A DNA stretch of 64,000 bases from the NCBI GenBank assembly GCA_963747985.1, contig CAVVHG010000012.1, positions 36,054 through 100,053 of the forward strand. Direction: 5' to 3'. The stretch comes from an uncultured Acidobacteriota bacterium. Its GTDB lineage: Bacteria; Acidobacteriota; UBA6911. This document shows, in pieces, positions 1 to 64,000 of the stretch. The notes under the pieces are model-generated. The model saw nothing but the letters and a program-made list of their open reading frames with translations. It was not told the origin of the DNA and searched no databases. Numbering within the stretch: position 1 is the stretch's first letter; each line of letters opens with the position of its first letter. Position numbers and translations under genes: made by a program.

Positions 1-2121
1 GGCCGGATCTTCCCCGCTACCCAGAACCATGCCGACGGTGGAGCCGGTCTTCTTGACGAGATCGAGGACCTCATTGTCGGGCAGGATATTGGTCTGGATC
101 ATCAGCGGCTTTTCGGAATTGGAAAGCAGCACCTTTGCCCGCGCCGAGTCCACCCCTTTGACGATCGCGAGGACATTTGCCTTCGCCAGGGCTTCCAGGA
201 TCTTCATGCCCTCTTCGCTCAGGGTCTTGCCGTTAAAGAGAAGCGCAGGCTGATCGAGTACGACGAAGGCAACCCCCAGCTTCGAGAAGACCTCCGCCCA
301 GCGGAGGTCATCGCGGATCGAGGCGATACCACGCAGTCCGACCAGCACCGTGGTTTTCGACGGCCCTGCGCCAAACATCATCCTGAATCGGTTGGATGCC
401 TGGCCCGATGCACTGTAAAGCGTGAGTCCCCTGCTTTGTGCCAGCCTCTCGGTCCCGGCCACCAGGTTCTTCATCACCTCCAACCTGAGTGCGTCGCCGG
501 TCGCCCCTTCTTTTTCGTCCACAGTCGCCAACTGGAAATCCACATCAGGGTCTTGTACGTCTTTGTGCTCCTCGATGAGCGTGTCCAGCCTCGGGGCGTG
601 ATAATTGACGATGGTCTCGTACCTCCAGTAAAAGGTTTCCTTCCTCCTGGATTGAATGGAGAGTTTCGCGTCTGAGCCCAACACTTCGGTGGCTGCGACA
701 ACGAAATCACCTGCCTTCTTCAGGATCTCAGGCTTGATGAGATCGATAACGTCGCCGACCTGGTTGGTCTTGAAATGAGGACCGTCAGTGGCCACGAAGA
801 ACGCCGGCACGCCGTTATAGAGAAAATACGTGTGATCCGATCCACCCGGTCCCCCGCGGCCGGGAAGGCTGTTCTCCACGATCTCGTTGGGGAGGCCTGC
901 TTTGAGAATCTCCCAGACTTCCGGGGCAAAGTAGGAACCACGGACATTGACTTGGCCGGTGCCGTGACCTTCCATGTCCAGGTTGATGTTGGCGACTGTC
1001 TTCTCCAGGGGATAGACTGGATTCTCCGTGTAGAACTTTGAGCCCAGGAGCCCTTCCTCTTCCGCGGCCCAGAGGGCGAAGACAATCGTGCGCCTGGGCT
1101 TAAACTTGCGGAGCTTCATCACCCGGGCTGTCTCCATGACCACGGCCGTTCCCGAGGCGTTGTCGTCGGCCCCGTTGAAGACGTCACCGGCCATATCCAC
1201 ACCCAGGTGATCCATGTGTGCGCCGACGATCACGTATTCGTTCTTGAGGTCGGTGTCGGTGCCGGGAATCCTGGCGAGGATGTTCTGCGTAGGCCGTTTC
1301 TGATCGAAGACAACCTCGAGATTGACGAGGGATTGAACTCCCAGGTCATAGGACTGAGGCTTGCGGGTCGCCTCGATCTGCTGCAGGAAATAGCGAGGGT
1401 CCGCTTTTTGCCACTTGAAAATGAACTCGACGACGTTCCTCTCGAGAGAAATGATAACGAAGTCCGGCTTGTAGTTATCCTTCTTGAGGTCCCCGCGAAA
1501 ACCGCGGAAGCCGGGGCCATCCTGCATTTCGCTGCGGAAGGTCAGGACGCCGCGCGCCCCGTGTTCCTGGGCCGCTTGGATCCGGTTCCGAAACCGGGCT
1601 TCCTCCGCGAGCTTTTCTTCGAATTGCCGTGGCGTCTCGGTGGCGAAAAGGACCAGCTTGCCTCTGACATCGACGCCCGCGTAGTCGTCATATTCCTTCG
1701 AAGCTGCGGAGATTCCGTAGCCAACGAAGACGATTCCGGCTCCGAAAGTGCCCGACCCGGAATAACGCATCTGGCGCCAGTCATCACCGCAGACGAATTC
1801 GCGTTTCGCGTTGTGCGCGATGACGTTGAGCGTGGCGCCGCGCTGGACGGCGTAGTACTCGTAGGTCATGTCCTGGAAGTAACTGCCCTTTGGACCCGCC
1901 GGCTCGAGCCCCCAGCTTCCGAGTTTTGATGCGATGTATTCGGCTGCCATCCGCCCTCCGGGCTCACCGCTCATCCGTCCCTGCATCGCATCCGACGCGA
2001 GGACCTTGATGTATTCATAGGCCGCCTGTCCGTCGAAGACCGCATTATGGTCTTGCGACGGCGCAAGAGGAGCACAGAGTGACAGGCACAGGGCGAAGAC
2101 GGCAAGTAACCGCAAAATCAT
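1..2121 (-). CDS. M28 family metallopeptidase (aminopeptidase) with a C-terminal extension. The 5' end is complete; the 3' end runs off the window start.
   Basis: The minus-strand frame starts at ATG 2121..2119, 6 nt downstream of a GGAG. The N-terminus MILRLLAVFALCLSLCAPLA is signal-peptide-like. Hand translation of 1141-1260 (reverse complement) gives TDTDLKNEYVIVGAHMDHLGVDMAGDVFNGADDNASGTAV, the M28 zinc-site signature. The frame stays open to position 1 (...KPLMIQTNILPDNEVLDLVKKTGSTVGMVLGSGEDPA). Confidence 0.8.
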   Translation of the reverse strand, partial: MILRLLAVFALCLSLCAPLAPSQDHNAVFDGQAAYEYIKVLASDAMQGRMSGEPGGRMAAEYIASKLGSWGLEPAGPKGSYFQDMTYEYYAVQRGATLNVIAHNAKREFVCGDDWRQMRYSGSGTFGAGIVFVGYGISAASKEYDDYAGVDVRGKLVLFATETPRQFEEKLAEEARFRNRIQAAQEHGARGVLTFRSEMQDGPGFRGFRGDLKKDNYKPDFVIISLERNVVEFIFKWQKADPRYFLQQIEATRKPQSYDLGVQSLVNLEVVFDQKRPTQNILARIPGTDTDLKNEYVIVGAHMDHLGVDMAGDVFNGADDNASGTAVVMETARVMKLRKFKPRRTIVFALWAAEEEGLLGSKFYTENPVYPLEKTVANINLDMEGHGTGQVNVRGSYFAPEVWEILKAGLPNEIVENSLPGRGGPGGSDHTYFLYNGVPAFFVATDGPHFKTNQVGDVIDLIKPEILKKAGDFVVAATEVLGSDAKLSIQSRRKETFYWRYETIVNYHAPRLDTLIEEHKDVQDPDVDFQLATVDEKEGATGDALRLEVMKNLVAGTERLAQSRGLTLYSASGQASNRFRMMFGAGPSKTTVLVGLRGIASIRDDLRWAEVFSKLGVAFVVLDQPALLFNGKTLSEEGMKILEALAKANVLAIVKGVDSARAKVLLSNSEKPLMIQTNILPDNEVLDLVKKTGSTVGMVLGSGEDPA

Positions 2122-2451
2122 GATGATCTCCTTCAATCAGTCGGGGCGGCGACGCAAGGCGAGAACCTCATCACGGGGCGCGAGGTGCGCGAGTGGTCTT
2201 GAGCTGCGTGGAACCTGCGCACAATTCACGGGGTGGAAGGCTAGCAACTGGATCAGGCAAACGCAACAATTTCAATTCTGATCCGGCGCTTCACTACAGA
2301 AACTGGAGGGCCGCGGCACCGTTCGGCTATAGAATCGGCGCTTGCGCCGCCGAGGCGAGCGCGGAGCAAGAGAGGGTCGTCGAAAAGGTAAGGAATCATG
2401 ATTAAGGAGGCATCCCACGGCAGCAGAACATTCCGGCCGGAATCTATTGGC

Positions 2452-2784
2452 ATGCGCTATCTCATTCAGTGCGCAGTGATCCTTCTCATGACCTTGCCGG
2501 CAGTGTCTGCACGGGAAGGCAGCGGTTCGTGGCGCGGAACCGTTCGTGATGTTTCCGGCCAACTCCTTAATTTCGACTTCTCCGTGATCAAGAACACTGC
2601 CATCGGTCCCTCGTCCAACCCGGAGCGCGCCGTTTTGCAGTTCCGTGCCGAGTTCTTCAATGTATTCAATGTGGTGAATTTCGGTTTGCCTGCGAATATC
2701 GTGGCGGGTCCCGGTTTCGGGCAGATCAGTCGCACTGCGGGCACATCTCGCCAGATACAGTTCTCGTTGAAGATCCTGTACTGA
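2452..2784 (+). pseudogene. Remnant of a TonB-dependent receptor / carboxypeptidase-regulatory-domain outer-membrane protein. The N-terminus and C-terminus are joined by an in-frame internal deletion.
   Basis: Signal peptide MRYLIQCAVILLMTLPAVSA, followed by GTVRDVSGQLL (the start of a CarboxypepD_reg-like domain). This is fused directly to a typical acidobacterial TBDR C-terminus (NFDFSVIKN...LQFRAEFFNVFNVVNFGLPAN...GFGQISRTAGTSRQIQFSLKILY). The product is only about 110 aa, against about 1000 aa for intact homologues. Confidence 0.5.
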
Positions 2785-2792
2785 GGAGGCCT

Positions 2793-4208
2793 ATGCTGAG
2801 ACGCACATTCCTGGCCGGGCTGGCCGGCGGCGCGCTGGCGGCGCGAGGCGCTACTTCAGCCGGGACGAACTTCCTGTTTATCCTGGCGGACGATTTCGGA
2901 TGGCGGGACCTGGGCTGTTACGGGAACCCGTTCTTCGCGACACCGAACATCGACAGGCTGGCGAGAGAGGGCGCGCGCTTTGCCGACGCGTACGCTGCCT
3001 GCCCGGTTTGCTCTCCGACCCGTGCGAGCATCCTGACCGGACGCTACCCGGTACGGACCGGCGTGACAGACTGGATACCCGGCCGGCCGTCATCCGAGAA
3101 GGGACCTCTCACGACGCCGCGCACCTCGACTGAGCTGAAACTCGAGGAGACCACCATCGCGGAACAGCTGAAACCGGCCGGTTACAGGAGTGCGAGCGTG
3201 GGCAAGTGGCATCTGGGCAGCAAGGGATTCTGGCCCACAGATCAGGGTTTCGACGAGAACATCGGCGGCAATCAAAGCGGCAGCCCGCCGCAAAGTCCAA
3301 GACCGTACTTCGGGCCATTCGAACTTCCGAACCTGAAAGCCGCCGAGGGTGAGTTTCTGACCGAGAAACTGACTCAGGCTGCAGTGGAATACGTCGAGCG
3401 GAACAAGTCCCGCCCGTTTTTCCTGTACCTGTCTCACTACACTGTGCACATCCCGCTGGGGGCCCGCGATGCCGATATCGCCCGGCATTCGGACAAAGCG
3501 CAGGACCGTTATGACCCGGTGTATGCGGCCATGGTGGAGAGTCTGGACGAAGGCGTGGGCAAGGTGCTGGCGGCCATCGAGGCGGCGGGCGTGACAAACC
3601 GCACCATGGTGATCTTTTTCTCCGACAACGGCGGTCTGCGGTACGAAGGCCAGGCGAAGAAACCGGTGACAGACAACTGGCCGCTGCGGGCGGGCAAAGG
3701 GCACCTCTACGAGGGCGGGATACGCGAACCGCTGATCATTCGCTACCCGGCCGTGGTGAAGCCGGGAATTGTGATCGATGTGCCGGTTTCGAGCGTGGAT
3801 TTCTACCCGACGATCTGCGACGCAGCAGGCATACCCTCCGGCAAAGTGGACGGGGTGAGCCTCATGCCGCTGCTCCGTGGCGGCAGCCTTAGGCCGCGGG
3901 CTCTGTTCTGGCATTACCCGCACTATTCCAACCAGGGCGGCGAACCGGGAGGCGCGGTTCGAGAGGGTGACTGGAAACTGATCGAGTTTTACACGGACGG
4001 GCGGAAGGAACTATACAACCTGCGTGCGGATTTGTCCGAGGCGCACAACCTCGTGCTCAAGGAACCCGCCGCCACAGCCCGGCTGGTGGCCAAGTTGGAG
4101 GAGTGGAGAAGGGAAACCGGGGCGATAATGCCGAAGATGAATCCGAATGCGGATCCTGCGTGGCCGGGATGGGGTTTGACGGGCGCGGAGAAACCAACCC
4201 CTCCCTGA
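2793..4208 (+). CDS. Sulfatase (arylsulfatase family, formylglycine-dependent), exported.
   Basis: RBS GAGGAGG upstream of the start. TAT-like N-terminus MLRRTFLAGLAGGALAA. The motif LFILADDFGWRDLGCYGN...CPVCSPTRASILTGRY matches the sulfatase C-x-P-x-R formylglycine signature. Confidence 0.85.
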   Translation: MLRRTFLAGLAGGALAARGATSAGTNFLFILADDFGWRDLGCYGNPFFATPNIDRLAREGARFADAYAACPVCSPTRASILTGRYPVRTGVTDWIPGRPSSEKGPLTTPRTSTELKLEETTIAEQLKPAGYRSASVGKWHLGSKGFWPTDQGFDENIGGNQSGSPPQSPRPYFGPFELPNLKAAEGEFLTEKLTQAAVEYVERNKSRPFFLYLSHYTVHIPLGARDADIARHSDKAQDRYDPVYAAMVESLDEGVGKVLAAIEAAGVTNRTMVIFFSDNGGLRYEGQAKKPVTDNWPLRAGKGHLYEGGIREPLIIRYPAVVKPGIVIDVPVSSVDFYPTICDAAGIPSGKVDGVSLMPLLRGGSLRPRALFWHYPHYSNQGGEPGGAVREGDWKLIEFYTDGRKELYNLRADLSEAHNLVLKEPAATARLVAKLEEWRRETGAIMPKMNPNADPAWPGWGLTGAEKPTPP

Positions 4209-4528
4209 TGCTCGCGGTTCGCATGGAACCTTGCACCCGATCGGGATCGGAATCGGGATCGCAACCGGTTTCGTCATTCGAAATCATCAGACCACGCTCC
4301 GTGGTGCAGACATGGCCGTCATTCACGGGCACGTGTCGGTAGAAGAGCGGTACATTTCAATATCAATGGATGCTCATCCAGCTTACTATGGCCCCTGTTG
4401 AGCTTGTCCGAGTTTCCGCATCTGCCGGAGCAAAGCATAGTTGACGCTGTCAAACCGGTGCGTCCGCCGTTTCGAAGGGCTCGGGAGGTACGGAGGGATC
4501 CAGCACCTGTCACCTGAACGGAGCGATT

Positions 4529-4918
4529 ATGGCAACAACAGCCGGCATCCTTCGCTGGACTCCGCGGATCGTCTGCATCCTGGCGATTCTTTTTGTGAGC
4601 ATGTTTGCGCTTGACGCTTTTGCTCCCGGACTGACCGTCTGGCAACAGTTGGCAGCTTTCTTCATACACCTCATCCCCTCGTTCGTCCTGCTGGCACTCC
4701 TGATCATCGCGTGGAAGTGGGAACTGACCGGGGGAATTGTGTTCATCATCATCGGACTTCTTTTGAGTTTTCCCATATTCCTGCGTAACTACAGGATGAA
4801 TCATTCCATACTGATGAGCCTCGTTATCATCCTCGCGATCACTTTCCCGTTCGTGCTGGCAGGAGTTCTTTTTGTGCTGAGCCACAGGCTGAGTAAAAGG
4901 AACGCCCCTGCGGCCTAG
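4529..4918 (+). CDS. Small hypothetical integral membrane protein (about 4 TM helices).
   Basis: 129 aa, strongly hydrophobic (LAILFVSMFALDAF, FVLLALLIIAWKW, IVFIIIGLLLSF, LVIILAITFPFVLAGVLFVL). GC content is locally lower than the surroundings. An RBS-like GGAG sits 7 nt upstream. Confidence 0.45.
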   Translation: MATTAGILRWTPRIVCILAILFVSMFALDAFAPGLTVWQQLAAFFIHLIPSFVLLALLIIAWKWELTGGIVFIIIGLLLSFPIFLRNYRMNHSILMSLVIILAITFPFVLAGVLFVLSHRLSKRNAPAA

Positions 4919-5077
4919 CAGCACACTCCGCCCGCGGGCTGCCCCAAGGTCATCTCAGGTTCCACGCCGCCCTGTCCACCCCGTGACGCGCGGTATCCAC
5001 CTCGGCACCTCGCCGCAGGGCGCAACTCTCCTCTGCGTGCACACGGCCCATTTGGGACGGGGAATGCTTCGTCTCCC

Positions 5078-6451
5078 TTACAGACTCCAGCCGTCGCGGT
5101 ACTGGTAATGGAGCAGCCGGGTGGCTTCGTCTGAGTTGGTCACCTTGAAGTTTACAGGATCCCAAAGAAGCTTTTTGCCTTCCAGCCGGACGGAAATCGT
5201 CCCCAGCAGCACAGCCTCGGTCAATGGGCCGGCAAAGTCAGGGAAATTGGACCTTGGTGTCCCATTGCCCTTGCAGGCCTCCAGCCACTCCTTGTGATGG
5301 CCGATCGAGCGGGGAAGAGTCTTTCGCGGTTGCTTGAACGATTTCATTCTCGACTCGGGGATCAGCATCGGCTTCTCTCCGCCCCAGCCCTCCACGAGGA
5401 TGGTTCCCCGGTCGCCGACAAAGATGAGGCCGTCCTCCCGGTCCAATTCCCTGTTGTCTTCCAGTCTGCTGGGCCGCGCGGGGACCAGTCCGCCGTCATA
5501 CCAGTGAAGAGTCACCGGCGGCATGTTCCCGCGTGCCGGGAACTCATAGTGAACGACGGAGGCGACAGGCAAGGTTTCCGGAAAGACGGGAGTCGAGCAT
5601 GCGTAGACACTGGTCGGGGCTGTCAGCTTCAGGGCTGAGAAGGCCGGGGCAATGTTGTGGATCCCCATGTCACCCAATCCTCCGGACCCGAAATCCCACC
5701 AGCCGCGCCAGGCAAAGGGAACATAGGCCGTGTTGAAGGGGCGATCGGGAGCGCTTCCCAGCCAGAGGTTCCAATCCAGTGTTTCCGGCACTTCCGGAGT
5801 GTCGGCAGGGCGCTCGATTCCCTGGGGCCACCACAACGGGTTCTTCCCCTTGTGCGTGGGGCGGTCGGACCAGACATGTACTTCCCGCACTTTCCCGATG
5901 GCACCCGCCCAGATCCATTCGTTGATCAGGCGGTTGCCTTCGAAGGCCATCCCCTGGTTGCCCATCTGGGTGGCGACTTTGGCCTCGCGCGCGGCCCGGC
6001 CGATGGCCCGGGCCTCGTAGACGGTGCGGGTCAGCGGCTTCTCGCAATAAACATGCTTGCCCCGTTTGATGGCATACATCGAGGCCGGAGCGTGAGTATG
6101 GTCGGGCGTGGCTACAAGCACCGCATCGATCTTGTCCTTTTCCTTATCGATCATTTCGCGGTAGTCCCGGTACTTGGGGGCATCCGGGTGCCTATTGAAA
6201 GTCCCTGCGGCATTCTTCAGGTCAACATCACACAAAAAGGCGATGCGAGCGCCGGCCTTCTGCAGTTGATCTATGTCCCAAGCTGCCTGACCGCCCGCCC
6301 CGATACAGGCGACGTTGATTTTGTCGCTCGGTGCAGCCTGACCTCTCCCTCCGAGCACGTGGCGCGGAACTATCATGAAGGCGCCGGCCGTTGCCACACC
6401 GGCCAGAATGTCCCGCCTCGAAATCCTGGTTTCTTCAGACTGACCGTTCAT
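5078..6451 (-). CDS. Gfo/Idh/MocA family oxidoreductase, TAT-exported.
   Basis: RBS GGAGGAG precedes ATG 6451. The TAT motif is SRRDILAGVATAGAFM. The Rossmann motif is VACIGAGGQAAWDI, and ...GKHVYCEKPLT is typical of Gfo/Idh/MocA enzymes. Confidence 0.8.
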   Translation of the reverse strand: MNGQSEETRISRRDILAGVATAGAFMIVPRHVLGGRGQAAPSDKINVACIGAGGQAAWDIDQLQKAGARIAFLCDVDLKNAAGTFNRHPDAPKYRDYREMIDKEKDKIDAVLVATPDHTHAPASMYAIKRGKHVYCEKPLTRTVYEARAIGRAAREAKVATQMGNQGMAFEGNRLINEWIWAGAIGKVREVHVWSDRPTHKGKNPLWWPQGIERPADTPEVPETLDWNLWLGSAPDRPFNTAYVPFAWRGWWDFGSGGLGDMGIHNIAPAFSALKLTAPTSVYACSTPVFPETLPVASVVHYEFPARGNMPPVTLHWYDGGLVPARPSRLEDNRELDREDGLIFVGDRGTILVEGWGGEKPMLIPESRMKSFKQPRKTLPRSIGHHKEWLEACKGNGTPRSNFPDFAGPLTEAVLLGTISVRLEGKKLLWDPVNFKVTNSDEATRLLHYQYRDGWSL

Positions 6452-6727
6452 GTCTCCTCCCGAATTTACCGGACCCGATATGCCTGTCACCGTGTCCTTA
6501 CCGTGACCTCCCCGATAATACAGGCTATTCGCTCCTTCCCGAAAGAGTCAGATGGAATTACGAATCGTTTTACCGCAGAGGCGCCGGGCACGCAGAGGCA
6601 AATGTTCAAGGTGCAGTTCGTTGACATCTGTTCCTCGGGCTCTCCTCGCCTTTGCGGTGGTTACTGAGTGTAGTCCCGGTGTCCCGCAATCCTGGACAGA
6701 GGTCGCGCGGTCGTCTATAACCACTGC

Positions 6728-8218
6728 ATGTCATTCTTGATCCTCTCGTTCGTCGCCCTTTCGCTACAGCTGGTGCCGACCGATCCCGCGCAGGCTGACC
6801 GCCCTGCGGCAGCCCGCTTCGAAAGAGCCGCGTGTCCTGTCGAGGTCGCTGCGGGTGAGCGGATCGACTGTGGCGTGCTGATCGTGCCCGAAAACCGGGC
6901 GAGGACGGGGAGCCGGACAATCCGACTGCCGGTGATGATTTTCCGGAGCCGATCCTCCTCTCCGGCCATGGACCCCGTTATCTTTCTGACTGGAGGGCCC
7001 GGTAACAGCGGCGTAGCCGGGCGGCGCTCGGGCCTTGGGATCCCGTTCCTCGATGAACGCGACTACATCGTGATGGAACAGCGCGGCACACGCTACGCCA
7101 GTCCGGCGCTCGAGTGCCCTGCCATCAACGCGATCAAGGCGGAGATCGCCGCAGGTCGCCTGCGGGGGGGCGCTGCGAATGCCGAATTGGTAAAGGCGGC
7201 GACGGCTTGCCGCGAGAAGCTGACCGCGTCGGGAGCGGACCTGGACGGTTACACCAGCGAGGCCAGCGCCGACGACATCGAAGACCTGCGTAAGGCTCTG
7301 GGCTGCGCAAAGTGGAACCTCTACGGCCTTTCCTATGGAACGCGTCTCGCCCTGACAGTGCTCCGCAGGCATCCGGCCGGCATCCGCAGCGTGGTGCTCG
7401 ATTCGGTTCTGCCGCCCGAAGTGAACTTCGACGAGGTGGCGGCCGGCAACCTGCTGCGTGCCCTGAATTCGGTGTTCGACGGGTGCGCGAGCGATCGCGA
7501 GTGCGGCACTGCCTATCCTGACCTCCGACTGCGCTTTGGGAACCTCGTGGCCGCCGCCGACCGGCAGCCGCTCAAGCTGCCGATCGACCCGGCAGATGCC
7601 GGGGGACGCCCTGCCGGGATACGCGGCGCGCAGGTGGTCGATGCAATCTACAACGCGCTGCACAAACCGCAGATGATCCCGCAGATTCCGAGGATGATAA
7701 GCGCGGCTGCGGCGGGTGACTACGCCGAGTTGCTGCCGTTGGTGAAGGAGAATCTGGGCCCATCGTCTGTGAGCTGGGGAATGCGGTACTCGGTCTGGTG
7801 CTCTGAGGAAATGCCGTTCGAGAGCGCCGACAGGATCGCCGCGCAGCTCTCACCCGGGTTGGGGATCGGCGGCATCGACGAAACAACGGCATCGCCCGAA
7901 GTGTGTCGTGCATGGAAAGTCTCTCCGGCCCCGGCAGTCGAGAACGAGCCGGTGAAGAGCGATATCCCAACCTTGATTCTCGCCGGCGAGTTTGATCCCG
8001 ACACGCCTCCCGGCTGGGGGCGCCAACTCCTGGAGTCGATGCCCAACGCGCGCTACGTGGAGTTCCGGGGGCGAAGCCACGGGGCTGGATTCAGCGCGTG
8101 CGGTGTCGAAGTCGTGTCAGCGTTCCTGCGTCATCCGGGTTCTCCGCTTGCTGCGGAGTGCACGCTCAGAATTCGCGGTGCTGACTTCGGCTCGAGCCCG
8201 CGGGGAGTCAAGCACTAG
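6728..8218 (+). CDS. Secreted alpha/beta hydrolase, S33-family peptidase-like (prolyl/tripeptidyl aminopeptidase-like).
   Basis: Signal peptide MSFLILSFVALSLQLVPTDPAQA. Motifs VIFLTGGPGNSG and GLSYGTRLAL (a GxSxG nucleophile) in an alpha/beta-hydrolase arrangement. Confidence 0.7.
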   Translation: MSFLILSFVALSLQLVPTDPAQADRPAAARFERAACPVEVAAGERIDCGVLIVPENRARTGSRTIRLPVMIFRSRSSSPAMDPVIFLTGGPGNSGVAGRRSGLGIPFLDERDYIVMEQRGTRYASPALECPAINAIKAEIAAGRLRGGAANAELVKAATACREKLTASGADLDGYTSEASADDIEDLRKALGCAKWNLYGLSYGTRLALTVLRRHPAGIRSVVLDSVLPPEVNFDEVAAGNLLRALNSVFDGCASDRECGTAYPDLRLRFGNLVAAADRQPLKLPIDPADAGGRPAGIRGAQVVDAIYNALHKPQMIPQIPRMISAAAAGDYAELLPLVKENLGPSSVSWGMRYSVWCSEEMPFESADRIAAQLSPGLGIGGIDETTASPEVCRAWKVSPAPAVENEPVKSDIPTLILAGEFDPDTPPGWGRQLLESMPNARYVEFRGRSHGAGFSACGVEVVSAFLRHPGSPLAAECTLRIRGADFGSSPRGVKH

Positions 8219-8238
8219 CGTAACCGTGGCCGAATAGA

Positions 8239-8901
8239 ATGGAGGAAGCCGTCGTGAGGTTGATTTCCGTCAATGCGGGACTTCCGCGCAGCGTAAATTG
8301 GCGCGGTAAGACAGTGAAAACGTCTATATGGAAGTACCCAGTCGAGGGACGGGTCCTTGTTTCAAAACTCAACCTCTCCGGCGATCAACAATCCGACCTC
8401 TCGGTGCACGGCGGGATCGACAAGGCAGTCTATGTTTACCCGAGCGAACACTACCCATATTGGCACAGCCAGCTGGGCGGTGCAGAGTTCTCCTGGGGAG
8501 CTTTCGGCGAGAATTTCACGGTCGACGGGCTCCTTGAAGACCAGGTGCAGGTCGGAGACGTTATTCGCGCGGGTTCGGCCGAGTTCGTCGTAACACAGCC
8601 GCGAATGCCGTGCTTCAAACTGGGGATTCGATTTGATCGTCCCGACATGGTGAAGTGGTTTCTTCAGAGCAAGCGAACCGGCTTTTACCTGGCAGTGCGT
8701 CGGGAGGGAGAAGTCGCAGCCGGTGACGCCATCGAATACGTGCACCAGGAAGACGGCGGGGTGACGATCAGCGACATCGTCGATCTTTACGTGTCGGATT
8801 TTGCGAACCAGGAACTGCTCCGCCGTGCCAGCGAGCTGGCAGCACTTCCGGATAGCTGGAAAGAGTACTTCCGCACGCGCCTATGGGATGCCGACGCCTG
8901 A
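8239..8901 (+). CDS. MOSC domain protein (YiiM-like).
   Basis: 220 aa, ...LSGDQQSDLSVHGGIDKAVYVYPSEHYPYW...QPRMPCFKLGIRF..., a typical MOSC/YiiM architecture. The start could instead be the GTG at 8254, which follows GGAGGAAG by 6 nt. Confidence 0.8.
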   Translation: MEEAVVRLISVNAGLPRSVNWRGKTVKTSIWKYPVEGRVLVSKLNLSGDQQSDLSVHGGIDKAVYVYPSEHYPYWHSQLGGAEFSWGAFGENFTVDGLLEDQVQVGDVIRAGSAEFVVTQPRMPCFKLGIRFDRPDMVKWFLQSKRTGFYLAVRREGEVAAGDAIEYVHQEDGGVTISDIVDLYVSDFANQELLRRASELAALPDSWKEYFRTRLWDADA

Positions 8902-9398
8902 TTACTCACCAGGCCGGAACGAGCGCGACAATGAATGCCACGCCAAGGCTTCGCGCGGATTGAAAACTGCAGCCGTGAGTGTCCGCACACCGGGGCGGGA
9001 ATTCAATTGTAGGCCGACGGCGAAGAGCGCCGGGTTGAGCCGCTCAGAAGCGGCCAGGACTTTATCTGCCTCTTACCTTTGGTGCTGTCTTTTTCCAGTT
9101 GAACCAGAACCGGAATCAGGTGAGGTGAGCGCGAGCGGATGGGCTGCGGGCCAGGCGCACCGTCTGGATCTCAGGAAGTTCGGGCAAATTCCAGGCCAGG
9201 GAAATCATTCCGATGTAGAATCCTGGTTGTCGCCCTTGCGGCAGCCGCAGCGCGGAAGGGCACAGCCGGCATGATGCGCACAACCTGAAAACCGGTTTGC
9301 AGCGTGAGCGGGCTGCGATGAAGTTGCGGCCTATTCCGACGGTGTCCCAGCGCTATGGCGCCGATCGGCGCCTCAGATACCAATCAGGAGTCGACATG

Positions 9399-9938
9399 CG
9401 TAGAAGAGAATTTCTCAGTGGTTCGTCATTGCTCCTTCCCGGAACTTGCTTCGCCTGTGCGCGTCCGTTGCAGTCACAAGCTGTTCCAAGGGATGCGGAT
9501 TTGAGAGAGGAGTTGTCGGCCTCCGAGCTCGAAACCGTAAACAACTCCGTCATGGCTAAGGACCTGGACAACTTCTTCGGCAAAGGCTTCAGCTGAGCGG
9601 AGTCCGGCTTGGCAGTTGCCTTGCGATACCTGAAGAAGTCGGAGGATCTGATCTGGGTGGCAGGAGCTTTTGGGGGAGGGCTTGGCAACAAGGATCTCTG
9701 CGGTTTCCTGACCGGTGGGGAGATGGCGATAGGGATTTACTCCGGCGAACTCAAGCTGGAGAGAAAGGCAGGCAAGGAGATCTGCAGCCGGAAGAGCCGG
9801 GAGTTCTGGCAGTGGTGGATTTCCCAGGCTCCGTTGCATTGCTCAGAGATCCGCGAGGGCCGGACTGATAACAAGGTGTGTCGGCGTCTCGGCAAACTCG
9901 CTGCGGTAAAGATCGAGGACCTGATCAAACCCGCCTGA
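9399..9938 (+). CDS. C_GCAxxG_C_C family putative redox protein with a TAT signal and an in-frame TGA at 9594-9596, at the first conserved Cys position. Candidate selenoprotein; otherwise a TGC-to-TGA pseudogene.
   Basis: AGGAG lies 6 nt before ATG 9399. The N-terminus is MRRREFLSGSSLLLPGTCFACA (twin-arginine). ORFs 9297..9596 and 9609..9938 share one frame, interrupted only by TGA 9594-9596. The surrounding sequence is ...DNFFGKGFS-[TGA]-AESGLAVALRYL...AGAFGGGLG...LCGFLTGGEMAIGIY...ICSRKS...HCSEIRE...VCRRLGKLAAVKIEDLI. As I recall it, this matches the family pattern (x-C-AQS..., GFGGGxG, CGAxTGA, C, C), with the TGA exactly where the first Cys is expected. A weak hairpin (GGC-AGUU-GCC with an extended interrupted stem) begins about 15 nt after the UGA. 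Confidence 0.55.
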
Positions 9939-10015
9939 TTCCCGAGACTGTGTCGGATGCCGAGGTGGCAGCCGAAGGCCGAGGCGATTCAGTATCTGCA
10001 GGAGCGTCGGCAGTA

Positions 10016-10105
10016 TGTATAGACCGGGTCTTATCGTCTGCACCCTGGCGGCAGTGCTGCTGACGACGATAGCCGTTGCCGTCGAGGAACCGGTTGATTC
10101 ATGAA
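10016..10105 (+). CDS. Possible 29-aa hydrophobic upstream ORF, translationally coupled to the next gene.
   Basis: MYRPGLIVCTLAAVLLTTIAVAVEEPVDS. Its stop TGA overlaps the ATG of the downstream gene (ATGA). An AGGAG lies about 10 nt upstream. It is too short to call with confidence. Confidence 0.25.
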
Positions 10106-10718
10106 GGTCTCCGCATCGGTCCGACAAATCAACGCCCTGCCGTATGAAGACGTTCGCTCCAGCATAAGGGACGGCGACGTTCTCATGTATCGGGGCCGCA
10201 ACCTGCCCTCGCGCCTGATCCAGTGGGCGACCGGCTCCCGCTATTCTCACGCCGGCCTGGCGGCCTGGTGGAACGGACGTCTAATGGTTTTGGAGGCAGT
10301 CGGGAAAGGGGTGGTGGTGACTCCGCTCTCCGCCAACGTGCGCCGGTATCACGGCGACGTGGAGTGGTTCACCTGCGTGGAGGACATCCCGGAACCGGAC
10401 CGGAACCGAATGATCGAATTCGCACAACAGGAGCTGGGGAAGGAATACGCGCGCTGGAAAGCCATGAAGTTCGGCCTGCGGATCCTCTTCCAGAAAGGTG
10501 AAAAGCAACGCGACGAGCTGCGGAGGGCGCGCCAGCTCTTCTGTTCTCAGTATGTCGCCGAGGTTTATAACTCTGTCGGTAAGGACCTGAAGAGGGGGGT
10601 GAGCGATCGCTTCATGTCACCGGCAGACGTTGCGAGTTCGCCGCTGTTGAAGCGGGCCGGTGCGTTGCGAAAATCGGTCGCGTGTGCGGGCGAGGCCCGG
10701 CACTCGCCCGGACGATAG
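10101..10718 (+). CDS. YiiX-type permuted papain-fold (NlpC/P60 superfamily) hydrolase.
   Basis: ...IRDGDVLMYRGRNLPSRLIQWATGSRYSHAGLAAWW...FCSQYVAEVY resembles the DUF830/YiiX permuted-papain motif set (GD..., SHxG, downstream Cys). 205 aa. Confidence 0.5.
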   Translation: MKVSASVRQINALPYEDVRSSIRDGDVLMYRGRNLPSRLIQWATGSRYSHAGLAAWWNGRLMVLEAVGKGVVVTPLSANVRRYHGDVEWFTCVEDIPEPDRNRMIEFAQQELGKEYARWKAMKFGLRILFQKGEKQRDELRRARQLFCSQYVAEVYNSVGKDLKRGVSDRFMSPADVASSPLLKRAGALRKSVACAGEARHSPGR

Positions 10719-10779
10719 CCCCGGTTGTGTCGGTACCTCGCAAGAGATCCTGGACTTGGCGTCGCGCCTGGAGCCTGTC

Positions 10780-11802
10780 ATGAGAGACCCCCTGAACACC
10801 GTACTCGTCGCATCCTGGTTGCTCCTCCTGTTGGCGACGGCGATATCTGCGCAACAACCGGGCCGGCCGCCGGCGCCCTCGCTTTCGGACGAAGAGGCGT
10901 CCGGGCTTCCCTACACATACTCGATTGCCGGCTTCGAGGATCAGGGCACCTTCACTCTCCTGATAAACGAGGAGCAGGTCGGGACCACCGAATTCGCCTG
11001 GCGGAAGGACGGTAGCTACGATAGCCATTTCCTTTTGAAACTAGGGGGGCAGTCGAACCAGGTCGATGTCGTCATCACTCCGGACGAGTCCGGAGTATGG
11101 AAGCGTGTCGAAACAAAGAGCTCCAGGGGGACCGTCCTGACGGAGCGTGAGGGCCGCCTGGTGCGGACCACGTTCCAGGAAAAGAAGGCCACCGGGCAGA
11201 TCAAAGAGCGCTCCGCGGCTTTCGACAATTACGGACCTGCACTCGGTGCTGCAATCGTCCGTGAGTACGATGCCGCGAAAGGCGGAAGACAGCCCCTGTC
11301 TGTGTGCATTCTGGGCGGCGGTGCGATCGACGGCGTACTCGAACGCCTCGCCGCCGTGGAACGACCGGTCGATGGCAGGGACCTCTCCTTTTCCCGGTAC
11401 CGCATTTCTATCCAGGCACTGGATATCGATATCTGGCTGAATCAGGATGGAAGAGTAGTCTTCGAAGAGGTTCCCGTGCAGAAGGCGGTCTTTGTGCGCA
11501 AGGGGTTTGAGGACCTCGCCACCCGGACGATCGAGGATCCGCTTTTGTCCAAGCCCTCATTTGAGGTTTCAATTCAAAAAGACGTAATGGTTCCAGCGCG
11601 GGACGGGATCAAACTGGCAGCCGACGTCTACCTCCCGAAGGTCGATGGGAAGTTCCCGTTGACCGTATACCGGACTCCGTATGGCAAGGAGTTGATGGAA
11701 CTCAAGGGTAAATACTGGGCACGGCGCGGCTACGCCTGTGCGATCCAGGACTGCCGGGGCCGTTTCAAGTCGCAGGGCACCTGGGTCCCAAACACTTTCT
11801 GA
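10780..11802 (+). CDS. Secreted hypothetical protein whose C-terminal ~70 aa match the N-terminus of a CocE/NonD (S15) hydrolase and then stop. Probable gene remnant or chimera.
   Basis: Signal peptide MRDPLNTVLVASWLLLLLATAISAQQ, then about 270 aa of unknown domain. This is followed by MVPARDGIKLAADVYLPKVDGKFPLTVYRTPYGK...RGYACAIQDCRGRFKSQGTWVPNTF-stop, which matches the start of a CocE/NonD hydrolase. The catalytic Ser region is absent. A palindromic repeat lies immediately downstream. Confidence 0.45.
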   Translation: MRDPLNTVLVASWLLLLLATAISAQQPGRPPAPSLSDEEASGLPYTYSIAGFEDQGTFTLLINEEQVGTTEFAWRKDGSYDSHFLLKLGGQSNQVDVVITPDESGVWKRVETKSSRGTVLTEREGRLVRTTFQEKKATGQIKERSAAFDNYGPALGAAIVREYDAAKGGRQPLSVCILGGGAIDGVLERLAAVERPVDGRDLSFSRYRISIQALDIDIWLNQDGRVVFEEVPVQKAVFVRKGFEDLATRTIEDPLLSKPSFEVSIQKDVMVPARDGIKLAADVYLPKVDGKFPLTVYRTPYGKELMELKGKYWARRGYACAIQDCRGRFKSQGTWVPNTF

Positions 11803-11813
11803 TTCCATTCTTG

Positions 11814-11837
11814 GGGGACACCGGTGACTGTCCCCCT
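11814..11837. repeat. G-rich palindromic REP-like element, copy 1 (GGGGGACACCGGTGACTGTCCCCC).
   Basis: Arms GGGGGACA / TGTCCCCC around a CACCGGTG core. Member of a 7-copy family in this window. Confidence 0.7.
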
Positions 11838-11848
11838 GAGAGGGTACG

Positions 11849-13024
11849 ATGGACCGACGTTCTTTCCTGGGGACCACGTTCGGAGGGGCTGCGCTGCAAG
11901 CTCTGCCCCGCGCCGTGTCGGCGGGCCAACCTCCGGCGATGAAGATCACGGATATCACGTTTCTGCACTTGCGTTTTCCGGGCACAACGCCTCGCAAGCG
12001 CAATGCAACCATCGCCAGCGGCGGCGGAGCGCCCGGGATGACCCAGCTCGAGGTTCATACGGACGCCGGGATCGTGGGACGCAGCATACCGTCGGCAAGC
12101 GAGGAACTGATCCGATCGCAGCTCCTGCCGCGCATAGTCGGGATGAACCCTTTTCACGTCGAGGCGATCTGGGACCGGATGTACCGCTACAACAGGAAAC
12201 CGGTAGCAAAAGGCCTCTACATTTCGGCGATGGGTTCAGTAGATCTTGCCATCTGGGACATCATCGGCAAGGCGCTGAATCTCCCGGTCTGCGACGTGCT
12301 TGGTGTCTTCTCGGAGACAATCCGGGTTTACGCGGCCGGCGGATACTACGAGGAGGACAAGGGTATCAGGGAACTGGTAAAGGAGATGGAGGGGTATGTT
12401 GCAGAGGGTTTCCAGGCCGTCAAGATGAAGGTCGGAGGGGAGCCGATGAGTACCGACCTGGAGCGGGTCCGGGCGGTGCGGGAGGCGATCGGTCCGAAGG
12501 TGGATCTGATGATCGACGCCAACAACAGGTGGACCGCTTACGATGCGATCCGGTTCGGCCGCATGGTCGAGAAATACGAGCCGTTCTGGTTCGAGGAGCC
12601 GGTGGAAGCGGACGACTTCGAGGGCTGCGCGGAGGTGAAGCGGACGCTCGATATCCCGATCGCCGCCGGCGAAAACGAGTTCACGCGCTGGGGAGCCCGC
12701 GACTTGATTCAATCGCACGCGGTGGACATATTGCAGTGTGATACGGTGCTGGCCGGCGGCATTACCGAAATGCGAAAGATCGCTGCCCTCGCTTCGGCCT
12801 GGCACATTCCCATGTCGCCGCACGGCAATCCGCACATGGCTGTGCACCTGCTTGCCTCGCTGCCGAATGCCGTAATCATGGAAACCTATCCTGCAGTCGA
12901 GAGCCGATTCAACCCGGCGCTTCCGCTTTTCCCTGTGAAGAACGGCTGCATTGACGTGCCCACGAGACCGGGCCTCGGAATAGACCCGGACCCAGAGCTC
13001 GTCAGGAAGTATCGCGTGACTTGA
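11849..13024 (+). CDS. Enolase-superfamily enzyme (mandelate racemase / muconate lactonizing enzyme family, sugar-acid dehydratase-like) with a TAT signal.
   Basis: MDRRSFLGTTFGGAALQALPRAVSA (TAT motif). The C-terminal part IDANNRWTAYDAIRFGRMVEKYEPFWFEEPV...IAAGENE...DILQCD carries the MR/MLE metal-ligand pattern. Confidence 0.8.
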   Translation: MDRRSFLGTTFGGAALQALPRAVSAGQPPAMKITDITFLHLRFPGTTPRKRNATIASGGGAPGMTQLEVHTDAGIVGRSIPSASEELIRSQLLPRIVGMNPFHVEAIWDRMYRYNRKPVAKGLYISAMGSVDLAIWDIIGKALNLPVCDVLGVFSETIRVYAAGGYYEEDKGIRELVKEMEGYVAEGFQAVKMKVGGEPMSTDLERVRAVREAIGPKVDLMIDANNRWTAYDAIRFGRMVEKYEPFWFEEPVEADDFEGCAEVKRTLDIPIAAGENEFTRWGARDLIQSHAVDILQCDTVLAGGITEMRKIAALASAWHIPMSPHGNPHMAVHLLASLPNAVIMETYPAVESRFNPALPLFPVKNGCIDVPTRPGLGIDPDPELVRKYRVT

Positions 13025-13090
13025 GTCGTTGACTATTGCTGACCATCGGTCAACTGCGGCGCCGGGGACGAGATAGACGAGGGATGCCGG

Positions 13091-14194
13091 GTGGCAGGCA
13101 TGGCGAAGTGTGAATTGATAGCAACGACGAATCGGCGGCGCACGCGCTGCGGCAAGAGGCCGCAGTATGCCGAAGGCCTCTACGATCTTGGCGGCAAGGT
13201 CTATGCCTGGATGGTCCCCAATGGTTCCTGGGGCGAATCGAACGCCGGATTGGTGGTGGGAGAAGGCGAATCACTCCTCGTCGATACCCTCTGGGACCTG
13301 AACTTCACGAGCGAGATGTTGCGGGCGATGGAGCCTATTACCCGAACCGCTCCCATAAGGTATCTGGTGAACAGTCACGCGGATGGAGACCACATCTGGG
13401 GGAACCAGCTCGTGAAGGATGCCGAGATAATCATGACGGCAGCCTGCAACGCGGAAGCCGGGAAGATGAACCCGGCTTCGATGGTCATGTTCGGCCGGCT
13501 TGCCAAGACCCTCGAAAAGTTCGGAATCGGCAAGGTGAAGCAGGTCGGAATCTACTTCCATGACATGGTTCGTCCCTATGACTTCAAGGGGATCGAGGTC
13601 AAGGCAGCCACTCGTACATTCGAAGGTGAGATGACGCTGGAGGTCGGCGGACGCCAGGTCCGGCTCATCGAGACCGGACCCGCTCATACCCTGGGCGACC
13701 TTATGGTCTGCGTGCCGGAAATGAAGACTCTCTTCTGCGGGGATATTCTCTTCACGGGATGCACACCTGTAGTATGGGCCGGGCCTGTCGGGAGGTACAT
13801 TTCCGCCCTGGAGAGGATACTCGGGATGGACGTAGAAGTCATGGTTCCAGGCCACGGGCCGATCAGCGATAGGGGCGCCGCTATTCTGCAGAAGGAATAC
13901 CTTGAGTACATCCGGGATGAAACAGGCAGGTGTTACAGGGCCGGGCTGTCCGCCACAGACAGCGCATACGAAATTGCCCGCAGCGATAGCTTCCGCGGGC
14001 AGGCGTTCTCGGGCTGGGATGCGCCTGAACGTGTCATGACCAACACGCACATACTCTACAGGCATCTGCAGGGGCGGAGCGGGCGCCTGAAGACCGCGGG
14101 GAAACTGAACATCCTGCGCCGACAGGCCATACTGGCTTGTGAATTGCGGAAATCGATTCCTGCCTCGACGAACGCACCCGAAGGTGGCGCATGA
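13091..14194 (+). CDS. MBL-fold metallo-hydrolase.
   Basis: VNSHADGDHIWG (a variant of the HxHxDH motif), ...ETGPAHTLGDLMV...FCGDILF...PGHGP. The start could be later (13100 or 13211). Confidence 0.65.
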   Translation: MAGMAKCELIATTNRRRTRCGKRPQYAEGLYDLGGKVYAWMVPNGSWGESNAGLVVGEGESLLVDTLWDLNFTSEMLRAMEPITRTAPIRYLVNSHADGDHIWGNQLVKDAEIIMTAACNAEAGKMNPASMVMFGRLAKTLEKFGIGKVKQVGIYFHDMVRPYDFKGIEVKAATRTFEGEMTLEVGGRQVRLIETGPAHTLGDLMVCVPEMKTLFCGDILFTGCTPVVWAGPVGRYISALERILGMDVEVMVPGHGPISDRGAAILQKEYLEYIRDETGRCYRAGLSATDSAYEIARSDSFRGQAFSGWDAPERVMTNTHILYRHLQGRSGRLKTAGKLNILRRQAILACELRKSIPASTNAPEGGA

Positions 14195-15201
14195 AGCTTG
14201 TCACCTTCCTCGATGATGCAGGCGCGGCACACATCGGCGCCCTTACAGACCGGGACAGGACGATCATCAAACTGCAGGCGGGCGCGCTGGCGAAGGACAA
14301 CGTCGAGTCTCCCTATTTCAGAGACATGCTGTCGTTTCTCGAGGGAGGACTGCCCGCAAGGGAGGAGGGGGAGGCGATCGTCAGGTTCGTGGAGGACCGG
14401 CGCCCGCCCGGTGCCGGCGTTCCGCTTGACGCGGTAACACTGCTGGCTCCTGTCCCGCGCCCCGAGTCGATCCGGGATTGCCTGTGCTTCGAACAGCACA
14501 TCATCAACTGCATCCGGGTGGTGGGACTGAAGCGGCTCGCTCCGCTCGATGAGTGGATCGAGAGGGTCTTCGGGCGCAAGCGATCGATCGCCTACTTCGG
14601 CAACAAGGCCTGGTACGAACGCCCCGTCTATTATAAGAGCAACCGCTTTTCGGTGGTCGGAACAAACGCGGAAGTGAGAGTGCCGCCCTACACACGGCAG
14701 TTCGATTATGAACTCGAATGGGGGATCTTCATCGGGAAGAAGGGGACTGACATTCCCGGGGAACGAGCTCGTTCGTACATAGGCGGCTACACCATCTTCA
14801 ACGACTTCTCGGCGCGGGACATCCAGATGGAGGAACGGTACGGCCGTCTTGGCCCCGCGAAGGGCAAGGATTTCGATACCGGCAATGCCATGGGACCATG
14901 CCTGGTCACTCCCGACGAGATCGGGGATCCGTACGATCTGACCATGCTGGCCCGGGTGAACGGACAGGAGTGGTCGCGGGGCACGACGGCCGATATGGGT
15001 TGGTCCTTCGAGGATCTCATTGAGTACATCTCGAAATCGGAGACTCTCTATCCCGGGGAGTTTATCGGTTCAGGCACTTGTTCCGGCAGCCAGGGGTGCG
15101 GTTGCGGGTTGGAGATGGGCAGGTATATCAAAGCCGGGGATGTGGTCGAGCTCGAGGTCGAGAAGATCGGAATTCTGAGGAACAGCATCGTCGGCAGATG
15201 A
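14191..15201 (+). CDS. Fumarylacetoacetate hydrolase (FAH) family protein.
   Basis: ...YELEWGIFIGKKGTDIP...YIGGYTIFNDFSARDIQ...GPAKGKDFDTGNAMGPCLVT... is a typical FAH fold. The ATG overlaps the stop of the upstream MBL gene (ATGA). Confidence 0.8.
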   Translation: MKLVTFLDDAGAAHIGALTDRDRTIIKLQAGALAKDNVESPYFRDMLSFLEGGLPAREEGEAIVRFVEDRRPPGAGVPLDAVTLLAPVPRPESIRDCLCFEQHIINCIRVVGLKRLAPLDEWIERVFGRKRSIAYFGNKAWYERPVYYKSNRFSVVGTNAEVRVPPYTRQFDYELEWGIFIGKKGTDIPGERARSYIGGYTIFNDFSARDIQMEERYGRLGPAKGKDFDTGNAMGPCLVTPDEIGDPYDLTMLARVNGQEWSRGTTADMGWSFEDLIEYISKSETLYPGEFIGSGTCSGSQGCGCGLEMGRYIKAGDVVELEVEKIGILRNSIVGR

Positions 15202-15246
15202 AAGTGGGCACAATCCACACTCACTCCCGCTCGCAGGTGCACACGG

Positions 15247-15399
15247 CTATCGCGTCAGACGAAAGACCACGAGGGCGAGGACGACAGCTGCCAGCAGTAT
15301 CAGGCCTATGTAGAGCCCCAGCCGTCTCTTCTTGGCTCGGCGTTCCTGTCGCTCATCAGCCTGGGCGTATCTTGCCCGCATAGTCTCACGAAACTCCGT
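15247..15399 (-). CDS. Possible 50-aa single-TM small protein.
   Basis: Hand translation gives MDYTEFRETMRARYAQADERQERRAKKRRLGLYIGLILLAAVVLALVVFRLTR. GGGAGA lies 5 nt upstream of the ATG. It is shorter than the ORF-track cutoff. Confidence 0.2.
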   Translation of the reverse strand, partial: TEFRETMRARYAQADERQERRAKKRRLGLYIGLILLAAVVLALVVFRLTR

Positions 15400-15608
15400 G
15401 TAGTCCATGGCGATCTCCCACTCCCTGCTGCACGACCCTAAAGCATATCATAGCAGGATACGGCATTTCTTCGACCGGGGCGCTGGCCCATGCCGCCGGC
15501 CAGGGTAACGCGCTCACTTCGCGCCGGAGCATTACGCTGCGAGTGACACCCCGATCGGTATAGAATGACGACAGATCCGGCGCCAACTGTCCAGGAAGGA
15601 GGAACGAG

Positions 15609-16832
15609 ATGGCATCTCATCACACGGAACCATTCGATAGTTGCGATCTTAACCGTCGTGGATTTCTCGCGGCCACCACGGGAGCTGCGGCCTTTGCTGT
15701 CATGACATCGAAGACGGCGCTGGGCACAGAGGCCAATTCCGCGGTCTCCGTGGGCATCATCGGTTGTGGCTGGCGCGGCAATCATTTGGCCGGGATACTG
15801 AAGAACCTCGACCGTACGGGGATAAGGGTTGCGGCGCTGGCGGATCTCTTTGACGACCGCCTGGAAGAATCCAGGGCCCACTACCCCGACGACAAACCCG
15901 CGGCCTTCCGGGGTCTGGATGCATATCAGAAGTTGGTTGCTGCCCCGTGCGACGCGGTGTTGATTACCTCTCCTCCCTACTTCCACCCGGACCACCTGGA
16001 GGCTGCGGTCGGCGCGGGGAAACACGTTTACCTCGAGAAGCCGGTGGCTGTGGACGCGGCCGGTGCACAGCGAGTTCTCGCGTGCGGCAAGAAAGGGGAA
16101 GGGCATCTGACACTGTGCGTTGGGTTCCAGAGCCGGTCCCGGGCGGACCTCGTCGAGGCGGTCAGCCGTACGCGGCAGGGAGCTGTGGGACGGCTCGTCT
16201 GCGGAAGCGCTTACTATAACGCAGGCTTGATGGAGCCGAAGGACAAGCCCGGCATGAGCGAACGGGAAAAACGAATGAGGAACTGGGTGTTTGACCAGGT
16301 TCTATCGGGAGACATCATTGTCGAACAGAATGTCCACGTTCTGGATATCTGCAACTGGGTGGTCGGGACGCATCCTCTGCAGGCCTTTGCTACCGGCGGG
16401 CGAAAAGTGAGAACGTCGGTCGGCGATACGTGGGACCATTTCGAAGTCACTCTGTGGTATCCCGGCGACGTACAAATGGTCTTCTCATCGACGCAGTTCC
16501 TGAACCTGGGGTGGGGCGACGCCCAGCAGAGGTTCTACGGTTCCAACGGGGCCTTGGAGCTGAAGGCGGGAGATACGCTGAAAGGGAGCGCTGCAATTCG
16601 AGGTGGAAATGCATGGGCCTTTCAGGGCGAGGTGGAGAATCCCGAAGTCGTCAGACTGCGAGGATTTCTCGACAGTATCAGGAAGGGGGAAAACACCAAC
16701 GAGATTTCCGTCGGTGTCGATTCAACCCTGACCGGGATCCTGGCGCGCACTGCCGCTTACCGTGGTGCGGGATATAGCTGGGACAAGATGCTCGAGGAAA
16801 ATGAGAGACTGAACGCAGGTAAACTCGATTAG
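15609..16832 (+). CDS. Gfo/Idh/MocA family oxidoreductase, TAT-exported.
   Basis: RBS GGAGGA. NRRGFLAATTGAAAFAV (TAT), VGIIGCGWRGNHL (Rossmann), ...KHVYLEKP. Confidence 0.8.
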   Translation: MASHHTEPFDSCDLNRRGFLAATTGAAAFAVMTSKTALGTEANSAVSVGIIGCGWRGNHLAGILKNLDRTGIRVAALADLFDDRLEESRAHYPDDKPAAFRGLDAYQKLVAAPCDAVLITSPPYFHPDHLEAAVGAGKHVYLEKPVAVDAAGAQRVLACGKKGEGHLTLCVGFQSRSRADLVEAVSRTRQGAVGRLVCGSAYYNAGLMEPKDKPGMSEREKRMRNWVFDQVLSGDIIVEQNVHVLDICNWVVGTHPLQAFATGGRKVRTSVGDTWDHFEVTLWYPGDVQMVFSSTQFLNLGWGDAQQRFYGSNGALELKAGDTLKGSAAIRGGNAWAFQGEVENPEVVRLRGFLDSIRKGENTNEISVGVDSTLTGILARTAAYRGAGYSWDKMLEENERLNAGKLD

Positions 16833-16983
16833 TCCCCAGGTATTCAGCCCTCAGGTCCGCCAGGCAGGTCCGGAATGCCAGACCGGACCGAGGATCTCCC
16901 GGCTTGCACGGCAAATCACTTGCGATGGGCCGCAGTGGCTATAGACGTGGCCATCGGGTCCATGAGAATGGAGAACGGGCGCC

Positions 16984-18066
16984 ATGTTGATTCCCGAATT
17001 TTTCCGCATAAAGAGTGCTGCGGCGATTTCCGCTATGACCTGCCTCGCTGTTTTGCTGGGCTGGCCTGCCGGCTCGGCCAGGCTTCTTGCCGGTGGCACT
17101 CCTGACCGGGCGCCGCGCAAGGTGATCCTGGGCACTGCCATGCAGGCGTTCTGGGGGGACTATCCGGGGCTGCAGAGGCGACTGGCGCAACTGGAATCGA
17201 TCCTGGACACCATGAACGAGCAGTCCAGGAAGAAGTTCGGCCGTGGTCTGGATCTTGCGGTACTGCCCGAGGTTGCCGTGACGGGCGAAATCACCGGTGA
17301 CATAGTTGCGCATTCGGTTCCCTATGATGGCCCGGTGAGGGCGACATTCTCGCGCAAGGCGCGCGAACTGGGCTGCTACCTTGTCGTGCCGCTTTACCTC
17401 CTGGAGGATAAGGAGCGGAGGATTTGCACCAACTCGGCCGTCCTGGTGGATCGCAAGGGTGACGTAGTGGGGATCTACCGCAAGCTGCAGTTGGCGGTCC
17501 AGAACGGCAGCGACTCGATGGAAGGCGGAATGACGCCGGGCAAGCAGGCTCCGGTCTTTGACTGCGATTTCGGCAGGCTGGGAATACAGATCTGTTTTGA
17601 TATCGAGTTTGACTATGGTTGGGAGCAACTCGCAAAGCAGGGAGCAGAGCTGGTGGCCTGGCCGACGCAGTCACCGCAGACCGCGCACCCGGCTTCGCGC
17701 GCGATGCGGCACGGCTTCTACATCGTGTCCAGCACCTGGCGGGACAATGCCTCCATCTTCGAACCCACCGGCAAGATCGTTTCGCAGATCAGAGCTCCCG
17801 CGCAGGTTCTCGTCGATCAGATCGACCTCAGCTATGCCATCCTGCCCTGGAGTCCGCAGCTGCAGCAGGGTGAATCGCTCAAGAAGAAGTACGGTGACCG
17901 TGTCGACTTCCACTACTACGTGGACGAGGACTGTGGCCTGTTCTGGTCCAACGATCCCGGCCTCACTATCGGGCAGATGATGCGATCCATCGGTGTTGCC
18001 GGTGCTGAAGATGAACTCAAACGCGTCCGGCAGCTTTACCGCAAGGCAGGTGTCCCTGGGTACTGA
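16984..18066 (+). CDS. Carbon-nitrogen hydrolase (nitrilase superfamily) protein.
   Basis: ...LDLAVLPEVAVTG...RKGDVVGIYRKLQL...GIQICFDIEFDYGWEQLAKQGAELVAWPTQSP... with a conserved catalytic-Cys context. The start may be the downstream Met at 17035. Confidence 0.75.
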   Translation: MLIPEFFRIKSAAAISAMTCLAVLLGWPAGSARLLAGGTPDRAPRKVILGTAMQAFWGDYPGLQRRLAQLESILDTMNEQSRKKFGRGLDLAVLPEVAVTGEITGDIVAHSVPYDGPVRATFSRKARELGCYLVVPLYLLEDKERRICTNSAVLVDRKGDVVGIYRKLQLAVQNGSDSMEGGMTPGKQAPVFDCDFGRLGIQICFDIEFDYGWEQLAKQGAELVAWPTQSPQTAHPASRAMRHGFYIVSSTWRDNASIFEPTGKIVSQIRAPAQVLVDQIDLSYAILPWSPQLQQGESLKKKYGDRVDFHYYVDEDCGLFWSNDPGLTIGQMMRSIGVAGAEDELKRVRQLYRKAGVPGY

Positions 18067-18102
18067 GGAGGTGTCCTCTTCTGATGAAAGGATGATGGAT
18101 CG

Positions 18103-18675
18103 GTGAAGATCGTTACTGTGCTCGGAAGTCCGCGAAAACGCGGCAATACCGCAGCAGTCCTGGAGGCTTTTGAGCGCTTGGCTTCTGAGAATCAGCACAC
18201 AGTTGAGCGCATCAATGCCGTGGATTTTACTGTCCGGGGTTGCCTGGGTTGTGATGCATGCTTTGAGGTTCCCGATGAGCCAGGATGTGCCCAGGACGAT
18301 GATGATGCCGTCTGGATACTCAAACGCATTCTGGAAGCTGACCTCGTCGTATACGCGACGCCCGTATATGCCTGGGGATTCACGGCTCAGGTGAAGCCTT
18401 TGATCGACCGGCACTACTGTCTGGTCAAATGGCAGGGGGACGAAGTTGCCTCTGCGCTGATGGCCGGTAAGCGCGCCGCCCTGCTGGCGACCTGTGGCGG
18501 CGATGCGGCAGGCAACGCTGACTTGCTGGAGGAGGCGTTCAAACGCCTGTTGGATTACGCGCAGTGTCAGCCGGCAGGCGTCTACGTGCTGGACAATTGT
18601 GGCAGCAGACCGGTTGGGCCCTGCGCAGATGGTGAAGCGCTGGCCCGGCGCATGGCACGCGAATTGCTCCCCTGA
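18103..18675 (+). CDS. NADPH-dependent FMN reductase / flavodoxin-like fold protein.
   Basis: KIVTVLGSPRKRGNTAAVLEAF...DLVVYATPVYAWGFTAQVKPLIDR. Likely a GTG start. Confidence 0.7.
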   Translation: MKIVTVLGSPRKRGNTAAVLEAFERLASENQHTVERINAVDFTVRGCLGCDACFEVPDEPGCAQDDDDAVWILKRILEADLVVYATPVYAWGFTAQVKPLIDRHYCLVKWQGDEVASALMAGKRAALLATCGGDAAGNADLLEEAFKRLLDYAQCQPAGVYVLDNCGSRPVGPCADGEALARRMARELLP

Positions 18676-18791
18676 GTTATCAGCCGGGCTCGAGTCGCAC
18701 AGGACAGCTTCGCATCTGTCTGTTTCAGGAGTTCCAGCCGGGGCCGCGCCCGCAACCAACAAACGCCATCGTACCGGATCGGATCCAATAG

Positions 18792-20537
18792 TCATCTGCG
18801 TGAATCCAGCGGTTCCACGATCCAGTTGCCCGGGCTGAGTGTGACTCCGGCGATCAGTTCCGATCCGAGAAGAATGCGCTCTGAGCCGGTTCCGTCTTCG
18901 TGAAGCCGGTAGAGGGTGTTTTCGTCCACAACGAACCACTCGGGGAATTCGTTCAGCCGCACATAATTCTTGTCAAGATTGATAACGCGGCGATGGCGGG
19001 CATGATCCCACAGGACGACGTTTGATTCAGGCCCGGCGAAATTCAGGAAGAGCTTTGTGCCCTCGCGCACCGCTCCAAGACGCATTCCCGGTTTCCAATG
19101 GGCGGGGCGAACGCCCTGGCTCTTCATCAGGGCATAGAGAAGCGCCGTGCGATTGAAGTTACCTTCGCCATACCAGTTTTCGATGTGGCCGTCGGGCCGC
19201 TGCATTCCGAGCATGACCTTCATCTCGGAGTCGATCCAGTCGAATGCTTCGGGCAGAGGCTCGCGATTTGCCAGGTAGATCGCGCCTTCAATTGAATCAG
19301 CGTAGCCGTCGAAGGATCCCAGGGGCAGTTTTGGATTCGGCTCCCAGACATGGTTCCTGTATTTGGGGAGGTTCCTCAGAACCTTGCGCACTGCTTCGCG
19401 GTACTTCTCCCCTCCGCCACACTGGTAATAGGTATATACAGCACCATAAACGTAGCCCCAGTTGTCGGAGAGTCCGGCATCGACGGGCCTCAGCGTAGCA
19501 GCCCCAACCTCGTTGTACAGCATGCCGTCGGGATTGGCGGAGGCGAGAATGCGGTCCAGCATACTGGCGATCGCCGGGCGGTACTCTTCGGCACGCGGAG
19601 TCTGCCAATAGTTCTCGAGGGTATACAGAAGCGCGAGGCCGACCACCATCTCGTTGCCGTGGTCCCTCAGCCGCAGGCGGCCGTCCCCGCTGTGGCGGCA
19701 GAAATCCCAATTGCTGCTTGGCACCCCATGGTTTCCGGGCAGGACTTCTTCCACGTAGGCGTCGCCGATGCGCCGTGCCCATTCGATGAAGCGCCTGTCG
19801 TTGGACATGGCGGCCAGGCGTACCAGCGTCTGAAGGTAATCCCCGTTGAGTTCGGCGTCGGATGCGGGCAGCTTGCCAAAGCGCGAATCGACCGGGGCGC
19901 GATTCATTGCGTCAGCGGTCATATCGAGCATCCGGTAGTACCAGGGAGTGCGCCCCAGGTACTCCGTGACAGCCAGCAGCCCGTCCTTGGCGTACTCCCC
20001 GGCACCGAACAGGCTCGGCGGGCCTAACTCGCCGGTGCTCATCTCCAGGTTGGCAGGTATTGAATCCTGCACCGTTGTGAACCGGACCTCGTTGCGCAGC
20101 ATTTCCAGAAGTCTGCCGTTGTACAGATCAGGGTCCGTGATGTGCGCGGTCAGGATCAGGTAGGGATACAGATCCGCTCCCGAGTTATGGGGTGTGTAAA
20201 GCCGGCTGGTGTCGCCTTCCTTCAAACCCAGTGCACCTCCGGGGACACGGTCGGGCAGGAGCGACGTCCTGGGATCCGCGTGCGTCAGCCAGACCTTCAA
20301 AACGCGTTGCGAGGCCGTCAGACGCCTGTTCGAACTGCCTGCCGTTCTCGCTTGCGGCACGGAACCGGCCATCGTCTTGAGCCATCGTGGCGCTTGGCAA
20401 GAGACAGGCAAGAACCACCAGAACCTCCGCAATCGGGGCCTGACGACGATAGTTGTTGCGAGTGCGCGGGAAACGTTCATTCGAGCGCCTGGTTTCTGGG
20501 CCTGGAATGGATTCTTGCGGCCCCTTGTCTGTTGTAA
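18792..20537 (-). CDS. Secreted (alpha/alpha)6-barrel glycosidase-like protein. The signal peptide and the mature part are in different frames, so an apparent frameshift lies near 20250-20300.
   Basis: AGGAG lies 6 nt upstream of ATG 20537. That frame gives MLTTDKGPQESIPGPETRRSNERFPRTRNNYRRQAPIAEVLVVLACLLPSATMAQDDG... and stops at 20185. The long 620-aa frame (18792..20654) has no signal peptide and no RBS at its start. It carries the body of the protein (...DGHIENWYGEGNFNRTALLYALMKSQG...). Confidence 0.5.
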   Translation of the reverse strand, partial: LQQTRGRKNPFQAQKPGARMNVSRALATTIVVRPRLRRFWWFLPVSCQAPRWLKTMAGSVPQARTAGSSNRRLTASQRVLKVWLTHADPRTSLLPDRVPGGALGLKEGDTSRLYTPHNSGADLYPYLILTAHITDPDLYNGRLLEMLRNEVRFTTVQDSIPANLEMSTGELGPPSLFGAGEYAKDGLLAVTEYLGRTPWYYRMLDMTADAMNRAPVDSRFGKLPASDAELNGDYLQTLVRLAAMSNDRRFIEWARRIGDAYVEEVLPGNHGVPSSNWDFCRHSGDGRLRLRDHGNEMVVGLALLYTLENYWQTPRAEEYRPAIASMLDRILASANPDGMLYNEVGAATLRPVDAGLSDNWGYVYGAVYTYYQCGGGEKYREAVRKVLRNLPKYRNHVWEPNPKLPLGSFDGYADSIEGAIYLANREPLPEAFDWIDSEMKVMLGMQRPDGHIENWYGEGNFNRTALLYALMKSQGVRPAHWKPGMRLGAVREGTKLFLNFAGPESNVVLWDHARHRRVINLDKNYVRLNEFPEWFVVDENTLYRLHEDGTGSERILLGSELIAGVTLSPGNWIVEPLDSRR

Positions 20538-20703
20538 GCATCTTTTGCTCCTGCCGGAAAGCCGCTGCCGGCTCTCCCTCCTTTCTATCCAATCTGCCAA
20601 GGAAGCATCCGATGCTTTGTACAAAGCGCGCTGCAACACCTTGCCTGCTCCCACTGGAACATCCTACACTGGGACGGCACAAGAGAGCTAACCGCATGCT
20701 CAG

Positions 20704-21504
20704 ATGTCTGCTTCTATGAAGACTGTCGTCTATAGCGCCCTCTTCGGTCGATACGAGCCCTTCCAGGAAATCGCGCTTGCAGCGCGCGACACCGCCGATT
20801 TCCTCCTGTTTACCGACACGCCCGGCTTGCAATCTGTCACCTGGAAGGTTATCTACGTCGGTCGCCTTTTCGCCGATCCGGCGCGTGCGGCCCGTTGTGT
20901 CAAGATCCTGGCTCACGAGTATGTGGCAGGTTACGACGTCAGCGTCTACCACGACGCCCGCATCTGCCTCAAGGTGCCGCCATCCGAACTCCTTGCGGAT
21001 TTCCTGCCCGATCAGCACTCCCGGTTCGCCTGCGTCAGGCATCCGGACCGTGACTGCATCTACGAAGAAGCCGAGATTATCGCCAGCAGCCGGATGGACG
21101 ATCCCGAGAAGGTGTATCACCAAGTGGCGCGCTACCGGGATGAGGGCTACCCCGCGCACAACGGGCTTATCGCCGGCGGTTTCCTCGTCCGGTGGCACAA
21201 CGACCCTCAGGTTGTCGCTGCCATGAAGAACTGGTGGCTGGAAGTCGCGGAAGGCAGTTGCAGGGACCAATTGAGCTTCAACTACATCGCATGGAAGCTC
21301 AGGTTCGCCTTTAATGCACTTGATTGCGATCTACGCGACAACCGATTCTTCGACTGGCTCCCGCCAGCCCCTAATCGCATACCGTATGGTTTTAACGATG
21401 CAGAGTACCTGGCCTTGAACCCGGATGTGGCCGCCGCCCGCATGGACCCTCGATACCATTGGTCGCGCTACGGCTACAGGGAGGGCCGCCGCTTTCGCCT
21501 CTAG
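20704..21504 (+). CDS. DUF616 (TOD1/MUCI70-like) putative glycosyltransferase-family protein.
   Basis: VVYSALFGRYEPFQE...DFLLFTDTP...HPDRDCIYEEAEI...GYPAHNGLIAGGFLVRWHN resembles the DUF616 motif pattern. Confidence 0.5.
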   Translation: MSASMKTVVYSALFGRYEPFQEIALAARDTADFLLFTDTPGLQSVTWKVIYVGRLFADPARAARCVKILAHEYVAGYDVSVYHDARICLKVPPSELLADFLPDQHSRFACVRHPDRDCIYEEAEIIASSRMDDPEKVYHQVARYRDEGYPAHNGLIAGGFLVRWHNDPQVVAAMKNWWLEVAEGSCRDQLSFNYIAWKLRFAFNALDCDLRDNRFFDWLPPAPNRIPYGFNDAEYLALNPDVAAARMDPRYHWSRYGYREGRRFRL

Positions 21505-21758
21505 CCGGGGAGTGGGACACCACAATCAACCTCGCGGAAAGCCACCTGCCGTCGCCGTCACGGTGCCTCCTTGCGGTATCTGCGCATGATCTGGCGTCTG
21601 GGTTCGTTGTCTGCAAATACCTGCCAGGCGGCGATGCACCTGCCAGCCACAACTGCCCGCCAAACAGCCGGGGTGCTCCAGCGATCGGAAGGGTCGAGGT
21701 TACCATCTGGCGAATCTAATTGCGATCCTCCCCTCTCATGGACCGGTATCGCAAAGAA

Positions 21759-24290
21759 CTATTCGTACCGCAGCGCGACCATCGGGTCGACCCTGGTGGC
21801 CCGGAGCGCGGGAACGATCCCCGCGAGCGCGCCAACAGCCAGAAGGATGAGCGTGCCGCCCGCAATCGCGATCGGATCCTGGGCTCCCACGCCATACAGC
21901 AGTGACTTGATGACCTTTGACGCGGCAATTGCTGCGGGAACTCCGATCGCCACTCCGATGCCGACGAGCAGCGCTGCGTCACAAAGGATCAACGTCAGCA
22001 CCTCCGGGCGCCGTGCGCCCAGGGCGACGCGAATGCCGATCTCCCGTGTCCTGCGAGTCACCGCATATGAGAGCACACCGTAAAGGCCGACGCCCGCCAG
22101 GAGAAGGGCGAGCATCCCGAAAAATCCGGAGAGGGTGGCAATGAGCCTGTCCTCGAGAACGTTTGCGTCGACCTGGTCCTGCAGTGTTCTGGAGTGTGTC
22201 ACCGGGACTGAGGGATCAAGTCCTGCGGCGAGATGCCGCACGGTTTCGATCAGTTCCGGAGCCGATCGTGTTGTGCGGACGCACACGCTTCGGGATGGCC
22301 AGAGGGCCCTCCAGGTCGGCACGTACAGCATCGGTTTGGGCGTCTCTCGCAGGCTGAAGTAGTAGGAGTCTTTCACAATCCCTACGATCTCGTATGCGCG
22401 CTCGGGATTGTATTTCTCGTCGAGCGCGATGTGCAGCCCGATCGGGTTCCGCCCCCCGAAAAACTGCTTTGCCGAGCTCTCGTTGATGATCATGACGCGT
22501 GGGCCAGGCGGCTCCTCCGGTGGCTTCCCTGGGATGTCTTGTTCCGGAGGTGCAGGGTAGTACACCGGGTTGTCCTCGTCGCGGAAGTCGCGGCCGAGCA
22601 CCAGCGGAATCCCCATCGTCTCGAAGAAACGGGGAGACACCGCATTCATGTCGATGTACTTCACGTCCGCCGGTTTCCACTGGTAGCCTTCGACCGTGAA
22701 GTCCTCATTCCACTGCATCCCACTCAGGGGAGTAATGGCCGCAAGGCTGACAGCACGCACTCCCGGTACCGTCTCCACCTCAGTTCGCAGGCGATCATAG
22801 AACTCCCGCAGCCGCTGCCCCTTGTACCCATTGGGAGTTGGGTCGATGGATATCAGGAGAGTGTGCTCGGGCCGGAACCCGGGATCGATGTCCTGTAACT
22901 TACCCAGACTGCGTACAAACAGGCCCGCGACGATAAGCAGCATTACCGAAAGCGCCACCTGCAGGACCACCAGCGCGTTTCGCAGCGTGACGCGTGAAGA
23001 TCCTCCGGACCCTGCAACCTCATCCTTGAGCGCCGGCACCAGATCCGGACGGGTGGAGCGCAGGGCGGGAACGATACCCGACAGCACGCCCGTGAGCAAC
23101 GAGACCGCGGCCGCAAAGCCAAGCAGACGCAGATCAGGTGAAATGCTCATCGACCCCAGGTCCGATTCCGCCGGTGGCACGAAGGTGAGCAGAACCCTGG
23201 TGCCGATGCGCGACAGCATCACACCTAAGACGCCACCGAGCAGCGCGATGATGATGCTCTCCACCAGGAGCTGACCCGTCAATCGGGCCCGTGTTGCGCC
23301 GACGGCCAGCCGGATGGCCACCTCGCGCCGCCGCGCGGTCCCGCGCACGAGCATGAGGTTTGCCACGTTTGCGCAGGCAACCAGCAGGACGAGGCCGACT
23401 ACCGACATCAGGATGAGGAGAGGTTTCTCCAGCCGGGTTCGTATGTAGGAATGCCCGGTCGCGGCGGGCTGCAGCACAATAGGCTGGGCGCGGTTCACGA
23501 ATCTCGGATCCTGCGTTGTGCGGAGTTCGGCCTGCTCCTGCTCGCGATAGATCGCGAACATCTCCGTTTCCGCCTGTTTCACCGTGGCGCCTGGTTTGAT
23601 CCGGCCAATGACTTGCAGCCACCACCAGTGTCTGGTATTCCAACGCGTGAACGGCTCGCCTGAGACCTCGCTGAACATCAGGATGGGAACGAAAAGATCG
23701 GGCGAGGCACTTGGATCGGTCCCATGGAATCCTCGCCGGGTGACGCCCACGATCGTAAAGGGGTAACCGTTGAGCCGGATCTTGCGTCCGACCACACGCG
23801 GATCTGAGCCAAAGCGGGACTGCCAGTAAGTGTGGCTCAGGACTACATAAGGCGAGGCACTCGGGGCGCGGTCGTCCGCTGCATTCAGGACGCGTCCGAG
23901 CGCAGGATCGACCCCGAGCACTGAGAAATAGTTGCCGGAAACGATTGCGGCGTTGACGATTTCAGCGGGAGTGGCGGAATCGGCGTCCGCCAGTTGCATG
24001 CCCAACCGCTGCATTCCACCCGTACAGGCGGCCAGCGTGATGCTCGTGTTGTGATCGCGAAACGCCACGTAGTCCGGGTAATTCCACGACGACCTGTCTT
24101 CGCCCGCAGTCACCCGGTAGAGCTCCTGGGGGGACTTTACCGGGAGCCGCTTCAGTAGCAGCGTGTCGATGATGGAGAAAATGGCGGTATTGGCACCGAT
24201 GCCAAGCGCAAGCGAAAGGACCGCGACAGCCGTAACTCCCGGGGTCTTCATGACCATTCGGAGCGAATAACGAAACTCCCCCCAGTTCAT
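21759..24290 (-). CDS. ADOP-family duplicated FtsX-like ABC transporter permease (MacB-like).
   Basis: RBS GGGAGGA precedes ATG 24290. MNWGEFRYSLRMVMKTPGVTAVAVLSLALGIGANTAIFSIIDTLLLKRLPV. Two FtsX permease repeats, ending ...GIVPALRATRVDPMVALRYE. About 840 aa, with no adjacent ATPase. Confidence 0.85.
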   Translation of the reverse strand: MNWGEFRYSLRMVMKTPGVTAVAVLSLALGIGANTAIFSIIDTLLLKRLPVKSPQELYRVTAGEDRSSWNYPDYVAFRDHNTSITLAACTGGMQRLGMQLADADSATPAEIVNAAIVSGNYFSVLGVDPALGRVLNAADDRAPSASPYVVLSHTYWQSRFGSDPRVVGRKIRLNGYPFTIVGVTRRGFHGTDPSASPDLFVPILMFSEVSGEPFTRWNTRHWWWLQVIGRIKPGATVKQAETEMFAIYREQEQAELRTTQDPRFVNRAQPIVLQPAATGHSYIRTRLEKPLLILMSVVGLVLLVACANVANLMLVRGTARRREVAIRLAVGATRARLTGQLLVESIIIALLGGVLGVMLSRIGTRVLLTFVPPAESDLGSMSISPDLRLLGFAAAVSLLTGVLSGIVPALRSTRPDLVPALKDEVAGSGGSSRVTLRNALVVLQVALSVMLLIVAGLFVRSLGKLQDIDPGFRPEHTLLISIDPTPNGYKGQRLREFYDRLRTEVETVPGVRAVSLAAITPLSGMQWNEDFTVEGYQWKPADVKYIDMNAVSPRFFETMGIPLVLGRDFRDEDNPVYYPAPPEQDIPGKPPEEPPGPRVMIINESSAKQFFGGRNPIGLHIALDEKYNPERAYEIVGIVKDSYYFSLRETPKPMLYVPTWRALWPSRSVCVRTTRSAPELIETVRHLAAGLDPSVPVTHSRTLQDQVDANVLEDRLIATLSGFFGMLALLLAGVGLYGVLSYAVTRRTREIGIRVALGARRPEVLTLILCDAALLVGIGVAIGVPAAIAASKVIKSLLYGVGAQDPIAIAGGTLILLAVGALAGIVPALRATRVDPMVALRYE

Positions 24291-24342
24291 GCGTCCTCCC
24301 CTGCAACGGCAAGTTGCGGCACCGAAAGCCTCGTTTCGACTG

Positions 24343-24394
24343 AACCAGATTACCATGCTATCGATGGCAGTTTTATAATGGCGACGGAGACAAC
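24343..24394 (+). promoter_or_regulatory. Sigma70-type promoter cassette, copy 1 (TTACCA, 18 nt spacer, TATAAT-GGCG), shared with 32731-32782.
   Basis: aaccagaTTACCAtgctatcgatggcagttTTATAATggcgacggagacaac. About 85% identical over ~50 nt to the copy at 32731. It lies in the divergent region upstream of the amidohydrolase gene at 24414. Confidence 0.5.
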
Positions 24395-24413
24395 AAGACG
24401 GAGACAATGAAAA

Positions 24414-25706
24414 ATGATGAGACTGGTTTATCTTGCATCGGGGTTCTTCATGGGCGTACTGATGACTCTCGCGATCCCGGCATTTGCTCAATACGATCTG
24501 CTGCTCAAGGGAGGGCATGTCATCGATCCGAAAAACGGGATCGACGGAATCATGGACGTTGCCGTCGCCGCGGGAAAGATCGCGGCAGTCGCTCCGGAAA
24601 TCGATCCGCGCAAGGCGATGAAGGCGATCGACGTGCGCGGACTGTACGTGACCCCCGGCGCTATCGATATCCACACTCACCTATTTGCCACGACCGGGAT
24701 CCCGAATGCCTGGGCCGGGGATAAGAGCGTGCTCCCGGACGGCTTCAGCTTCCGCTCAGGCGTAACCACGATGGTGGACGCGGGCTCCGCGGGATGGCGC
24801 AATTTTGAGCAGTTCCGGCAGACGGTCATAGACCGTGTGAAAACCCGCGTCTTCGCCTTCGTCAACATCGTCGGCCTCGGCATGGTCAGCAACTTTGTCG
24901 AGCAGGATGTGAAGGAGATGGATCCCGGGCAGGTTGCTCGTATCGCCGCGAAGCACAAGGACGTCGTGGTAGGCGTCAAGACGGCGCACTACGAAGGGCG
25001 TGACTGGGCCTCCGTGGACCGTGCCGTCGAGGCCGGCAAGCTCGCCAATCTCCCCGTCATGGTGGATTTCGGCTTCTTCATGGCTGAGCGTCCCTATTGG
25101 CAGCTCGTTTCACAACGGTTGCGGCCGGGAGATATCAGCACGCACATGTACCGCAGCGGCGTCCCGTGGGTCGACGAGAACGGGAAGCTGCTCGATTACC
25201 TTCGACAGGCGCGCGCCCGGGGCGTGAAATTCGACCTCGGCCATGGTGGTGGCAGCCTCGTCTTCCGCAATGCCATCCCCGCGATCCGGCAGAAGTTCTA
25301 CCCGGATTCGATCTCGACCGATCTCCATACGGACAGCATGAACGGAGCCATGATGGATTTCCCCACCGTGATGTCGAAGATGCTTGTCATGGGAATGTCC
25401 ATGGCGGAAATCGTTCTCCGTTCGACGTGGATGCCCGCCGAAGTGATTCACCACCCTGAGCTCGGACATCTGTCCGTTGGCTCCCCGGCCGACTTGGCGG
25501 TCTGGAGAATCGCCGAGGGTGAATTCGGATATGCAGATACCAGCGGCGGAAAGCTCGCGGGCACGCAGCGCATCAATTGCGAGATGACCCTGAAGGACGG
25601 AGCGATTGTTTGGGACTGGAACGCCCGTGGCGCTGTGGATTACAGAACCCTCGGTCCGTCCTACGGCCTGCGTGAAGGCGCGGACTACGTGATCGTCCCC
25701 AAGTAG
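24414..25706 (+). CDS. Amidohydrolase family protein (dihydroorotase/deacetylase-like metal-dependent hydrolase), secreted.
   Basis: Signal peptide MMRLVYLASGFFMGVLMTLAIPAFA. ...LLKGGHVIDPKNGIDGIMDVAVAAGKIAAV...VTPGAIDIHTHL is the amidohydrolase N-terminal metal-binding motif. Confidence 0.75.
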   Translation: MMRLVYLASGFFMGVLMTLAIPAFAQYDLLLKGGHVIDPKNGIDGIMDVAVAAGKIAAVAPEIDPRKAMKAIDVRGLYVTPGAIDIHTHLFATTGIPNAWAGDKSVLPDGFSFRSGVTTMVDAGSAGWRNFEQFRQTVIDRVKTRVFAFVNIVGLGMVSNFVEQDVKEMDPGQVARIAAKHKDVVVGVKTAHYEGRDWASVDRAVEAGKLANLPVMVDFGFFMAERPYWQLVSQRLRPGDISTHMYRSGVPWVDENGKLLDYLRQARARGVKFDLGHGGGSLVFRNAIPAIRQKFYPDSISTDLHTDSMNGAMMDFPTVMSKMLVMGMSMAEIVLRSTWMPAEVIHHPELGHLSVGSPADLAVWRIAEGEFGYADTSGGKLAGTQRINCEMTLKDGAIVWDWNARGAVDYRTLGPSYGLREGADYVIVPK

Positions 25707-25972
25707 CGCTTCTATGGTAAGCGGACCAGGAAGCTCTCTGGCCTGCTGCCGCAAAGTGACCGCTGTTCAACCCCTTCAGCGTTGGACCCTGGGGCGGATT
25801 CCGGGAACACGATGACCATCAAGACTCGCCCCTGAATGGGTTGGACAGTTTCCTTGCCGCACACGCAGACCGTTCTGCTGCGCGAATCTCCGTGTGGCGA
25901 CTTTCTGAATTACAGGTAGGGTGCAAGGGTGTTGTTGCACGAGGGTGAATCCTGCGGCAGGCGGGAAGCCGG

Positions 25973-26755
25973 TCAACGGAGCAGGAGGAGGCGGGTCCAG
26001 TAAGAGACCGGCGCTGCCAGGATCAGGCTGTCAAACCGATCGAGCAGGCCGCCATGCCCCGGGAGGAGGCCGGAAAAATCCTTTGTGCCCAGGTGGCGCT
26101 TGATGAGCGAAAAGAGAAGGTCGCCGGCTGTGGCGGCCAGAGCGGTCAGCAGGCCGAGAAGAGCGAGCGCGGGAGCAGAGATGTCGGGCGTGAGGAAACC
26201 CAGCGTCGGCGCCAGTGCCGTGGCGCTCAGAATCCCGCCAAGAAACCCCTCCACTGTTTTGCACGGGCTCAATCGAACGCAAAGACGATGGCGTCCCAGC
26301 AACCTTCCCAGGAGCTGGGCGTAGCTGTCGGTTGCCGCTACCACGAGAAGCACCATTGAATAGGAACCGCGCCAGGTCTGAGCAGGACCGAGAAAAAGGT
26401 GCGTCAGGAGACCGGCAGCAACCACGAAGAACAAGACGGCAAGCGTCAGGGCGTGAGCCTTCCCGGCTACCTCTGTGCGGTCGTCGTTGGATCGACGACT
26501 GCGGCGGAGGAGCCTGTACAGCTCTGCCGTGCCTCCAGCCGCGATAACGGCATAAAACGATAGGGTGTAAGACCGTCCTGCAGCGCCCAGCGCCAGCAGC
26601 AGGCTGATCAGGGCAAGGTAGACGTTGTACTTGACCCAATCCAGCCGCCTTCCAGCGGCGTCTGAGCCTTTCAAACGATGCGTGATTGCGATCAGGATCG
26701 CTCCGATGGCGAAGAGCGCTCCTGAGGTAATGATCAGGAGGCTGTCAACGCACAT
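25973..26755 (-). CDS. cdsA: Phosphatidate cytidylyltransferase (CDP-diglyceride synthase).
   Basis: Multi-TM protein. ...SPCKTVEGFLGGILSA...LPGHGGLLDRFDSLI matches the CdsA signature (SPxKTxEG ... GHGGxxDRxDS). Confidence 0.8.
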   Translation of the reverse strand: MCVDSLLIITSGALFAIGAILIAITHRLKGSDAAGRRLDWVKYNVYLALISLLLALGAAGRSYTLSFYAVIAAGGTAELYRLLRRSRRSNDDRTEVAGKAHALTLAVLFFVVAAGLLTHLFLGPAQTWRGSYSMVLLVVAATDSYAQLLGRLLGRHRLCVRLSPCKTVEGFLGGILSATALAPTLGFLTPDISAPALALLGLLTALAATAGDLLFSLIKRHLGTKDFSGLLPGHGGLLDRFDSLILAAPVSYWTRLLLLR

Positions 26756-27684
26756 GACTCGATCTCCTCTGTCGGCGCCGTTTCCGGGGTGATCAAGCGC
26801 ACGGCCTTGGGCAGAATTTCGATCTCGAATTCCTGGTTACGGGTAAGGATCTCGCCGTCACCGAAGAAGGGAACGACCCGGTCGGTAAGAATGCGCGCAT
26901 GACGGAGGCGATCGCGCACCACTCCGGACAGGATGGCTCCCCGGCCGAGCGCGGCTTGGAGCACAATCCCTGCCTCACGGAGGTGGCTCCGCGGGTCGGG
27001 GATCGCGCAAAGATCGAGCAGCCCGTCATCATCGACGGCCTTGGGAGAAAGTGAGAAGAAGACGCCGAATCGCGGCTGGTTACTGAAGACGACCGCCATC
27101 ACGCGACCGCTATACAGCGGACGACAATTGTCGATCCGGATTTCAACAGATCGACTTCGGCCGAGTTCGTGAAGGGCGGCAAGGAGATATGTAGTCCGCC
27201 GCAGGAGCCTGGCGCGCACAATGGGTGCTTCTTTCAGCGACCTGCAGCAGTTGTGTCGGATCGCGACGCGGGAGGGGAGTCCCATGCCGCCGCAGGTCGC
27301 AAAGAGCTTCCCGTTGACTGCAACCAGGTCGATCGCTCTTGTGTGATCGGCAAGGATCACACGACAGCATTCTCTGATGTCGCTTTTGAGCCCGATCGAG
27401 CGTGCCAGGTCGTTTGCCGTCCCGTGAGGCAGGATGCCGATCGGAACATCGTATCGCGCGGCAACCGCGAGAAGGCGGTGAACCGTCCCGTCCCCTCCGA
27501 CCGCGACCAGTCTGAGCCCTTCGGAACGATGCGCACGGCAGAGCGATTCGATTACAGGACTGGACGGGTCGATGATCAGAGAAACCTCCCGCTCCGGGAG
27601 AAACCCGCTCAGGAGCCCCTGCACGGACCTGATCCGGCCATCGCCGGCCCGGCTGCTCATCACGACGATGTAGCGCACGATGGA
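26734..27684 (-). CDS. Diacylglycerol-kinase catalytic-domain lipid kinase (YegS/BmrU-like).
   Basis: ...RYIVVMSSRAGDG...LRLVAVGGDGTVHRLL...ILPHGTANDLARSIG carries the DAGK_cat motifs including GGDGT. Its 3' end overlaps the cdsA start by about 22 nt. The start is taken at the GTG that follows GGAG (27684). Confidence 0.65.
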   Translation of the reverse strand, partial: SIVRYIVVMSSRAGDGRIRSVQGLLSGFLPEREVSLIIDPSSPVIESLCRAHRSEGLRLVAVGGDGTVHRLLAVAARYDVPIGILPHGTANDLARSIGLKSDIRECCRVILADHTRAIDLVAVNGKLFATCGGMGLPSRVAIRHNCCRSLKEAPIVRARLLRRTTYLLAALHELGRSRSVEIRIDNCRPLYSGRVMAVVFSNQPRFGVFFSLSPKAVDDDGLLDLCAIPDPRSHLREAGIVLQAALGRGAILSGVVRDRLRHARILTDRVVPFFGDGEILTRNQEFEIEILPKAVRLITPETAPTEEIESCALTAS

Positions 27685-27749
27685 TGCTCCCGGAGGACGA
27701 TATAGAGTGGACTCTGAACAGCGAAAGAGACCGACATATGATGCACTCC

Positions 27750-28469
27750 TCAGTAGACCCGGCGGAATCCCGGCTCGAGCAGCCGCATAGCCAGAAGAGC
27801 CGGCGCCACACAAAGCTGAAAGAGCATCAGAGCCAGGGGGAACCAGTAGAACACGGCGGGGGCTTCCCGCAACCAGATCATTGCCGGCACCATGGCTGCA
27901 AAGCTGACGTAGTTGGTAAGCGACTCGAACCCGGGCTTCCAGTGGGTCGTGATCAGGCTCGTGATCGGATATGGGATCGGTGACCAGCAGAGCAGAACCA
28001 GCATGCTCGTGTAAGCGGTAGCCCAGGCGGGAGGAAGCCCGAGCAGCCAGAAAAGCAGGACCGAGAAGAAGACCGGAGGAGCGCCGCGGCTGAATCCCTT
28101 TTCGAGGATCTGCGCCTTCATCGAGTACTTGAGGCTGCATGTAACCGCGGCCGCCAACGCCAATGGCCGGCCCCAGCCAGGGAGGAACACCCCCGCATGC
28201 CAACAGAAGAGCATGGGCACGAAGGTCAGCCCGATGACATCGGTGATCAAGTCGAGCGTCTCGCCGGAGATCTCAGGCAGGTGTTGTCGAATGCGAAAGA
28301 AGCGGGCCAGGGTGCCGTCTGTGTGATCCACGAAGAGCACCAGAAGCAGCCAGCGGATTGCAGCGTTGAAGTTGCCCCCCAGAATGTCCTGAGCGGCCAG
28401 CATGGCGAAGCCAAGGCCGGCCAAAGTCCAAAGATGGATCAAGAACCGCCACCGCAAGAAGATGTTCAT
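27750..28469 (-). CDS. CDP-alcohol phosphatidyltransferase family protein.
   Basis: LFVDHTDGTLARFFRIRQHLPEISGETLDLITD matches D-x2-DG-x2-AR...G-x3-D-x3-D. Multi-TM. The ATG overlaps the upstream gene stop (ATGA). An RBS GGAGGGGAG is upstream. Confidence 0.75.
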   Translation of the reverse strand: MNIFLRWRFLIHLWTLAGLGFAMLAAQDILGGNFNAAIRWLLLVLFVDHTDGTLARFFRIRQHLPEISGETLDLITDVIGLTFVPMLFCWHAGVFLPGWGRPLALAAAVTCSLKYSMKAQILEKGFSRGAPPVFFSVLLFWLLGLPPAWATAYTSMLVLLCWSPIPYPITSLITTHWKPGFESLTNYVSFAAMVPAMIWLREAPAVFYWFPLALMLFQLCVAPALLAMRLLEPGFRRVY

Positions 28470-29711
28470 GGTTGTGCGCTCCCCTCCGGGCCCGCGTGCT
28501 TGAGGACGGTGGCCACCTCGAAGTGGGAGTAAACCCACGACCGATCCTCAGCGAGCAGGCGTCCGGCAATTACAGTTTCTGGTCGAAACAGGTGAGTGAG
28601 CGTAGGCGGCGTCTGTCTTCGGACAAGCAGATTGCGATAGCAGACGCGCGCGTTGGGGCGCGCTACGCGATGCGTTTCACGCAGAGCCTGCTCGAAAGCA
28701 TCCCCGGGCAACCATTCGAAGACGTTAGAGTAGGCAAAGGCATCGACTCGACGAGTCCGGCATCTTCGCAAGGAATGCGCCGAGTTCCATGGTTTCAACC
28801 TCAACGTGATCGACTGCCGATTGGAGCGCCGGGTAGTTTTCGGCCAGCAGGTAAGGGGGCATGGTCCTTTCGTCGAGGTAGTGTCCCAGGCAGATCTGAG
28901 CGGCGAAGTAATTTTCCTGTGGCGGCAGCTCCACCAGTGCATGCCTCGTAAGGCGGAGAAAATGGGCTCCGAAGTCTTCGATTCCGTCCACGTATGTGAA
29001 GAATGCGCGATCGAGGCCGGCACCGCCCAGGACCGGGCGTGAGAAGAAAAGACGGAAGCACAGCCTCCAGAGGCGTGTGTTCCACTGGTCTTCGTAGAAC
29101 CTCCGCCGCTCCTCCAATGATCGCGGCGCGAAGAGCTGCTCGACCCTCCGGCGTCCTTCGATGAGGATGAGGAGCCTGCGGAATGCAGCCAGATACCGCT
29201 CGTATCGCCCCGCGCGCAGGACGCCGGCTTCGATCAGCGGCAGGTGCGTATCCCAGAAGACGACGGCAGAACGAGGAAGGGCGGTCCGGCACTGCGCGTA
29301 CAGCCGACCTCGACGGTTAGACGCGCGGACTCCGAGCAGTTCCAGATACTCGGGGTGAGAAAGGCACTTCGTCCCCGCGATCTTCAGCCGGAGCAGGTGA
29401 CCCTGGGCAGCATTCAGATCGACGGCGAGGATCCGCTCCGGCCGCAGAAGAGACAGGGACAGTGCAGTACAGCCGCCTGAGGTCACGACCACAGCCGTTT
29501 TGCCGGGCTGCAGGCAGAGCGACTCGGCATCCATGCGGGGGTCTTCCCAGCACTGCGAGAAGAGCAGCCGCTCAAAGACAGGGCGCGCCAGGATGGGAGC
29601 AGAGGTTTGTTCCTCCCGAGCGGCCTGGAAACCGCCGGCGGCCCATGTCGAGGCGTGCGAGCGTACCGCCATGGACGAAGAGTCCTGGGAGATATCTGGT
29701 TGGTTCAGCAT
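28466..29711 (-). pseudogene. BtaA-like S-adenosylmethionine:diacylglycerol 3-amino-3-carboxypropyl transferase (DUF3419), interrupted by a frameshift near 28745-28755.
   Basis: N-terminal part (frame 1, 29711->28725): ...LLFSQCWEDPRMDAESL...AVVVTSGGCTALSLSLL...ILAVDLNAAQ... C-terminal part (frame 2, ->28466): VDAFAYSNVFEWLPGDAFEQALRETHRVARPNARVCYRNLLVRR... The junction is at GACTCGTCGAGTCGATGCC, where ...KMPDSSS becomes RVDAF... RBS GGAGCAG. Confidence 0.6.
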
Positions 29712-30934
29712 ACGGCTGCTCCTTTCACTGAACATGAGGCGTGAGACGGGTAGGTTGCTGGTTCGACAGGGTTCTGCCGGCCCCAGCGCGTGCGTTCGCA
29801 GAAGGCAAACAGGCGGTCCAGATAGTCCGCGACCCGGGGGCATCTGAGGCCGGCTTCTCCAAGCGCGCTGCGAGCACCCGAGTCATCGAATTCCTTGTGG
29901 CCTTCCAGGTAGGCGAAGAAAGTGCGCAACCCGCGGTTTCTCTCCGTGCAGCGGGAGACGAATCGCAGCGGTTCACCGCCCGGGTGGAACCACCAGATTG
30001 CGCGCGCAAGGAGCTCCTGGGCCGAGATCGTGCCGGACCGGCCGGCGACCAACTGGTAGCAGCTGCCCATGCTTTCGCGGTGTTCCATGAGCTCGACGAC
30101 GGAATCTGCTACATAGTCCACCGGGACCAGGTCGAGCGGTGTTCGCGGTTCACCCGACACGCATCGCACCATCCCCTCGGCGACGAGGCGAAGCGGCCAA
30201 TAGATCGACGCGAAGTTGCAGGTATAACCGTCGCGGGAATCGCCTACGATGATGCTCGGCCGGAAGACAGCAATGGGCAGGTTTGCCCCGGCAGACCGGG
30301 CCAGGAGCTCAGACTCGAACTTCGACTGCTCGTAGGCATTGAGGAAGTTCTGGCCGCACTGCAGCTCTTTTTCCAGAATGCAGCCTTGTCGATCACCAGC
30401 AACGAAAGCCGTACTGATCCAGGCAAGCGATTGGAGCCGGGTGCAGGACTGTGCCAACCGCAGGACCTCCTGCGCGCCCCCAAGGTTGGTCCTGCGCGCC
30501 TCAGAGAGCGATGTGTTCAGATGGACGGAGGCAGCTGAGTGGATGATCCGGGTGATTCTGCCGGCCAACTCCGTCGCAGTTCGCGGATCCATTCCGAGCC
30601 GCGGAAGGCTGAGGTCGCCCCGAAGCGGGCGAAGGCGGGTTCTGTCAAGGCCAGGCCAACGCGAGGCAAGAGAGTTGATTAGGCCCAGGAAGCGGCACTG
30701 CACATCGACGTCGTCACGCCCCCTGATAAGCAGGTAGATAGGTTGCCCTTGGCTGCGGGCGAGGAGGCGCGGGACCATCTCGCGCCCCAGAAGGCCGGTG
30801 GCTCCAGTGAGAAGAATCGCCCCTCGTTCCCTCCGGCACCACCCTGGCTCAGGGATTCTTTGACGGGTTTGCCAAATCGTCCGCCGATCGTGGGGCTGAG
30901 TGGTCGGTACTGCTTTACCGTGAGGCGTTGCCAT
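29705..30934 (-). CDS. Thioester-reductase / fatty-acyl-reductase-like SDR (NAD_binding_4, male-sterility domain).
   Basis: GGAGG lies 6 nt before ATG 30934 (MATPHGK...). ILLTGATGLLGREMVPRLL...IYLLIRGRD...LRGDLSLPRLGMD...IIHSAASV...ISTAFVAGD...NAYEQSKFESE matches the thioester-reductase domain pattern. The stop overlaps the BtaA-like start. Confidence 0.65.
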   Translation of the reverse strand: MATPHGKAVPTTQPHDRRTIWQTRQRIPEPGWCRRERGAILLTGATGLLGREMVPRLLARSQGQPIYLLIRGRDDVDVQCRFLGLINSLASRWPGLDRTRLRPLRGDLSLPRLGMDPRTATELAGRITRIIHSAASVHLNTSLSEARRTNLGGAQEVLRLAQSCTRLQSLAWISTAFVAGDRQGCILEKELQCGQNFLNAYEQSKFESELLARSAGANLPIAVFRPSIIVGDSRDGYTCNFASIYWPLRLVAEGMVRCVSGEPRTPLDLVPVDYVADSVVELMEHRESMGSCYQLVAGRSGTISAQELLARAIWWFHPGGEPLRFVSRCTERNRGLRTFFAYLEGHKEFDDSGARSALGEAGLRCPRVADYLDRLFAFCERTRWGRQNPVEPATYPSHASCSVKGAAVC

Positions 30935-31317
30935 TTCGGCCTCCAGCGTTGGCAACATTATCGGCGGCCTGCGCCGACCGATCCATGCACAGCATGCCAA
31001 CTCCTCCGCAATCGTTTGTCTCCGGCTAAGTTGCTATGAATACAGGGCTGCCAAACCGTCTTTCTCCTGGGTCTCTCGAGAATCAGGAGCACAGAGGGGT
31101 CCAGCAGGGAGAAGAGGAACAATGCAGGAGTCGCATGTATCCTTGACCGGCAGCTGGCGCAGGCCCTTCGCACATGCATTCCGGGCCCGGTGCGTGGAAG
31201 CGGACGCGCTTCGCCTTGGTGGGCGCGTGCCGCGGGCGCGCGCATTGCAGCGGTAGAAGAAGGGGTATCGTTCTGCGCCGTGTCCCTGCCGGCAGGGCGG
31301 ACCTATGTGTCCTGTTA

Positions 31318-32624
31318 TCAGGGCTTCTTGTAGATCACGCCATCTTTCATGACGAAGCGGACATCCCTTACGGCTTTGATGTCCCGGGTAGGATCGCCCG
31401 GAACAGCGATGATGTCTGCGAGGAATCCCGGCTGGATCCGGCCAAGGCGGTCCTGCATGCGAATGATCTTCGCGTTAATCGCTGTCGCTGCCGTCAACGC
31501 CTGCACCGGAGTCATTCCATAGCGGACCATCATTTCAAGCTCTCGACAGTTGGTTCCGTGGGCAAAGACGCCGACATCGCTGCCGAGCCCGATTGTGACC
31601 CCGGCCTTGAACGCGGCCTGGAATGCAGCCTGAGCCTGTTTCATCGCGGCGGTAGGGGCAGTGCCCGGCTTATAGCCGTCGAAATATTCCGCGTAAGCCT
31701 CATCTGCGGCCAGCGTCGGCAGGTACGCGACGTTGCGTTGAGCCATCAGGCGGAAGACTTCTTCGGTACCGCCGTATCCGTGTTCAATCGTCTCGACCCC
31801 GGCCAGTGTCGCGCGGCGCATGCCTTCTGCGGTCGTGGCGTGAGCCGCCACGGGCCTGCCCGCGGAATGCGCCTCTTCGACAAGGACACGCAGTTCATCC
31901 TCGCCGAAGGTCGGGACCGTGCTGCCGCCGGGGCCGCGGCGGTAATCCGCGTAGACTTTGATCCAGTCCGCACCGTGTCCGGCCTGCTCGCGCACGGCTT
32001 TCAGAATCTCGGCCGTTCCGCTCACCGCCTGCGCGCCGCACGGCAGCACGATGTCGGGGGCAAAACCACGCGGACCAGGGCCATAGCTGGCAGTCGCCAC
32101 GATCGCCAGCGTAGCAGTCAGAAGGCGGGGTCCCGGTATCAGCCCCTCGTCGATGGCCTGTTTGATCGAGAGGTCGCCGTAGCCGGCTCCCTCGGTTCCA
32201 AGGTCGCGCAGCAGGGTGAAGCCGGCCATCAGGGTGTCCCGCACGTGGTTCACGGCTCTGACCGTCCTGTATGCCGGAGCTTCCTTGAGCACCTGGTCGT
32301 TCCACAGGGTCTCGTCGTACGGACGAAGGAATATGTGGGAATGGATGTCGCTGAGGCCGGGAAGGAGCGTCAGGCCGGGAAGCTCGATTTTCCGTGCGTT
32401 CCCGGGAATGGTGACCAGTCCGGATGGGCCGGCCGCCGAGATAGTCTTGCCGGTTACGACTACCGCCCAGCCTTCCCGAAGCCTGCCTTCGATCCCGTCG
32501 AAGACGCGCGCTGGTAGAAGGACATACACGTCTGGCGGCTCCCTGTTCGACTGGTTCTGAAACGTATGGCCAGCACCGACGCCCAAAAGGACTGCCAGCA
32601 AAATCAGAACGAGTACCCTGCGCA
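31318..32624 (-). CDS. Amidohydrolase family protein, secreted.
   Basis: RBS AGGAGG. Signal peptide [19 protein letters not shown]. ...[13 protein letters not shown]...AAHATTAEG...GLGSDVGV... Confidence 0.75.
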
Positions 32625-32730
32625 TCGCACCTCCTGCCTGACTGAGGACCCGTCGCATGGCGTATAGTGTGAATTCCTGTGAGAGTTGCCTGCCAAGTAT
32701 GCACCCGTTGGCAAGGAATTGTCCCAGCCA

Positions 32731-32782
32731 AACCAGATTACCACGCAATCGACGGCAGCCTTATAATGGCGCCGGAGGCAAC
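32731..32782 (+). promoter_or_regulatory. Sigma70-type promoter cassette, copy 2 (TTACCA, 18 nt spacer, TATAAT-GGCG).
   Basis: aaccagaTTACCAcgcaatcgacggcagccTTATAATggcgccggaggcaac, upstream of the S9 peptidase gene. A near-duplicate of 24343-24394. Confidence 0.5.
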
Positions 32783-32846
32783 GGGATCAGGAAGATTACT
32801 CCGGACGGACATTTCACAGACTGAGGGACGGGCAGTGGAGGCAGGC

Positions 32847-34901
32847 ATGCGCATACTGGCAATAGTGGTGACGTTGTCGATCATGGGTCTGACGGCGACC
32901 GCAGTCGCCGCGGAGCCGCATCCGTTTTCGGTGGTGGACATGCTGGCGATGGAGCGCATCTCGGATCCACAGGTGTCTCCCGACGGGAAGCTGGTGGCCT
33001 TTTCCGTCAGCGTGACGGATCTCGAGGCGAACCGGCGGCGTTCCGACATCTACGTTGCCACGCTGGGCGGATCCTCCGTGCGCAGGATGACCAGCAACCC
33101 GGCGAGCGACACGCAGCCGCGTTGGAGTCCTGACGGCAAGAGCCTGTTCTTTGTTTCGAATCGGGATGAGTCGGCGCAGGTATGGCGCCTGTCTCTGGAG
33201 GGGGGAGAGGCAGAGCAAGTCACGAAGCTCCCACTGGGTGTCGATGCGCTGAAGGTATCGCCCGACGGGAAATTGCTGCTGTTTTCCATGCCGGTCTTCC
33301 CCGGGAAGTCTCCTGAGGAGACGCGTCAGGTGCTTGACGCAAAGGAAAAATCCAAGGCCACCGGCATTCTTTTCGACCGCCTCTTCATTCGTCACTGGGA
33401 CACGTGGGAGGACGGCACGCGCAATCATCTGTTCGTCTACCCTCTCCCTTCCGGGCCGGCGCGCGACCTGATGCCTGCGATGAGCGCAGACTGCCCCGGT
33501 AAACCGTTCGGCGGCCCCGAAGAGTTCACGGTATCGCCTGATGGGAAAACGATCGTATTCACCGCGAAGGATGTGGGGCGGGAGGAGGCATGGTCGACGA
33601 ATTACGATCTCTTCCGCGTGCCTGCTGACGCTTCGTTTCCGCCGGAGAAGATCACCTCCAATGCCGCCTGGGATACTCAGCCCCTGTTCTCGCCGGACGG
33701 CGGGACATTAGCCTATCTCGCGATGAGCCGTCCGGGATACGAGGCGGACCGCTTCGACATTGTTTTTCGAGACTGGTTGAGCGCGCGGGAACGGAAGGTC
33801 ACCTTGCGCGTCGACGGTATGCCGCTCGGTGACCGTTCTGCGGGGGAACTGCTCTGGCCGGCGGACGGGAAAGAAATCTTTTGCACCTCTGATAACCTCG
33901 GACAGCATGCGATCTTCGCGGTCGATGTGGCATCCGGTGCGGCGCGAATGCTCGTGGGGCAGGGGACAGTGGCCGGCCTGCAGTACGTTGCCGGCGGGCG
34001 GCTTTTGTACGGAATGCACTCGTTGCTGGGTCCGCTCGAGTTATACACCGTGGGAACGGATGGCAAGGATGTGCGCCGGGTTACGCACCTCAACGACACA
34101 AGGGTCGCCGCCGCGAAATTCGGCAAGCCCGAGCAGTTTGCTTTCAAGGGTGCAAAAGGCGATACCGTCTACGGCTACATCGTGTACCCGGTCGATTTCG
34201 ATCCGGCGAAAAAATACCCCGTAGCATTTCTCATCCACGGCGGTCCGCAGGGATCGTTCGGAAACGATTTCCACTACCGGTGGAATCCGCAGGCCTATGC
34301 CGGGGCCGGCTACGCTGTGGTGATGGTCGACTTTCACGGGTCGACCGGTTACGGCCAGGTGTTTACCGATGCGATCAACAATGATTGGGGCGGGGCGCCG
34401 TACGAGGACCTGATGAAGGGCCTCGACTTCGCCCTCGAGAAGTACCCGTTCCTCAACAGGGATCGTATAGGCGCCCTCGGGGCGTCATACGGGGGCTACA
34501 TGATCAGTTGGATAGCAGGCCACACGGATCGATTCAGGACGCTCGTCTGTCACGACGGGAACCTGGATGAGCTCATGGCCTACTACGATACCGAGGAACT
34601 CTGGTTCCCCGAGTGGGAGCATGGCGGTCCTGCATATGACAATCCGGCCGGGTACACCAGGGATAGTCCACTGAGTTTCGCCGGGAACTGGAAGACCCCC
34701 ATGCTGGTGATTCACGGCGGCAAGGACTATCGGGTAGTTGATACTCAAGGTATTTCCACGTTCACGCTTCTTCAGCGCCGGGGCATCCCGTCGAAGTTCC
34801 TGTATTTCCCCGACGAGAATCACTGGGTGCTGAAGCCATCCAACACCATTCAGTGGCACGAAACGGTGCTCGGGTGGCTGGATCAATGGCTCAAGAAATA
34901 A
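32847..34901 (+). CDS. S9 family serine peptidase (prolyl oligopeptidase / dipeptidyl peptidase-like) with an N-terminal beta-propeller, secreted.
   Basis: RBS GGAGG. Signal peptide MRILAIVVTLSIMGLTATAVAA. Tol-type propeller repeats (SPDGK...). The C-terminal part is ...HGGPQGSFGNDF...IGALGASYGGYM...HGGKDYRV. Confidence 0.8.
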   Translation: MRILAIVVTLSIMGLTATAVAAEPHPFSVVDMLAMERISDPQVSPDGKLVAFSVSVTDLEANRRRSDIYVATLGGSSVRRMTSNPASDTQPRWSPDGKSLFFVSNRDESAQVWRLSLEGGEAEQVTKLPLGVDALKVSPDGKLLLFSMPVFPGKSPEETRQVLDAKEKSKATGILFDRLFIRHWDTWEDGTRNHLFVYPLPSGPARDLMPAMSADCPGKPFGGPEEFTVSPDGKTIVFTAKDVGREEAWSTNYDLFRVPADASFPPEKITSNAAWDTQPLFSPDGGTLAYLAMSRPGYEADRFDIVFRDWLSARERKVTLRVDGMPLGDRSAGELLWPADGKEIFCTSDNLGQHAIFAVDVASGAARMLVGQGTVAGLQYVAGGRLLYGMHSLLGPLELYTVGTDGKDVRRVTHLNDTRVAAAKFGKPEQFAFKGAKGDTVYGYIVYPVDFDPAKKYPVAFLIHGGPQGSFGNDFHYRWNPQAYAGAGYAVVMVDFHGSTGYGQVFTDAINNDWGGAPYEDLMKGLDFALEKYPFLNRDRIGALGASYGGYMISWIAGHTDRFRTLVCHDGNLDELMAYYDTEELWFPEWEHGGPAYDNPAGYTRDSPLSFAGNWKTPMLVIHGGKDYRVVDTQGISTFTLLQRRGIPSKFLYFPDENHWVLKPSNTIQWHETVLGWLDQWLKK

Positions 34902-34922
34902 GGAGAGAGGAGAGGATCATCC

Positions 34923-35651
34923 ATGAAGACCAAGTTGCTGCTCCCCGTCGCTTTGCTGGGAATTGTGCTGGCCGTTGCCGGCTTAACGAACGGTCAGCCG
35001 TCCGGCGATCCGTTGCTGGAAGGATTCCGACAGGCTGAGGTTGCGAGTGTCGCGGATGCGATCGAACAGTTGTATGGCACTCAAAATTACATGCACCATG
35101 ACATGCGCGCACTGTTCAAAACGAAATTTGCCGGGCCGGCCGTCACTGTAATGATGAAAAGGGAGGAACACAAGGAGGGGTCTGCCGCATCGCAGGGGAT
35201 GATCGACGCGATCGACGGCGCGCCTGCGGGTTCCGTGTACGTGATGGTGCTGCAGGACGGCCTGGATTATGGAGGCATCGGCGGCTTGATGGTCACTACC
35301 ATGAAGGTGCGCGGGCTGGCCGGCGCTATCGTGGATGGCTCAATCCGTGATCTTCCCCAGATTCAACGGCTGCAGTTTCCCGTGTACAGCCGCGGCGTCT
35401 CGCCGGGCACCACGATCGGTCACTTTCGCTGCGTAGGCGTCAACGTCCCGGTTACCTGTGCGGGCGTGACCGTAAATCCCCAGGACATCATCGCGGCGGA
35501 TGAGGACGGTGTAGTGGTGGTGCCGCGTGACAAGGCGGAAGAAGTATTGAAGAAGGCGAGGGAACTGGATCTGCAGGAGCACTCCATGTACCCGTTCATC
35601 GAGCGGTTCAGGTCGCTGAAAGAGGCCGTTGCCAAGTTCGGCCGGCTCTGA
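34923..35651 (+). CDS. RraA-family (RraA / 4-hydroxy-4-methyl-2-oxoglutarate aldolase-like) protein with an N-terminal signal peptide.
   Basis: MKTKLLLPVALLGIVLAVAGLTNG, then ...GSVYVMVLQDGLDYGGIGGLMVTTMKVRGLAGAIVDGSIRD...VVVVPRDKAEEVL matches the RraA/MenG fold pattern. Confidence 0.65.
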   Translation: MKTKLLLPVALLGIVLAVAGLTNGQPSGDPLLEGFRQAEVASVADAIEQLYGTQNYMHHDMRALFKTKFAGPAVTVMMKREEHKEGSAASQGMIDAIDGAPAGSVYVMVLQDGLDYGGIGGLMVTTMKVRGLAGAIVDGSIRDLPQIQRLQFPVYSRGVSPGTTIGHFRCVGVNVPVTCAGVTVNPQDIIAADEDGVVVVPRDKAEEVLKKARELDLQEHSMYPFIERFRSLKEAVAKFGRL

Positions 35652-35854
35652 TGAATGGGGTCGGACCGAGGCAACTCGTTTGCACACTTTGGATTGGCCT
35701 GTTCTCGGACTTCGAAAGCGGCCTCATGAGCGATTTTGGGTGCCTTTTTCCCTCCATAAGGAGAACGGCACCCTGAGGCCAGTCCCGCTGGCGCAAAAAA
35801 GAGGGCATCAAAATCCCGTTCTAAACGCCCTTTTGGAGATGGGAATGTCCCTAT

Positions 35855-38077
35855 ATGACTGGATCTAATGGCTTTGTTTCGGTCCGACCCCGATTGATTG
35901 TGCTGGTTCTGTTTGCATCTGCTTTTGCGATCGGTCAGGAGGAAGAAGACCTGAGTGTCTTCTGGAAGTGGGCAAGGTGGAGTAATCCCGGAGGCCTTCT
36001 GATCACTCATTTCATTGAGCAGGCAGACAAATATTACGACCTCCGGGATAGGGAGATAGCAAATCTGAAGACGAAGGGCGAGTGGCTGAAACGACAGGAC
36101 CGCGTCAAAGCCGCTCTCCTGAGAATAGTCGGCCCGTTACCGGAAAAGACTCCTCTGAATCCGCGGATCACAGGTGTTGTCAAGAAGGATGGGTACAGGA
36201 TCGAGAAGCTGATCTATGAATCCATGCCCGGGTTTTTTGTGACTGGATGCCTGTTCATACCGGAAACGGTGAGAGGGCCGTCCCCGGCTATACTCAATGT
36301 CATCGGGCACAACCAGGAAGCCTTCAGGGACGAGCTGTACCAGATCGTTTATCTAAACCTGGTGAAGAAAGGGTTCGTGATTTTGGCCATCGACCCCATC
36401 GGGCAGGGTGAGGATGTGCAGTATTACGATCCGAAGATTCAGTTCTCCTCGGTGGGATACACTGTCATTGAGCATTGCTATTTCGGGAACCAGTGCTTTC
36501 TCTCCGGGGTCTCGCCGGGAAGGTACTTTGCCTGGGACGGCATCAGGGGAATCGATTATCTGCAGACTCGGCCTGAGGTCGACCCGAACAGGATTGGAGT
36601 TACCGGATTCTCCGGCGGGGGAACGGTGACGTCCTATATCGGCGCCCTGGATGAAAGGGTCAAGGTGTCCGTGCCCTGCAGCTGGTCTACCGCATCAAGA
36701 AGGCAGACGGAAACCAAAGGCGCCCAGGATGCTGAGAGCATCTTCGTTCGCGGGCTGGCAGAAGGAATCACCTTTGAAGACCTGATCGAAGTCAGGGCGC
36801 CCAAACCGACCCTCATGACCTTCACAACGCGCGACGAGTACCTTTCCATACAGGGAGCCCGGGAGGCCTACCAGGAGATCAGGAAGGCATACAGGGCATT
36901 GGGCCGGGAAGAGAACGTCGCGTTCGTTGAAGACGACTATAAGCACTGGATGACGCCGCCGATTCGAACGGCTATATATGCATTCTTCATGAAGCATCTC
37001 GGGGTGGCTGGTGATCCCACTGAAAAAGAGGTCTCAATTCTGCCAAAAGACGAGCTGAAGGTAACGCCAACCGGGCAGATATCGACTTCCCTCCACGGCA
37101 AGAATGTATTCAGCATCAACAGGGCAGAAACCGAGACATTGCTGGAAAGCCTCGAGAGATCGAGAAGGAACGTCGCCGTACACCTGAACGAGGTCAGTAA
37201 TAAAGCGAAAAGGCTCTCCGGGTACGTTGCACCCGGGAGCGACTCGGCAACGGCCTTTTTCAACGGGAGATACCGCCGGGAAGGCTATTCCGTAGGCCGG
37301 TACGCGCTTCGAGGCGAGGGCGAATATGTGGTACCCCTACTCCTGTTTGTGCCCGAAGGCATAAACAGAGGCCTTCCGGCACTGGTCTACCTTCATCCTC
37401 AGGGCAAGAAGGAGGAGGCAAAACCGGGCGGAGAAATAGAGAGGCTGGTCAGGAGAGGGTACGTAGTCGCCGCGGCTGATCTTCTGGGTGTCGGTGAGAC
37501 GAAGAACACGGTCACGAGGGCCCTGGCGGACGACTATACGGGTGTGATGATCGGGCGGAGCACAGTCGGAATCCAGGCGGGGGACATCGTCCGGGTCGCC
37601 GGCTATCTGAGACAACTGGACTATGTGAATCCCGCACGGATCGGCGCTGTCGGACTCGATGAGATGTGCCTGCCCCTGATCCACGCTGCGGCATTTGAGC
37701 CTTCGATAAGGGGCGCGGTGCTCGTCGGCTCGCTGATTTCGTATCGTTCCGTGGCGATGAACGAATTCTACAGGATCGGGCTGATCCGGAACGAGGGGGG
37801 AGGCTATGTCCACCCTAACGAGGTGGATTTCTCCTGGGGAGTCGCCGGGGCGCTGACCGGTTATGATCTGCCCGACCTCATCGGGTGTATCGCGCCGCGC
37901 AGAGTCGTGCTGGCAGGTTTGAAGAATCAACTTCTCGTGCCCGCCTCAGACCAGGAAATTCAAACCGACACAGCGTTTCCGAATCTGGCTTATTCGCACC
38001 ATGGCGCCTCTGCGAACCTGAGGGTAGTGCCGGCTGGAGAGGATCTCGTTTCCCTGGTGGACTGGTGTCTGAAATGA
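35855..38077 (+). CDS. Secreted alpha/beta-hydrolase-fold protein (acetyl-xylan esterase / dienelactone hydrolase-like), apparently with two hydrolase-like regions.
   Basis: Signal-like N-terminus. IGVTGFSGGGTVTSYIG (a nucleophile-elbow-like motif). A second region LPALVYLHPQGKKEE...VVAAADLLGVGE follows. 740 aa. Confidence 0.55.
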   Translation: MTGSNGFVSVRPRLIVLVLFASAFAIGQEEEDLSVFWKWARWSNPGGLLITHFIEQADKYYDLRDREIANLKTKGEWLKRQDRVKAALLRIVGPLPEKTPLNPRITGVVKKDGYRIEKLIYESMPGFFVTGCLFIPETVRGPSPAILNVIGHNQEAFRDELYQIVYLNLVKKGFVILAIDPIGQGEDVQYYDPKIQFSSVGYTVIEHCYFGNQCFLSGVSPGRYFAWDGIRGIDYLQTRPEVDPNRIGVTGFSGGGTVTSYIGALDERVKVSVPCSWSTASRRQTETKGAQDAESIFVRGLAEGITFEDLIEVRAPKPTLMTFTTRDEYLSIQGAREAYQEIRKAYRALGREENVAFVEDDYKHWMTPPIRTAIYAFFMKHLGVAGDPTEKEVSILPKDELKVTPTGQISTSLHGKNVFSINRAETETLLESLERSRRNVAVHLNEVSNKAKRLSGYVAPGSDSATAFFNGRYRREGYSVGRYALRGEGEYVVPLLLFVPEGINRGLPALVYLHPQGKKEEAKPGGEIERLVRRGYVVAAADLLGVGETKNTVTRALADDYTGVMIGRSTVGIQAGDIVRVAGYLRQLDYVNPARIGAVGLDEMCLPLIHAAAFEPSIRGAVLVGSLISYRSVAMNEFYRIGLIRNEGGGYVHPNEVDFSWGVAGALTGYDLPDLIGCIAPRRVVLAGLKNQLLVPASDQEIQTDTAFPNLAYSHHGASANLRVVPAGEDLVSLVDWCLK

Positions 38078-38098
38078 GACGGATGGGGACGCGGGGAA

Positions 38099-38827
38099 TC
38101 ATCTGTCTCCCTTGGGATTCAGCGCGCCAGGTTCGTCCGACGCTGTGAGGCTCGAAAAGCCATAGTCCCTGTTCGCAGCAGGTGTGCCCTGTATGAAGAA
38201 TCCCATGCCGGGGTTTCCGCTCGGGTAGGTGCTGTCGACGGCCTGTGCTACTTGCACGTTGTTGATGTAGGCGGTGATGACGTTACCGACGATCGTGGCC
38301 TTGACTGTGTCCCCGTTCGATATGCCGCACTTGATCCCTTTTTGATCTGCAAGATAGGTAAAATCTCCGAGAGGTCCGTTCCATCTTACGATCTGTACGT
38401 AAGAGTCCGGCCCCTTGAGTGATCTGAACAGAATCTCGTATCCCGTACATCTCCGGGGAGAGATGGAGCTGCGAAGTCGGATTTCCACCTCTTCGTAGAA
38501 CTTCTTGCCTCTCTGATTCCCGGCATAGACAGTGGCAGTCACCGACTGATCTGGCCCCCAGGCTCCCTTCAGCAATGCTGTTGAGTCGTCATACCCATTT
38601 GACCCTGACTGAGTTCCGAAGGCGAGCCCCGGCACCGTTGAAACATCCGCCCAATCAAGGCCGGGAGTCTTACCATTTGTCCATTTGCCATTCTCGGAAA
38701 TCGGGCTTTCAGCCCTCTGGAAATTCGTGGTGTAAGTCTCGGCTTCGCCATCGGGCAACAACAACGTCCCGGAGAACAGAAACATCAGGAGAGCAACAAT
38801 TCCTCCACTCCCGTGCCTTTTGCTCAT
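38099..38827 (-). CDS. Secreted hypothetical protein, possibly with a ConA-like beta-sandwich fold.
   Basis: Signal peptide (IVALLMFLFSGTLLL). No diagnostic catalytic motif was recognised. The function is unassigned. Confidence 0.4.
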   Translation of the reverse strand: MSKRHGSGGIVALLMFLFSGTLLLPDGEAETYTTNFQRAESPISENGKWTNGKTPGLDWADVSTVPGLAFGTQSGSNGYDDSTALLKGAWGPDQSVTATVYAGNQRGKKFYEEVEIRLRSSISPRRCTGYEILFRSLKGPDSYVQIVRWNGPLGDFTYLADQKGIKCGISNGDTVKATIVGNVITAYINNVQVAQAVDSTYPSGNPGMGFFIQGTPAANRDYGFSSLTASDEPGALNPKGDR

Positions 38828-39065
38828 GTGGAAGGCCTCACCATCACTTTGACTCAGTCCCGCAGATACAGGGCGCAGATCTTGGATGACGGTATCGAAT
38901 GCGTCTGATCACCGATCGTTTCCCTGATGTGTGGGAAGACAGAGGGGAAGAAAATTCAACTATGAGGTGAAACCCGGCAGGGCTATAATAGCCCCAATCC
39001 TTAGAGTACATCGCGGACAGGGATTCTGACAGAACGACCGACAGACTGTCGTCGGAGGCACCTCT

Positions 39066-42035
39066 ATGATTGGTCAGACCTTTTCCCATTACCGGGTTAC
39101 GGAGAGGCTGGGCGGCGGGGGGATGGGTGTCGTCTACAAAGCCGAGGACACCAAGCTCAAACGCGCCGTCGCCCTGAAGTTCCTGCCCGAGGACCTGTCC
39201 CTGGACCCGCATGCGCTCGAAAGGTTCCAGCGTGAGGCCAAGGCAGCTTCCGCACTCAACCATCCGAACATCTGCACGATCCACGACATCGACGAGCAAA
39301 GTGGGCGTCATTTCATTGCGATGGAGTATCTCGAGGGCAAGACCCTCAATCGTCGTATTCTGGACAGCCCTCTCAGCACGGAGGAAATTCTCGACCTGGC
39401 CGTTCAGCTCGCAGATGGCCTGGATGCAGCCCATTCTCAGGGGATCATTCACCGGGACATCAAACCCGCCAACATTTTCATTACAAAGCGTGGCCACGCC
39501 AAAGTGCTTGATTTCGGACTGGCCAAGTTAGTGCCGGAACACCTGATAGCGAGGAGGTCCGCAGAGGGAACGGCTGTTCCCACAGCCGCAACAGCCGAGC
39601 CTCGACTGACCGGCCCCGGCACGGCAATGGGCACGGTAGCTTACATGTCGCCGGAACAGGCGCTTGGGGAAGACTTGGACGCGCGCAGCGACCTTTTTTC
39701 CCTCGGGGTAGTGCTTTATGAAATGGCCACCGGCTCGGTTCCGTTCCGCGGAACGACATCGGCAGCCACGATCGATGCCATACTGCACAGAGCCCCCACC
39801 GCCCCCGTACGCCTGAATCCGGATTTGCCGCAGGAGCTGGAGAGGATCATCAACAAGGCGATCGAGAAGGAACGGCGGCTTCGCTACCAGACAGCATCAG
39901 ATCTGCGGGCAGACTTGGAGCGGCTTAAGCGTGATCTGGAATCGGAGCGAAGACACGCTCAGTCCGGCGCCCCCGAAGGTCCGTGGAATCGACAGATGCC
40001 GCCGAACGGTGCACGATCTCTCAAGCGGGAGGCTCCGGCCGATCGCCCAGGCCCGGATCCGGCAAGTAATGGTGCGTGCAAGCGACCGACCACACGGAAA
40101 CTGAAGGCCGCTATCTCGACTATCGGCGTCGCAGCGACACTTTTGATCCTGGTGGTGGTCTTCTGGCCGAGGCCGGTGTTCCTCCCCTGTGTCCTGCTGA
40201 GCAGTTTTGAGGGTGAGACCACCTCCGTAAGCCCGGACATCGTGCGCTTCGCGGTCGAGCGTGTGCTCTCGCAATTTCCGGAAATCACGGTCACCAACGA
40301 ACAGGAATATGGGCTGATGGCCGCCCTCGAGAAAGAGCGGCTGAATGAGTCGGCAGAGGTTGCAGGACTGACCGATCGACTGAGGCGCCTGATCAACGCG
40401 GGGAATGAGAAAGAGCTCCGGCCAGCCATTCGGGTTTCCGGACATGTCTACGAATCCCCAACTGGCATTACCCTCAGATTCAAGATTGCTGACTTGGGAG
40501 AGAACCGGGATGTCGTGATTGAATCACGAGGCGTGAATGATCTGTTGGCACGCGTGATTGATGACCTGGCTCTGCGGATATGGCGCCTCTACCATGACGG
40601 AACGGGGAAGGGTAGTAACACCCCGCCACACGCCATTCCTGCAACACGTCTGCTTTCTCCCCACTGGGACGCTGTCCTGTACTACTGGCGCGGCGCTGAA
40701 GCTTGGGAGCGACTCGAAGTGGTGCTGGCGCAAAATCAGCTGACGCGTGCCCTGGAGGTCGACCCGGGCTTTGCGCTGGCCCACCTCATGCTCGGTGAGC
40801 TCCTGGTTTTCCAGAACCAATGGAGCCAGGCGTTGACCGAAATTGACACTGCGCGCCTGCATAGGACGGCGCTCACCGAAATTGATCAACTGCGAGCTGA
40901 TGCCCTCTTTGCCCGCGCCGCGGGAAATACGCTCGAAGAGCGAACATGCCTGCAGAAGCTTACCGAACTTCGGCCTCACAGAAAGGAGTATCGTTACGAG
41001 CTGGCAGAGTCTTACTTCCACACCGCAGACGTGGAAATGGCCATACCCAGGTATCTGAATGCGCTGCAGCTGGACCCCCAATACGCGCTCGCCTGTAACC
41101 ACCTGGGACTCTGCTACAGCTGGAAGGGTGACCACGCGAGAGCCTTCGAAGCGTTGCGGAAGTACCTCGAGATCGATCACTCAGCAAACGCTCTCGACAG
41201 CATCGGGGACGCATGTTTGTGCGCGGGTGCATACGAGGATGCAGCCAAGTACAAGCTCATGGCAGTCCAGCAGGACCCTTCGCTCTATTATGCCCGCCGC
41301 AGCTTGCCATACATAGATCTGTTCCGCGGCAGATTCGGGAGAGCAGAGTCGCGGCTTCTTGACCTTCTTCAAACAGACGAGGACAAGCTTGAAAAGGCGC
41401 GGCACTATGCCGCACTGGCGTTCGTCTACTACAGAAACAGGAATTTCACACAAGCCGCAAAGACCTGTCGTCTGGGACAGGGTCTTGTCACCCCCAGCCC
41501 GAAGAACGAGCCTGGTGACGAATTGACGTGGCTGAACGGCCTGATCGAGCTTGAGCGAAAGAATCTGGGGGGTGCGAGTCAGGCATTGGAGCAACTGCGG
41601 ACTGCTCTTGATGCAGGGTCGGTCACGGCAACGAACTACAAGCCGGTTTACAAGTACTGGCTGCATTTACTGGCGTGCGTCCGTGCAGCTGAAGGACGCC
41701 GAGATGAGGCTATGCGGGCTTTGAACGACCTTCGGGCCATTCAATACAAGCTCGGGTACTGGGGCACACCCTACGACCGAGCCTTCTTCCTGAACGAGAT
41801 AGGAATGGTATTTGAGAGAATTGGCGGGATGAAGGACGCCGGAGACTCCTACAGGCAGGCACTCGCCTACAACTCCCATTACGCCCTGTCGCATTTCTAC
41901 CTGGCGCGCATACTGCAGAACGATCGGAAAGTGGTCGAAGCTCGGCAGGAAGCGGAGCAGTTCCTGAGGGAATGGCAGAGCGCAGATCCCGGTGTCCTTG
42001 AACTTGCTGCCGCCCGCGCGATAGCCGGCCGATAG
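39066..42035 (+). CDS. Ser/Thr protein kinase with a TM segment and C-terminal TPR repeats.
   Basis: [30 protein letters not shown] (G-loop and VAIK-like lysine), [15 protein letters not shown], and SPEQ in APE context. A hydrophobic stretch is followed by TPR-like repeats. 989 aa. Confidence 0.85.
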
Positions 42036-42271
42036 ACGCCGCGCCGTCGCTTGCCTGCTGGCGCTGGCACTGATCGAAACCGTGCTGAACCTGTAACATC
42101 AGGGCTACTCTGCAGCAAAGTGCGCTCAGTTCAGCGTTTCCACGCCTCTTACAGGTTCAGGCTCCAACTGATGCAGATCGAAGGTCAGGATTTCGTTCTG
42201 CCTTTCTTCAACCAGGGAGCGGGGCAATACAGACGCTTCCGGGGCCCGATATCCCGGTACCGCCCCAAGTT

Positions 42272-42499
42272 GTGCTTATTTACCCGCACGATCCGCTTCC
42301 GGCCGTTTCGTTCCTGCCCGGAAGCCTCGACCCGCACAAACTCGGTGAAGCACTCTACAAGAGGGACAGGATTGGATCTATGATACGCGGTGGACCGGAT
42401 CGCGGCGGCCTCCGCTTTTCGCCTCACATCTACAACTCGATGGCGGAGGCGGAGCCGGCAGTGAATGCGCTCAAGCGTTACTTGAGGACCGGAGTCTGA
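42272..42499 (+). pseudogene. C-terminal remnant of a class-V aminotransferase / cysteine desulfurase-like gene.
   Basis: ...IRGGPDRGGLRFSPHIYNSMAEAEPAVNALKRYL is the characteristic fold-type-I class-V C-terminus. No N-terminal PLP-binding region is present. An adjacent piece lies in another frame (42150-42270). Confidence 0.45.
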
Positions 42500-42579
42500 C
42501 GGGTGTCAGAACGACGGCAGGACATGCGGGCCCGGTTGCAGGCGACCCGAAACGCCTGCATGCTGTCGATACAGGATGG

Positions 42580-43909
42580 GTGGACATGACCCGAAAATTG
42601 CTTGTTCTCACGGTAGTGTCCTGCGCTTGTCTTCTCGGGCCTTTTCCCAAGACTGTGCGGGCTCAGGACACCGGCGCGACGCTTGAAGCAGCGAAATTCG
42701 ATCCAGTCGCCGCCACGGAATCGTATCTCGCCAGAATTCCTGCGGGAAAGCGGGCACAATCGGATGCATATTTTGAAGGAGGCTACTGGCTTCAGCTCTG
42801 GGACTTCGTGATCGGGGTCGGCCTCGCTTACCTGCTGCTCGCGGGGCGGTGGTCAGCCGGGATGAGAGACTCTGGCTGAACGCCTGACGCGGCGAAGGCC
42901 GCTGCAGACTCTCATCTACTGGATCCAATATCTCATCGTGACGACGCTGATCACATTCCCGATGACCGTTTACCAAGACTACTTTCGGGAGCACAAGTAC
43001 GGCCTGGCAACTCAGACTCTGGGGCCCTGGCTGGGAGATCAGCTCAAGAGCCTGATGGTAGGATCGATCCTGGGCGGAATTCTCATCATGGCGCTGTACG
43101 GCGTCGTCCGGAAGCTGCCGCGGACCTGGTGGATGTGGGGCCCGGTGGTGATGATTGTGTTGACGATCTTTGCGCTTCTCATCGGCCCCGTCTTTATTGA
43201 GCCTCTGTTCAACAAGTACACGCCCCTCACAGATCCTGCCATCCGCGAACCAATACTCAGGCTGGCGCGCGCGAACGGCATTGAAACCAACGACGTTTAC
43301 GTGTTTGACGCTTCCCGTCAAACGACCAGAGTCTCGGCGAATGTCGCCGGGTTTCTCGGCACCGAGCGCATCGCCTTGAACGACAACCTTTTGAAGCGAT
43401 GCACTCTCCCCGAGATCGAAACCGTCATGGCCCACGAAATGGGTCACTATGTCCTGAACCACATTTATAAGATGCTCAACTTTTTCCTGATCATCACGGT
43501 CGTCGGCTTTGTCTTCCTCCGATGGTCGTTCGATTTCAGCCTGAAGAAATGGGGGCGGAAATGGGGCGTGCGCGACATCGGCGATATGGCCGGGTTGCCC
43601 CTTGTCGTACTCCTCTTTTCCATTTTCTTCTTTTTTGTGACCCCCGTTACGAATACTTTCATTCGAGTCCAGGAAGCCGAGGCTGACATATACGGATTGA
43701 ACGCCGCGCGGCAACCGGATGGTGAAGCTGAGGTGGAGCTAAAGCTCGGTGAATATCGCAAGATGTCGCCGGGGTCCATCGAGGAGTTCATTTTCTACGA
43801 CCACCCGAGCGGCCGAAACCGGATCCTCATGGCAATGAGATGGAAGGCCGAGAATCTCGACCAGATGCCGGTCCGTGTGCCCGCGCAATCGACGGCGCCG
43901 GCCCCGTGA
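42580..43909 (+). CDS. M48 family metallopeptidase (Ste24 / CAAX-protease-like). The N-terminal 99 aa and the remaining 323 aa are separated by an apparent frameshift near 42865.
   Basis: ORF 42580..42879 (signal/TM region, ...GYWLQLWDFVIGVGLAYLLLAGRWSAGMRDSG-stop). The following frame reads ETLAERLTRRRPLQTLIYWIQYLIVTTLITFP...HEMGHYVLNH (HExxH)...EADIYG. A one-nucleotide shift within GGGATGAGAGACTCTGGCTGAACGC joins the two. Confidence 0.65.
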
Positions 43910-44050
43910 TTGCGCGTTTGGAAAGTCGCTGCTACAAGATGATGAATGGCCCTGTTCCGGGGCGAGTTGAGCGCCGCTCGGCGCGGTCGCTTACCGTCAC
44001 CGAAAGATGATAGACATCTCCCGACCGTTTCGAGAATTCAAGGAGACCAG

Positions 44051-46153
44051 ATGCGATTGACGATTTTCGCCGCCTGCCTGAGCTGTTTTCTCTATGTTGC
44101 CGCCTGCTCGCGGTCAAAGGCTCCGACTTCCAACCCTCTCCTTGCCGAATGGAAGACTCCATTTGGCGTGCCGCCGTTCGATCGCTTCAAACCGGAGGAC
44201 TTCATGCCGGCATTCGAGGAGGCGATCCGGCTGCATCACGCGGAGGTCGCAGCGATAGTCGAGGACACGAATCCCCCCGCTTTCGACAACACGGTCGCCG
44301 CCCTCGATGATTCCGGTGAGGCTCTGGCCCGGGTGAACAGCGTATTTGGTCTCCTGACCGGAGCCGAGACCAATGATCGCTTGCAGGCGATCGAAGCCAA
44401 AGTCGAGCCGATGCTTGCGGCGCACAATGACGACATCTACCTGAATGAATCCCTGTTCAAGCGAGTGAAGGCCGTTTATGACGGGCGCGACAATCTCAAG
44501 CTGGACACGGAACAGGCCACACTTCTGCGGAATGTCTACCGGCGCTTCTTGAGAGGCGGCGCCAACCTCACCCCGGCTCAGAAAGCGCGCCTGCGCGAAA
44601 TCAACCGGGAGCTGTCGACGCTGATCGTGAAGTTCTCCAACAACCTTCTGGAACAGACCAATGCATACAAGCTCGTCGTAGATTCAAAAGACCAGCTCGC
44701 CGGGTTGCCCGAGGACCAGCTGGCGGCAGCTGCGGCGGCCGCCGCGGAGGCCGGCCTTTCTGGTAAGTGGGTGTTCACTCTGAAGGCGCCCTGCATCTGG
44801 CCGTTCCTGCAGAGCTCCTCGAATCGTGACCTGCGCCGGCAGATTCTCACGGCTTACGCAAACCGCTGCGACAAAACCGGAGAGACCGACAACACTGTCG
44901 TCTTTGCGACGATCGCGAAGCTGCGCATCGAGAAGGCGCAGCTTCTGGGCTACAGGACGTGGGCCAACTTCATCCTCGACGAGTATATGGCGAAGAATCC
45001 CGAGAATGTGTACCAGCTGTTGGAGCAGCTCTGGAAGCCGGCGCTGGCCCGGGCAAAAGAGGAAGCCTTCGACATGCAGGCCATGATCGACCGCGAGAGG
45101 GGCGGATTCAGACTCGAGCCGTGGGACTGGCGATACTATTCCGAGAAGGTTAAGAGAGCGAAGTACGATCTTGATGAGGAGGCGATCAAACCGTACCTGC
45201 CGATCGACGAGGTGCGTGAGGGCGCGTTCACGCTGGCGAACAAGCTTTACGGCATAACTCTCGCGGAGCTCACGAACGTGCCCGTCTACCATCCCGAGGT
45301 GAAAGTCTTCGAGGCCAGGGAGAAGGACGGTAAGTTCATCGGCATCCTGTACATGGATTTCTATCCGCGGCCGGGCAAACGTGGCGGTGCCTGGTGCTCC
45401 ACGATCCGGGACCAGTGGATCAAAGAGGGCCAGTTCGTGACTCCGATCGTCTACAGCGTGTTCAACTTCACCAGACCGACACACGACACGCCGGCGCTGC
45501 TGACGCGGGACGAGGCGGAGACGCTCTTCCATGAGTTCGGCCACGCGTTGCACTCCCTGTTCTCAGCCTGCCGTTTCCGCGGGAGCAGCTTCTATATCGC
45601 CCAGGACTTCGTCGAACTGCCGAGCCAGGTGATGGAGAACTGGGTCTTCGAGCCTCAGCTCCTCAAATTGTATGCGCGCCACTACAAGACGGGAGAGATA
45701 ATGCCGGAGGCACTGGTGGCGAGGATTCGCAAGGCCATGACATTCAACCAGGGCTTCGAGATGACCGAGTACCTGGCAGCGTCTTTCCTGGATATGGACT
45801 GGCACACGTTGACCGAACCGAAGCTCCAGGACGCCGATGCTTTCGAAAAGGCGAGCATGGCCAGGTGGGGACTGATTCCGCAGATCCTGCCGCGCTATCG
45901 GACGCCCTACTTCGCGCATGCGGCTGACGAGTATTCGGCCGGCTACTACAGTTACACATGGAGCGCGGTGCTTGACTCCGACGCGTTCCAGGCGTTCAAA
46001 GAGAAGGGCGACCTTTTCGACCCTGAAACCGCGGCGGCTTTCCGCCAGCTTCTTTCAAAAGGCGGGGGTGAAGATCCTGCGGTGTTGTTCCGGCAGTTCC
46101 GCGGCCGCGACCCGAAGGTGGACGCCCTGCTGATCAAGCGTGGCCTCAGGTAG
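44051..46153 (+). CDS. dcp: M3 family metallopeptidase (peptidyl-dipeptidase Dcp / oligopeptidase A-like), lipoprotein.
   Basis: RBS AAGGAG. MRLTIFAACLSCFLYVAACS (lipobox). ...TLFHEFGHALHSLFS (HEFGH zinc motif). About 700 aa. Confidence 0.85.
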   Translation: MRLTIFAACLSCFLYVAACSRSKAPTSNPLLAEWKTPFGVPPFDRFKPEDFMPAFEEAIRLHHAEVAAIVEDTNPPAFDNTVAALDDSGEALARVNSVFGLLTGAETNDRLQAIEAKVEPMLAAHNDDIYLNESLFKRVKAVYDGRDNLKLDTEQATLLRNVYRRFLRGGANLTPAQKARLREINRELSTLIVKFSNNLLEQTNAYKLVVDSKDQLAGLPEDQLAAAAAAAAEAGLSGKWVFTLKAPCIWPFLQSSSNRDLRRQILTAYANRCDKTGETDNTVVFATIAKLRIEKAQLLGYRTWANFILDEYMAKNPENVYQLLEQLWKPALARAKEEAFDMQAMIDRERGGFRLEPWDWRYYSEKVKRAKYDLDEEAIKPYLPIDEVREGAFTLANKLYGITLAELTNVPVYHPEVKVFEAREKDGKFIGILYMDFYPRPGKRGGAWCSTIRDQWIKEGQFVTPIVYSVFNFTRPTHDTPALLTRDEAETLFHEFGHALHSLFSACRFRGSSFYIAQDFVELPSQVMENWVFEPQLLKLYARHYKTGEIMPEALVARIRKAMTFNQGFEMTEYLAASFLDMDWHTLTEPKLQDADAFEKASMARWGLIPQILPRYRTPYFAHAADEYSAGYYSYTWSAVLDSDAFQAFKEKGDLFDPETAAAFRQLLSKGGGEDPAVLFRQFRGRDPKVDALLIKRGLR

Positions 46154-46154
46154 C

Positions 46155-46176
46155 GGGGGACATTCACCAGTGTCCC
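46155..46176. repeat. REP-like palindromic element, copy 2 (GGGGGACATTCACCAGTGTCCC), immediately 3' of dcp.
   Basis: Same family as 11814. Reverse orientation. Confidence 0.65.
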
Positions 46177-46274
46177 TTACGGGTCGGCGCGTCTCACTGA
46201 TGCAGTGGTGCTCGGTATGCCTGGTAAGAGGTACTAGCGCGCAGTTGCTCTGTTTCCGGCTGTGGTCTTACTCT

Positions 46275-47207
46275 TCAGTTCATTCGGGACACCGGTGACT
46301 GTCCCCCTCTGATCTCTACGACGATCCGGAAGGGGTTTGGCGTCTCCGAGACCGTGCACTCGGCCCCGGGCTTCAGATCGAGTACTATGCGGACGATACC
46401 AGGCTGGTACTGGGCTGCGCGGACCCTCCTGAGGAATCGGTCGTTGACGGGAACGATACTGTCGGACGTATCCAGGACAAGCCAGGTGTTGGAGAAATCC
46501 AGGAAGAATCTGTCCGGGTTTCTGATTCGTTGCACCTGGTAACCGGCGCGCTCGTCAAAGTCTATCGTCACGCGCGTGTGATCAGCCTCGGACCGGTAGT
46601 TGATACTCCGAACGGCCGCGGCCCGCACGCCTGCCTGCGGTGCCGGAGATTGTGCAGGGGCAGGTCCCGCCTTCGATTGCGGCTGAACGGCCTTTTCCGG
46701 CAACTGGGACGGCATGGGAACGCTTGGGGCGGGCTCCGACATCGCCTCCTGGGCCGGACCCATCGCAGCCAGGCGCAGAATCGCATAGGGCCTGAAGGGG
46801 CTGGCAGGGTAATCCTTCATGAGGAACCGCAATAGCCGCACTGCTTCCAGGTCATACTCAGGAGCTTTGAACCGCGCAGCTATTTCCTGGTAGAGAGTTG
46901 CGGCCTCATATATGGCGTCGTCGCTACCCTCAAAATGCGGATCACTCAAGTAGACGCGCTTGTAGAGGCTGATGCAGCGGAGGTAGTCACCTATGCCGGC
47001 CGATTGGTCGGCATCGAGTTTCTTCTTCAGCGTGCGCGCCTGGTTCAGCGCAGTCGCAGCAGTATCAGGGTCCCGTTGTTGGGCTCCACCGGGCCAGGGG
47101 AACCACAGCCCTGCCAGGACGGCGGCCAACAGGATCCGGGTGAATCCCCGGCCCCATCTCGCCCGGGCTTTGCCGCTCTGCATGTCTGCCATGCTAGGCC
47201 GACGCAT
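46275..47207 (-). CDS. Secreted TPR/YbgF-like plus AMIN-domain protein.
   Basis: N-terminal TPR-like region (ALNQARTLKKK...YPASPFRPYAILRLAAMG), an Ala/Pro/Gln-rich linker, and a C-terminal AMIN-like domain (RVTIDFDERAGYQVQRIRNPDRFFLDFSN...IVRIVLDLKPG...FRIVVEI). The last codons ([11 protein letters not shown]) are encoded by REP copy 3. The start is uncertain (47207, 47192 or 47183). Confidence 0.5.
   Translation of the reverse strand: MRRPSMADMQSGKARARWGRGFTRILLAAVLAGLWFPWPGGAQQRDPDTAATALNQARTLKKKLDADQSAGIGDYLRCISLYKRVYLSDPHFEGSDDAIYEAATLYQEIAARFKAPEYDLEAVRLLRFLMKDYPASPFRPYAILRLAAMGPAQEAMSEPAPSVPMPSQLPEKAVQPQSKAGPAPAQSPAPQAGVRAAAVRSINYRSEADHTRVTIDFDERAGYQVQRIRNPDRFFLDFSNTWLVLDTSDSIVPVNDRFLRRVRAAQYQPGIVRIVLDLKPGAECTVSETPNPFRIVVEIRGGQSPVSRMN
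46286..46307. repeat. REP-like palindromic element, copy 3 (GGGACACCGGTGACTGTCCCCC), overlapping the 3' end of the AMIN-protein gene.
   Basis: Identical core to copy 1. Confidence 0.7.
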
Positions 47208-47287
47208 GTGGGATGTCAACCAAGGTACTGAAACTGAAGGTATTGCAGGGAGTGCGCGCCGCCCGCATGTTGTGCCCGAAGCCGCTC

Positions 47288-47687
47288 TCACCTCGATGCA
47301 GGGCCCGGCAGCCGGATCTTCTGGAGCACCAGGCCATAGCGCGTTCCCGGCGGATTGGCCTTGATCTTCTCACCACTCCGGTCGGGAGCAAAGTTGCCCG
47401 AATAACAGAGTAGTCCCAATGTCGATGCCTCTTTTCCTGGTCTGCATATCCAGTTTGCCGTCAACCACCATCCGGGCCCGCCGCTGACGAATCGAGGCAC
47501 AAACGCACCGCCGCAGTCTCCTGAGGCGATGAGGGTCTTGGCCCAGGGCGAATTGGCGGCCAGCACAAGCGCTTCACTCCCGCTCCACCGGGTGAACGGC
47601 TTCTCCAGCCGGAAGTCCTCGGCCAGCACCGCAACCCACAGCCCTCAAACAAGTACAACCAAGACGCTGCACGGAATGCTCGTTCTT
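47288..47687 (-). CDS. Hypothetical secreted protein with an in-frame TGA (47642..47640) inside its signal peptide.
   Basis: GGGAGG lies 4 nt before ATG 47687. Hand translation gives MRRTSIPCSVLVVLV-[TGA]-GLWVAVLAEDFRLEKPFTRWSGSEALVLAANSPW... Without read-through, the only start is the GTG at 47629, which gives a protein with no signal peptide. Confidence 0.35.
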
Positions 47688-47720
47688 CTCATACGACCTC
47701 CCGTGCGACAGTGGCCCTGC

Positions 47721-49010
47721 CTACAACTTTGCGACCGTGACAACGATGGCGTCGCCGTTCTTGAACAACTCCGGCCTTATCTCCGCTCCGATGCCCGGCA
47801 GCTCCGACGGTCTCACCTCCCCCTGTTCCGGCACCGGCACGTTGTTTACAAAGTATGGGAACTGGTGTGTGTACTTCCAGTAATTGCTTTCCATGATCAG
47901 GAAGTTCGCGATCGCCGTGCATAGATGTATGGAACAGAAATAGAGCAGCGGCCCGCCGCAGGTGTGCGGTGATGTCGGGACCATGAATGTGTCGGCCATG
48001 TCTGATATTTTCCTGGCTTCCGACACACCGCCGCACCAGGTCGCGTCGTACATGACTACGTCGCATGCCTTCTGTTCCAGGAACGGCCGGAATTGGTATC
48101 GCGTGGCCAGAGTCTCGCTGGTGCAAATGGGCACGCTGGTCTCTCGGGCAAGTTGCACGTAAGCCTCCACGTTGCTCGAAAGCATGGCGTCCTCGAGATA
48201 CAGGATGTTGTAAGGTTCCAGTGCCTTGGCGATCCGGAGCGCGCTCGGCAGGTCGTAGCCTCCCCAACAATCGACGGCGATGTCCATCTGGTTACCGACG
48301 CTGTCGCGGATCTCACGAATCCACTTCATCCCCGTCTCCAGGGCCTGGTTGCCGATGTAGTTGTCGCGGCTGCCCTCAAATGGGTAGATCTTGATTGCGG
48401 TGACGCCCCGGTCGAGCAGGAATCGCACGATCTTCATGGTGTCCGGGCCCATCTTCATCCCGTTGATGGCCCAGTAATCAGTCGTCGTGTTGTAGACCCG
48501 TACCCTGCTTCGGCTCTTGCCGCCCAGCAGTCGGTAGAGGGGCAGCCCGGACGCCTGTCCGAGGATGTCCATCTGCGCCATGTTGATAGCGCTCAGGATC
48601 CGCATGTCCGCGCCGCCTGCGTTGCGCATGGCCATGTCCTTGTAGAAATCGCGCCATATGCCGTCGATGTCTCGCGCGTCCCGGCCGATGATTGAATGCG
48701 AGTAATCACGCAAAGCCCCTGTTTCGCCCTGGGAGAACGGATAGGTCTCGCCTGTTCCGATCAGGCCGTTGTCGGTATGCAGGCGAACCCACATGAACTC
48801 GGCACCATCGGCTCCGCCGGAGCCGCCGCCGATACGTATGTCCTTGCGGAAGGTTATCGCGTCGATCTGCGTGATCCTTAACGGCTCTGTCTTATCGATC
48901 GCTGCCTGCAGGGCGGCAGACCACAGCCTGCCGCCGAGCACTGTCGCCGTAGCTGCACCCAAACCCGCCTGCCTCAGGAAATCACGTCTGCGCATCGGAC
49001 GCTGTCTCAT
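47721..49010 (-). CDS. Enolase-superfamily (MR/MLE) enzyme with a TAT signal.
   Basis: MRQRPMRRRDFLRQAGLGAATATVLG (TAT). ...RITQIDAITF...GIGTGETYPF...IAVDCWGGYDL...ILYLEDAM...ICTSETL... Confidence 0.8.
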   Translation of the reverse strand: MRQRPMRRRDFLRQAGLGAATATVLGGRLWSAALQAAIDKTEPLRITQIDAITFRKDIRIGGGSGGADGAEFMWVRLHTDNGLIGTGETYPFSQGETGALRDYSHSIIGRDARDIDGIWRDFYKDMAMRNAGGADMRILSAINMAQMDILGQASGLPLYRLLGGKSRSRVRVYNTTTDYWAINGMKMGPDTMKIVRFLLDRGVTAIKIYPFEGSRDNYIGNQALETGMKWIREIRDSVGNQMDIAVDCWGGYDLPSALRIAKALEPYNILYLEDAMLSSNVEAYVQLARETSVPICTSETLATRYQFRPFLEQKACDVVMYDATWCGGVSEARKISDMADTFMVPTSPHTCGGPLLYFCSIHLCTAIANFLIMESNYWKYTHQFPYFVNNVPVPEQGEVRPSELPGIGAEIRPELFKNGDAIVVTVAKL

Positions 49011-49029
49011 CTCTCTTCCCTTTCTTCGA

Positions 49030-49052
49030 GGGGGACAGTCACCGCTGTCCCC
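49030..49052. repeat. REP-like palindromic element, copy 4 (GGGGGACAGTCACCGCTGTCCCC), in the 5' leader of the enolase gene.
   Basis: Reverse orientation relative to copy 1. It sits 20-42 nt upstream of start codon 49010. Confidence 0.7.
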
Positions 49053-49128
49053 TGTGATGCTGGCTGGAGCGGTGTCTTGCGTACCGGTTGCTCCGACTCT
49101 GGTTTTGGCGTTTTCCATGGTGCGCTGA

Positions 49129-49150
49129 GGGACAGTGGTGACTGTCCCCC
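49129..49150. repeat. REP-like palindromic element, copy 5 (GGGACAGTGGTGACTGTCCCCC).
   Basis: Same family. It lies in the divergent intergenic region 49011-49337. Confidence 0.7.
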
Positions 49151-49306
49151 TCACGCATCCATGGCCCGCGACAAATCGAAAATCAGGTCTTCAACGTCTT
49201 CGATGCCCACGGAATAGCGACCCGATTCATCATTTGGAGCCACCCCTGTCACCTGTGAATTGTTGAGGTCCTTTTGGGCGGATATGATTATGAACCTAAT
49301 TGAGTG

Positions 49307-49323
49307 GGACAGTCACCCTCCCT
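49307..49323. repeat. Partial REP-like element, copy 6 (GGGACAGTCACCCTCCC), one arm only.
   Basis: Half-site of the same family, directly upstream of the NlpC/P60 RBS. Confidence 0.45.
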
Positions 49324-49337
49324 CTCCGAGGAGAACT

Positions 49338-49925
49338 ATGCGAACCATTCCGGCGCGGCTGTTGCATGGAACGGCGGGAGCACGGCGCCGATACCTTGCT
49401 GCTGCATTGCTTGTCGTGATCGTCCTTTCCGGGTGCTCTCACAAGGGGCCGGGTAAGGACTGGCAGACCCTGGTCAGCACGGTCCGGGCCAGGTTCGCCC
49501 CAGATGCCCGCCTGGCAGTTTTTCGCGTAGACCTGCGTGCCGATGGCGACCGGATCATTGCGAACGGCGAAGTTGAGAGCAAAGCCGCAAAGGGAATCGA
49601 TTGTTCGGGCTTCGTCAAGACTGTCCCCACCCTGAATGGAATGCCACTGGATCGGGATGCCGATCGGCAGGCGCAGCAGGGGGAAGATGTACTTGCGGAG
49701 GCCGCGTTCCAGAATCTCCGGTGCGGGGATCTCCTGTTCTTTGGAGAGAAGGCCGTCGTCGACAAACCGGAGCGCATCGTGCACGTCGGCATCTACCTCA
49801 AGGACCGGAAGTTCATCCACTGTTCGGGCAGGGCGCGGGTCAGCAGCCTGGACCCGGCTGCGGCGGAATACGATGAGCGGCACGCCAAAGGCTTCGTCCG
49901 CGCACGACGCTTCGTCGCCCCCTGA
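49338..49925 (+). CDS. NlpC/P60 (C40) family peptidoglycan hydrolase lipoprotein.
   Basis: RBS GAGGAG. MRTIPARLL...LLVVIVLSGCSHKG (lipobox). GIDCSGFV (catalytic Cys), HVGIYL, and FIHCSG-type His. Confidence 0.75.
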   Translation: MRTIPARLLHGTAGARRRYLAAALLVVIVLSGCSHKGPGKDWQTLVSTVRARFAPDARLAVFRVDLRADGDRIIANGEVESKAAKGIDCSGFVKTVPTLNGMPLDRDADRQAQQGEDVLAEAAFQNLRCGDLLFFGEKAVVDKPERIVHVGIYLKDRKFIHCSGRARVSSLDPAAAEYDERHAKGFVRARRFVAP

Positions 49926-49948
49926 CTCATGCCGGACTGTGATGTTGC

Positions 49949-50006
49949 CGTGGTCGTCCAAGCGCAGCGATTACAGCCGGAATTGAACCTCCGACGACCA
50001 CGGGTC
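49949..50006. repeat. Long-stem inverted repeat (11-bp perfect arms CCGTGGTCGTC / GACGACCACGG, ~36-nt loop) between convergent genes.
   Basis: Seen directly in the sequence between the NlpC/P60 stop and the typA stop. Possibly a bidirectional terminator-like structure. It is not a tRNA; a T-arm pairing test failed. Confidence 0.4.
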
Positions 50007-50020
50007 CATGTCCGGCTCCG

Positions 50021-51848
50021 TCAGGCGGAGCGTTGCTTCGGGCGCTGGTTGTATGCGAGGACCCGCTTGCGCAGCCGGATCGACACGGGGGTGACCTCAA
50101 CGAGCTCATCGTCGTTTATGAATTCGAGCGCCTGCTCCAGCGACAGCTCGCGGAAGGGCACCAACCGGATAGCCTCGTCGGCGGTCGAGGCACGCATGTT
50201 GGTGAGCTTCTTCTCCTTCACGACGTTCACGTCGAGATCCACATTACGCGCATTCTCTCCGATAACCATTCCTTCGTACACGTCGGTCCCGGGCCGGATG
50301 AACAGCTCCCCGCGTTCCTGGAGGTTGTAGAGCGCGTAGCTGGTCGCTGATCCCGGACGGTCTGCGACGAGGGCTCCCGTGAGCCGGTTTGTGATTTCGC
50401 CCGCCCACTCTCCCCAGCGCAGGAACATGGTGTTGAGCAGGCCGGTACCCTTGGTGTCGGTCAGGAACTCGGAACGGAAGCCGATGAGTCCCCGGGAAGG
50501 GGCTTCGAACTCCAGGCGGACTCGGCCGCTGCCGTGATTGATCATGCGGGTCATGTGCCCCTTGCGCCTGCCCAGCGCTTCGGCTACGACGCCGATGAAA
50601 AGCTCGGGGCAATCGACCACGACCATTTCGATCGGCTCCATCCTTCTGCCGTCGACACTGCGGGTGATCACCTCGGGTTTGGAGACCTGCATCTCATAGC
50701 CTTCCCGTCGCATCATCTCGATGAGGATGGCCAGCTGCAATTCGCCGCGGCCGGACACCTTGAAGCTGTCCATTCCCTCGGTCTCGTTGACCCGGATGGC
50801 CACGTTCCCGAGCACCTCCTTCTCCAGCCGCGCGCGGAGCTGGCGCGAGGTCACGTACCGGCCATCCCGGCCGGAAAACGGAGATGTGTTTACCGAAAAG
50901 ATCATCGAAATGGTTGGCTCGTCGACGTGGATGGCGGGAAGCGGCAGAGGGTCTTCCTCGTCGGCCACGGTCTCCCCGATGAAGATACCTTCGATCCCCG
51001 CCAGGGCCACGATGTCCCCGGCCGATGCTTCGGTCACCGGCTTCTGCTTCAGCCCTTCGAACGAGTAGAGTTGCGTGATGCGCGTCTTCTGGATCGTGCC
51101 GTCGAGTTTGCAGACCGACACTCCATCCCCAACCGCGACCTTCCCGGAGAATACCCGGCCGATGGCGATCCGGCCGACGTAGTCGCTGTAATCAAGAGTG
51201 GTTACGAGCATCTGCAATTTTGTCTCGTGCCGTGGGCAAGGCGCGGGAATGCTTTCGACGATCTGTTCGAAAAGCGGGCGGAGGTCCTGCGAGGCGTCTT
51301 CAAGGCTCCGGCGTGCGATGCCGTCGCGGCTGATCGCATAGAGGATCGGGAAGCCGATCTGCGCCTCGGTGGCGTCGAGGTCGATGAAGAGATCGTAGAT
51401 CTCGTTCACAACCTCCTGCGGCCGGGCGTCGGCCCGGTCTATCTTGTTCACTACCACTATCGCGGGGAGTTTCTCCTCGAGGGCCTTGCGCAGCACGAAG
51501 CGCGTCTGAGGAAGCGGCCCCTCCGAAGCGTCAACCAGCAGCATGACTCCGTCGACCATCTTCAAAACGCGCTCGACCTCGCCGCCGAAATCCGAATGGC
51601 CAGGGGTGTCGACGATGTTGATCTTTATGCCCCGGAAGAAGACGGCCGTGTTCTTGGCCATGATTGTGATACCGCGCTCGCGCTCGAGATCGAGGTTGTC
51701 CATGACACGCTCGACCACGCGCTCGTTGTCGCGAAAGGTGCCGCTCTGTCTGAGCATTGCGTCGACGAGGGTAGTCTTTCCGTGGTCGACGTGAGCGATG
51801 ATGGCCACATTCCGGACGTCTGTCCGGGTGGCGCTATTAGGTGCCAAG
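50021..51848 (-). CDS. typA: Translational GTPase TypA/BipA.
   Basis: [27 protein letters not shown] (G1), DTPGH (G3), NKID (G4), and EF-G-like domains. The start is ambiguous. TTG 51848 follows GGAG and gives about 609 aa, consistent with BipA. The ATG at 51955 is an alternative. Confidence 0.85.
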
Positions 51849-51998
51849 GCTGTGTTCTCCGTGCCTGAATGGATGTGCGCGCCGGGCTCCCGACTTTCCT
51901 GTTCGTTCAGCCGGCTGCTGAGAAAACGGCCGCCCGCGGCTTCGCGGCGGACCATAATGATAGCGCGCCTGGCGCGGGCATCAAACACGCATCTGCGA

Positions 51999-52021
51999 GG
52001 GGGACAGTCACCAGTGTCCCC
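51999..52021. repeat. REP-like palindromic element, copy 7 (GGGGGACAGTCACCAGTGTCCCC), upstream of typA.
   Basis: Same family, in the typA leader / intergenic region. Confidence 0.7.
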
Positions 52022-52213
52022 GGCATGCCAGGATGTTGCAGGGCGCCGCGTGGAGCGGGTCCCCACCCACTCCGGCGGAGAGGCTCTCCTGCGGTTGCTC
52101 CGTTTTTGGCCTTCCTTTTGTTTGTTTCCTGAGGGACACTGATAACAGACCCCGTTGATTGATCGCGCAACCAGGCTCCAGGCGATCAGGCGGTTTGTGC
52201 GCGCGAAACTCAC

Positions 52214-52732
52214 ATGGCGCGAAATATCGAAATCAAAGCACGCATCGACAGTATTGCTGAACTCGCCCACAAGGTCGCAACTATTGCGTCCTCAGGCCCA
52301 ACCGAGATTGTTCAAGATGACACGTTCTTCGAATGCAATGCCGGACGTCTGAAGTTGCGAGCCTTTCCGGATGGCCGTGGCGAACTGATCTACTACCGTC
52401 GGGCGGACCACCAGGGCCCGAAAGAATCCTTCTACCTGATATCTCCCACAACGTCGCCTTCCTCACTGCGTGAAATCCTATCGCTCGCTCTGGGGGAAGC
52501 AGGCAGGGTCGAGAAACGGCGCACGCTGTTTCTCGTCGGGCGCACCCGCGTCCATCTCGATCTGGTCAAGGACTTGGGCGAATTCCTTGAGCTGGAAGTT
52601 GTGCTCAATGACGGGGAGTCATCTCAAGCTGGAATTGCCGAGGCCCAAGCGTTGATGGAACGATTAGGGATTGATCCATCACAACTGATTGAGTGTGCCT
52701 ATCTGGACCTGCTGAATCATGCAATCACCTAG
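52214..52732 (+). CDS. CYTH-domain protein (class IV adenylyl cyclase CyaB-like / triphosphatase).
   Basis: [13 protein letters not shown]... (the EIK motif typical of CYTH), about 170 aa, ...LELEVVLND... Confidence 0.65.
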
Positions 52733-52801
52733 CCGCGCAATCAAGGTGGGCCGCAAAGGCTCAATTATCACTGTCGGGCACAGCATTTTGAAGGGAGGAG
52801 T

Positions 52802-53530
52802 ATGAACGTCACGAATCATCAGTCGGGAACGAATGTGCATGAAGTCTCTGACGGGATATACCGCATCAATACGCCCGTTGTGTTCGAAAGTGGAAACGGG
52901 TTCTCGTTCAATCAGTACCTCGTCATGGATGATGATCCACTGTTGTTTCACACCGGGCCCCGGAAGATGTTTCCTCTCGTGCGTGAAGCGGTCGCGAGCT
53001 TGCTGCCGCCCGAACGGCTTCGTTACATTGCCTTTTCCCATGTGGAGGCGGACGAGTGCGGCTCTCTGAACGAATGGCTTGCCGCAGCCCCGCAGTCCTT
53101 GCCTTTGTGCGGCTCGGTCGCTGCCATGGTTTCAATCCAGGATCTGGCCGATCGGAGTCCCCGCGTGCTCGCAGACAATGAGGCGCTCTCTTTGGGCAAA
53201 CACGACGTGCGCTGGTTCGATGCCCCGCATCTGCCGCACGCCTGGGAGTGCGGCTTTCTGATGGAAGAACGGACCCGCACCCTGCTGTGCGGCGATCTGT
53301 TCACGCAGGGCGGCGCCGACCTGGCGCCCGTCACGGAATCGGACATTCTGGGACCGAGCGAAGCGTTCCGGCACACAATGGACTACTTCTCGCACACGAA
53401 GCATGTTCGAGTGATGCTTGACCGGTTAGCCTCGACTCAGCCAGCAACGCTCGCATGCATGCACGGCAGCGCCTGGCGCGGAGACGGGGCAGGACTGCTG
53501 CGTGCTCTCGCGGAAGCGCTGTCTGCGTGA
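52802..53530 (+). CDS. MBL-fold protein (variant metal motif FSHVEADECG, flavodiiron/ODP-like).
   Basis: RBS GGGAGGAG. ...LVMDDDPLLFHTGP...YIAFSHVEADECGSL... in a beta-lactamase-fold-like arrangement. Confidence 0.5.
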   Translation: MNVTNHQSGTNVHEVSDGIYRINTPVVFESGNGFSFNQYLVMDDDPLLFHTGPRKMFPLVREAVASLLPPERLRYIAFSHVEADECGSLNEWLAAAPQSLPLCGSVAAMVSIQDLADRSPRVLADNEALSLGKHDVRWFDAPHLPHAWECGFLMEERTRTLLCGDLFTQGGADLAPVTESDILGPSEAFRHTMDYFSHTKHVRVMLDRLASTQPATLACMHGSAWRGDGAGLLRALAEALSA

Positions 53531-53577
53531 GCCCCGTGGCGTGTGCCAGATCGTTCGATCAGGAAGGGCTCGGAGCG

Positions 53578-53910
53578 ATGAAATACCATCACGTCGGAAT
53601 CCCGACGACGACACAAATGCCGGGGGAAACGCACCTCGAGAAATACAAGGTGTTCTGCACGGATCACAGGAGCAATCCCTTCGGGATCCAGTGGATGAGG
53701 TACGAGCCAGGGTGCCCGCTACCCGACCTCGTGAAGACGGTTGCTCATGTAGCGTTCGAAGTCGACGACCTGGCTCGCGCTCTGGAGGGGCATGAGATTC
53801 TGATCGGGCCGAACAGCCCGTCGGAGGGTGTGACGGTAGCTTTCGTGATATGCGACGGCGCCCCGGTGGAGTTCCTCGAATTTTCGAAGCGGAGAAAGCG
53901 CTGGGACTGA
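53578..53910 (+). CDS. VOC (glyoxalase / bleomycin-resistance fold) family protein.
   Basis: MKYHHVGIPT...VAHVAFEVDDLARALEG...VAFVICDGAPVEFLEF resembles the paired beta-alpha-beta-beta-beta module with metal-ligand H/E positions. Confidence 0.55.
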   Translation: MKYHHVGIPTTTQMPGETHLEKYKVFCTDHRSNPFGIQWMRYEPGCPLPDLVKTVAHVAFEVDDLARALEGHEILIGPNSPSEGVTVAFVICDGAPVEFLEFSKRRKRWD

Positions 53911-54152
53911 ACACGAGATTGCCGGGGTCACTCAGGTTCAGGCTCCGGAAGATGTTACTCACATCTCCGACACTGTTGGCGCATACCGAGGACCAGCCGG
54001 GATACAGTTTGCTGACGCCGACGGCGCGTACGGGGAGACCGCTCGGCTTGACAGGGAGATTGTGGCGAACCGGGGCGTCGCCGCCACTGACTCAGGTCCT
54101 GCCCCTATTGAATGCCGACGCCATTTCGGGGTTCGCCGCAGTCTGACCGGAT

Positions 54153-54163
54153 TATAATGGCGT
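54153..54163 (+). promoter_or_regulatory. -10-like element TATAATGGCG, shared with the two promoter cassettes, upstream of the OMP gene.
   Basis: attTATAATGGCGtcaattgcc lies about 115 nt upstream of ATG 54275. Only the -10 and GGCG part is conserved. Confidence 0.25.
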
Positions 54164-54274
54164 CAATTGCCAATAAGCGTTTCGATCGGGTGCTGACAGA
54201 TGGGCCGTGAAATCCCTGCGCGTGATCGGCCAGAAGATGATTCGCGGCAGGATCCTGGAAAAGGGCGGGAGCGA

Positions 54275-54889
54275 ATGGCGTTCGCCTTGGCCGTACTGCT
54301 GTTCCTCCCCTCCCTGGCGCACGGGGAGAGTCTCTCCTTCGGCGTGACAGGCGGGGTACCTCTGAACAATCTTGCGACCGCCAGTGAGGGCACGGTATCC
54401 GCCACGGGACGGTTTACAGTCGGACCGGCCCTGCGAGTTGGCTTGCCGCGTGCCTTTGCGGTTGACGTCGAGTTCCTGTACAAGCGATTCGATTTTGGCT
54501 TCATATCCGACCCGGAGCGAATTGCGGCCAATCGTCTCGAACTGCCGCTGCTGCTCCGATACGGCTTTCCCGGCTCGCCCGTCCATCCATTCGTCCACGC
54601 GGGCGTGTCATTCAATTGGGCCATCCCGGCAGACGGAGAGAACTCATGCCCCGGTGCTGATCCGGACAGCGGCTTCTATTGCATCGGAGGCAAGACGGCA
54701 GCGCAGCTCCGGCATCAACACACGTACGGACCCGTTCTGGGTGCCGGCGCGGAGTTCAAGCTGAAAGCATTTCGGCTGGCCACCGAGTTCCGCGCCACCC
54801 GCTGGGTGGATCGCAACTTCGGCACGCAGGACTCCCTCCTGCGGTCAAACCTCACTCAGGTCGAACTGCTGGTTGGGCTGAAGTTCTAG
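54275..54889 (+). CDS. Outer-membrane beta-barrel protein (OmpW/OmpA-like small porin family).
   Basis: GGGAG RBS. Signal peptide MAFALAVLLFLPSLAHG. Alternating amphipathic strands. C-terminal ...LVGLKF ending in Phe. Confidence 0.6.
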   Translation: MAFALAVLLFLPSLAHGESLSFGVTGGVPLNNLATASEGTVSATGRFTVGPALRVGLPRAFAVDVEFLYKRFDFGFISDPERIAANRLELPLLLRYGFPGSPVHPFVHAGVSFNWAIPADGENSCPGADPDSGFYCIGGKTAAQLRHQHTYGPVLGAGAEFKLKAFRLATEFRATRWVDRNFGTQDSLLRSNLTQVELLVGLKF

Positions 54890-55083
54890 ACTGCGACTTC
54901 TGCAAACGGTCACGCGCTCGTCGTCGACGGAGGCCTGAGGGGTGGTTGTGTGTGGTCGACGGCGCAGGTCGGCTGGGTCGAACCCGCCGCGGCGATGGGC
55001 GTCCGGCCACAAGCAGCTCTGAAGCAGGTCCGGCTTGTCAGCGTCAGACCGGACCTGCTCAGCCCCGGACGCGACGCAACCGG

Positions 55084-55374
55084 TTACATCTTCTTGATGA
55101 TCTCGGCAAATTCCGCTGCCGAGAAGGCGGGGAGTGTCGTTGATCGCACATTCCCCAGGGCAGCGATCGCCAGGATTTGTGCCACTCCGGTCTGTTCGTC
55201 CGTACTTTCAGCTATCGTCACCAGGTCATATTCACCGAGCGTGTAATAGGCGGCTAGAACCTTACCCCCCTTTGCCTCGAGTGCCTTTATTGCAGCTTTG
55301 AGCCGCTGGGGAGAGTCCTTGACGTCCTTGACGCCCTGATCCGTGAACTTATAGAGAGTTATCATGGTCGGCAT
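55084..55374 (-). CDS. GYD-domain protein.
   Basis: 96 aa, MPTMITLYKFTDQGVKDVKDSP...GEYDLVTIAESTD... matches the GYD family pattern. AAGGAG RBS. Confidence 0.65.
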   Translation of the reverse strand: MPTMITLYKFTDQGVKDVKDSPQRLKAAIKALEAKGGKVLAAYYTLGEYDLVTIAESTDEQTGVAQILAIAALGNVRSTTLPAFSAAEFAEIIKKM

Positions 55375-55620
55375 GGTTTAAGCTCCTTCGTGCAACTGTT
55401 TGCGTTTGGAACAGGATCCGCAGCCGCGCGATGAATTGTCGCCGGAACAGCGTCAAAATGAGCTCTTGGAGTTGGGATGCGCTGCGTTGGTACGTGGTAA
55501 GTGTAGCACCGTCCGGACATTGGCTCAACGACGCCATGACTTCTTTGCGCCAGTTCCCCTGCATTCGTCTGCGCGATGGAAAACATGATGACCGTGATAC
55601 GATCGCATGAGGAGGTGATC

Positions 55621-57363
55621 ATGACGGGGAAGCGACCGGCTGCGTTGCTCAGTGTCCTGCTTGCAGGTGCAGGGGTGGTGGGTGGGTATCAGGGCGAAGC
55701 GCCGCTCAAGATCGCGGTGAGCTTCGGATCAGCGCTATCACGAGAGCCGATCGACGGGCGGCTTCTGTTGCTCTTCTCTGCTGACGATTCGGCCGAACCG
55801 CGTTTCCAGATCAGCGATTCGAGCCTCAACACACAGCAGGTGTTTGGCATCGATGTCGAGGGCCTGAAGCCCGGCGAAGAGAAATTCTTCGATTCGCGGG
55901 TCTTGGGCTACCCCGTGGATAGTATCAGCGGTGTGCGCACCGGCACTTACAACGTGCAGGCCGTACTTCACAAGTATGAAACGTTCCGCCGGGCCGGCGG
56001 CCATGTAGTAAAGCTCCCCATGGATCGCGGTGAAGGCCAGCAGTGGAATCGAGCACCCGGAAACTTGTACAGCACTCCCCGGAAGCTGGCGATCAATCCG
56101 CGGGAAGACAGGACGATCCAGATCCTCCTCGACAGGGTGATTCCACCGATCCCGGAGCCTGCGACAACAAAGTACGTCAGGCACGAGCGAATCAGGAGCG
56201 AGCTGCTCTCGAGATTCTGGGGGCGGGACATGTTTCTCGGCGCGCATGTTCTGCTTCCGGAGGGCTTCGACACTCATCCCGGGGCACGCTATCCGCTGGT
56301 GATCGATCACGGCCATTACCCGGCGACATTCGAGGGCTGGCGCGAGATGCCTCCGGACCCGAACGCCGGGTGCCAGCAAAGCGACCGCTTTCACATAGAT
56401 TGCTATAACCGCATGGAAGACCAAGCGGCTTACCAGCTGTACCGGGATTGGACTGCGCCGGATTTTCCGCGTGTTATCGTGATCCAGATCCAGCACGCGA
56501 ATCCCTACTACGACGATTCCTATGCCGTGAACTCGGAGAACCTCGGACCGTATGGCGATGCGATCACGAAGGAACTGCTACCCTACATCGAGAAGAAGTA
56601 CCGCGCCATCGGGGCGGGCTGGGCACGGTTCATGTATGGAGGTTCGACGGGGGGGTGGGAATCGCTCGCGGCGCAGATCTTCTACCCCGGCGACTTCAAT
56701 GGCTGCTACGCCGCCTGCCCGGATCCGATCGACTTCCGTGCCTACACGGTGGTCGACATCTACGGGGATGACTCCGCCTACGAGTGGACGGGGCCCTTCA
56801 AGGTTGTGCCCAAACCCGGCCATCGGGACTACCTCGGGCATATCTCAGCGACGCTGCGTCAGATGAACCAGCTGGAACTGGTGCTCGGCACGCACTCACG
56901 CAGCGGGGGACAGTGGGACATCTGGGAGGCCGTTTATTCTCCCGTCGGCCCGGATGGTTATCCGAGGCGCATCTGGGACAAGCGGAACGGCACGATAGAC
57001 CATGAGGTGGCAAAGTACTGGCAGGAACACTTCGACCTGTCCTATATCCTGCGGCGCGACTGGGCCAACGGCCTCGGCAGGAAGCTGCAGGGTAAGATTC
57101 ACATCTACGTCGGCGAAGCGGACAACTTCTACCTGAACAATGCCGTGTACCTGGTCGACGAGTTTCTCAAGGGCACCAGAGATCCCTATTACGACGGCGA
57201 AGTCGACTACGAATGTCGCGCGGAGCATTGCTGGAACGGCGACCATACACGCCCGAACGCTTTGTCACGCCTTCGCTATCCGCAGCTGTTTATTCCGCGG
57301 ATCGTTGAACGCATCCTCAAAACAGCGCCGCCGGATGCAGACTTGACATCCTGGCGCTACTGA
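55621..57363 (+). CDS. Secreted esterase-family alpha/beta hydrolase (esterase D / enterochelin-esterase-like).
   Basis: RBS GAGGAGG. Signal peptide MTGKRPAALLSVLLAGAGVVGG. ...ARFMYGGSTGGWESLAAQIFYP has a GxSxG-type serine elbow. Confidence 0.6.
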   Translation: MTGKRPAALLSVLLAGAGVVGGYQGEAPLKIAVSFGSALSREPIDGRLLLLFSADDSAEPRFQISDSSLNTQQVFGIDVEGLKPGEEKFFDSRVLGYPVDSISGVRTGTYNVQAVLHKYETFRRAGGHVVKLPMDRGEGQQWNRAPGNLYSTPRKLAINPREDRTIQILLDRVIPPIPEPATTKYVRHERIRSELLSRFWGRDMFLGAHVLLPEGFDTHPGARYPLVIDHGHYPATFEGWREMPPDPNAGCQQSDRFHIDCYNRMEDQAAYQLYRDWTAPDFPRVIVIQIQHANPYYDDSYAVNSENLGPYGDAITKELLPYIEKKYRAIGAGWARFMYGGSTGGWESLAAQIFYPGDFNGCYAACPDPIDFRAYTVVDIYGDDSAYEWTGPFKVVPKPGHRDYLGHISATLRQMNQLELVLGTHSRSGGQWDIWEAVYSPVGPDGYPRRIWDKRNGTIDHEVAKYWQEHFDLSYILRRDWANGLGRKLQGKIHIYVGEADNFYLNNAVYLVDEFLKGTRDPYYDGEVDYECRAEHCWNGDHTRPNALSRLRYPQLFIPRIVERILKTAPPDADLTSWRY

Positions 57364-57548
57364 GTCCGCAAAACGACAGTGCCGGCAGGTGGAATCGATG
57401 CGACGACAGGGTGGAATGCCGCCAGGCGACTGTTCTACATCGTCTCGATGAGAATGCCCTTCTGCAAAGTGGTCAGGGATACGTTTACTGGAACGGAGTG
57501 GTCATCTGGCATAAACTACACTGGCAATTTGTCACCCAAGGAGAATCC

Positions 57549-57890
57549 ATGAAACACAGAATTCCGGTGGTTGTGATCCTGGTTCTGGGTCTGACCCTTG
57601 TGCTGGGCTTCGGTCTTTTTGCGCAGGTAAGAAAGGATGCCAAGACGGGGCAGGACCGTATCGAGGGAAAGGTTCAGACGCTCGACAAGGCCAAATCCGC
57701 TCTGACCGTACTGCAGAGCAACGTCTCGACAAATGCCACATGGCGTGTCGTATTCAATGACAAGACGAAGATCACGGCACACAACAAGCCCGCCAGGATC
57801 GATGATCTTAAAGTGGGAAAGCGCCTGATTGTCCTCGGCAAGTACGACCAGAACGTGATGACCGCCTCTCAGATTGATATCCGGAACTAG
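57549..57890 (+). CDS. Small secreted hypothetical protein.
   Basis: AAGGAG lies 6 nt upstream. MKHRIPVVVILVLGLTLVLGFGLFAQ is a signal peptide. 113 aa. Confidence 0.4.
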   Translation: MKHRIPVVVILVLGLTLVLGFGLFAQVRKDAKTGQDRIEGKVQTLDKAKSALTVLQSNVSTNATWRVVFNDKTKITAHNKPARIDDLKVGKRLIVLGKYDQNVMTASQIDIRN

Positions 57891-58454
57891 ATACCAATAG
57901 ATTAATCGGCGTAGTCCGCGGATTAGGCGCCCCAACCGCCAAATGGCTGCACGGGTCTGGGGCGTCTGCTCCGAGACAACCATACTCAAGTCACTGCAGC
58001 GCACAAATCTTCGGAACGGACGTGGTCTGCTGTTTCGAGGTTGAGGCAAGCGTCCCCGCAACACCGAAAGAAGCCGCGGTCATGAAGAGTGCGATCATTG
58101 CAGGAGCTGCGCTTGCCACCTCTCTGCTCCTTCTTCTGTGGCTCCGGTCGATGGCGTTTCAGGCCTTCACCCTTGCGGCTGCAACTCTCTGTCTGGCAGC
58201 CTGGATGGCGTGTCGCTGGCACGACAGGAGGAGATCCGTCGAGCCACCGATGTGCGTCTCCTGGCGTCGTTTCTGGCTTCTCTGCTGTTTCTGACTTTGG
58301 TGGTCATGGTCTGCCTCGCCGTTGTCGGAGGGCTCGGACACGGCGGCAGGGCAAGCGCGACCGTGCCGCACAAGTGGTTGCTGAGCTTTCTGCTTGATCA
58401 GAACGCGGATCCGAACCTGGTGGACGTGCATTTCACCTGCCGGACGGAGGTTGC

Positions 58455-60121
58455 CTATGGAGCGTCCGGGGAAGTTGCGCCAATCCCCAGTCGTGCCGGC
58501 CTGCTTTCCAGATCGTGCAGGGCTGCCAGGAATCGCGGATGGTTGCGGATCTGATCGAAATCGCTGTCGTTCTTGATCCATTCGACATGACTGAAGCCGG
58601 CGCGAACCGCCTGTTCGAAGTAAGCAACGGCTTCCTCGATCATGCCCATGCGGGAGTGGAAGCAGGCTGTACCGTAGACTATGTAGGGATCGTCGGGATC
58701 CAGGTCGTAAGATCTCCGGGCCCATTGCAGTCCTTCTGAATGGTCGCCGAGCTCCATGAGAGCTGTAGCGCCCAGATAGATCGCGCGAGAATCATCGGGG
58801 TTCAGATCCAGCTGCTTCCTGACCTTGGCTAGAGTGCGACGATAGGCTTCTTCCGCCCTCTCCCGCTGACCAAGAGTGCGGCAGGTGAAGGCGAGGAGTG
58901 AGGGGGCCTGGCAGTCATCAGGCTTGACGATCTCCGCCTGTTCATAGAGCCGCGTCGCCTCCTCGAGCTTCCCCTGCACGAAGCAGGTCCGGCCATAGAA
59001 ATAGTAGGCCTCAAACAGGTGAGGATTCAGGCGAATGGCCGCCTGGAACTCCTTCTCCGCCTGGCCGTACAGTTTGCTGAGCGACGCGGCGAGGCCGCTG
59101 GCCGAGTGCGCCTCTGCGAGGTCAGGATCGAGCTCGAGGGAGGTGCGGCTCATTTCTCGTGCCAGTTCGAGATTGAGCTGATCGTTGTCAAAGTACATGT
59201 ACAGGTAGGAATAACAATCCGCCATGCCGGCCCATGCCTGGGCGAAGGTCGGATCCTTACCTGCGGCGCGGGTCAGCAATTCGAGAGCGCACTGGATACT
59301 CTTGCGTTTCGACTTGTAGAAGAACTGACGGCCACGCAGGTAGAACTCGTACGCTTCGACACTCTGCGTGGGAGCTTTGCCGAGGATGCTCCTTTCCCTG
59401 TCACTTAGCTCCACTTCAAGTGCACGGACCACCTTCTGGGAGATCTCGTCCTGGATCGCGAAGACGTCTTCGCTTTCCCGGTCGAAGCTCGCTGACCAGA
59501 GCTGGCACCCGTCGGCAACATGCACCAGCTGTGCCGTAATCCGAAGGTGAGTCCCGGCCTTACGCACGCTTCCCTCGAGGACCGCTCCGACCCCGAGTTT
59601 CCTTCCGATGCTCCGGACATCCTCGGCCTGCCTCTTGAATGCGAAGGCCGAAGTCCGGGCCGCAACCCTCAGTCCCCGCAGGTGCGTGAGACGATTCGTG
59701 ATCTCTTCTGCGATGCCATCGCAGAAGTACCCATGATCCTTCCCCGGGCTCATGTCGGAGAAGGCCAGCACTGCGACTGAAGGAAGGGGAGACGCAACCG
59801 GGGAGGCGCCGGCCTGGACCTGGGCGATCAGCCTGTATCCGCGGCGGGAAATGGTCTGGATTACGTGCGGCTCGCGCGCGTCGTCGCCGAGGACCTTGCG
59901 CAGCGTGGATATCGAATAAGTGAGCGCTTCCTCTGTCACATGCGTGTCGGGCCAAACCGCGCGAAGGATTTCTTCTCTCGTGAAGACTTCGCCCGGGCGT
60001 TCGGCCAGGCAGACAAGGACATCAAGGACTTTGGGCTCAACGGATACAGCAGTGTTTCCCCTGGTGATGCGGTTCAGATCGGGCTCCACAACGAAGTCCC
60101 CGACCTGGAATCTGCGCGCCA
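58455..60121 (-). CDS. Winged-helix (OmpR/CadC-type) transcriptional regulator with an N-terminal DNA-binding domain, a CadC/TolB-like middle domain and C-terminal TPR repeats.
   Basis: MARRFQVGDFVVEPDLNRITRG...REEILRAVWPD...YSISTLRKVL (trans_reg_C). ...SVAVLAFSDMSPGKDHGYFCDGIAEEITNRLTHLRGLRVAARTSAF... Then TPR-like repeats. Confidence 0.75.
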
Positions 60122-60258
60122 TGGAAGATCCTCTGGGGTTTTTCAGAGAGAATACTAACACCTGGCAGGAGGATTCTCATGCCGGACCTTGAGAGCGGGC
60201 AAGAGCCACGCTCTCCCGGGAGGGGTGTGCGCAGGAAACGGTTGGCGGGCAAGCGGCC

Positions 60259-60297
60259 GGCAAAAAGAGAAAGAGGTTCCGGGGACACCGGAACCTC
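60259..60297 (-). terminator. Rho-independent terminator of cspA.
   Basis: On the minus strand there is a perfect 10-bp stem GAGGTTCCGG-tgtcc-CCGGAACCTC, followed by TTTCTCTTTTTG. Confidence 0.6.
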
Positions 60298-60319
60298 TCG
60301 TTCGAAACTGACGACCGGG

Positions 60320-60523
60320 TTACAGCTTCACTACGTTCTGAGCCTGCCAGCCCTTGGGCCCTTTGACGACATCAAAGGTGATTCGATCACCCTCGTTGAG
60401 CGATTTGAACCCTTCAGCCAAAATGGCTGAATGGTGCACGAAAACATCATCTCCGCCATCTCGGCTGATGAAGCCGTAGCCTTTTTCGTTGTTAAACCAC
60501 TTTACTGTTCCTTGTTCTTTCAT
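60320..60523 (-). CDS. cspA: Cold-shock protein (CspA family).
   Basis: [34 protein letters not shown] has the RNP1/RNP2 motifs. 67 aa. Confidence 0.9.
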
Positions 60524-60694
60524 TTTTCCCTATTCTTTCCCGCCTCTCGAGCGGATGTTTTTGACTGTCCTGTACTCATGTTCTCGTCACCAACTGGCAT
60601 CGTGCCCAAAAACAAGAAAGGCTGCTTGCTCCTCATCAGGAGCCGCAGCCAGAATCTGTTATGACTGGTACAAAAACCTGATCAGACGGCGAGC

Positions 60695-60723
60695 ATTATA
60701 GGACAATGGCCACCCAAATGCAA
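60695..60723 (-). promoter_or_regulatory. Sigma70-type promoter of cspA (TTGCAT, 17 nt spacer, TATAAT) with an ~165-nt 5' UTR.
   Basis: The minus strand reads cTTGCATttgggtggccattgtccTATAATgctcgcc. The long leader is typical of cspA-family mRNAs. Confidence 0.5.
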
Positions 60724-60857
60724 GGAAGACATTGATTTCAATATCTTTTGGACCAATTGCCGCGGGGAACGATGCGGCCGGCTTGCACGCGTGTAACTGC
60801 TCATTGCTTTCTGCCCCCCGACGGGGATAGAAATGATCCCATGAAAGGAGCGGACTT

Positions 60858-61685
60858 ATGAATTCCATTCACATCGGGTTGAACGCCGAGTTCTCACGCA
60901 GTTCGGACAAGCCCTTCGAATGGGCTGTCGAGCGCGCGGCTGAGATGGGTTACAGGTATTTTGAACCGATGGTGCACTTCGGGCGCGAGTTGATGAGCGA
61001 GGCCGGCTACTACCACACCGTGTCCATGTTTGACGATCCGTGGCGCATCAAGGACGCGTGCGACAAGGCGGGCCTGAGGATTTCAGCCCTGCAGTGCCAC
61101 GGACCGCTTGGCAGACCCGACGTCCATGGCGAGTATGTCAAGCTCGCCATCCGCGTCGCCGCGGAAATCGGCGTCGGTGTGGTTAACACGGATGAAGGCA
61201 TCAAGGCGAAGTGGACCACCGAGGAGGAAGACTTCGTACTCATCAAATATACCCTGCAGGAGGCCGCTTTCGTCGCCGAGCGCCGCGGTGTCAAGATCGG
61301 GATTGAGCCGCACGCGCAGTATTCGCGCACTCCCGAGGGGCTCGATCGCATCTACAACCTGGTCAAGTCGCCTGCCATCGGCATCAACTTCGATACCGGC
61401 AACGCCTATCTCTGCGGCCACGACGTTTACGCCTGGCTGGAGCGCGTCGCCGGGCGACTGGTGCACCTGCACGCAAAAGACATCTCCGTGACGCACGGCG
61501 AAGCCGAACGTGGGAAGGTGACCGGCACGCCCGTTGGCTGCGCCTGCGGTGAGGGCATTCTTGACTGGACCCGGATCATTGAGATCGTGAAGCGCAAGTG
61601 CCCGCGCGACATCGTCTTTTCCGTCGAGTGCGGGACACCTGCGCAAGCCGCAAAGAGCTTGGAGCACCTGTCGAGGCTGGTCTAG
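60858..61685 (+). CDS. Sugar-phosphate isomerase/epimerase (xylose-isomerase-like TIM barrel).
   Basis: AAGGAG RBS. ...GYRYFEP...GIEPHAQYS...GINFDTGNAYLCGHD...HLHAKD has the AP_endonuc_2-like metal ligands. Confidence 0.75.
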   Translation: MNSIHIGLNAEFSRSSDKPFEWAVERAAEMGYRYFEPMVHFGRELMSEAGYYHTVSMFDDPWRIKDACDKAGLRISALQCHGPLGRPDVHGEYVKLAIRVAAEIGVGVVNTDEGIKAKWTTEEEDFVLIKYTLQEAAFVAERRGVKIGIEPHAQYSRTPEGLDRIYNLVKSPAIGINFDTGNAYLCGHDVYAWLERVAGRLVHLHAKDISVTHGEAERGKVTGTPVGCACGEGILDWTRIIEIVKRKCPRDIVFSVECGTPAQAAKSLEHLSRLV

Positions 61686-61973
61686 CGCAGTCCGTCTGAT
61701 CTGCACGGGGAGCTGCAAAGAAGCGAGCAAGAAGCTGCAATGCCAGGGCGAAAGCGGCACCTGGTTGCGGTCTCGACGGAGTGAAACGAGTCCTTTCAGT
61801 GCCGGGCAGAATAGCACGGGGTGCAAGCCCCGGGTCCCCGAATTCGGACGAACCGATGAACCCTGAAGGGATTCAGCGGGACCTGGTTCCGACTCCCTTC
61901 GTGGTGCCAGGACGAACGCTATTCTGATAGTCCGCGATGCTGGCCAATTTCGTGCTGTTGAAGGCTGCGCGCC

Positions 61974-62876
61974 ATGCTGAAACCGACCTTCCATGACTAC
62001 CTCGGCACCCTGCGGGTTCCGTTCCTGCTCCTCAATCCTTCGTGTGTTGCGCTCGGAGCCGGCTGCGCGTTCTGGCGCAAGGGTTCCGTCAACTGGGTCG
62101 ACGCACTGCTTGCGTTGATCGGGGCGGTATGCGCCCACGCATCAGTGAACTCGCTCAACGAATACTCGGATTACCACACCGGCGTCGATTTCCGCACCGT
62201 CCGAACACCCTTTAGTGGCGGAAGCGGTACACTGCAACGCCATCCCGGCCTGACGGGATATGCTTTCGGAATCGGGCTCGCGTGCGCCGCGGCGACCGCG
62301 GCAATCGGTCTCTATTTTGCAGTTGCCTGCGGGTGGAGAATCCTGCCCATAGGAATTCTCGGCCTGATGACCGTTTCCCTCTACACGCCCTGGCTGACTC
62401 GCAGGCCTTTGCTCTGTCTTGTAGCGCCGGGTCTGGGCTTCGGGACGTGCATGGTGATGGGAACTGACGTCGTGCTGGGTGGAGACTACTCGATGACGGC
62501 ATTTGCGGCGTCGATGATTCCATTCTTCCTGGTCAGCAACCTGCTTCTGCTCAACCAGTTCCCTGATGTCGAAGCTGATCGCTCAGGCGGGCGCAAGAAT
62601 GTACTGGTCGTGCACGGTACCGGGACCGGCGCCGTCATCTACACCTTGTTTTTGGCAGGAACCTACATCTCGGTGATCGCCGCGGTGTTTCTGCGGATCC
62701 TGCCACCGCTCTCTCTCCTGGCTCTGTTGACGGTGCCTCTTGCGGTCCGCGCGTCGATTGGGGCGCTCAGAGACGGCCGCGACACCGAGAAGCTGAAACC
62801 CGCGCTCGGAATCAACGTCCTGCTGAACCTTCTGACCCCTCTCCTGCTTGCCTGCGGGCTGTTTCTATCGCGATAG
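61974..62876 (+). CDS. UbiA-family prenyltransferase (MenA-like).
   Basis: 8-9 TM helices. VNSLNEYSDYHTGVD resembles the MenA/UbiA Asp-rich motif (N-x-x-x-D-x-x-x-G-x-D). Confidence 0.6.
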   Translation: MLKPTFHDYLGTLRVPFLLLNPSCVALGAGCAFWRKGSVNWVDALLALIGAVCAHASVNSLNEYSDYHTGVDFRTVRTPFSGGSGTLQRHPGLTGYAFGIGLACAAATAAIGLYFAVACGWRILPIGILGLMTVSLYTPWLTRRPLLCLVAPGLGFGTCMVMGTDVVLGGDYSMTAFAASMIPFFLVSNLLLLNQFPDVEADRSGGRKNVLVVHGTGTGAVIYTLFLAGTYISVIAAVFLRILPPLSLLALLTVPLAVRASIGALRDGRDTEKLKPALGINVLLNLLTPLLLACGLFLSR

Positions 62877-62886
62877 TCGCAATTTG

Positions 62887-63840
62887 TTACTTTTTGGCCC
62901 GAAGATTGTTTGGATCGAAGGCGACTGAGGCGCTCTTGTAGCGGCAGACCAGGGCTTCTCCTGCGAAGGACTTGTACGGCTCGCCCTTGCAGGTACCATC
63001 GAGGATGTGCTCCACGCAGGTGATCTGTTCGCCGACAAAGATCTTGGGCAGGGGGAGCCCGTGCCCCGGCATGATCGTGTCGAACTCGCCTTCTCGCTTT
63101 TGCAGTTTCTTCAGGCTCTCGAGGTAGATCTCCAACGGAGTGCAGGTCGGCAGGAAGAGCCACACGAGCACGTTGTCATTGTCGCCGGTGAAAACAACCC
63201 TGTTCGTGGAATCCAGCAGCACGATCTCCCCGGGCGTGTGACCGGGTGTATGGATCACCTCAAGTTTTCGTCCGCCCAGGTCGAATACCTGTCCGTCCTT
63301 CAGGGCCAGGAGTTCAGCTGCAGGCATTCTCAGGGCATCCTCGAGGGGCACCATGTCTTCTGCCGGGGCGCCTTTGACCATGTTCTCTGCCATTCGTTTT
63401 CTGGAATCCTCCGAGTTGGTCTCCTTGATCGCCGCAGACTCCAGCGGGTGGGCATAAACGGTCTTGAACTGGTAGTTGCCACCCGCGTGATCAGGGTGGC
63501 CGTGGGTGTTGACGACAATCAGGGGCAGACTGGTCAGAGTCCTGACGAATTCGTTCAGCTTTGCGACGCCCAGACCCGTATCGATCAGCATGGCCTTCTG
63601 CCTGCCTTCCACCAGGTACATGTTGTCGCTGCCGTGGTCATTGATGCACCAGACCCCGTCAGCCACCTTCCTGGCGGTGAACCATGACGGACCGGCCGAG
63701 TCCGCCTGCACACCGGCAGCCTGGTAACTGCCGCCTTCGTCCGCCATGCAGAGGCCACTCTGTGCCTGCCTGCCGGCCACGCAGAGTGAAAGCCATAACA
63801 TGAGCGTGGAAGCGAAGAGGAACTCGTATCTCTTGTTCAT
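62887..63840 (-). CDS. MBL-fold metallo-hydrolase, secreted.
   Basis: GGAG RBS. Signal peptide MNKRYEFLFASTLMLWLSLCVAG. VVNTHGHPDHAGGN (HxHxDH). Confidence 0.75.
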   Translation of the reverse strand: MNKRYEFLFASTLMLWLSLCVAGRQAQSGLCMADEGGSYQAAGVQADSAGPSWFTARKVADGVWCINDHGSDNMYLVEGRQKAMLIDTGLGVAKLNEFVRTLTSLPLIVVNTHGHPDHAGGNYQFKTVYAHPLESAAIKETNSEDSRKRMAENMVKGAPAEDMVPLEDALRMPAAELLALKDGQVFDLGGRKLEVIHTPGHTPGEIVLLDSTNRVVFTGDNDNVLVWLFLPTCTPLEIYLESLKKLQKREGEFDTIMPGHGLPLPKIFVGEQITCVEHILDGTCKGEPYKSFAGEALVCRYKSASVAFDPNNLRAKK

Positions 63841-63941
63841 CGCAACTCCTTTTCCGCTGGATGCGTTTTATCACTCAGAGGCTGCGGACGGCAAGTCGAC
63901 CCGCTAACCGGGCTCCTGTCGTCACCAAACCCGCGATCTTC

Positions 63942-64000
63942 TCAGATGAACAGGTTGAATCCGGAGACGAAGACTGCGCACACAAACCAGCCCGCGAGGA
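63942..64000 (-). CDS. 3' end (C-terminal ~19 aa) of a membrane protein gene that continues beyond the window.
   Basis: The minus-strand frame ...LAGWFVCAVFVSGFNLFI-TGA runs off the window end. Confidence 0.3.
   Translation of the reverse strand, partial: LAGWFVCAVFVSGFNLFI

Follow-up and report, generated by a model that had tools for sequence, protein, structure and literature searches.

A conserved in-frame TGA in a C_GCAxxG_C_C family gene of an uncultured Acidobacteriota bacterium is very probably a selenocysteine codon

A 64,000-nucleotide stretch of DNA from an uncultured Acidobacteriota bacterium (the window) contains two open reading frames, at 9297..9596 and 9609..9938, that form one frame interrupted only by the TGA at 9594-9596. 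This arrangement raises the question of whether the TGA ends a gene, has damaged one, or encodes selenocysteine (Sec), as the original prediction had proposed. Translation of positions 9396-9938 gave a single internal stop, confirming that the TGA is the sole break in the frame. The Sec reading was supported by the retention of the TGA across a diverged clade, by purifying selection on both sides of it, by constraint on the nucleotides of a downstream hairpin and by the existence of orthologues with Cys at the same position. On this comparative sequence evidence the TGA at 9594-9596 is very probably a genuine Sec codon in a C_GCAxxG_C_C selenoprotein gene.

The gene had been taken to start at position 9399, which proved to be incorrect, the start codon being the ATG at 9396-9398. 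A Shine-Dalgarno-like AGGAG was read from the sequence at 9386..9390 (+ strand), 5 nt 5′ of ATG 9396, and the homologues likewise begin MRRREFL. Translation from this ATG reads MRRREFLSG...GKGFS*AESGLAVAL...IKPA*, giving a predicted complete selenoprotein coding sequence at 9396..9938 (+ strand) of 180 residues, with Sec at residue 67 and a terminal TGA at 9936-9938; full-length Cys-containing homologues of about 180 amino acids show 60-78% identity. The in-frame TGA (9594..9596, + strand) is codon 67, at the position of the first invariant Cys of the family, and would be read as Sec (U67). The motifs quoted earlier for this protein (GKGFS-TGA-AESGLAVAL, AGAFGGGLG and LCGFLTGGEMAIG) were all found in the translation, with further Cys at 130, 149 and 162. 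A search around the gene for a sigma-70 promoter or an intrinsic terminator found neither. Because TGA works as a normal stop elsewhere in the window, as it does at the end of this same gene, genome-wide reassignment of TGA was rejected as the explanation.

The membership of the protein in the C_GCAxxG_C_C family was examined using profile searches. With the internal stop translated as Cys, the Pfam profile PF09719 (C_GCAxxG_C_C) matched with 47 bits (cutoff 27) and an E-value of 3.3e-12 over positions 1-117 of 118, so that the proposed membership was upheld by a score above the gathering threshold across the whole domain. The domain spans residues 65-175 (9588..9920, + strand) and contains the invariant positions U/C67, C102, C149 and C162, while C130 is nearly invariant. 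The order C ... GCAxxG ... C ... C is present, the second motif being L-C-G-F-L-T-G, a variant of GCAxxG. PF09719 was also carried by all homologues listed in the protein-collection search, and the column aligned with the TGA was Cys in 108 of 108 full-length homologues, placing the TGA at the first conserved Cys as had been predicted. Among the NCBIfam models, TIGR01909, which is named 'C-GCAxxG-C-C family (seleno)protein', gave 29 bits, below its cutoff of 47.4, as was also the case for the Cys homologues P0001, P0012, P0029 and P0074. The best NCBIfam match was NF045669 (DVU_1555 family C-GCAxxG-C-C protein; 41.8 against a cutoff of 103) and the third best was NF045501 (HUGP/GUXX-star fusion selenoprotein; 15.6 against 325). 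Both match over the same domain but with scores far under their cutoffs, and the protein is a member of neither. Judging by its name alone, NF045501 may have Sec in a similar motif near the N-terminus, with HUGP corresponding to S-U-A-E. The C_GCAxxG_C_C family has known Sec members, and the TGA column coincides with its conserved Cys.

The protein-collection search revealed two kinds of relative. Full-length proteins of about 180 residues were 50-78% identical to the window protein and all had Cys at the TGA column (GKG[FY]SCAESG). Eight further clusters, standing for about 63 member sequences, contained proteins of exactly 109 residues that were 82-90% identical and each started at the same LAVAL, the pattern left by gene calls that divide one gene in two. 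The DNA of the loci of the 109-residue clusters, of metagenome relatives and of genome relatives was examined, and the Sec-form loci shared one arrangement, in which a conserved N-terminal coding stretch is followed by the TGA and then by the rest of the domain in frame. A further 20 contigs of the clade had TGA in this column; they derived from many independent metagenomes and included one Acidobacteriota metagenome-assembled genome (MAG; L024). The column was TGT or TGC in about 55 other genome loci and TGA in 2 contigs of a second clade; TAA or TAG was never found there in any of the related loci examined. The 17 distinct full Sec-form coding sequences ranged from 72 to 99.8% nucleotide identity. 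Codons 2-66 had a median dN/dS of 0.13 among 14 Sec forms and codons 68-180 one of 0.11, dS being approximately 0.8-1.1. Values near 0.1 on both sides with dS near saturation indicate that the two halves have been maintained in a single coding frame throughout a long divergence.

These data bear directly on the possibility that a normal Cys gene was truncated, either by a nonsense mutation of TGC or TGT to TGA or by a sequencing error. Gene callers split the gene everywhere, and the window does hold other disrupted genes, as had been pointed out earlier, including an M48 protease frameshifted near 42870 and an N-terminal Peptidase_S15 fragment. An error or a recent mutation cannot, however, be shared as widely as this TGA, which recurs in 20 other contigs that were assembled independently and are 72-99.8% identical in nucleotide sequence, and which is never TAA or TAG; nor would such a change be accompanied by a dN/dS of about 0.1 on either side with dS near saturation. 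Nonsense mutation and sequencing error were thus excluded, the one-off TGC-to-TGA change that had been raised as the alternative is refuted, and a pseudogene of any kind is exceedingly unlikely.

The automated annotation implies a different product, namely two small proteins, an exported peptide of 66 residues and a cytoplasmic fragment of 109 residues beginning at TTG 9609. Every automated gene call treats the locus in this way, and all 12 of the 12 loci obtained by exact-protein look-up were annotated as an orphan of 66 or 42 residues plus a 109-residue fragment. The same kind of look-up gave no exact match to the 109-residue reading frame of the window itself. The 109-residue piece would however have no signal peptide and would miss the first invariant Cys of one compact domain, and the Pfam match (65-175) spans the break, as does the predicted structure, where a helix of residues 67-78 begins at the Sec position 67. 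Codons 68-71, which follow the TGA and precede the TTG, show coding conservation, and full-length Cys orthologues exist. This reading has next to no probability, and a single protein with Sec at position 67 is favoured. The split calls have made a clade of soil and sediment Acidobacteriota selenoproteins invisible in current annotation.

A candidate SECIS element was found downstream of the TGA. The hairpin GC-UU-GGC-[AGUU]-GCC-UU-GC lies at 9607..9625 (+ strand), with its stem at 9607-9624 and its loop at 9614-9617. The AGUU loop and interrupted stem that had been described were both present, but the spacing of about 15 nt was not, the stem beginning 10 nt and the loop 17 nt after the TGA. 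The hairpin has a folding energy of -8.0 kcal/mol, and the second base of its loop is G, followed by U; the hairpins of the Sec forms of the clade range from -7.8 to -8.3 kcal/mol. Published criteria for bacterial SECIS (bSECIS) elements (2026 review) specify a loop of 3-9 nt, G in the first two loop positions, a spacing of 16-37 nt, a minimum free energy of -7.5 kcal/mol or lower and an upper stem of 4-16 bp. The window hairpin agrees with these in loop, distance and energy, while its stem of 3 bp, a tandem U-U and 2 bp is marginal in length. The geometry thus fits the published description, but the hairpin alone is no better than chance: a 67-nt fold of the hairpin region gave a z-score of 0.66, and when random positions or TGA trinucleotides of the window were judged by simplified SECIS criteria in the same register, 5-6% of them conformed. 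Its significance consequently comes only from comparative data. Rfam contained no matching SECIS model, the search of the whole window at gathering thresholds and of 9500-9720 at permissive E-values returning only noise. Like the E. coli fdhF-type SECIS and the bSECIS consensus, the element is a hairpin within the reading frame just after the UGA, with a small loop containing G and then U, but its stem is far shorter than that of the fdhF type and is interrupted by the tandem U-U.

The comparative data were obtained from the codons that encode the hairpin. The 19-mer GCTTGGCAGTTGCCTTGCG (9607-9625) was identical in every Sec form of the clade, while the flanking codons varied synonymously. Across the 17 coding sequences, 79 columns encode an unchanging amino acid that has synonymous codons; a single codon was used in only 13 of these columns, 6 of which fell in codons 70-76. 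No other stretch of the gene keeps the third position unchanged over seven consecutive codons (permutation p = 0.0007). Cys forms that encode the same LAVAL peptide choose other codons, so that the hairpin nucleotides are invariant only in the TGA forms. One such Cys form (L088) reads CTGGCGGTGGCGCTG, with LAVAL encoded as CTG GCG GTG GCG CTG, and in another (L086) the corresponding codons are TTG GCG GTA GTT TTG. The hairpin energies differ accordingly, lying mostly between -0.8 and -6.5 kcal/mol in Cys forms compared to -7.7 to -8.3 kcal/mol in Sec forms.

A second Sec clade was formed by two Acidobacteriota MAGs (L036 and L037), whose proteins are approximately 52% identical to the window protein. 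In both, the TGA is at 10193-10195, in the same column, within the motif GYS-U-AE[ST]GLMVSLRH. Their hairpin has a different sequence, GGC-UAAUG-[GUUU]-CAUUA-c-GCC, and an energy of -7.7 kcal/mol, and arises partly from an Ala-to-Ser change (GCN to UCA) and from CUA/UUA Leu codons. No comparable hairpin was found in the Cys sisters of these two loci, where energies were between -0.8 and -5.3 kcal/mol. In both Sec clades GUU occupies positions +19..+21 and the distance from UGA to loop is 17-18 nt. The best argument for the structure as a recoding signal is that two unrelated sequences, each associated with a TGA, share one geometry.

The conservation of the 19-mer might instead act at the DNA level, with the block serving as a sigma-54 (-24/-12) promoter inside the gene, of the form TGGCAG-N5-TTGC. 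The sigma-54 -24/-12 promoter consensus is TGGCA-N6-TTGC, and a match, TGGCAGTTGCCTTGC, is present at 9610-9624. The window contains 2 such matches where 0.49 would be expected by chance, the other being the near-perfect TGGCACGCGAATTGC at 18653-18667 (+ strand), close to large open reading frames (17671-18939; 18792-20654, minus strand) that gave no Pfam matches. Much of the motif at 9610-9624 is however forced by the peptide L-A-V-A-L-R, the downstream neighbours vary by locus, so that there is no conserved target gene, and the second Sec clade has the hairpin but no such motif. The Cys forms lose exactly the hairpin-forming nucleotides, and a promoter would leave the conserved TGA unexplained. 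A promoter is therefore a very unlikely explanation for the conservation of the 19-mer, and an RNA hairpin acting on the UGA is preferred.

The genes required for Sec insertion were sought in the 64-kb window and in the sequences flanking related loci, and neither held selA, selB, selD or tRNA-Sec. When about 45 open reading frames of the window were scanned against Pfam, no SelA, SelB or SelD was detected; the GTPase at 50021-52270 is TypA/BipA. ARAGORN detected no tRNA in the window and none of relevance in 56 related loci. In a Gemmatimonadota MAG (L079) it called a 95-nt 'tRNA-Gln (ctg)' at 4277-4371 (+ strand), which is probably false, the site having no Rfam match to tRNA or tRNA-Sec.

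A full-length product could also be made if the UGA were read through without selenium, by a near-cognate tRNA (Trp or Cys) or by some other hairpin-stimulated recoding. The lack of Sec machinery in the window and related flanks and the small size of the hairpin would agree with this, and a conserved UGA with a hairpin shows that recoding occurs and not which amino acid is inserted. Selenium-free read-through is nevertheless improbable. The UGA falls on an invariant Cys that is probably redox- or metal-active, and the orthologues switch between Cys and Sec, which is the standard signature of a selenoprotein. The bSECIS-like geometry is present in two independent clades, the family has Sec members, and the phylum has Sec users, the Sec trait being documented in some Acidobacteria. 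Insertion of Sec thus remains the preferred reading of the recoded UGA.

The distribution of Sec and Cys forms was examined using a rough neighbour-joining tree without bootstraps. The window sequence fell inside a coherent Sec clade within which a Cys pair (L086 and L087) was also nested, and the Sec pair L036/L037 was nested among Cys forms elsewhere in the tree. This topology suggests that Sec was gained at least twice and probably reverted to Cys once. Two Cys forms, L087 (295-360) and L019 (3199-3264), still hold most of the hairpin nucleotides (GGCAGTTGCCTTGCG), consistent with a relic SECIS after reversion from Sec to Cys, and in L086, which is sister to L087, these nucleotides are already gone. 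All relatives with organism names were Acidobacteriota or Aminicenantes.

The properties of the encoded protein suggest export from the cytoplasm. The N-terminus consists of M-R-R-R-E-F-L followed by the hydrophobic stretch SSLLLPG and then A-C-A, which together form a predicted twin-arginine (Tat) signal peptide, MRRREFLSGSSLLLPGTCFACA (9396..9464, + strand), with likely cleavage after A-C-A. Among the 108 homologues R3, R4 and F6 were each at least 90% conserved. The Tat pattern used for comparison comprises (S/T)-R-R-x-F-L-K, a hydrophobic region and an A-x-A cleavage site. The twin-arginine signal described in the original prediction agrees with the sequence in that the MRRREFL motif is present and its key residues are conserved, but a Tat-signal HMM gave no match to the N-terminal 36 residues.

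The structure was assessed using an AlphaFold model of a 78%-identical Cys orthologue, built with 108 aligned sequences. The model is all-helical, with a pLDDT of about 95 over residues 30-180, while residues 1-27, corresponding to the signal, are disordered. In this model the all-helical domain adopts the split-Soret cytochrome c fold (PDB 1H21). The sequence identity to 1H21 is only 17%, PDB sequence searches with two profiles gave no sequence-level match to it, and a Foldseek search against the PDB found nothing. The protein differs from split-Soret cytochrome c in being about half the size, in having Sec and in lacking CxxCH, of which split-Soret cytochromes have two as haem c attachment sites; since this motif is absent from the 180-residue sequence, identity as a cytochrome was rejected. 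The 1H21 entry, for the split-Soret cytochrome c of Desulfovibrio desulfuricans ATCC 27774, reports in its title 'a novel iron centre'. Split-Soret cytochromes are periplasmic, and sources ascribe predicted twin-arginine signal peptides to them or list them as putative Tat substrates. Such signals are unusual for c-type cytochromes, which suggests that the cofactor is inserted in the cytoplasm. The iron centre of 1H21 is reportedly a [2Fe-2S] cluster bound by four Cys.

The split-Soret fold, its iron centre and the Tat signals together lead to the working hypothesis that the four invariant positions of the window protein hold such a centre. In the mechanism proposed here, positions 9396-9938 would be translated into one 180-residue protein, with the UGA at 9594-9596 recoded as Sec (U67). 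Recoding would be directed by the hairpin within the coding sequence (9607-9624), with its AGUU loop 17 nt downstream, in the manner of bacterial SelB/SECIS systems. The protein would probably fold and be loaded with its cofactor in the cytoplasm and then be exported to the periplasm by the twin-arginine route. U67, C102, C149 and C162 would either bind an iron-sulfur-type centre or make up a selenol/thiol site with redox activity, in which Sec may have taken the place of Cys to tune the reactivity of the centre or site. The chance that Sec is a ligand of an iron-sulfur centre is put at slightly less than even. The fuller scenario, where U67 is a selenolate ligand of an iron-sulfur centre in a Tat-exported periplasmic protein and Sec was gained at least twice within the Acidobacteriota and lost at least once, leaving a relic SECIS, is tentative and, taken as a whole, rather doubtful.

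The locus was compared with selenoproteins described previously. C-GCAxxG-C-C selenoproteins were first reported in 2007, when form 1 was described as a 'putative redox protein' in the delta-1 symbiont of Olavius algarvensis (Zhang and Gladyshev, 2007); a form 2 came from the GOS survey, and both forms are listed in reviews. The proteins of the present clade resemble these forms in belonging to the same Pfam family, in the Sec/Cys pair at a conserved Cys and in the hairpin downstream of the UGA, but are of Acidobacteriota type and carry a predicted N-terminal Tat signal and about 40 extra residues. The clade may share the Sec site of those forms or use another. Tat-exported selenoproteins are themselves well known, in the form of the periplasmic formate dehydrogenase (FdnG/FdhA) and [NiFeSe] hydrogenase. 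In these enzymes the cofactor is assembled in the cytoplasm before Tat export and Sec is a metal ligand. They are however far larger and unrelated to the window protein in fold and cofactor, and no partner subunits are encoded beside the gene described here.

The C-GCAxxG-C-C proteins as a selenoprotein family, and the export of selenoproteins by the Tat route, are thus already known. What is new is a clade with a predicted Tat signal and Sec at the first invariant Cys, the repeated origin of this state within the Acidobacteriota and the link to the split-Soret fold; in no source were the Sec-form members of the clade named as selenoproteins. The gene reveals no new mechanism. It does provide a compact Sec/Cys pair that is well replicated and includes both gains and a probable reversion, a natural experiment useful for studying why Cys gives way to Sec, and it links a family of unknown function to a fold that bears an iron centre and to Tat export, giving a testable cofactor hypothesis.

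The genes surrounding the Sec and Cys forms were also compared. The GFO/IDH/MocA gene of the window (5078-6490) is present at 90% identity in one Sec-form locus (L021), the downstream C92 amidase at 89% identity in another (L007), and the upstream sulfatase is 78% identical to that of the nearest Cys form (L086/P0001). These matching neighbours indicate that the four loci (window, L021, L007 and L086) are orthologous. Across all loci no conserved gene neighbourhood hinting at function was found, the downstream neighbours being variable. In L021 the GFO/IDH/MocA gene directly adjoins the selenoprotein gene, while in the window the two are separated by approximately 2.9 kb (6491-9395) containing an alpha/beta hydrolase and a MOSC/YiiM gene. 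The difference corresponds to either an insertion in the window or a deletion in L021.

Several other features were observed in the window. The Ste24-type M48 protease (42400-43909, + strand) appears to be frameshifted, with its frame 0 part ending ...GRWSAGMRDSG* and the sequence continuing in frame 1 as LAERLTRRRPLQTLIY, which matches Peptidase_M48_N positions 88-179 and Peptidase_M48; the gene may be a true pseudogene, or an indel error may have produced the shift. The region 10660-11802 (+ strand) matches only profile positions 1-71 of 262 of Peptidase_S15 (X-Pro dipeptidyl-peptidase) and is a truncated remnant, after which an unrelated MR_MLE enolase-family gene starts at 11849. A search of the window for other genes with in-frame TGA was swamped by spurious open reading frames in the GC-rich sequence. 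One candidate, at 1-1929 (+ strand, frame 0), consists of open segments of 224, 121 and 295 codons separated only by TGA at 673 and 1039; the segments gave no Pfam match and are probably spurious, given the GC-rich DNA. Lastly, the terminal stop was TAG in 11 of the 14 Sec forms and TGA in the window and L014, with the L024 gene one codon longer. This preference for TAG may be the result of selection against a second UGA near the SECIS, or of chance.

Follow-up and report, generated by a model that had tools for sequence, protein, structure and literature searches.

Short inverted hairpin repeats in Acidobacteriota genomes as probable REP/REPIN-type mobile DNA linked to a Y1 transposase

Introduction

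The 64-kb stretch of acidobacterial DNA analysed here (the window) carries several copies of a short G-rich palindrome, most of them between genes. An earlier note on the window listed seven such copies and proposed a REP/BIME-type family. We asked what the repeated unit is, how it is arranged and distributed, and what could have spread it.

Results

Hairpin copies in the window

Allowing up to two mismatches, the GGTGACTGTCCCCC core matches the window seven times, compared with a shuffle mean of 0.78 (maximum 4; 0 of 100 shuffles reach 7). The matches start at 11823(+), 46155(-), 46294(+), 49030(-), 49137(+), 49304(-) and 51999(-), which agrees with the seven copies listed earlier to within 1-2 nt. 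The six full copies are also retrieved by a 20-nt pattern, GGGACAN4TGACTGTCCC, and score 30-41 bits in a position-weight scan whose null maximum averages 4.7. The same scan, for which 0.04 matches above 12 bits are expected per window, revealed an eighth, decayed copy. As DNA, the full copies form hairpins with stems of 6-9 bp and energies of -4.3 to -9.2 kcal/mol. Of the six, all but the 46286 copy (z -0.9) are more stable than shuffles, with z of -2.1 to -3.4. The seven copies are real, but they are not seven separate elements, as they resolve into three inverted doublets (46155/46286, 49030/49129 and 51999/52131), one singlet and, as already recognized, one half-site:

11814-11837, plus strand: singlet REP-like hairpin GGGGGACACCGGTGACTGTCCCCC (38.9 bits; -8.3 kcal/mol, z -3.0)
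46155-46176, minus strand: left half of doublet d1 (30.6 bits; one core mismatch, GGTGAATGTCCCCC)
46177-46285: d1 spacer (109 nt; shared motif GTTGCTCTGTTTCCGG at 46244-46259, 42 nt from the right half)
46286-46307, plus strand: right half of d1 (36.1 bits)
49030-49052, minus strand: left half of doublet d2 (37.4 bits; -9.2 kcal/mol)
49053-49128: d2 spacer (about 77 nt; motif GTTGCTCCGACTCTGG at 49087-49102)
49129-49150, plus strand: right half of d2 (37.6 bits)
49304-49317, minus strand: half-site remnant GGTGACTGTCCCAC, without a second arm (no hairpin on folding, z +0.3)
51999-52021, minus strand: left half of doublet d3, in the typA-CYTH divergent region (41.1 bits)
52022-52130: d3 spacer (motif GTTGCTCCGTTTTTGG at 52094-52109)
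52131-52155, plus strand: decayed right half of d3, GAGGGACACTGATAACAGACCCCGT (13.1 bits)

The gene contexts described earlier were also confirmed: the sites lie among genes for two enolase-superfamily proteins (one of which starts with a twin-arginine leader, RRRDFL) and for peptidase M3, AMIN, NlpC/P60, TypA and CYTH proteins, together with an N-terminal fragment of an S15/CocE-NonD gene. The singlet sits 12 nt past the stop of the truncated S15-peptidase ORF and 11 nt ahead of the ATG of an enolase-superfamily gene. Doublet d1 begins 2 nt past the peptidase M3 stop codon, and its right half overlaps the last ~10 codons of the minus-strand AMIN ORF, so that, as the earlier note had proposed, the final residues of this ORF are encoded by the repeat. 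The left half of d2 precedes the ATG of the TAT-signal enolase-superfamily gene (49010, minus strand) by 19 nt; the half-site lies 20 nt upstream of the NlpC/P60 start, and the left half of d3 44 nt upstream of the recorded start of the 644-aa TypA, which in most relatives starts ~110 nt further downstream. Divergent promoter regions hold four of the eight window sites. The repeat-derived AMIN C-terminus and the hairpins just upstream of ribosome-binding sites are probably by-product effects on host genes.

Because the flanking sequences are unrelated, the copies do not belong to a single duplicated segment. The further idea that they mark rearrangement junctions has one truncated S15 gene and two synteny differences behind it, which are suggestive only. 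Doublets d1 and d3 occupy orthologous positions in a relative (L201; TypA 94% identical), where the right half of d3 is better preserved than in the window. The window doublets are old and vertically inherited; with copies partly decayed and dinucleotide variants mixed, the family may now be inactive in the source genome.

A sharply bounded intergenic repeat

The search for further copies that the earlier note had called for returned at least 108 loci in about 20 Acidobacteriota MAG species. Nearly all of these loci are from Acidobacteriota MAGs, Bryobacterales MAGs among them; none of 2.9 million viral contigs carries the element, and relatives L194-196 and L200 have no copies in about 54 kb. 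The unit is a hairpin of about 22-24 nt, GGGGACA[C/G]N-GGTGAC-TGTCCCC, whose arms are GGGGACA/TGTCCCC and whose conserved loop includes GGTGAC. Its edges are sharp, information content falling to ~0 outside positions -4 to +24 (225 copies), and the aligned copies lack the canonical REP 5′ foot GTAG/GT[AG]G. Copy density is 0.8-1.8 per kb in intergenic regions versus 0.06 in genes, reaching 1.76 per kb between convergent genes versus ~0.83 in tandem and divergent regions, and overall there is roughly one cluster per 13-23 kb. Stem and loop are invariant across about 20 species, and individual genomes have their own master variants: in the JAFGSS MAG, 23 of 29 copies are of the GT variant, and copies of this variant flank its transposase gene.

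Inverted doublets with complementary halves

About two thirds of copies sit in inverted doublets. The polarity of adjacent copies is strongly skewed, with 72 '-+' pairs, no '+-', 4 '++' and 4 '--'. Within doublets the two halves covary: the variable dinucleotide is complementary between them in 53 of 70 pairs (shuffle mean 26, maximum 40), and complementarity of the outer flanks runs 4-5 nt further. Doublets fold as one long hairpin, with energies of -33 to -35 kcal/mol and z of -10 to -12.6; in the window, the entire d2 doublet gives a 24-bp stem (-34.4 kcal/mol, z -5.8). Spacers are 3-259 nt long, most often near 9 or 34-47 nt (77-111 nt in the window).

Identical or ~90% identical doublets, spacers included, recur at unrelated loci of one genome (L006, L027, L098, L018/L095, L058/L076). 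We found no target-site duplications of 2-5 bp at any boundary offset, matches being equal to the null. At orthologous sites, singlets and doublets interconvert, the junction falling cleanly at TGTCCCC. We found no insertion polymorphism with a clean empty site, so mobility is read from copy structure, not observed.

A Y1 transposase gene bracketed by the repeats

The 64-kb window contains no transposase gene. The earlier note had suggested looking for a cognate RAYT elsewhere, and relatives provide six independent loci in which a RAYT-type Y1 transposase gene is bracketed by a (-) copy 44-55 nt upstream and a (+) copy at or past the stop. These are L043, L189-192, L193, L197, L199 and L057, with 100, 91, 63, 65, 65 and 72% identity, respectively, to the L043 protein. 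Together with the copies at the loci above, these genes support the assignment to a REP/BIME-type family, and the source genome itself probably encodes the transposase.

The L043 ORF (436-1092) scores 32 bits against Pfam Y1_Tnp (cutoff 23) and matches NCBIfam REP_Tyr_transpos with E 3e-19, at 69 bits, under the equivalog cutoff of 80; its protein also matches PDB 4ER8. A structure model (pLDDT 92.9), with 4ER8_A as its top fold match (E 7e-9), predicts the TnpA-REP fold. The catalytic motifs are intact, H60, H62 and Y119 being invariant in 36 homologues. The protein is about 220 aa long and carries NHVH, WQ, YIELNP (Y[IV]ELNP across homologues) and WSS motifs, the first three of which place it in subclass 2.1 (Group 1, TIRYT). 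With homologues at ≤58% identity the inverted repeats differ, though the GGGGACAG end is retained.

Three further loci (L058, L076 and L073) consist of two repeats enclosing the transposase leader, its first 27-43 codons and its tail. They share a MAG with the full copy L057 and are internally deleted REP-ΔRAYT-REP intermediates.

Origin of the repeats

We consider it probable that these repeats are REP/REPIN-type miniature mobile DNA, derived from the terminal hairpins of a subclass 2.1 RAYT-type HUH/Y1 element. The main competing explanation is that the hairpins are RNA or DNA signals, such as intrinsic terminators or mRNA 3′-end stabilizers, kept by host selection on function and not spread by a transposase. 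The density peak in convergent regions fits this, as do the AAAAG...CTTTT sequences that flank doublets in some MAGs (e.g. CAYZTZ) and resemble bidirectional terminators, and the arrangement at d1, where both convergent genes meet a hairpin directly past the stop. However, no window copy has a T-tract and a terminator scan calls none, so the terminator role that the earlier note thought possible for copies at convergent gene ends finds no support in the window, and half of the window sites lie in divergent promoter regions. Selection on structure alone would permit covariation, whereas loop and stem are invariant in ~20 species. Moreover, entire doublets recur with their spacers at unrelated loci, and the element brackets a transposase gene six times. 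We regard this explanation as improbable, though some genomes may have exapted the hairpins as terminators in a secondary role.

Still less probable is that the repeats are MITEs moved by a DDE-type transposase, the Y1 gene being a passenger. The units do act as terminal inverted repeats of a larger element, and an ISL3 transposase adjoins the Y1 gene in L191. Yet of four strain variants of that Y1 locus only one has ISL3, which interrupts the locus; the constant cargo of the six loci is the Y1 gene and not a DDE gene, the deletion derivatives keep the Y1 5′ end, and the 2-5 bp target-site duplications are missing.

We give equally little credence to a DNA-uptake sequence, or a site for a host DNA-binding protein, whose over-representation would have cellular causes. 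Neisseria uptake sequences often occur as inverted pairs, as these repeats do, and the 22-nt sequence is strongly conserved though the transposases have diverged to 63% identity. Against this, copies are nearly excluded from genes, where uptake sequences are common; spacers are variable, master variants are genome-specific, a transposase predicted to bind hairpins is physically linked to the element, and there is no associated competence or regulator gene.

Identity with the class 3 TnpA-Y1-associated structures of Solibacter usitatus (about 600 copies; PMC6006769) is just as remote, for despite the same phylum, an order-level neighbourhood (Bryobacterales MAGs) and a similar scale of copy number, class 3 enzymes have YV[VI]xEQ and W[TA] in place of the Y[IV]ELNP and WQ of the present transposase, and the CnGA foot of their structures is not conserved in our repeats.

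A mobile-element origin suggests the following model. The ~24-nt hairpin would be the self-complementary terminal repeat of a transposase-encoding element, REP(-)-transposase gene-REP(+), whose internal deletion would yield REP(-)-spacer-REP(+) doublets. In single-stranded DNA a doublet could form one long hairpin, which, by analogy with E. coli TnpA-REP, IS608 and ISDra2, the transposase may bind; its catalytic tyrosine would then cleave next to the hairpin and the strands would be rejoined. Doublets would in this way be copied into new intergenic sites without target-site duplication, and a deletion between the TGTCCCC arms, which are direct repeats, may reduce them to singlets.

Comparison with known systems

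The repeat family falls within the known REP/REPIN-RAYT class and is not a new kind of element. As in Escherichia and Pseudomonas (Nunvar 2010; Bertels & Rainey 2011; Ton-Hoang 2012), short extragenic palindromes replicate as inverted doublets and singlets are what remains of these, master sequences are genome-specific, the repeats bracket the transposase gene, and insertions are vertically inherited. Unlike in those systems, the repeats here have no GTAG/GT[AG]G foot, spacer length is variable (3 to 259 nt), copies are not excluded from divergent promoter regions, and the RAYT belongs to subclass 2.1 rather than 2.2 or 2.5.

With IS200/IS605 elements (IS608, ISDra2) the family has in common the HUH/Y1 transposase fold, a predicted recognition of hairpin ends, the absence of target-site duplication and miniature non-autonomous derivatives formed through internal deletion. 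The Y motif here is Y---NP, however, not Y---Q, there is no tnpB gene, and the ends are inverted copies of one hairpin, whereas the left and right ends of IS200/IS605 are distinct and on one strand.

The transposase itself resembles those of TIRtrons/TIRYTs (Di Nocera et al. 2013, PMC3733652), which correspond to subclass 2.1 in the TnpA-Y1 classification of Quentin et al. (2018, PMC6006769) and to Group 1 among the RAYTs of Bertels et al. (2017, PMC5581495). The earlier note took the family to be uncharacterized in Acidobacteria; this stands for the repeat sequence itself, which has no match in the literature searched, but not for the wider group, as TIR-flanked Y1 transposases (TIRYTs) of Acidobacteria and a Solibacter usitatus family of about 600 copies are already published (PMC3733652, PMC6006769). 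TIRYTs share the NHVH, WQ, YIELNP and WSS motifs and the ~220-aa length, and the transposase here is 38-43% identical over its full length to pca_3049, aba_2776 (Koribacter versatilis), gsu_2396 and bbt_5382. Its flanking repeat starts with GGGGACA[G/C], fitting the published TIR consensus GGGGWSAS, at a fixed ~45-55 nt upstream of the start codon, and some published TIRs are likewise self-complementary, repeated and in dimers (S. maltophilia ORF 1152). In published surveys the entry for subclass 2.1 is 'REP: no', flanking 16-mers of Group 1 number ~12 copies (PMC6006769 Table 1; PMC5581495), and the TIRs of the Koribacter homologue aba_2776 are reported not to be repeated. In contrast, the TIR here is a compact 22-nt hairpin, present as one cluster per ~13-23 kb and conserved in ~20 MAG species, and intermediates of deletion from full element to doublet are visible.

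A family of REP-like hairpins in the window and related genomes

An earlier note on this DNA had described seven copies of a REP-like repeat, and that reading is correct. A search of the window with the core GGTGACTGTCCCCC (up to two mismatches) recovered all seven at the coordinates it had claimed, compared with 0.78 expected and a maximum of 4 in dinucleotide-preserving shuffles. By inspection of the sequence, six are full units of the form GGGGACA[C/G]N-GGTGAC-TGTCCCC(C) and one is a half-site (49304-49317). Against a weight matrix derived from the copies of other genomes, the six full units score 30-41 bits, and a decayed eighth copy (52131-52155, + orientation) scores 13.1, with 0.04 matches above 12 expected per window. 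The unit of ~24 nt falls within the 20-40 bp of the short palindromes that define REPs, and like them it is multicopy and mostly extragenic. Folded as single-stranded DNA, each full unit gives a hairpin with a stem of 6-9 bp (-4.3 to -9.2 kcal/mol), and in five of the six folding is more favorable than in shuffled sequences (z of -2.1 to -3.4). The 46286 copy folds no better than its shuffles (z of -0.9), the half-site has no hairpin fold, and the whole window yields no Rfam match at gathering thresholds.

Repeat copies and shared spacer motif in the window
11814: singlet (copy 1)
46155/46286: inverted doublet d1, spacer of 109 nt (46286 is copy 3)
49030/49129: inverted doublet d2, spacer of 77 nt
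49304: half-site
51999/52131: inverted doublet d3, spacer of ~110 nt (51999 is copy 7)
46244-46259, + strand: spacer motif GTTGCTCYGnnTnnGG
49087-49102, + strand: spacer motif, same orientation
52094-52109, + strand: spacer motif, same orientation

Many further copies were found by searching genome-wide, with the pattern GGGACANNGGTGACTGTCCC occurring at at least 108 loci in species-representative genomes. Among the matches listed, nearly all are in Acidobacteriota MAGs labeled Bryobacterales, Bryobacteraceae, Paludibaculum or Terriglobia, from ~20 assemblies; the pattern has no match in 2.9 million viral contigs. Across 225 copies (up to three mismatches), information content is close to zero outside positions -4 to +24, and within the element only the dinucleotide following GGGACA varies freely. 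The dominant variant differs by MAG (GT in JAFGSS; CT in CAWEJX and CAYYTC; CT or CC in CAYZTZ). The 225-copy logo contains no GTAG or GT[AG]G 5′ foot, showing a weak A/A/T/G at -4 to -1. Based on crude gene calls, copy density is 1.76 per kb in convergent intergenic regions, ~0.83 in tandem and divergent ones, and 0.06 within genes. With the bait cluster of each locus removed, further clusters occur once per 23 kb, compared with one per 13 kb in the window; if these densities are representative, a 5-10 Mb genome would hold a few hundred clusters.

The copied unit is an inverted doublet

Neighboring copies no more than 300 bp apart are strongly biased in relative orientation (72 '-+', 0 '+-', 4 '++' and 4 '--'), and 144 of the 225 copies lie in inverted doublets [GGGGACAGTCACCnnTGTCCCC]-spacer-[GGGGACAnnGGTGACTGTCCCC] with spacers of 3-259 nt. 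In 53 of 70 doublets the two halves carry complementary variable dinucleotides (shuffle mean 26, maximum 40, 10,000 trials), although part of this excess reflects genome-specific variants, as the shuffle crosses genomes. Complementarity continues for 4-5 nt into the outer flanks, with match rates of 0.91, 0.62, 0.67, 0.59 and 0.42 against a baseline of ~0.28. Whole doublets fold as single long hairpins (-33 to -35 kcal/mol, z of -10 to -12.6), and the window pair 49030/49129 forms a 24-bp stem (z of -5.8). Furthermore, identical or ~90% identical doublets recur, spacers included, at unrelated loci of the same genome (L006, L027, L098, L018/L095 and L058/L076), which argues that the copied unit is the doublet and not the single hairpin. 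Folding into one hairpin and replicating as a unit are the properties by which REPINs are recognized.

The three window doublets are oriented alike (n = 3) and share the 16-nt motif listed above, 39-42 nt from the right half. It occurs three times in the whole window and in none of the other 193 loci, which identifies these doublets as copies of one lineage-specific subfamily. Comparison over their whole length reveals no significant similarity among the three spacers.

Orthologous sites across MAGs differ by carrying a singlet or a doublet, with the junction falling exactly at the directly repeated TGTCCCC arm, so that singlets are most simply read as deletion remnants of doublets. An all-against-all comparison of the flanks of 165 element clusters found such singlet/doublet differences and no presence/absence case. 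Direct repeats bordering the elements equal the null expectation at all boundary offsets and at lengths of 2-5. We therefore rejected, as the primary explanation, that the repeats are MITEs of a DDE transposon, whose insertion should be marked by target-site duplications.

A RAYT is bracketed by the same hairpins

We probed the loci with the E. coli RayT sequence, which agrees with Additional file 5 of PMC3733652. This probe matched locus L043, and an ISHp608 TnpA probe had no match. The L043 protein exceeds the cutoff of Pfam Y1_Tnp (PF01797; 32.1 bits, cutoff 23) and aligns to the whole of NCBIfam NF047646 REP_Tyr_transpos (69.4 bits, E 2.9e-19, profile positions 2-146 of 146). The latter score lies below the 80-bit equivalog cutoff, making the protein a relative, not an equivalog, of NF047646. 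PDB 4ER8 (TnpA-REP) is the top match of the transposase both by sequence and by fold. For the homologue P0001, 91% identical to the L043 protein, the AlphaFold model (pLDDT 92.9) best resembles 4ER8_A (E 7e-9), with the transposases of IS608 and ISDra2 next.

The transposase family comprises 7,549 proteins at E <1e-20. In an alignment of 36 homologues (213-234 aa), H60 and H62 of the HUH motif are invariant, as are Y119 and N123, and P124 is almost so (at least 90%), with the consensus motifs NHVH, LWQ, Y[VI]ELNPVRA and WSS. The HUH motif, the catalytic tyrosine within Y---NP and the modeled TnpA-REP fold are those by which RAYTs are defined.

The L043 gene has a (-) copy of the repeat 48 nt upstream, and the loop of a (+) copy supplies its stop codon. 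Five more independent homologues are likewise preceded by a (-) copy, 44-55 nt before the start, and followed by a (+) copy at or after the stop. The cognate RAYT proposed for the repeat thus exists at six independent bracketed loci in related MAGs and metagenomes; the 64-kb window itself contains no Y1 transposase gene.

Transposase genes bracketed by (-) and (+) copies
L043, 436-1092: reference transposase ORF, 218 aa
L189-192: homologue 91% identical to the L043 protein
L057: homologue, 72% identical
L197: homologue, 65% identical
L199: homologue, 65% identical
L193: homologue, 63% identical

Homologues with identities of 58% (L198) or lower (L109 onwards) are flanked by other inverted repeats, many with a GGGGACAG end, as in GGGGACAGGCTAC... 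and ...GGGTGACTGTCCCT. In a metagenome scan for transposase relatives, the matches listed mostly have 39-58% identity. The flanking repeat therefore changes as the protein does, which is what a cognate pair should show.

Several further features of these loci concern the repeats. The 3′ hairpin can contain the transposase's own last codons and TGA stop, the latter within the loop GGTGAC (L043 1071-1092, L189 6636-6657). One of the four strain variants of the P0001 locus carries an ISL3-family DDE transposase between the upstream doublet and the Y1 gene (L191 4699-5952). Compared with L189, L043 carries an additional 1.36 kb with a 499-aa ORF directly beside a conserved repeat copy (L189 7119-7138; L043 1544-2904), the second instance of a repeat at the edge of an indel. 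Most contigs encoding the transposases P0002-P0120 are only ~1-2 kb long, which points to the flanking repeats as routine breakpoints of short-read metagenome assemblies.

Internal deletion probably links the full element to shorter doublets

One MAG (CAYZTZ) contains a full REP-transposase-REP element together with at least three shorter relatives.

Full element and derivatives in CAYZTZ
L057, 2127-2935: full REP-transposase-REP element
L058, 4049-4252: derivative, 164-bp interior
L076, 5166-5369: derivative, 164-bp interior
L073, 30-328: derivative, 259-bp interior

Between their (-) and (+) hairpins, the three short forms retain the leader of the transposase gene and its first 27-43 codons, fused to the 3′ tail. 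Two of them, L058 and L076, have 90% identical interiors and unrelated flanks. The three are thus internal-deletion derivatives of the REP-transposase-REP element now residing at other loci, so that the full element or its derivatives must have moved. Short doublets probably represent the end-point of this same miniaturization of a transposase-bearing element. The transposase is predicted to bind the single-stranded hairpins sequence-specifically, to cleave them and to rejoin the strands; mobility in vivo and present activity of the family are likewise predicted.

Inheritance and gene context of the window copies

A syntenic contig, L201, whose TypA is 94% identical to that of the window, carries doublets at the orthologous sites between CYTH and typA and between AMIN and M3. 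Compared with the window doublets, the hairpin halves are kept, whereas the spacers differ and a 37-nt indel is present. These orthologous doublets indicate that the insertions at the d1 and d3 sites predate the split from the L201 genome and have passed down by vertical inheritance. Behind its typA stop, L201 carries an additional doublet that is not in the window, and d2 sits where the window's gene order departs from that of L201. No copies occur in ~54 kb of L200 and the enolase orthologues L194-196. The latter, at 87-90% identity, were compared at copy 1 for an empty site; they lack the element and yield no clean case, because upstream synteny is not conserved.

Pfam matches bear out the gene context described in the earlier note and give an S15 peptidase fragment, two enolase-superfamily genes, peptidase M3, AMIN, NlpC/P60, TypA and CYTH. 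Its truncated CocE/NonD remnant abutting copy 1 corresponds to an ORF at 10660-11802, which ends 12 nt before the copy and whose S15 match (~11602-11790) covers profile positions 1-71 of 262. The first 314 residues match no Pfam family, and here a repeat boundary adjoins a truncated gene. Copy 3 does encode the C-terminus of the AMIN ORF, contributing its last ~10 residues (46275-46310).

The suggestion that copies act as terminators found no support in the window. No window copy has a T-tract or is called by a terminator scan, the 3′ flanks being CCTC, CCTG or CCGC, and we rejected intrinsic termination as the primary explanation for lack of a T/U tract after the window hairpins. Some MAG copies have a CTTTT 3′ flank.

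Other observations concern the starts of genes near the copies. Both enolase-superfamily paralogues have a same-orientation hairpin 11-19 nt upstream of the start, abutting the ribosome-binding site (11814-11851 and 49008-49052); at copy 1, base pairing would be possible between CCCT in the 3′ arm and AGGG in the Shine-Dalgarno region. Two sigma-70-like sequences were found as consensus matches only: TTGATG-16-TATCAT (51957-51984, - strand), immediately downstream of copy 7 toward typA, and GTGACT-18-CATAAT (49287-49316, - strand), whose -35 hexamer comes from the half-site. TypA on record is 644 aa (50021-51955, - strand), and nearly all relatives have 595-613 aa; its annotated start is probably ~36 codons too far upstream, and a corrected start would shift the distance between copy 7 and the gene from 44 nt to ~150 nt.

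Comparison with known systems

Together, these findings define a family of REPIN-like doublets built on the hairpin that forms the terminal repeat of a TIRYT/Group 1 RAYT element. It lacks the GTAG foot of REPs and displays every other REP property that could be tested. A DNA-uptake or binding-site reading was rejected as the primary explanation. The class 3 TnpA-Y1 system of Solibacter usitatus, with ~600 structures, has the Y motif YV[VI]xEQ and a CnGA foot (PMC6006769). Since the transposase described here has Y[IV]ELNP as its Y motif and the repeats have no conserved foot, the published description sets class 3 apart from the window's family.

The closest published counterparts are TIRtrons, in which Y1 transposases (TIRYTs) lie between inverted repeats sharing a GGGGWSAS end, with acidobacterial examples included (Di Nocera et al. 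2013, PMC3733652). Some TIRtron repeats are self-complementary, repeated and dimeric (PMC3733652). The hairpin arm GGGGACA[G/C] fits this end, and BLASTP aligns the whole transposase with the TIRYTs pca_3049, aba_2776 (Koribacter versatilis), gsu_2396 and bbt_5382 at 38-43% identity (E 1e-48 to 1e-61), compared with 33% over 66 aa for E. coli RayT. Subclass 2.1 is described by NHVH, W[EQ], YIELNP, an SS-containing C-terminal extension, a median of ~238 aa and 'REP: no' (Table 1 of Quentin et al. 2018, PMC6006769); the 36-homologue consensus matches these motifs. The same proteins constitute Group 1, for which only ~12 genomic copies of flanking 16-mers were reported (Bertels et al. 2017, PMC5581495). 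The element's sequence was not found in a bacterial context in the literature searched.

The 22-nt hairpin stays the same across transposases that are as little as 63% identical, and full element, deletion intermediates and miniature doublets coexist in one genome. We tentatively raise the possibility, on balance a somewhat doubtful one, that no clear high-copy population of REPIN type had previously been connected with RAYT Group 1 (subclass 2.1), the largest and least understood group, whose members were thought REP-less. If true, it would offer a direct view of REPIN origin from a transposase-bearing element and a tractable system for Group 1 RAYT function. These data add a defined REP/REPIN-like family and its transposase to the Acidobacteriota, which are abundant in soil and genetically poorly studied. 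As the repeats appear to break metagenome assemblies, alter gene ends and adjoin ribosome-binding sites, annotators should recognize them; they also occur at synteny breaks. The conceptual gain is incremental, as related transposases with GGGGWSAS-ended repeats, the class itself and its likely mechanism were already published. Relative to those systems, the modest advance is a high-copy hairpin family, with visible intermediates, linked to a RAYT subclass that surveys had left without a REP partner.

Follow-up and report, generated by a model that had tools for sequence, protein, structure and literature searches.

Upstream regions of one genome that align over at least 50 nt with at least 80% identity, and whose downstream and upstream coding sequences are non-homologous, have been described as putative mobile promoters (PMC3488235). 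In that survey, families of two were the commonest class, such doublets averaged ~92% identity, and the authors (Matus-Garcia, Nijveen & van Passel 2012) ascribed doublets to duplication by recombination rather than to transposition (PMC3488235). Promoter propagation and reuse in prokaryotes were also treated by Nijveen et al. 2012 (PMC3575422). Here we analyzed a 64,000-nt stretch of DNA (the window) from an uncultured soil acidobacterium in which a short intergenic cassette occurs twice. To our knowledge, promoters of Acidobacteria have hardly been studied by experiment; the cassette pair offers a concrete, conserved candidate with a consensus -10 element, a GC-rich discriminator and, by prediction, a very short leader.

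A 52-nt repeat upstream of two unrelated hydrolase genes

The two copies, M1 (24343-24394) and M2 (32731-32782), lie 8.4 kb apart on the plus strand and are identical at 45 of 52 positions (87%) in an ungapped alignment, their likeness breaking off abruptly at both edges. A degenerate-consensus scan of the window allowing up to three mismatches returned exactly these two sites (none in 100 shuffled sequences). With nhmmer each copy was recovered at E ~1e-15, and nothing else in the window matched below E = 1.

Both copies are situated in divergent intergenic regions and are aimed at hydrolase genes with a putative signal peptide. To the left of M1 is an ADOP-type duplicated FtsX/MacB permease (21759-24290, minus strand; Pfam MacB_PCD and FtsX, each twice), whose start codon and the cassette's left edge are 52 nt apart and whose orthologs are 81-89% identical. 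To the right is amidohydrolase-1 (24414-25706, plus strand; 430 aa, Pfam Amidohydro_1/3), homologs of which are named 'amidohydrolase/deacetylase family metallohydrolase' or 'dihydroorotase'. M2 is flanked by amidohydrolase-2 (31318-32625, minus strand; 435 aa, Pfam Amidohydro_1) and, to its right, by a peptidase of the S9 prolyl-oligopeptidase family (32847-34901, plus strand; 684 aa, Pfam Peptidase_S9 and PD40), which has its own GGAGG 6 nt ahead of the ATG and orthologs that are 86% identical. Amidohydrolase-1 and the S9 peptidase have signal-peptide-like N-termini, as judged by eye. By Pfam content the downstream genes are non-homologous (Amidohydro_1/3 vs. Peptidase_S9 with PD40), as are the upstream neighbors (MacB_PCD/FtsX permease at M1 vs. 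Amidohydro_1 at M2), and a BLASTP E value of 0.17 argues against amidohydrolase-2 being a close paralog of amidohydrolase-1. A preliminary description of this DNA had proposed two ~50-nt copies of ~85% identity, placed in divergent intergenic regions and directed at exported hydrolases (the amidohydrolase at 24414 and the S9 peptidase at 32847); both proposals are borne out by the ungapped alignment, the nhmmer scores and the gene context.

Conservation across related lineages

Eight distinct versions of the cassette were found in related metagenome contigs, all of them at the same two orthologous positions and next to flanking proteins that are 81-90% identical. M1 is kept ahead of the amidohydrolase-1 orthologs in L012, L013, L004 (=L014) and L005-7, and orthologs of M2 are present in L017-19 and L004 (=L015). 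Between lineages the cassette is 71-88% identical vs. 39-72% for the adjacent intergenic flank, and the ADOP coding sequence, over its initial 21 bases, is 76-90% identical. The patterns AAC..GA.TACCA.GC and TAATG.C are invariant in all eight versions. Part of this conservation reflects shared ancestry, because the compared lineages are fairly close relatives, and at the second locus conservation of the cassette is roughly equalled by that of its flank toward amidohydrolase-2. The earlier suggestion that the likeness of the copies exceeds two convergent hexamers holds, and the 52-nt repeat evolves under constraint.

Over the first 42 columns of the alignment the M2 copies cluster: M2 of the window matches L017-M2 at 40/42 positions vs. 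35/42 for its own M1, and the two M2 copies have a C in common at three diagnostic columns. This pattern points to an old M1/M2 duplication without recent gene conversion. L016 has kept amidohydrolase-2 together with ~85 nt of upstream sequence and lost the cassette, so M2 appears to be tied to the rightward gene.

Predicted promoter anatomy and competing readings

Each copy contains TTACCA, an 18-nt spacer and TATAAT (24350-24379 in M1, 32738-32767 in M2), and the scan ranked the pair as the top two sigma-70-like matches (10/12) within 20000-38000, i.e., 18 kb. The M1 -10 hexamer found by the promoter scan is at 24374-24379 on the plus strand; in M2 the -35-like TTACCA occupies 32738-32743 and TATAAT 32762-32767. 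TATAAT is kept in seven of the eight versions, the remaining one (L004-M2) reading GTTAAT. Perfect TATAAT is rare in the window (60% GC), with seven occurrences on both strands; six are intergenic, where 13% of the window is intergenic (enrichment P ~2e-4 to 1e-3). The promoter proposed in the preliminary description is accordingly the most economical reading of the cassette, and we infer promoter activity on these grounds. Transcription from M1 is predicted to start near 24386, behind a 6-nt discriminator (GGCGAC) with C at -1 and G at +1, and transcription from M2 near 32774. Features that count against a promoter are the -35 element (TTACCA scores 4/6 and ATACCA 3/6 against TTGACA), the non-optimal 18-bp spacer, and L004-M2, in which a degenerate right half and a one-base deletion accompany the altered -10.

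Immediately around the predicted M1 start, the ortholog alignment delimits block 4, CGGAGAC (24385-24391, plus strand), which is probably the Shine-Dalgarno sequence of amidohydrolase-1, as GGAG stands 9-11 nt ahead of the ATG in M1 orthologs. In the window lineage, and only there, a 14-nt tandem duplication of 24383-24393 has produced a second copy of GACGGAGACAA (24397-24407, plus strand); the insertion is missing from orthologs, and the second copy places GGAG 10 nt ahead of the ATG at 24414.

The most conserved part of the cassette is block 1 at its left end, in M1 GAACCAGATTACCATGC plus T (24342-24359), which carries the longer of the invariant patterns. Relative to the predicted rightward promoter it extends from about -44 to -27; it includes TTACCA (24350-24355), and its reverse complement contains TGgTAATCT, resembling an extended -10 element aimed at the ADOP gene. 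These 18 nt (GAACCAGAWTACCAYGC) are conserved beyond the needs of a -35 hexamer, and block 1 could be bound by a regulator or act as an extended -10 reading leftward. Its 16-mer, with up to two mismatches, occurs nowhere else in the 250 kb comprising the window and related loci.

We interpret M1 and M2 as probable paralogs of a single short cis-regulatory unit, most likely a housekeeping promoter of the sigma-70 type reading rightward. It would consist of the TATAAT -10, a GC-rich discriminator (GGCGMC), a weak -35 (TTACCA or ATACCA) and a start ~7 nt past the -10. The M1 transcript would then begin right at CGGAGAC, the putative ribosome-binding site of amidohydrolase-1, leaving a very short leader, while the same promoter at M2 would give the S9 peptidase a leader of ~75 nt. 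Block 1 probably binds something more; candidates are a regulator common to the two promoters and, reading the other strand, RNA polymerase.

The latter option corresponds to a back-to-back bidirectional promoter, in which the minus strand of block 1 (GCRTGGTAWTCTGGTTC) serves as an extended -10 (TGnTAWTCT) driving the divergent gene, i.e., the leftward ADOP permease at M1 and amidohydrolase-2 at M2, and TATAAT reads rightward. This arrangement is compatible with the sigma-70 interpretation and would account for conservation of the whole cassette, because two promoters would be carried. TGGTA.TC on the reverse strand is invariant in 8/8 versions, the divergent intergenic region at M1 must hold both promoters within 123 nt, the region at M2 being divergent as well, and the ADOP start, 52 nt from block 1, would leave a leader of plausible length. 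However, L017-M2 reads TAATCC and has lost the key final T, amidohydrolase-2 persists without a cassette in L016, and a putative hairpin at the 5' end of the ADOP leader is weakly supported (-7.2 kcal/mol, few covarying pairs), so that we consider leftward activity conceivable but doubtful. ECF promoters have the architecture AAC-N16-CGT, and Bryobacterales-like Acidobacteria possess many ECF sigma factors. GAAC at 24342-24345 could accordingly be an ECF-type -35 with CGAT/CGAC 16 nt downstream as its -10, in which case TATAAT would either be transcribed or act as an additional promoter in tandem. AAC is invariant (8/8) and CG(A/T) follows 16 nt downstream in six of eight versions, L004-M2 having a canonical CGTC. 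Yet the CG is lost in L004-M1 (AAAC) and L005-M1 (CAAT), both of which keep TATAAT, and what would be the spacer (AGAWTACCAYGC) shows the highest conservation within the cassette, which ECF promoters do not require. The window contains no sigma or anti-sigma gene, and a Pfam scan of 58 of its ORFs returned no sigma-factor domain. We regard an ECF promoter as improbable.

The preliminary description had further suggested a mobile promoter module coordinating a secreted-hydrolase regulon, and neither idea is supported. The M1/M2 pair formally has the properties of putative mobile promoter sequences (PMC3488235), which could be taken to indicate a MITE- or REP-like promoter-bearing element. Against this, all eight versions sit at the two orthologous positions, and pattern scans retrieved no dispersed copies, giving chance matches only in GTDB representative genomes, orthologous sites only in JGI metagenomes, no match in viral contigs, and no further copy in the 250 kb of window and related loci. 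Neither terminal inverted repeats nor an inverted-repeat partner of the cassette was found, and no transposase. As to a cis-regulatory or small RNA, at gathering scores or E<=1 the only Rfam hit was a meaningless snoRNA (E = 0.92), and past the predicted start M1 and M2 have only CGGAGRCAAC in common (~10 nt at most), so that no common RNA structure is possible. We regard a mobile element or RNA as very improbable. For a regulon, two targets only were found, with no third in the 250 kb and no regulator gene near the cassettes among the window ORFs (Pfam). A somewhat different view would regard the copies as a functionless leftover of segmental duplication or recombination, or as a recombination or attachment site, with direct repeats flanking an 8.3-kb insert. 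The repeats do bracket amidohydrolase-1 and the lipid-gene block that is missing from the L005 lineage; amidohydrolase-1 is nonetheless conserved in all lineages, so the repeats bracket more than the variable block. Moreover, both copies are retained across lineages whose neutral flanks have dropped to 40-60% identity, no integrase, transposase, recombinase or terminal inverted repeat accompanies the segment, it shows no compositional island or break, and the repeats are 87% identical rather than near 100%. We regard a leftover or attachment site as very unlikely.

The site at 54153, which the preliminary description linked to the cassette, has a different standing. The exact 10-mer TATAATGGCG (54153-54162, plus strand; expected 0.03 times per window) is indeed present upstream of an OMP beta-barrel gene, and an OMP ortholog locus carries cacTATAATGGCGACG. 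Membership in the family did not hold up: beyond these 10 bases there is no likeness to the cassette (nhmmer E = 1.9-3.2), block 1 is absent, and only the -10 and a generic discriminator are in common. Since a GC-rich tetramer (e.g., GCGC, GCCA, CGCC, GGCG) often comes right after TATAAT in these genomes, a generic GC-rich discriminator is the best account of the shared GGCG, and 54153 represents a separately conserved promoter-like site.

Gene order, origin of the second copy and known systems

An opposite-strand lipid-metabolism block and amidohydrolase-2 lie between amidohydrolase-1 and Lactamase_B/S9. The L005 lineage is devoid of the lipid block, and there Lactamase_B directly follows amidohydrolase-1; its ortholog (81% identical) follows M2 in L004, where the M2 promoter would head a Lactamase_B-S9 pair. 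In L005 the S9 gene is preceded by another promoter-like site, TGTATAATGCGC. From these arrangements we infer an order of events in which a ~52-nt unit was copied a single time, before the window, L017 and L004 lineages split, and was placed at the junction where the lipid block and amidohydrolase-2 part amidohydrolase-1 from Lactamase_B/S9. Given that Lactamase_B adjoins amidohydrolase-1 in the block-less L005 lineage, the duplication probably gave the cut-off genes the same promoter, an event of promoter reuse rather than transposition, and both copies would since have been retained by selection.

On balance we lean toward a housekeeping-type promoter cassette that was duplicated once before the lineages split and of which both copies have been selectively kept. 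This would be a real but ordinary promoter duplication, because in relatives, too, both copies occupy these two locations. A more elaborate version, which we put forward tentatively and think rather unlikely, holds that the 52-nt unit is self-contained and joins a bidirectional promoter to a block 1 operator for a trans-acting regulator, copied to restore co-regulation of Lactamase_B/S9 with amidohydrolase-1 after opposite-strand lipid genes split an ancestral operon. If true, an uncultured acidobacterial lineage would provide a natural, datable case of operon repair in which promoter and operator were duplicated together. The cassette pair does not point to a new kind of element or to a large regulon, and its 18-nt conserved block could be used as bait for its binding protein.

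Like divergent promoters that share one operator, the cassettes lie in short divergent intergenic regions and have a conserved block able to act on both genes. Unlike in such systems, this block is without dyad symmetry, having only the short direct repeat ACCA-N4-ACCA, no regulator is encoded nearby, and the gene reading leftward at M1 is not related to that at M2. With canonical sigma-70 promoters the cassette has in common TATAAT, a G+C-rich discriminator, pyrimidine/purine at the predicted -1/+1 and a suitable distance and orientation to the gene; it differs in its weak -35, its 18-bp spacer and the conservation, far stronger than a -35 calls for, of the 18-nt block that overlaps this element and extends upstream of it. 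The closest parallel is provided by the putative mobile promoter doublets, with which the pair agrees in length (52 nt), identity (87%), non-homologous neighbors on both sides and a family size of two, and among which it can be classed by sequence. Whereas the survey stressed very recent or highly conserved events, the M1/M2 duplication appears old and both copies have stayed where they were, which gives no hint of continuing mobility. The pair may serve as a clean example of promoter reuse, in which a short segment was duplicated before a non-homologous gene and both copies were selectively maintained. Its association with the rearrangement by which a probable operon was split, one copy standing at the edge of the inserted gene block, further sets it apart from the surveyed doublets.

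Two copies of a 52-nt cassette

The preliminary description had reported a repeat of about 85% identity over its full span, and the two copies of the cassette, M1 (24343-24394, plus strand; AACCAGATTACCATGCTATCGATGGCAGTTTTATAATGGCGACGGAGACAAC) and M2 (32731-32782, same strand; AACCAGATTACCACGCAATCGACGGCAGCCTTATAATGGCGCCGGAGGCAAC), are present at the very positions stated there and agree at 45 of 52 bases without a gap. They are the sole matches in the window to a degenerate consensus allowing up to three mismatches, which found none in 100 shuffles, and a two-sequence profile search of the window returned nothing beyond them at E < 1. When M1 and M2 were aligned with longer flanks, their likeness ended abruptly at both the left and the right edge; the repeated stretch thus measures about 52 nt and is not what is left of some larger duplication.

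M1 occupies a 123-nt gap between an ADOP-type duplicated FtsX permease (21759-24290, minus strand) and amidohydrolase-1 (24414-25706), and M2 lies in a 221-nt gap between amidohydrolase-2 (31318-32625, minus strand) and an S9 peptidase (32847-34901). The claimed divergent gaps were thus confirmed, as was the orientation of M1 toward amidohydrolase-1 and of M2 toward the S9 peptidase; signal-peptide-like starts were recognized by eye in both proteins, in keeping with the claim that these hydrolases are exported. On both sides the flanking genes of M1 are non-homologous to those of M2, and amidohydrolase-1 and amidohydrolase-2 are not close paralogs (E = 0.17). Source names of homologs, together with the ADOP-type permease, place the organism among acidobacteria related to Bryobacterales. 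The interval separating M1 and M2 holds amidohydrolase-1 and, on the minus strand, a block of genes for CDP-diglyceride-synthase-like, diacylglycerol-kinase-like, DUF3419, and NAD_binding_4 proteins. Among 58 scanned ORFs of the window, no sigma-factor or classical transcription-factor domain was detected except in one Trans_reg_C-TPR protein (58455-60161).

Conservation in relatives and origin of the second copy

Relatives were syntenic soil-metagenome contigs from homolog searches and contig look-ups, plus four further ones that a pattern search among contigs of JGI metagenomes returned. That search, with CATTAW-N14-18-GCRTGGTAWTCTKGTT (the conserved 18-nt left block, called block 1, plus the -10), gave four matches, every one at an orthologous site, and the same pattern had none in viral contigs. 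GTDB representative genomes, a set lacking the source genome, yielded just three chance matches to GATTACCA-N18-TATAATGGCG, in unrelated phyla and with dissimilar spacers. An exact look-up of the amidohydrolase-1 protein gave no record. Eight distinct versions of the cassette were obtained, each at one of two orthologous positions. Those at the M1 position (window, L012, L013, L004, which equals L014, and L005-7) precede amidohydrolase-1 orthologs, with the ADOP permease in divergent orientation on the other side; those at the M2 position (window, L017-19, and L004, here equal to L015) adjoin amidohydrolase-2 orthologs. Proteins of the flanking orthologs are 81-89% (ADOP) and 86% (S9 peptidase) identical to those of the window. 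A search of 250 kb, comprising the window and the fetched loci, revealed no further whole cassette or left block. The available data lend no support to the proposed secreted-hydrolase regulon. In L012 (175-4195) the ADOP ortholog is split into several ORFs (431, 257, and 594 aa) compared with a single ORF of ~843 aa in relatives, which may be due to pseudogenization or misassembly. Orthologs of amidohydrolase-1 at a greater distance (70-80% identical; L008-L011) have other neighbours and are without the cassette. One of them (L010 9968-10003, same in L011) has TACAAT 6 nt before the ATG in a 33-nt intergenic gap, a spacing that suggests a leaderless mRNA.

Between lineages, the cassette at the M1 locus is 71-88% identical, as against 39-72% for the 50 nt to its left and 76-90% for the first 21 coding bases of ADOP, and therefore evolves like coding sequence. 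Columns invariant in all eight versions comprise AAC..GA.TACCA.GC in block 1, one spacer G, and TAATG.C; TATAAT is intact in seven and CGGAG in six. At the second locus, conservation of the flank toward amidohydrolase-2 roughly equals that of the cassette and the rightward flank is essentially unalignable, so that footprinting of M2 discriminates against the rightward flank only. In the first 42 columns, the copies at the M2 position cluster together, the M2 of the window matching that of L017 at 40 positions and its own M1 at 35, and at three diagnostic columns every M2 copy has C where the majority of M1 copies have T. The duplication is therefore older than the divergence of these lineages, and the 87% identity of M1 and M2 in the window thus reflects long-term constraint on both copies. 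Recent gene conversion between them is not supported, given that the diagnostic columns unite the M2 copies; the final 12 columns, however, do not suffice to argue against a short tract.

Gene order differs around the second copy. The L005-7 lineage lacks the lipid block, amidohydrolase-2, and M2, and there a Lactamase_B gene (L005 5220-6263) directly follows amidohydrolase-1. Its ortholog in L004 (18387-19385; 81% identical) directly follows M2 and precedes the S9 peptidase. The window and L017 have no such gene; M2 there borders directly on the S9 leader, whose distal part shows homology to the spacer between Lactamase_B and S9 in L004. The S9 ortholog of L005 has another promoter-like site, TGTATAATGCGC (14831-14842; extended -10), instead of the cassette, a case of promoter turnover between orthologs. 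L016 has kept amidohydrolase-2 and ~85 nt upstream of it and carries unrelated DNA in place of the cassette; this loss beside a retained amidohydrolase-2 ties M2 to the rightward genes. The region from amidohydrolase-1 to the S9 peptidase is a hot spot of rearrangement. In the simplest account, an opposite-strand block would have cut genes off from co-transcription with amidohydrolase-1, after which these genes would have gained a copy of that same promoter or retained one.

The cassette as a probable promoter and other sites in the window

The cassette proves real, and it is both conserved and duplicated; most likely it functions as a promoter, and its sequence is most economically read as a rightward promoter of the housekeeping type. 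In a consensus scan from 20 to 38 kb, M1 and M2 were the top sigma-70-like matches (TTACCA, 18-nt spacer, TATAAT; 10/12). Perfect TATAAT is uncommon in the window (60% GC), with seven occurrences on both strands, and six of these are intergenic compared with 13% intergenic DNA (P ~2e-4 to 1e-3), an excess that argues for TATAAT serving as a -10 in this organism. Given a 6-nt discriminator, the predicted start at M1 (~24386) is the G of CGGAGAC (block 4). As GGAG of block 4 sits 9-11 nt ahead of the start codon in M1 orthologs, this block is taken to be a ribosome-binding site and the predicted leader is very short. The amidohydrolase-1 leader of the window includes a 14-nt tandem duplication (24383-24393 and 24397-24407) of the Shine-Dalgarno-bearing GACGGAGACAA, with GGAG kept 10 nt from the ATG; it is restricted to the window lineage, and orthologs are single-copy. 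At M2, the S9 peptidase has a separate GGAGG 6 nt before its ATG and a predicted leader of ~75 nt.

Block 1 spans about -44 to -27 and contains the weak -35 hexamer TTACCA (ATACCA in L004 and L005). By its extent and conservation it is too long and too well conserved for a -35 element alone, and it may be either a candidate regulator site or, through TGGTAWTCT (extended -10-like) on the reverse strand, the promoter of the divergent gene. Recognition of the cassette as an ECF-type promoter (AAC, 16 nt, CGA or CGT) seems less likely: six of the eight versions fit the pattern, but it is lost in two that retain TATAAT, and the conserved "spacer" would be left unexplained. A sigma-54 reading of TGGCAG..., which lacks the essential GC at -12, was rejected, as was the spacer inverted repeat CCAT-N7-ATGG, which is confined to the closest M1 copies, the two T-to-C changes in M2 not being compensatory; a hairpin in the ADOP leader is weak. 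A small ORF starting from the ATG in TATAATG was rejected as well. This ATG shares the reading frame of the S9 gene at M2 and of amidohydrolase-1 in L012, but in the window and in L004 and L005 the frame meets stop codons within 8-10 codons, and the copies differ by non-synonymous changes.

The -10-like TATAATGGCG does reappear at 54153 upstream of an outer-membrane protein (OMP) gene, as described initially, but block 1 is absent there and the cassette profile has no significant match. With 0.03 occurrences expected, the exact 10-mer is unlikely to be due to chance. It is conserved as cacTATAATGGCGACGCTTGCCAAT in L021-24, where the OMP ortholog is 78% identical, and so has the look of a genuine promoter-like site. 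In the fetched loci, a GC-rich tetramer (GCGC, GCCA, CGCC, or GGCG) commonly follows TATAAT. The GGCG common to the third site and the cassette is thus best explained by a general promoter architecture, a consensus -10 and then a GC-rich discriminator, with no requirement for common descent or a shared regulator. Alignment of window 54100-54200 with L021 2190-2290 displays conserved blocks around TATAATGGCG, with CTGAATGCCGnCGnCATTTC ~30-50 nt upstream and TTGCCAATnAGnnTTTCGATC downstream, and the OMP upstream region has an 8-bp inverted repeat GACGCCAT/ATGGCGTC (54117-54124 and 54157-54164) that is partly kept in the ortholog.

Further sites were observed elsewhere in the window. TATAAT at 38984-38989 lies upstream of a Ser/Thr kinase-TPR gene (39066-42035), and TATAATnnCnCCAATCCTT is common to this site and L020 2871-2890, probably a promoter and start region conserved between orthologs. 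A palindromic unit of ~22 nt, GGGGGACAGTCACCGSTGTCCCC, forms three intergenic inverted pairs, the two units of each lying 94-129 nt apart (46148-46177/46274-46308, 49023-49052/49117-49151, and 51992-52021/52121-52155) and one single copy (11803-11837); these are either a REP/REPIN-like repeat family or a paired operator.

Relation to known elements

The cassette does not qualify as a MITE or IS fragment, and a genomic island or att site was rejected as there is neither a compositional shift nor a recombinase. Nor does it belong to the known RNA elements: Rfam searches, run with gathering scores and with E<=1, gave no meaningful match. "Putative mobile promoters" have been defined as sequences of at least 50 nt at >=80% identity with non-homologous downstream and upstream genes, and in that survey doublets were the commonest class, ascribed by the authors to recombinational duplication (PMC3488235). 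By sequence, the M1/M2 pair falls within this definition (PMC3488235). Actual mobility, raised as one possibility in the preliminary description, was tested and not found, all eight versions recovered residing at the two fixed, orthologous positions of M1 and M2. The cassette is a new example of a known phenomenon, the duplication and reuse of a promoter.
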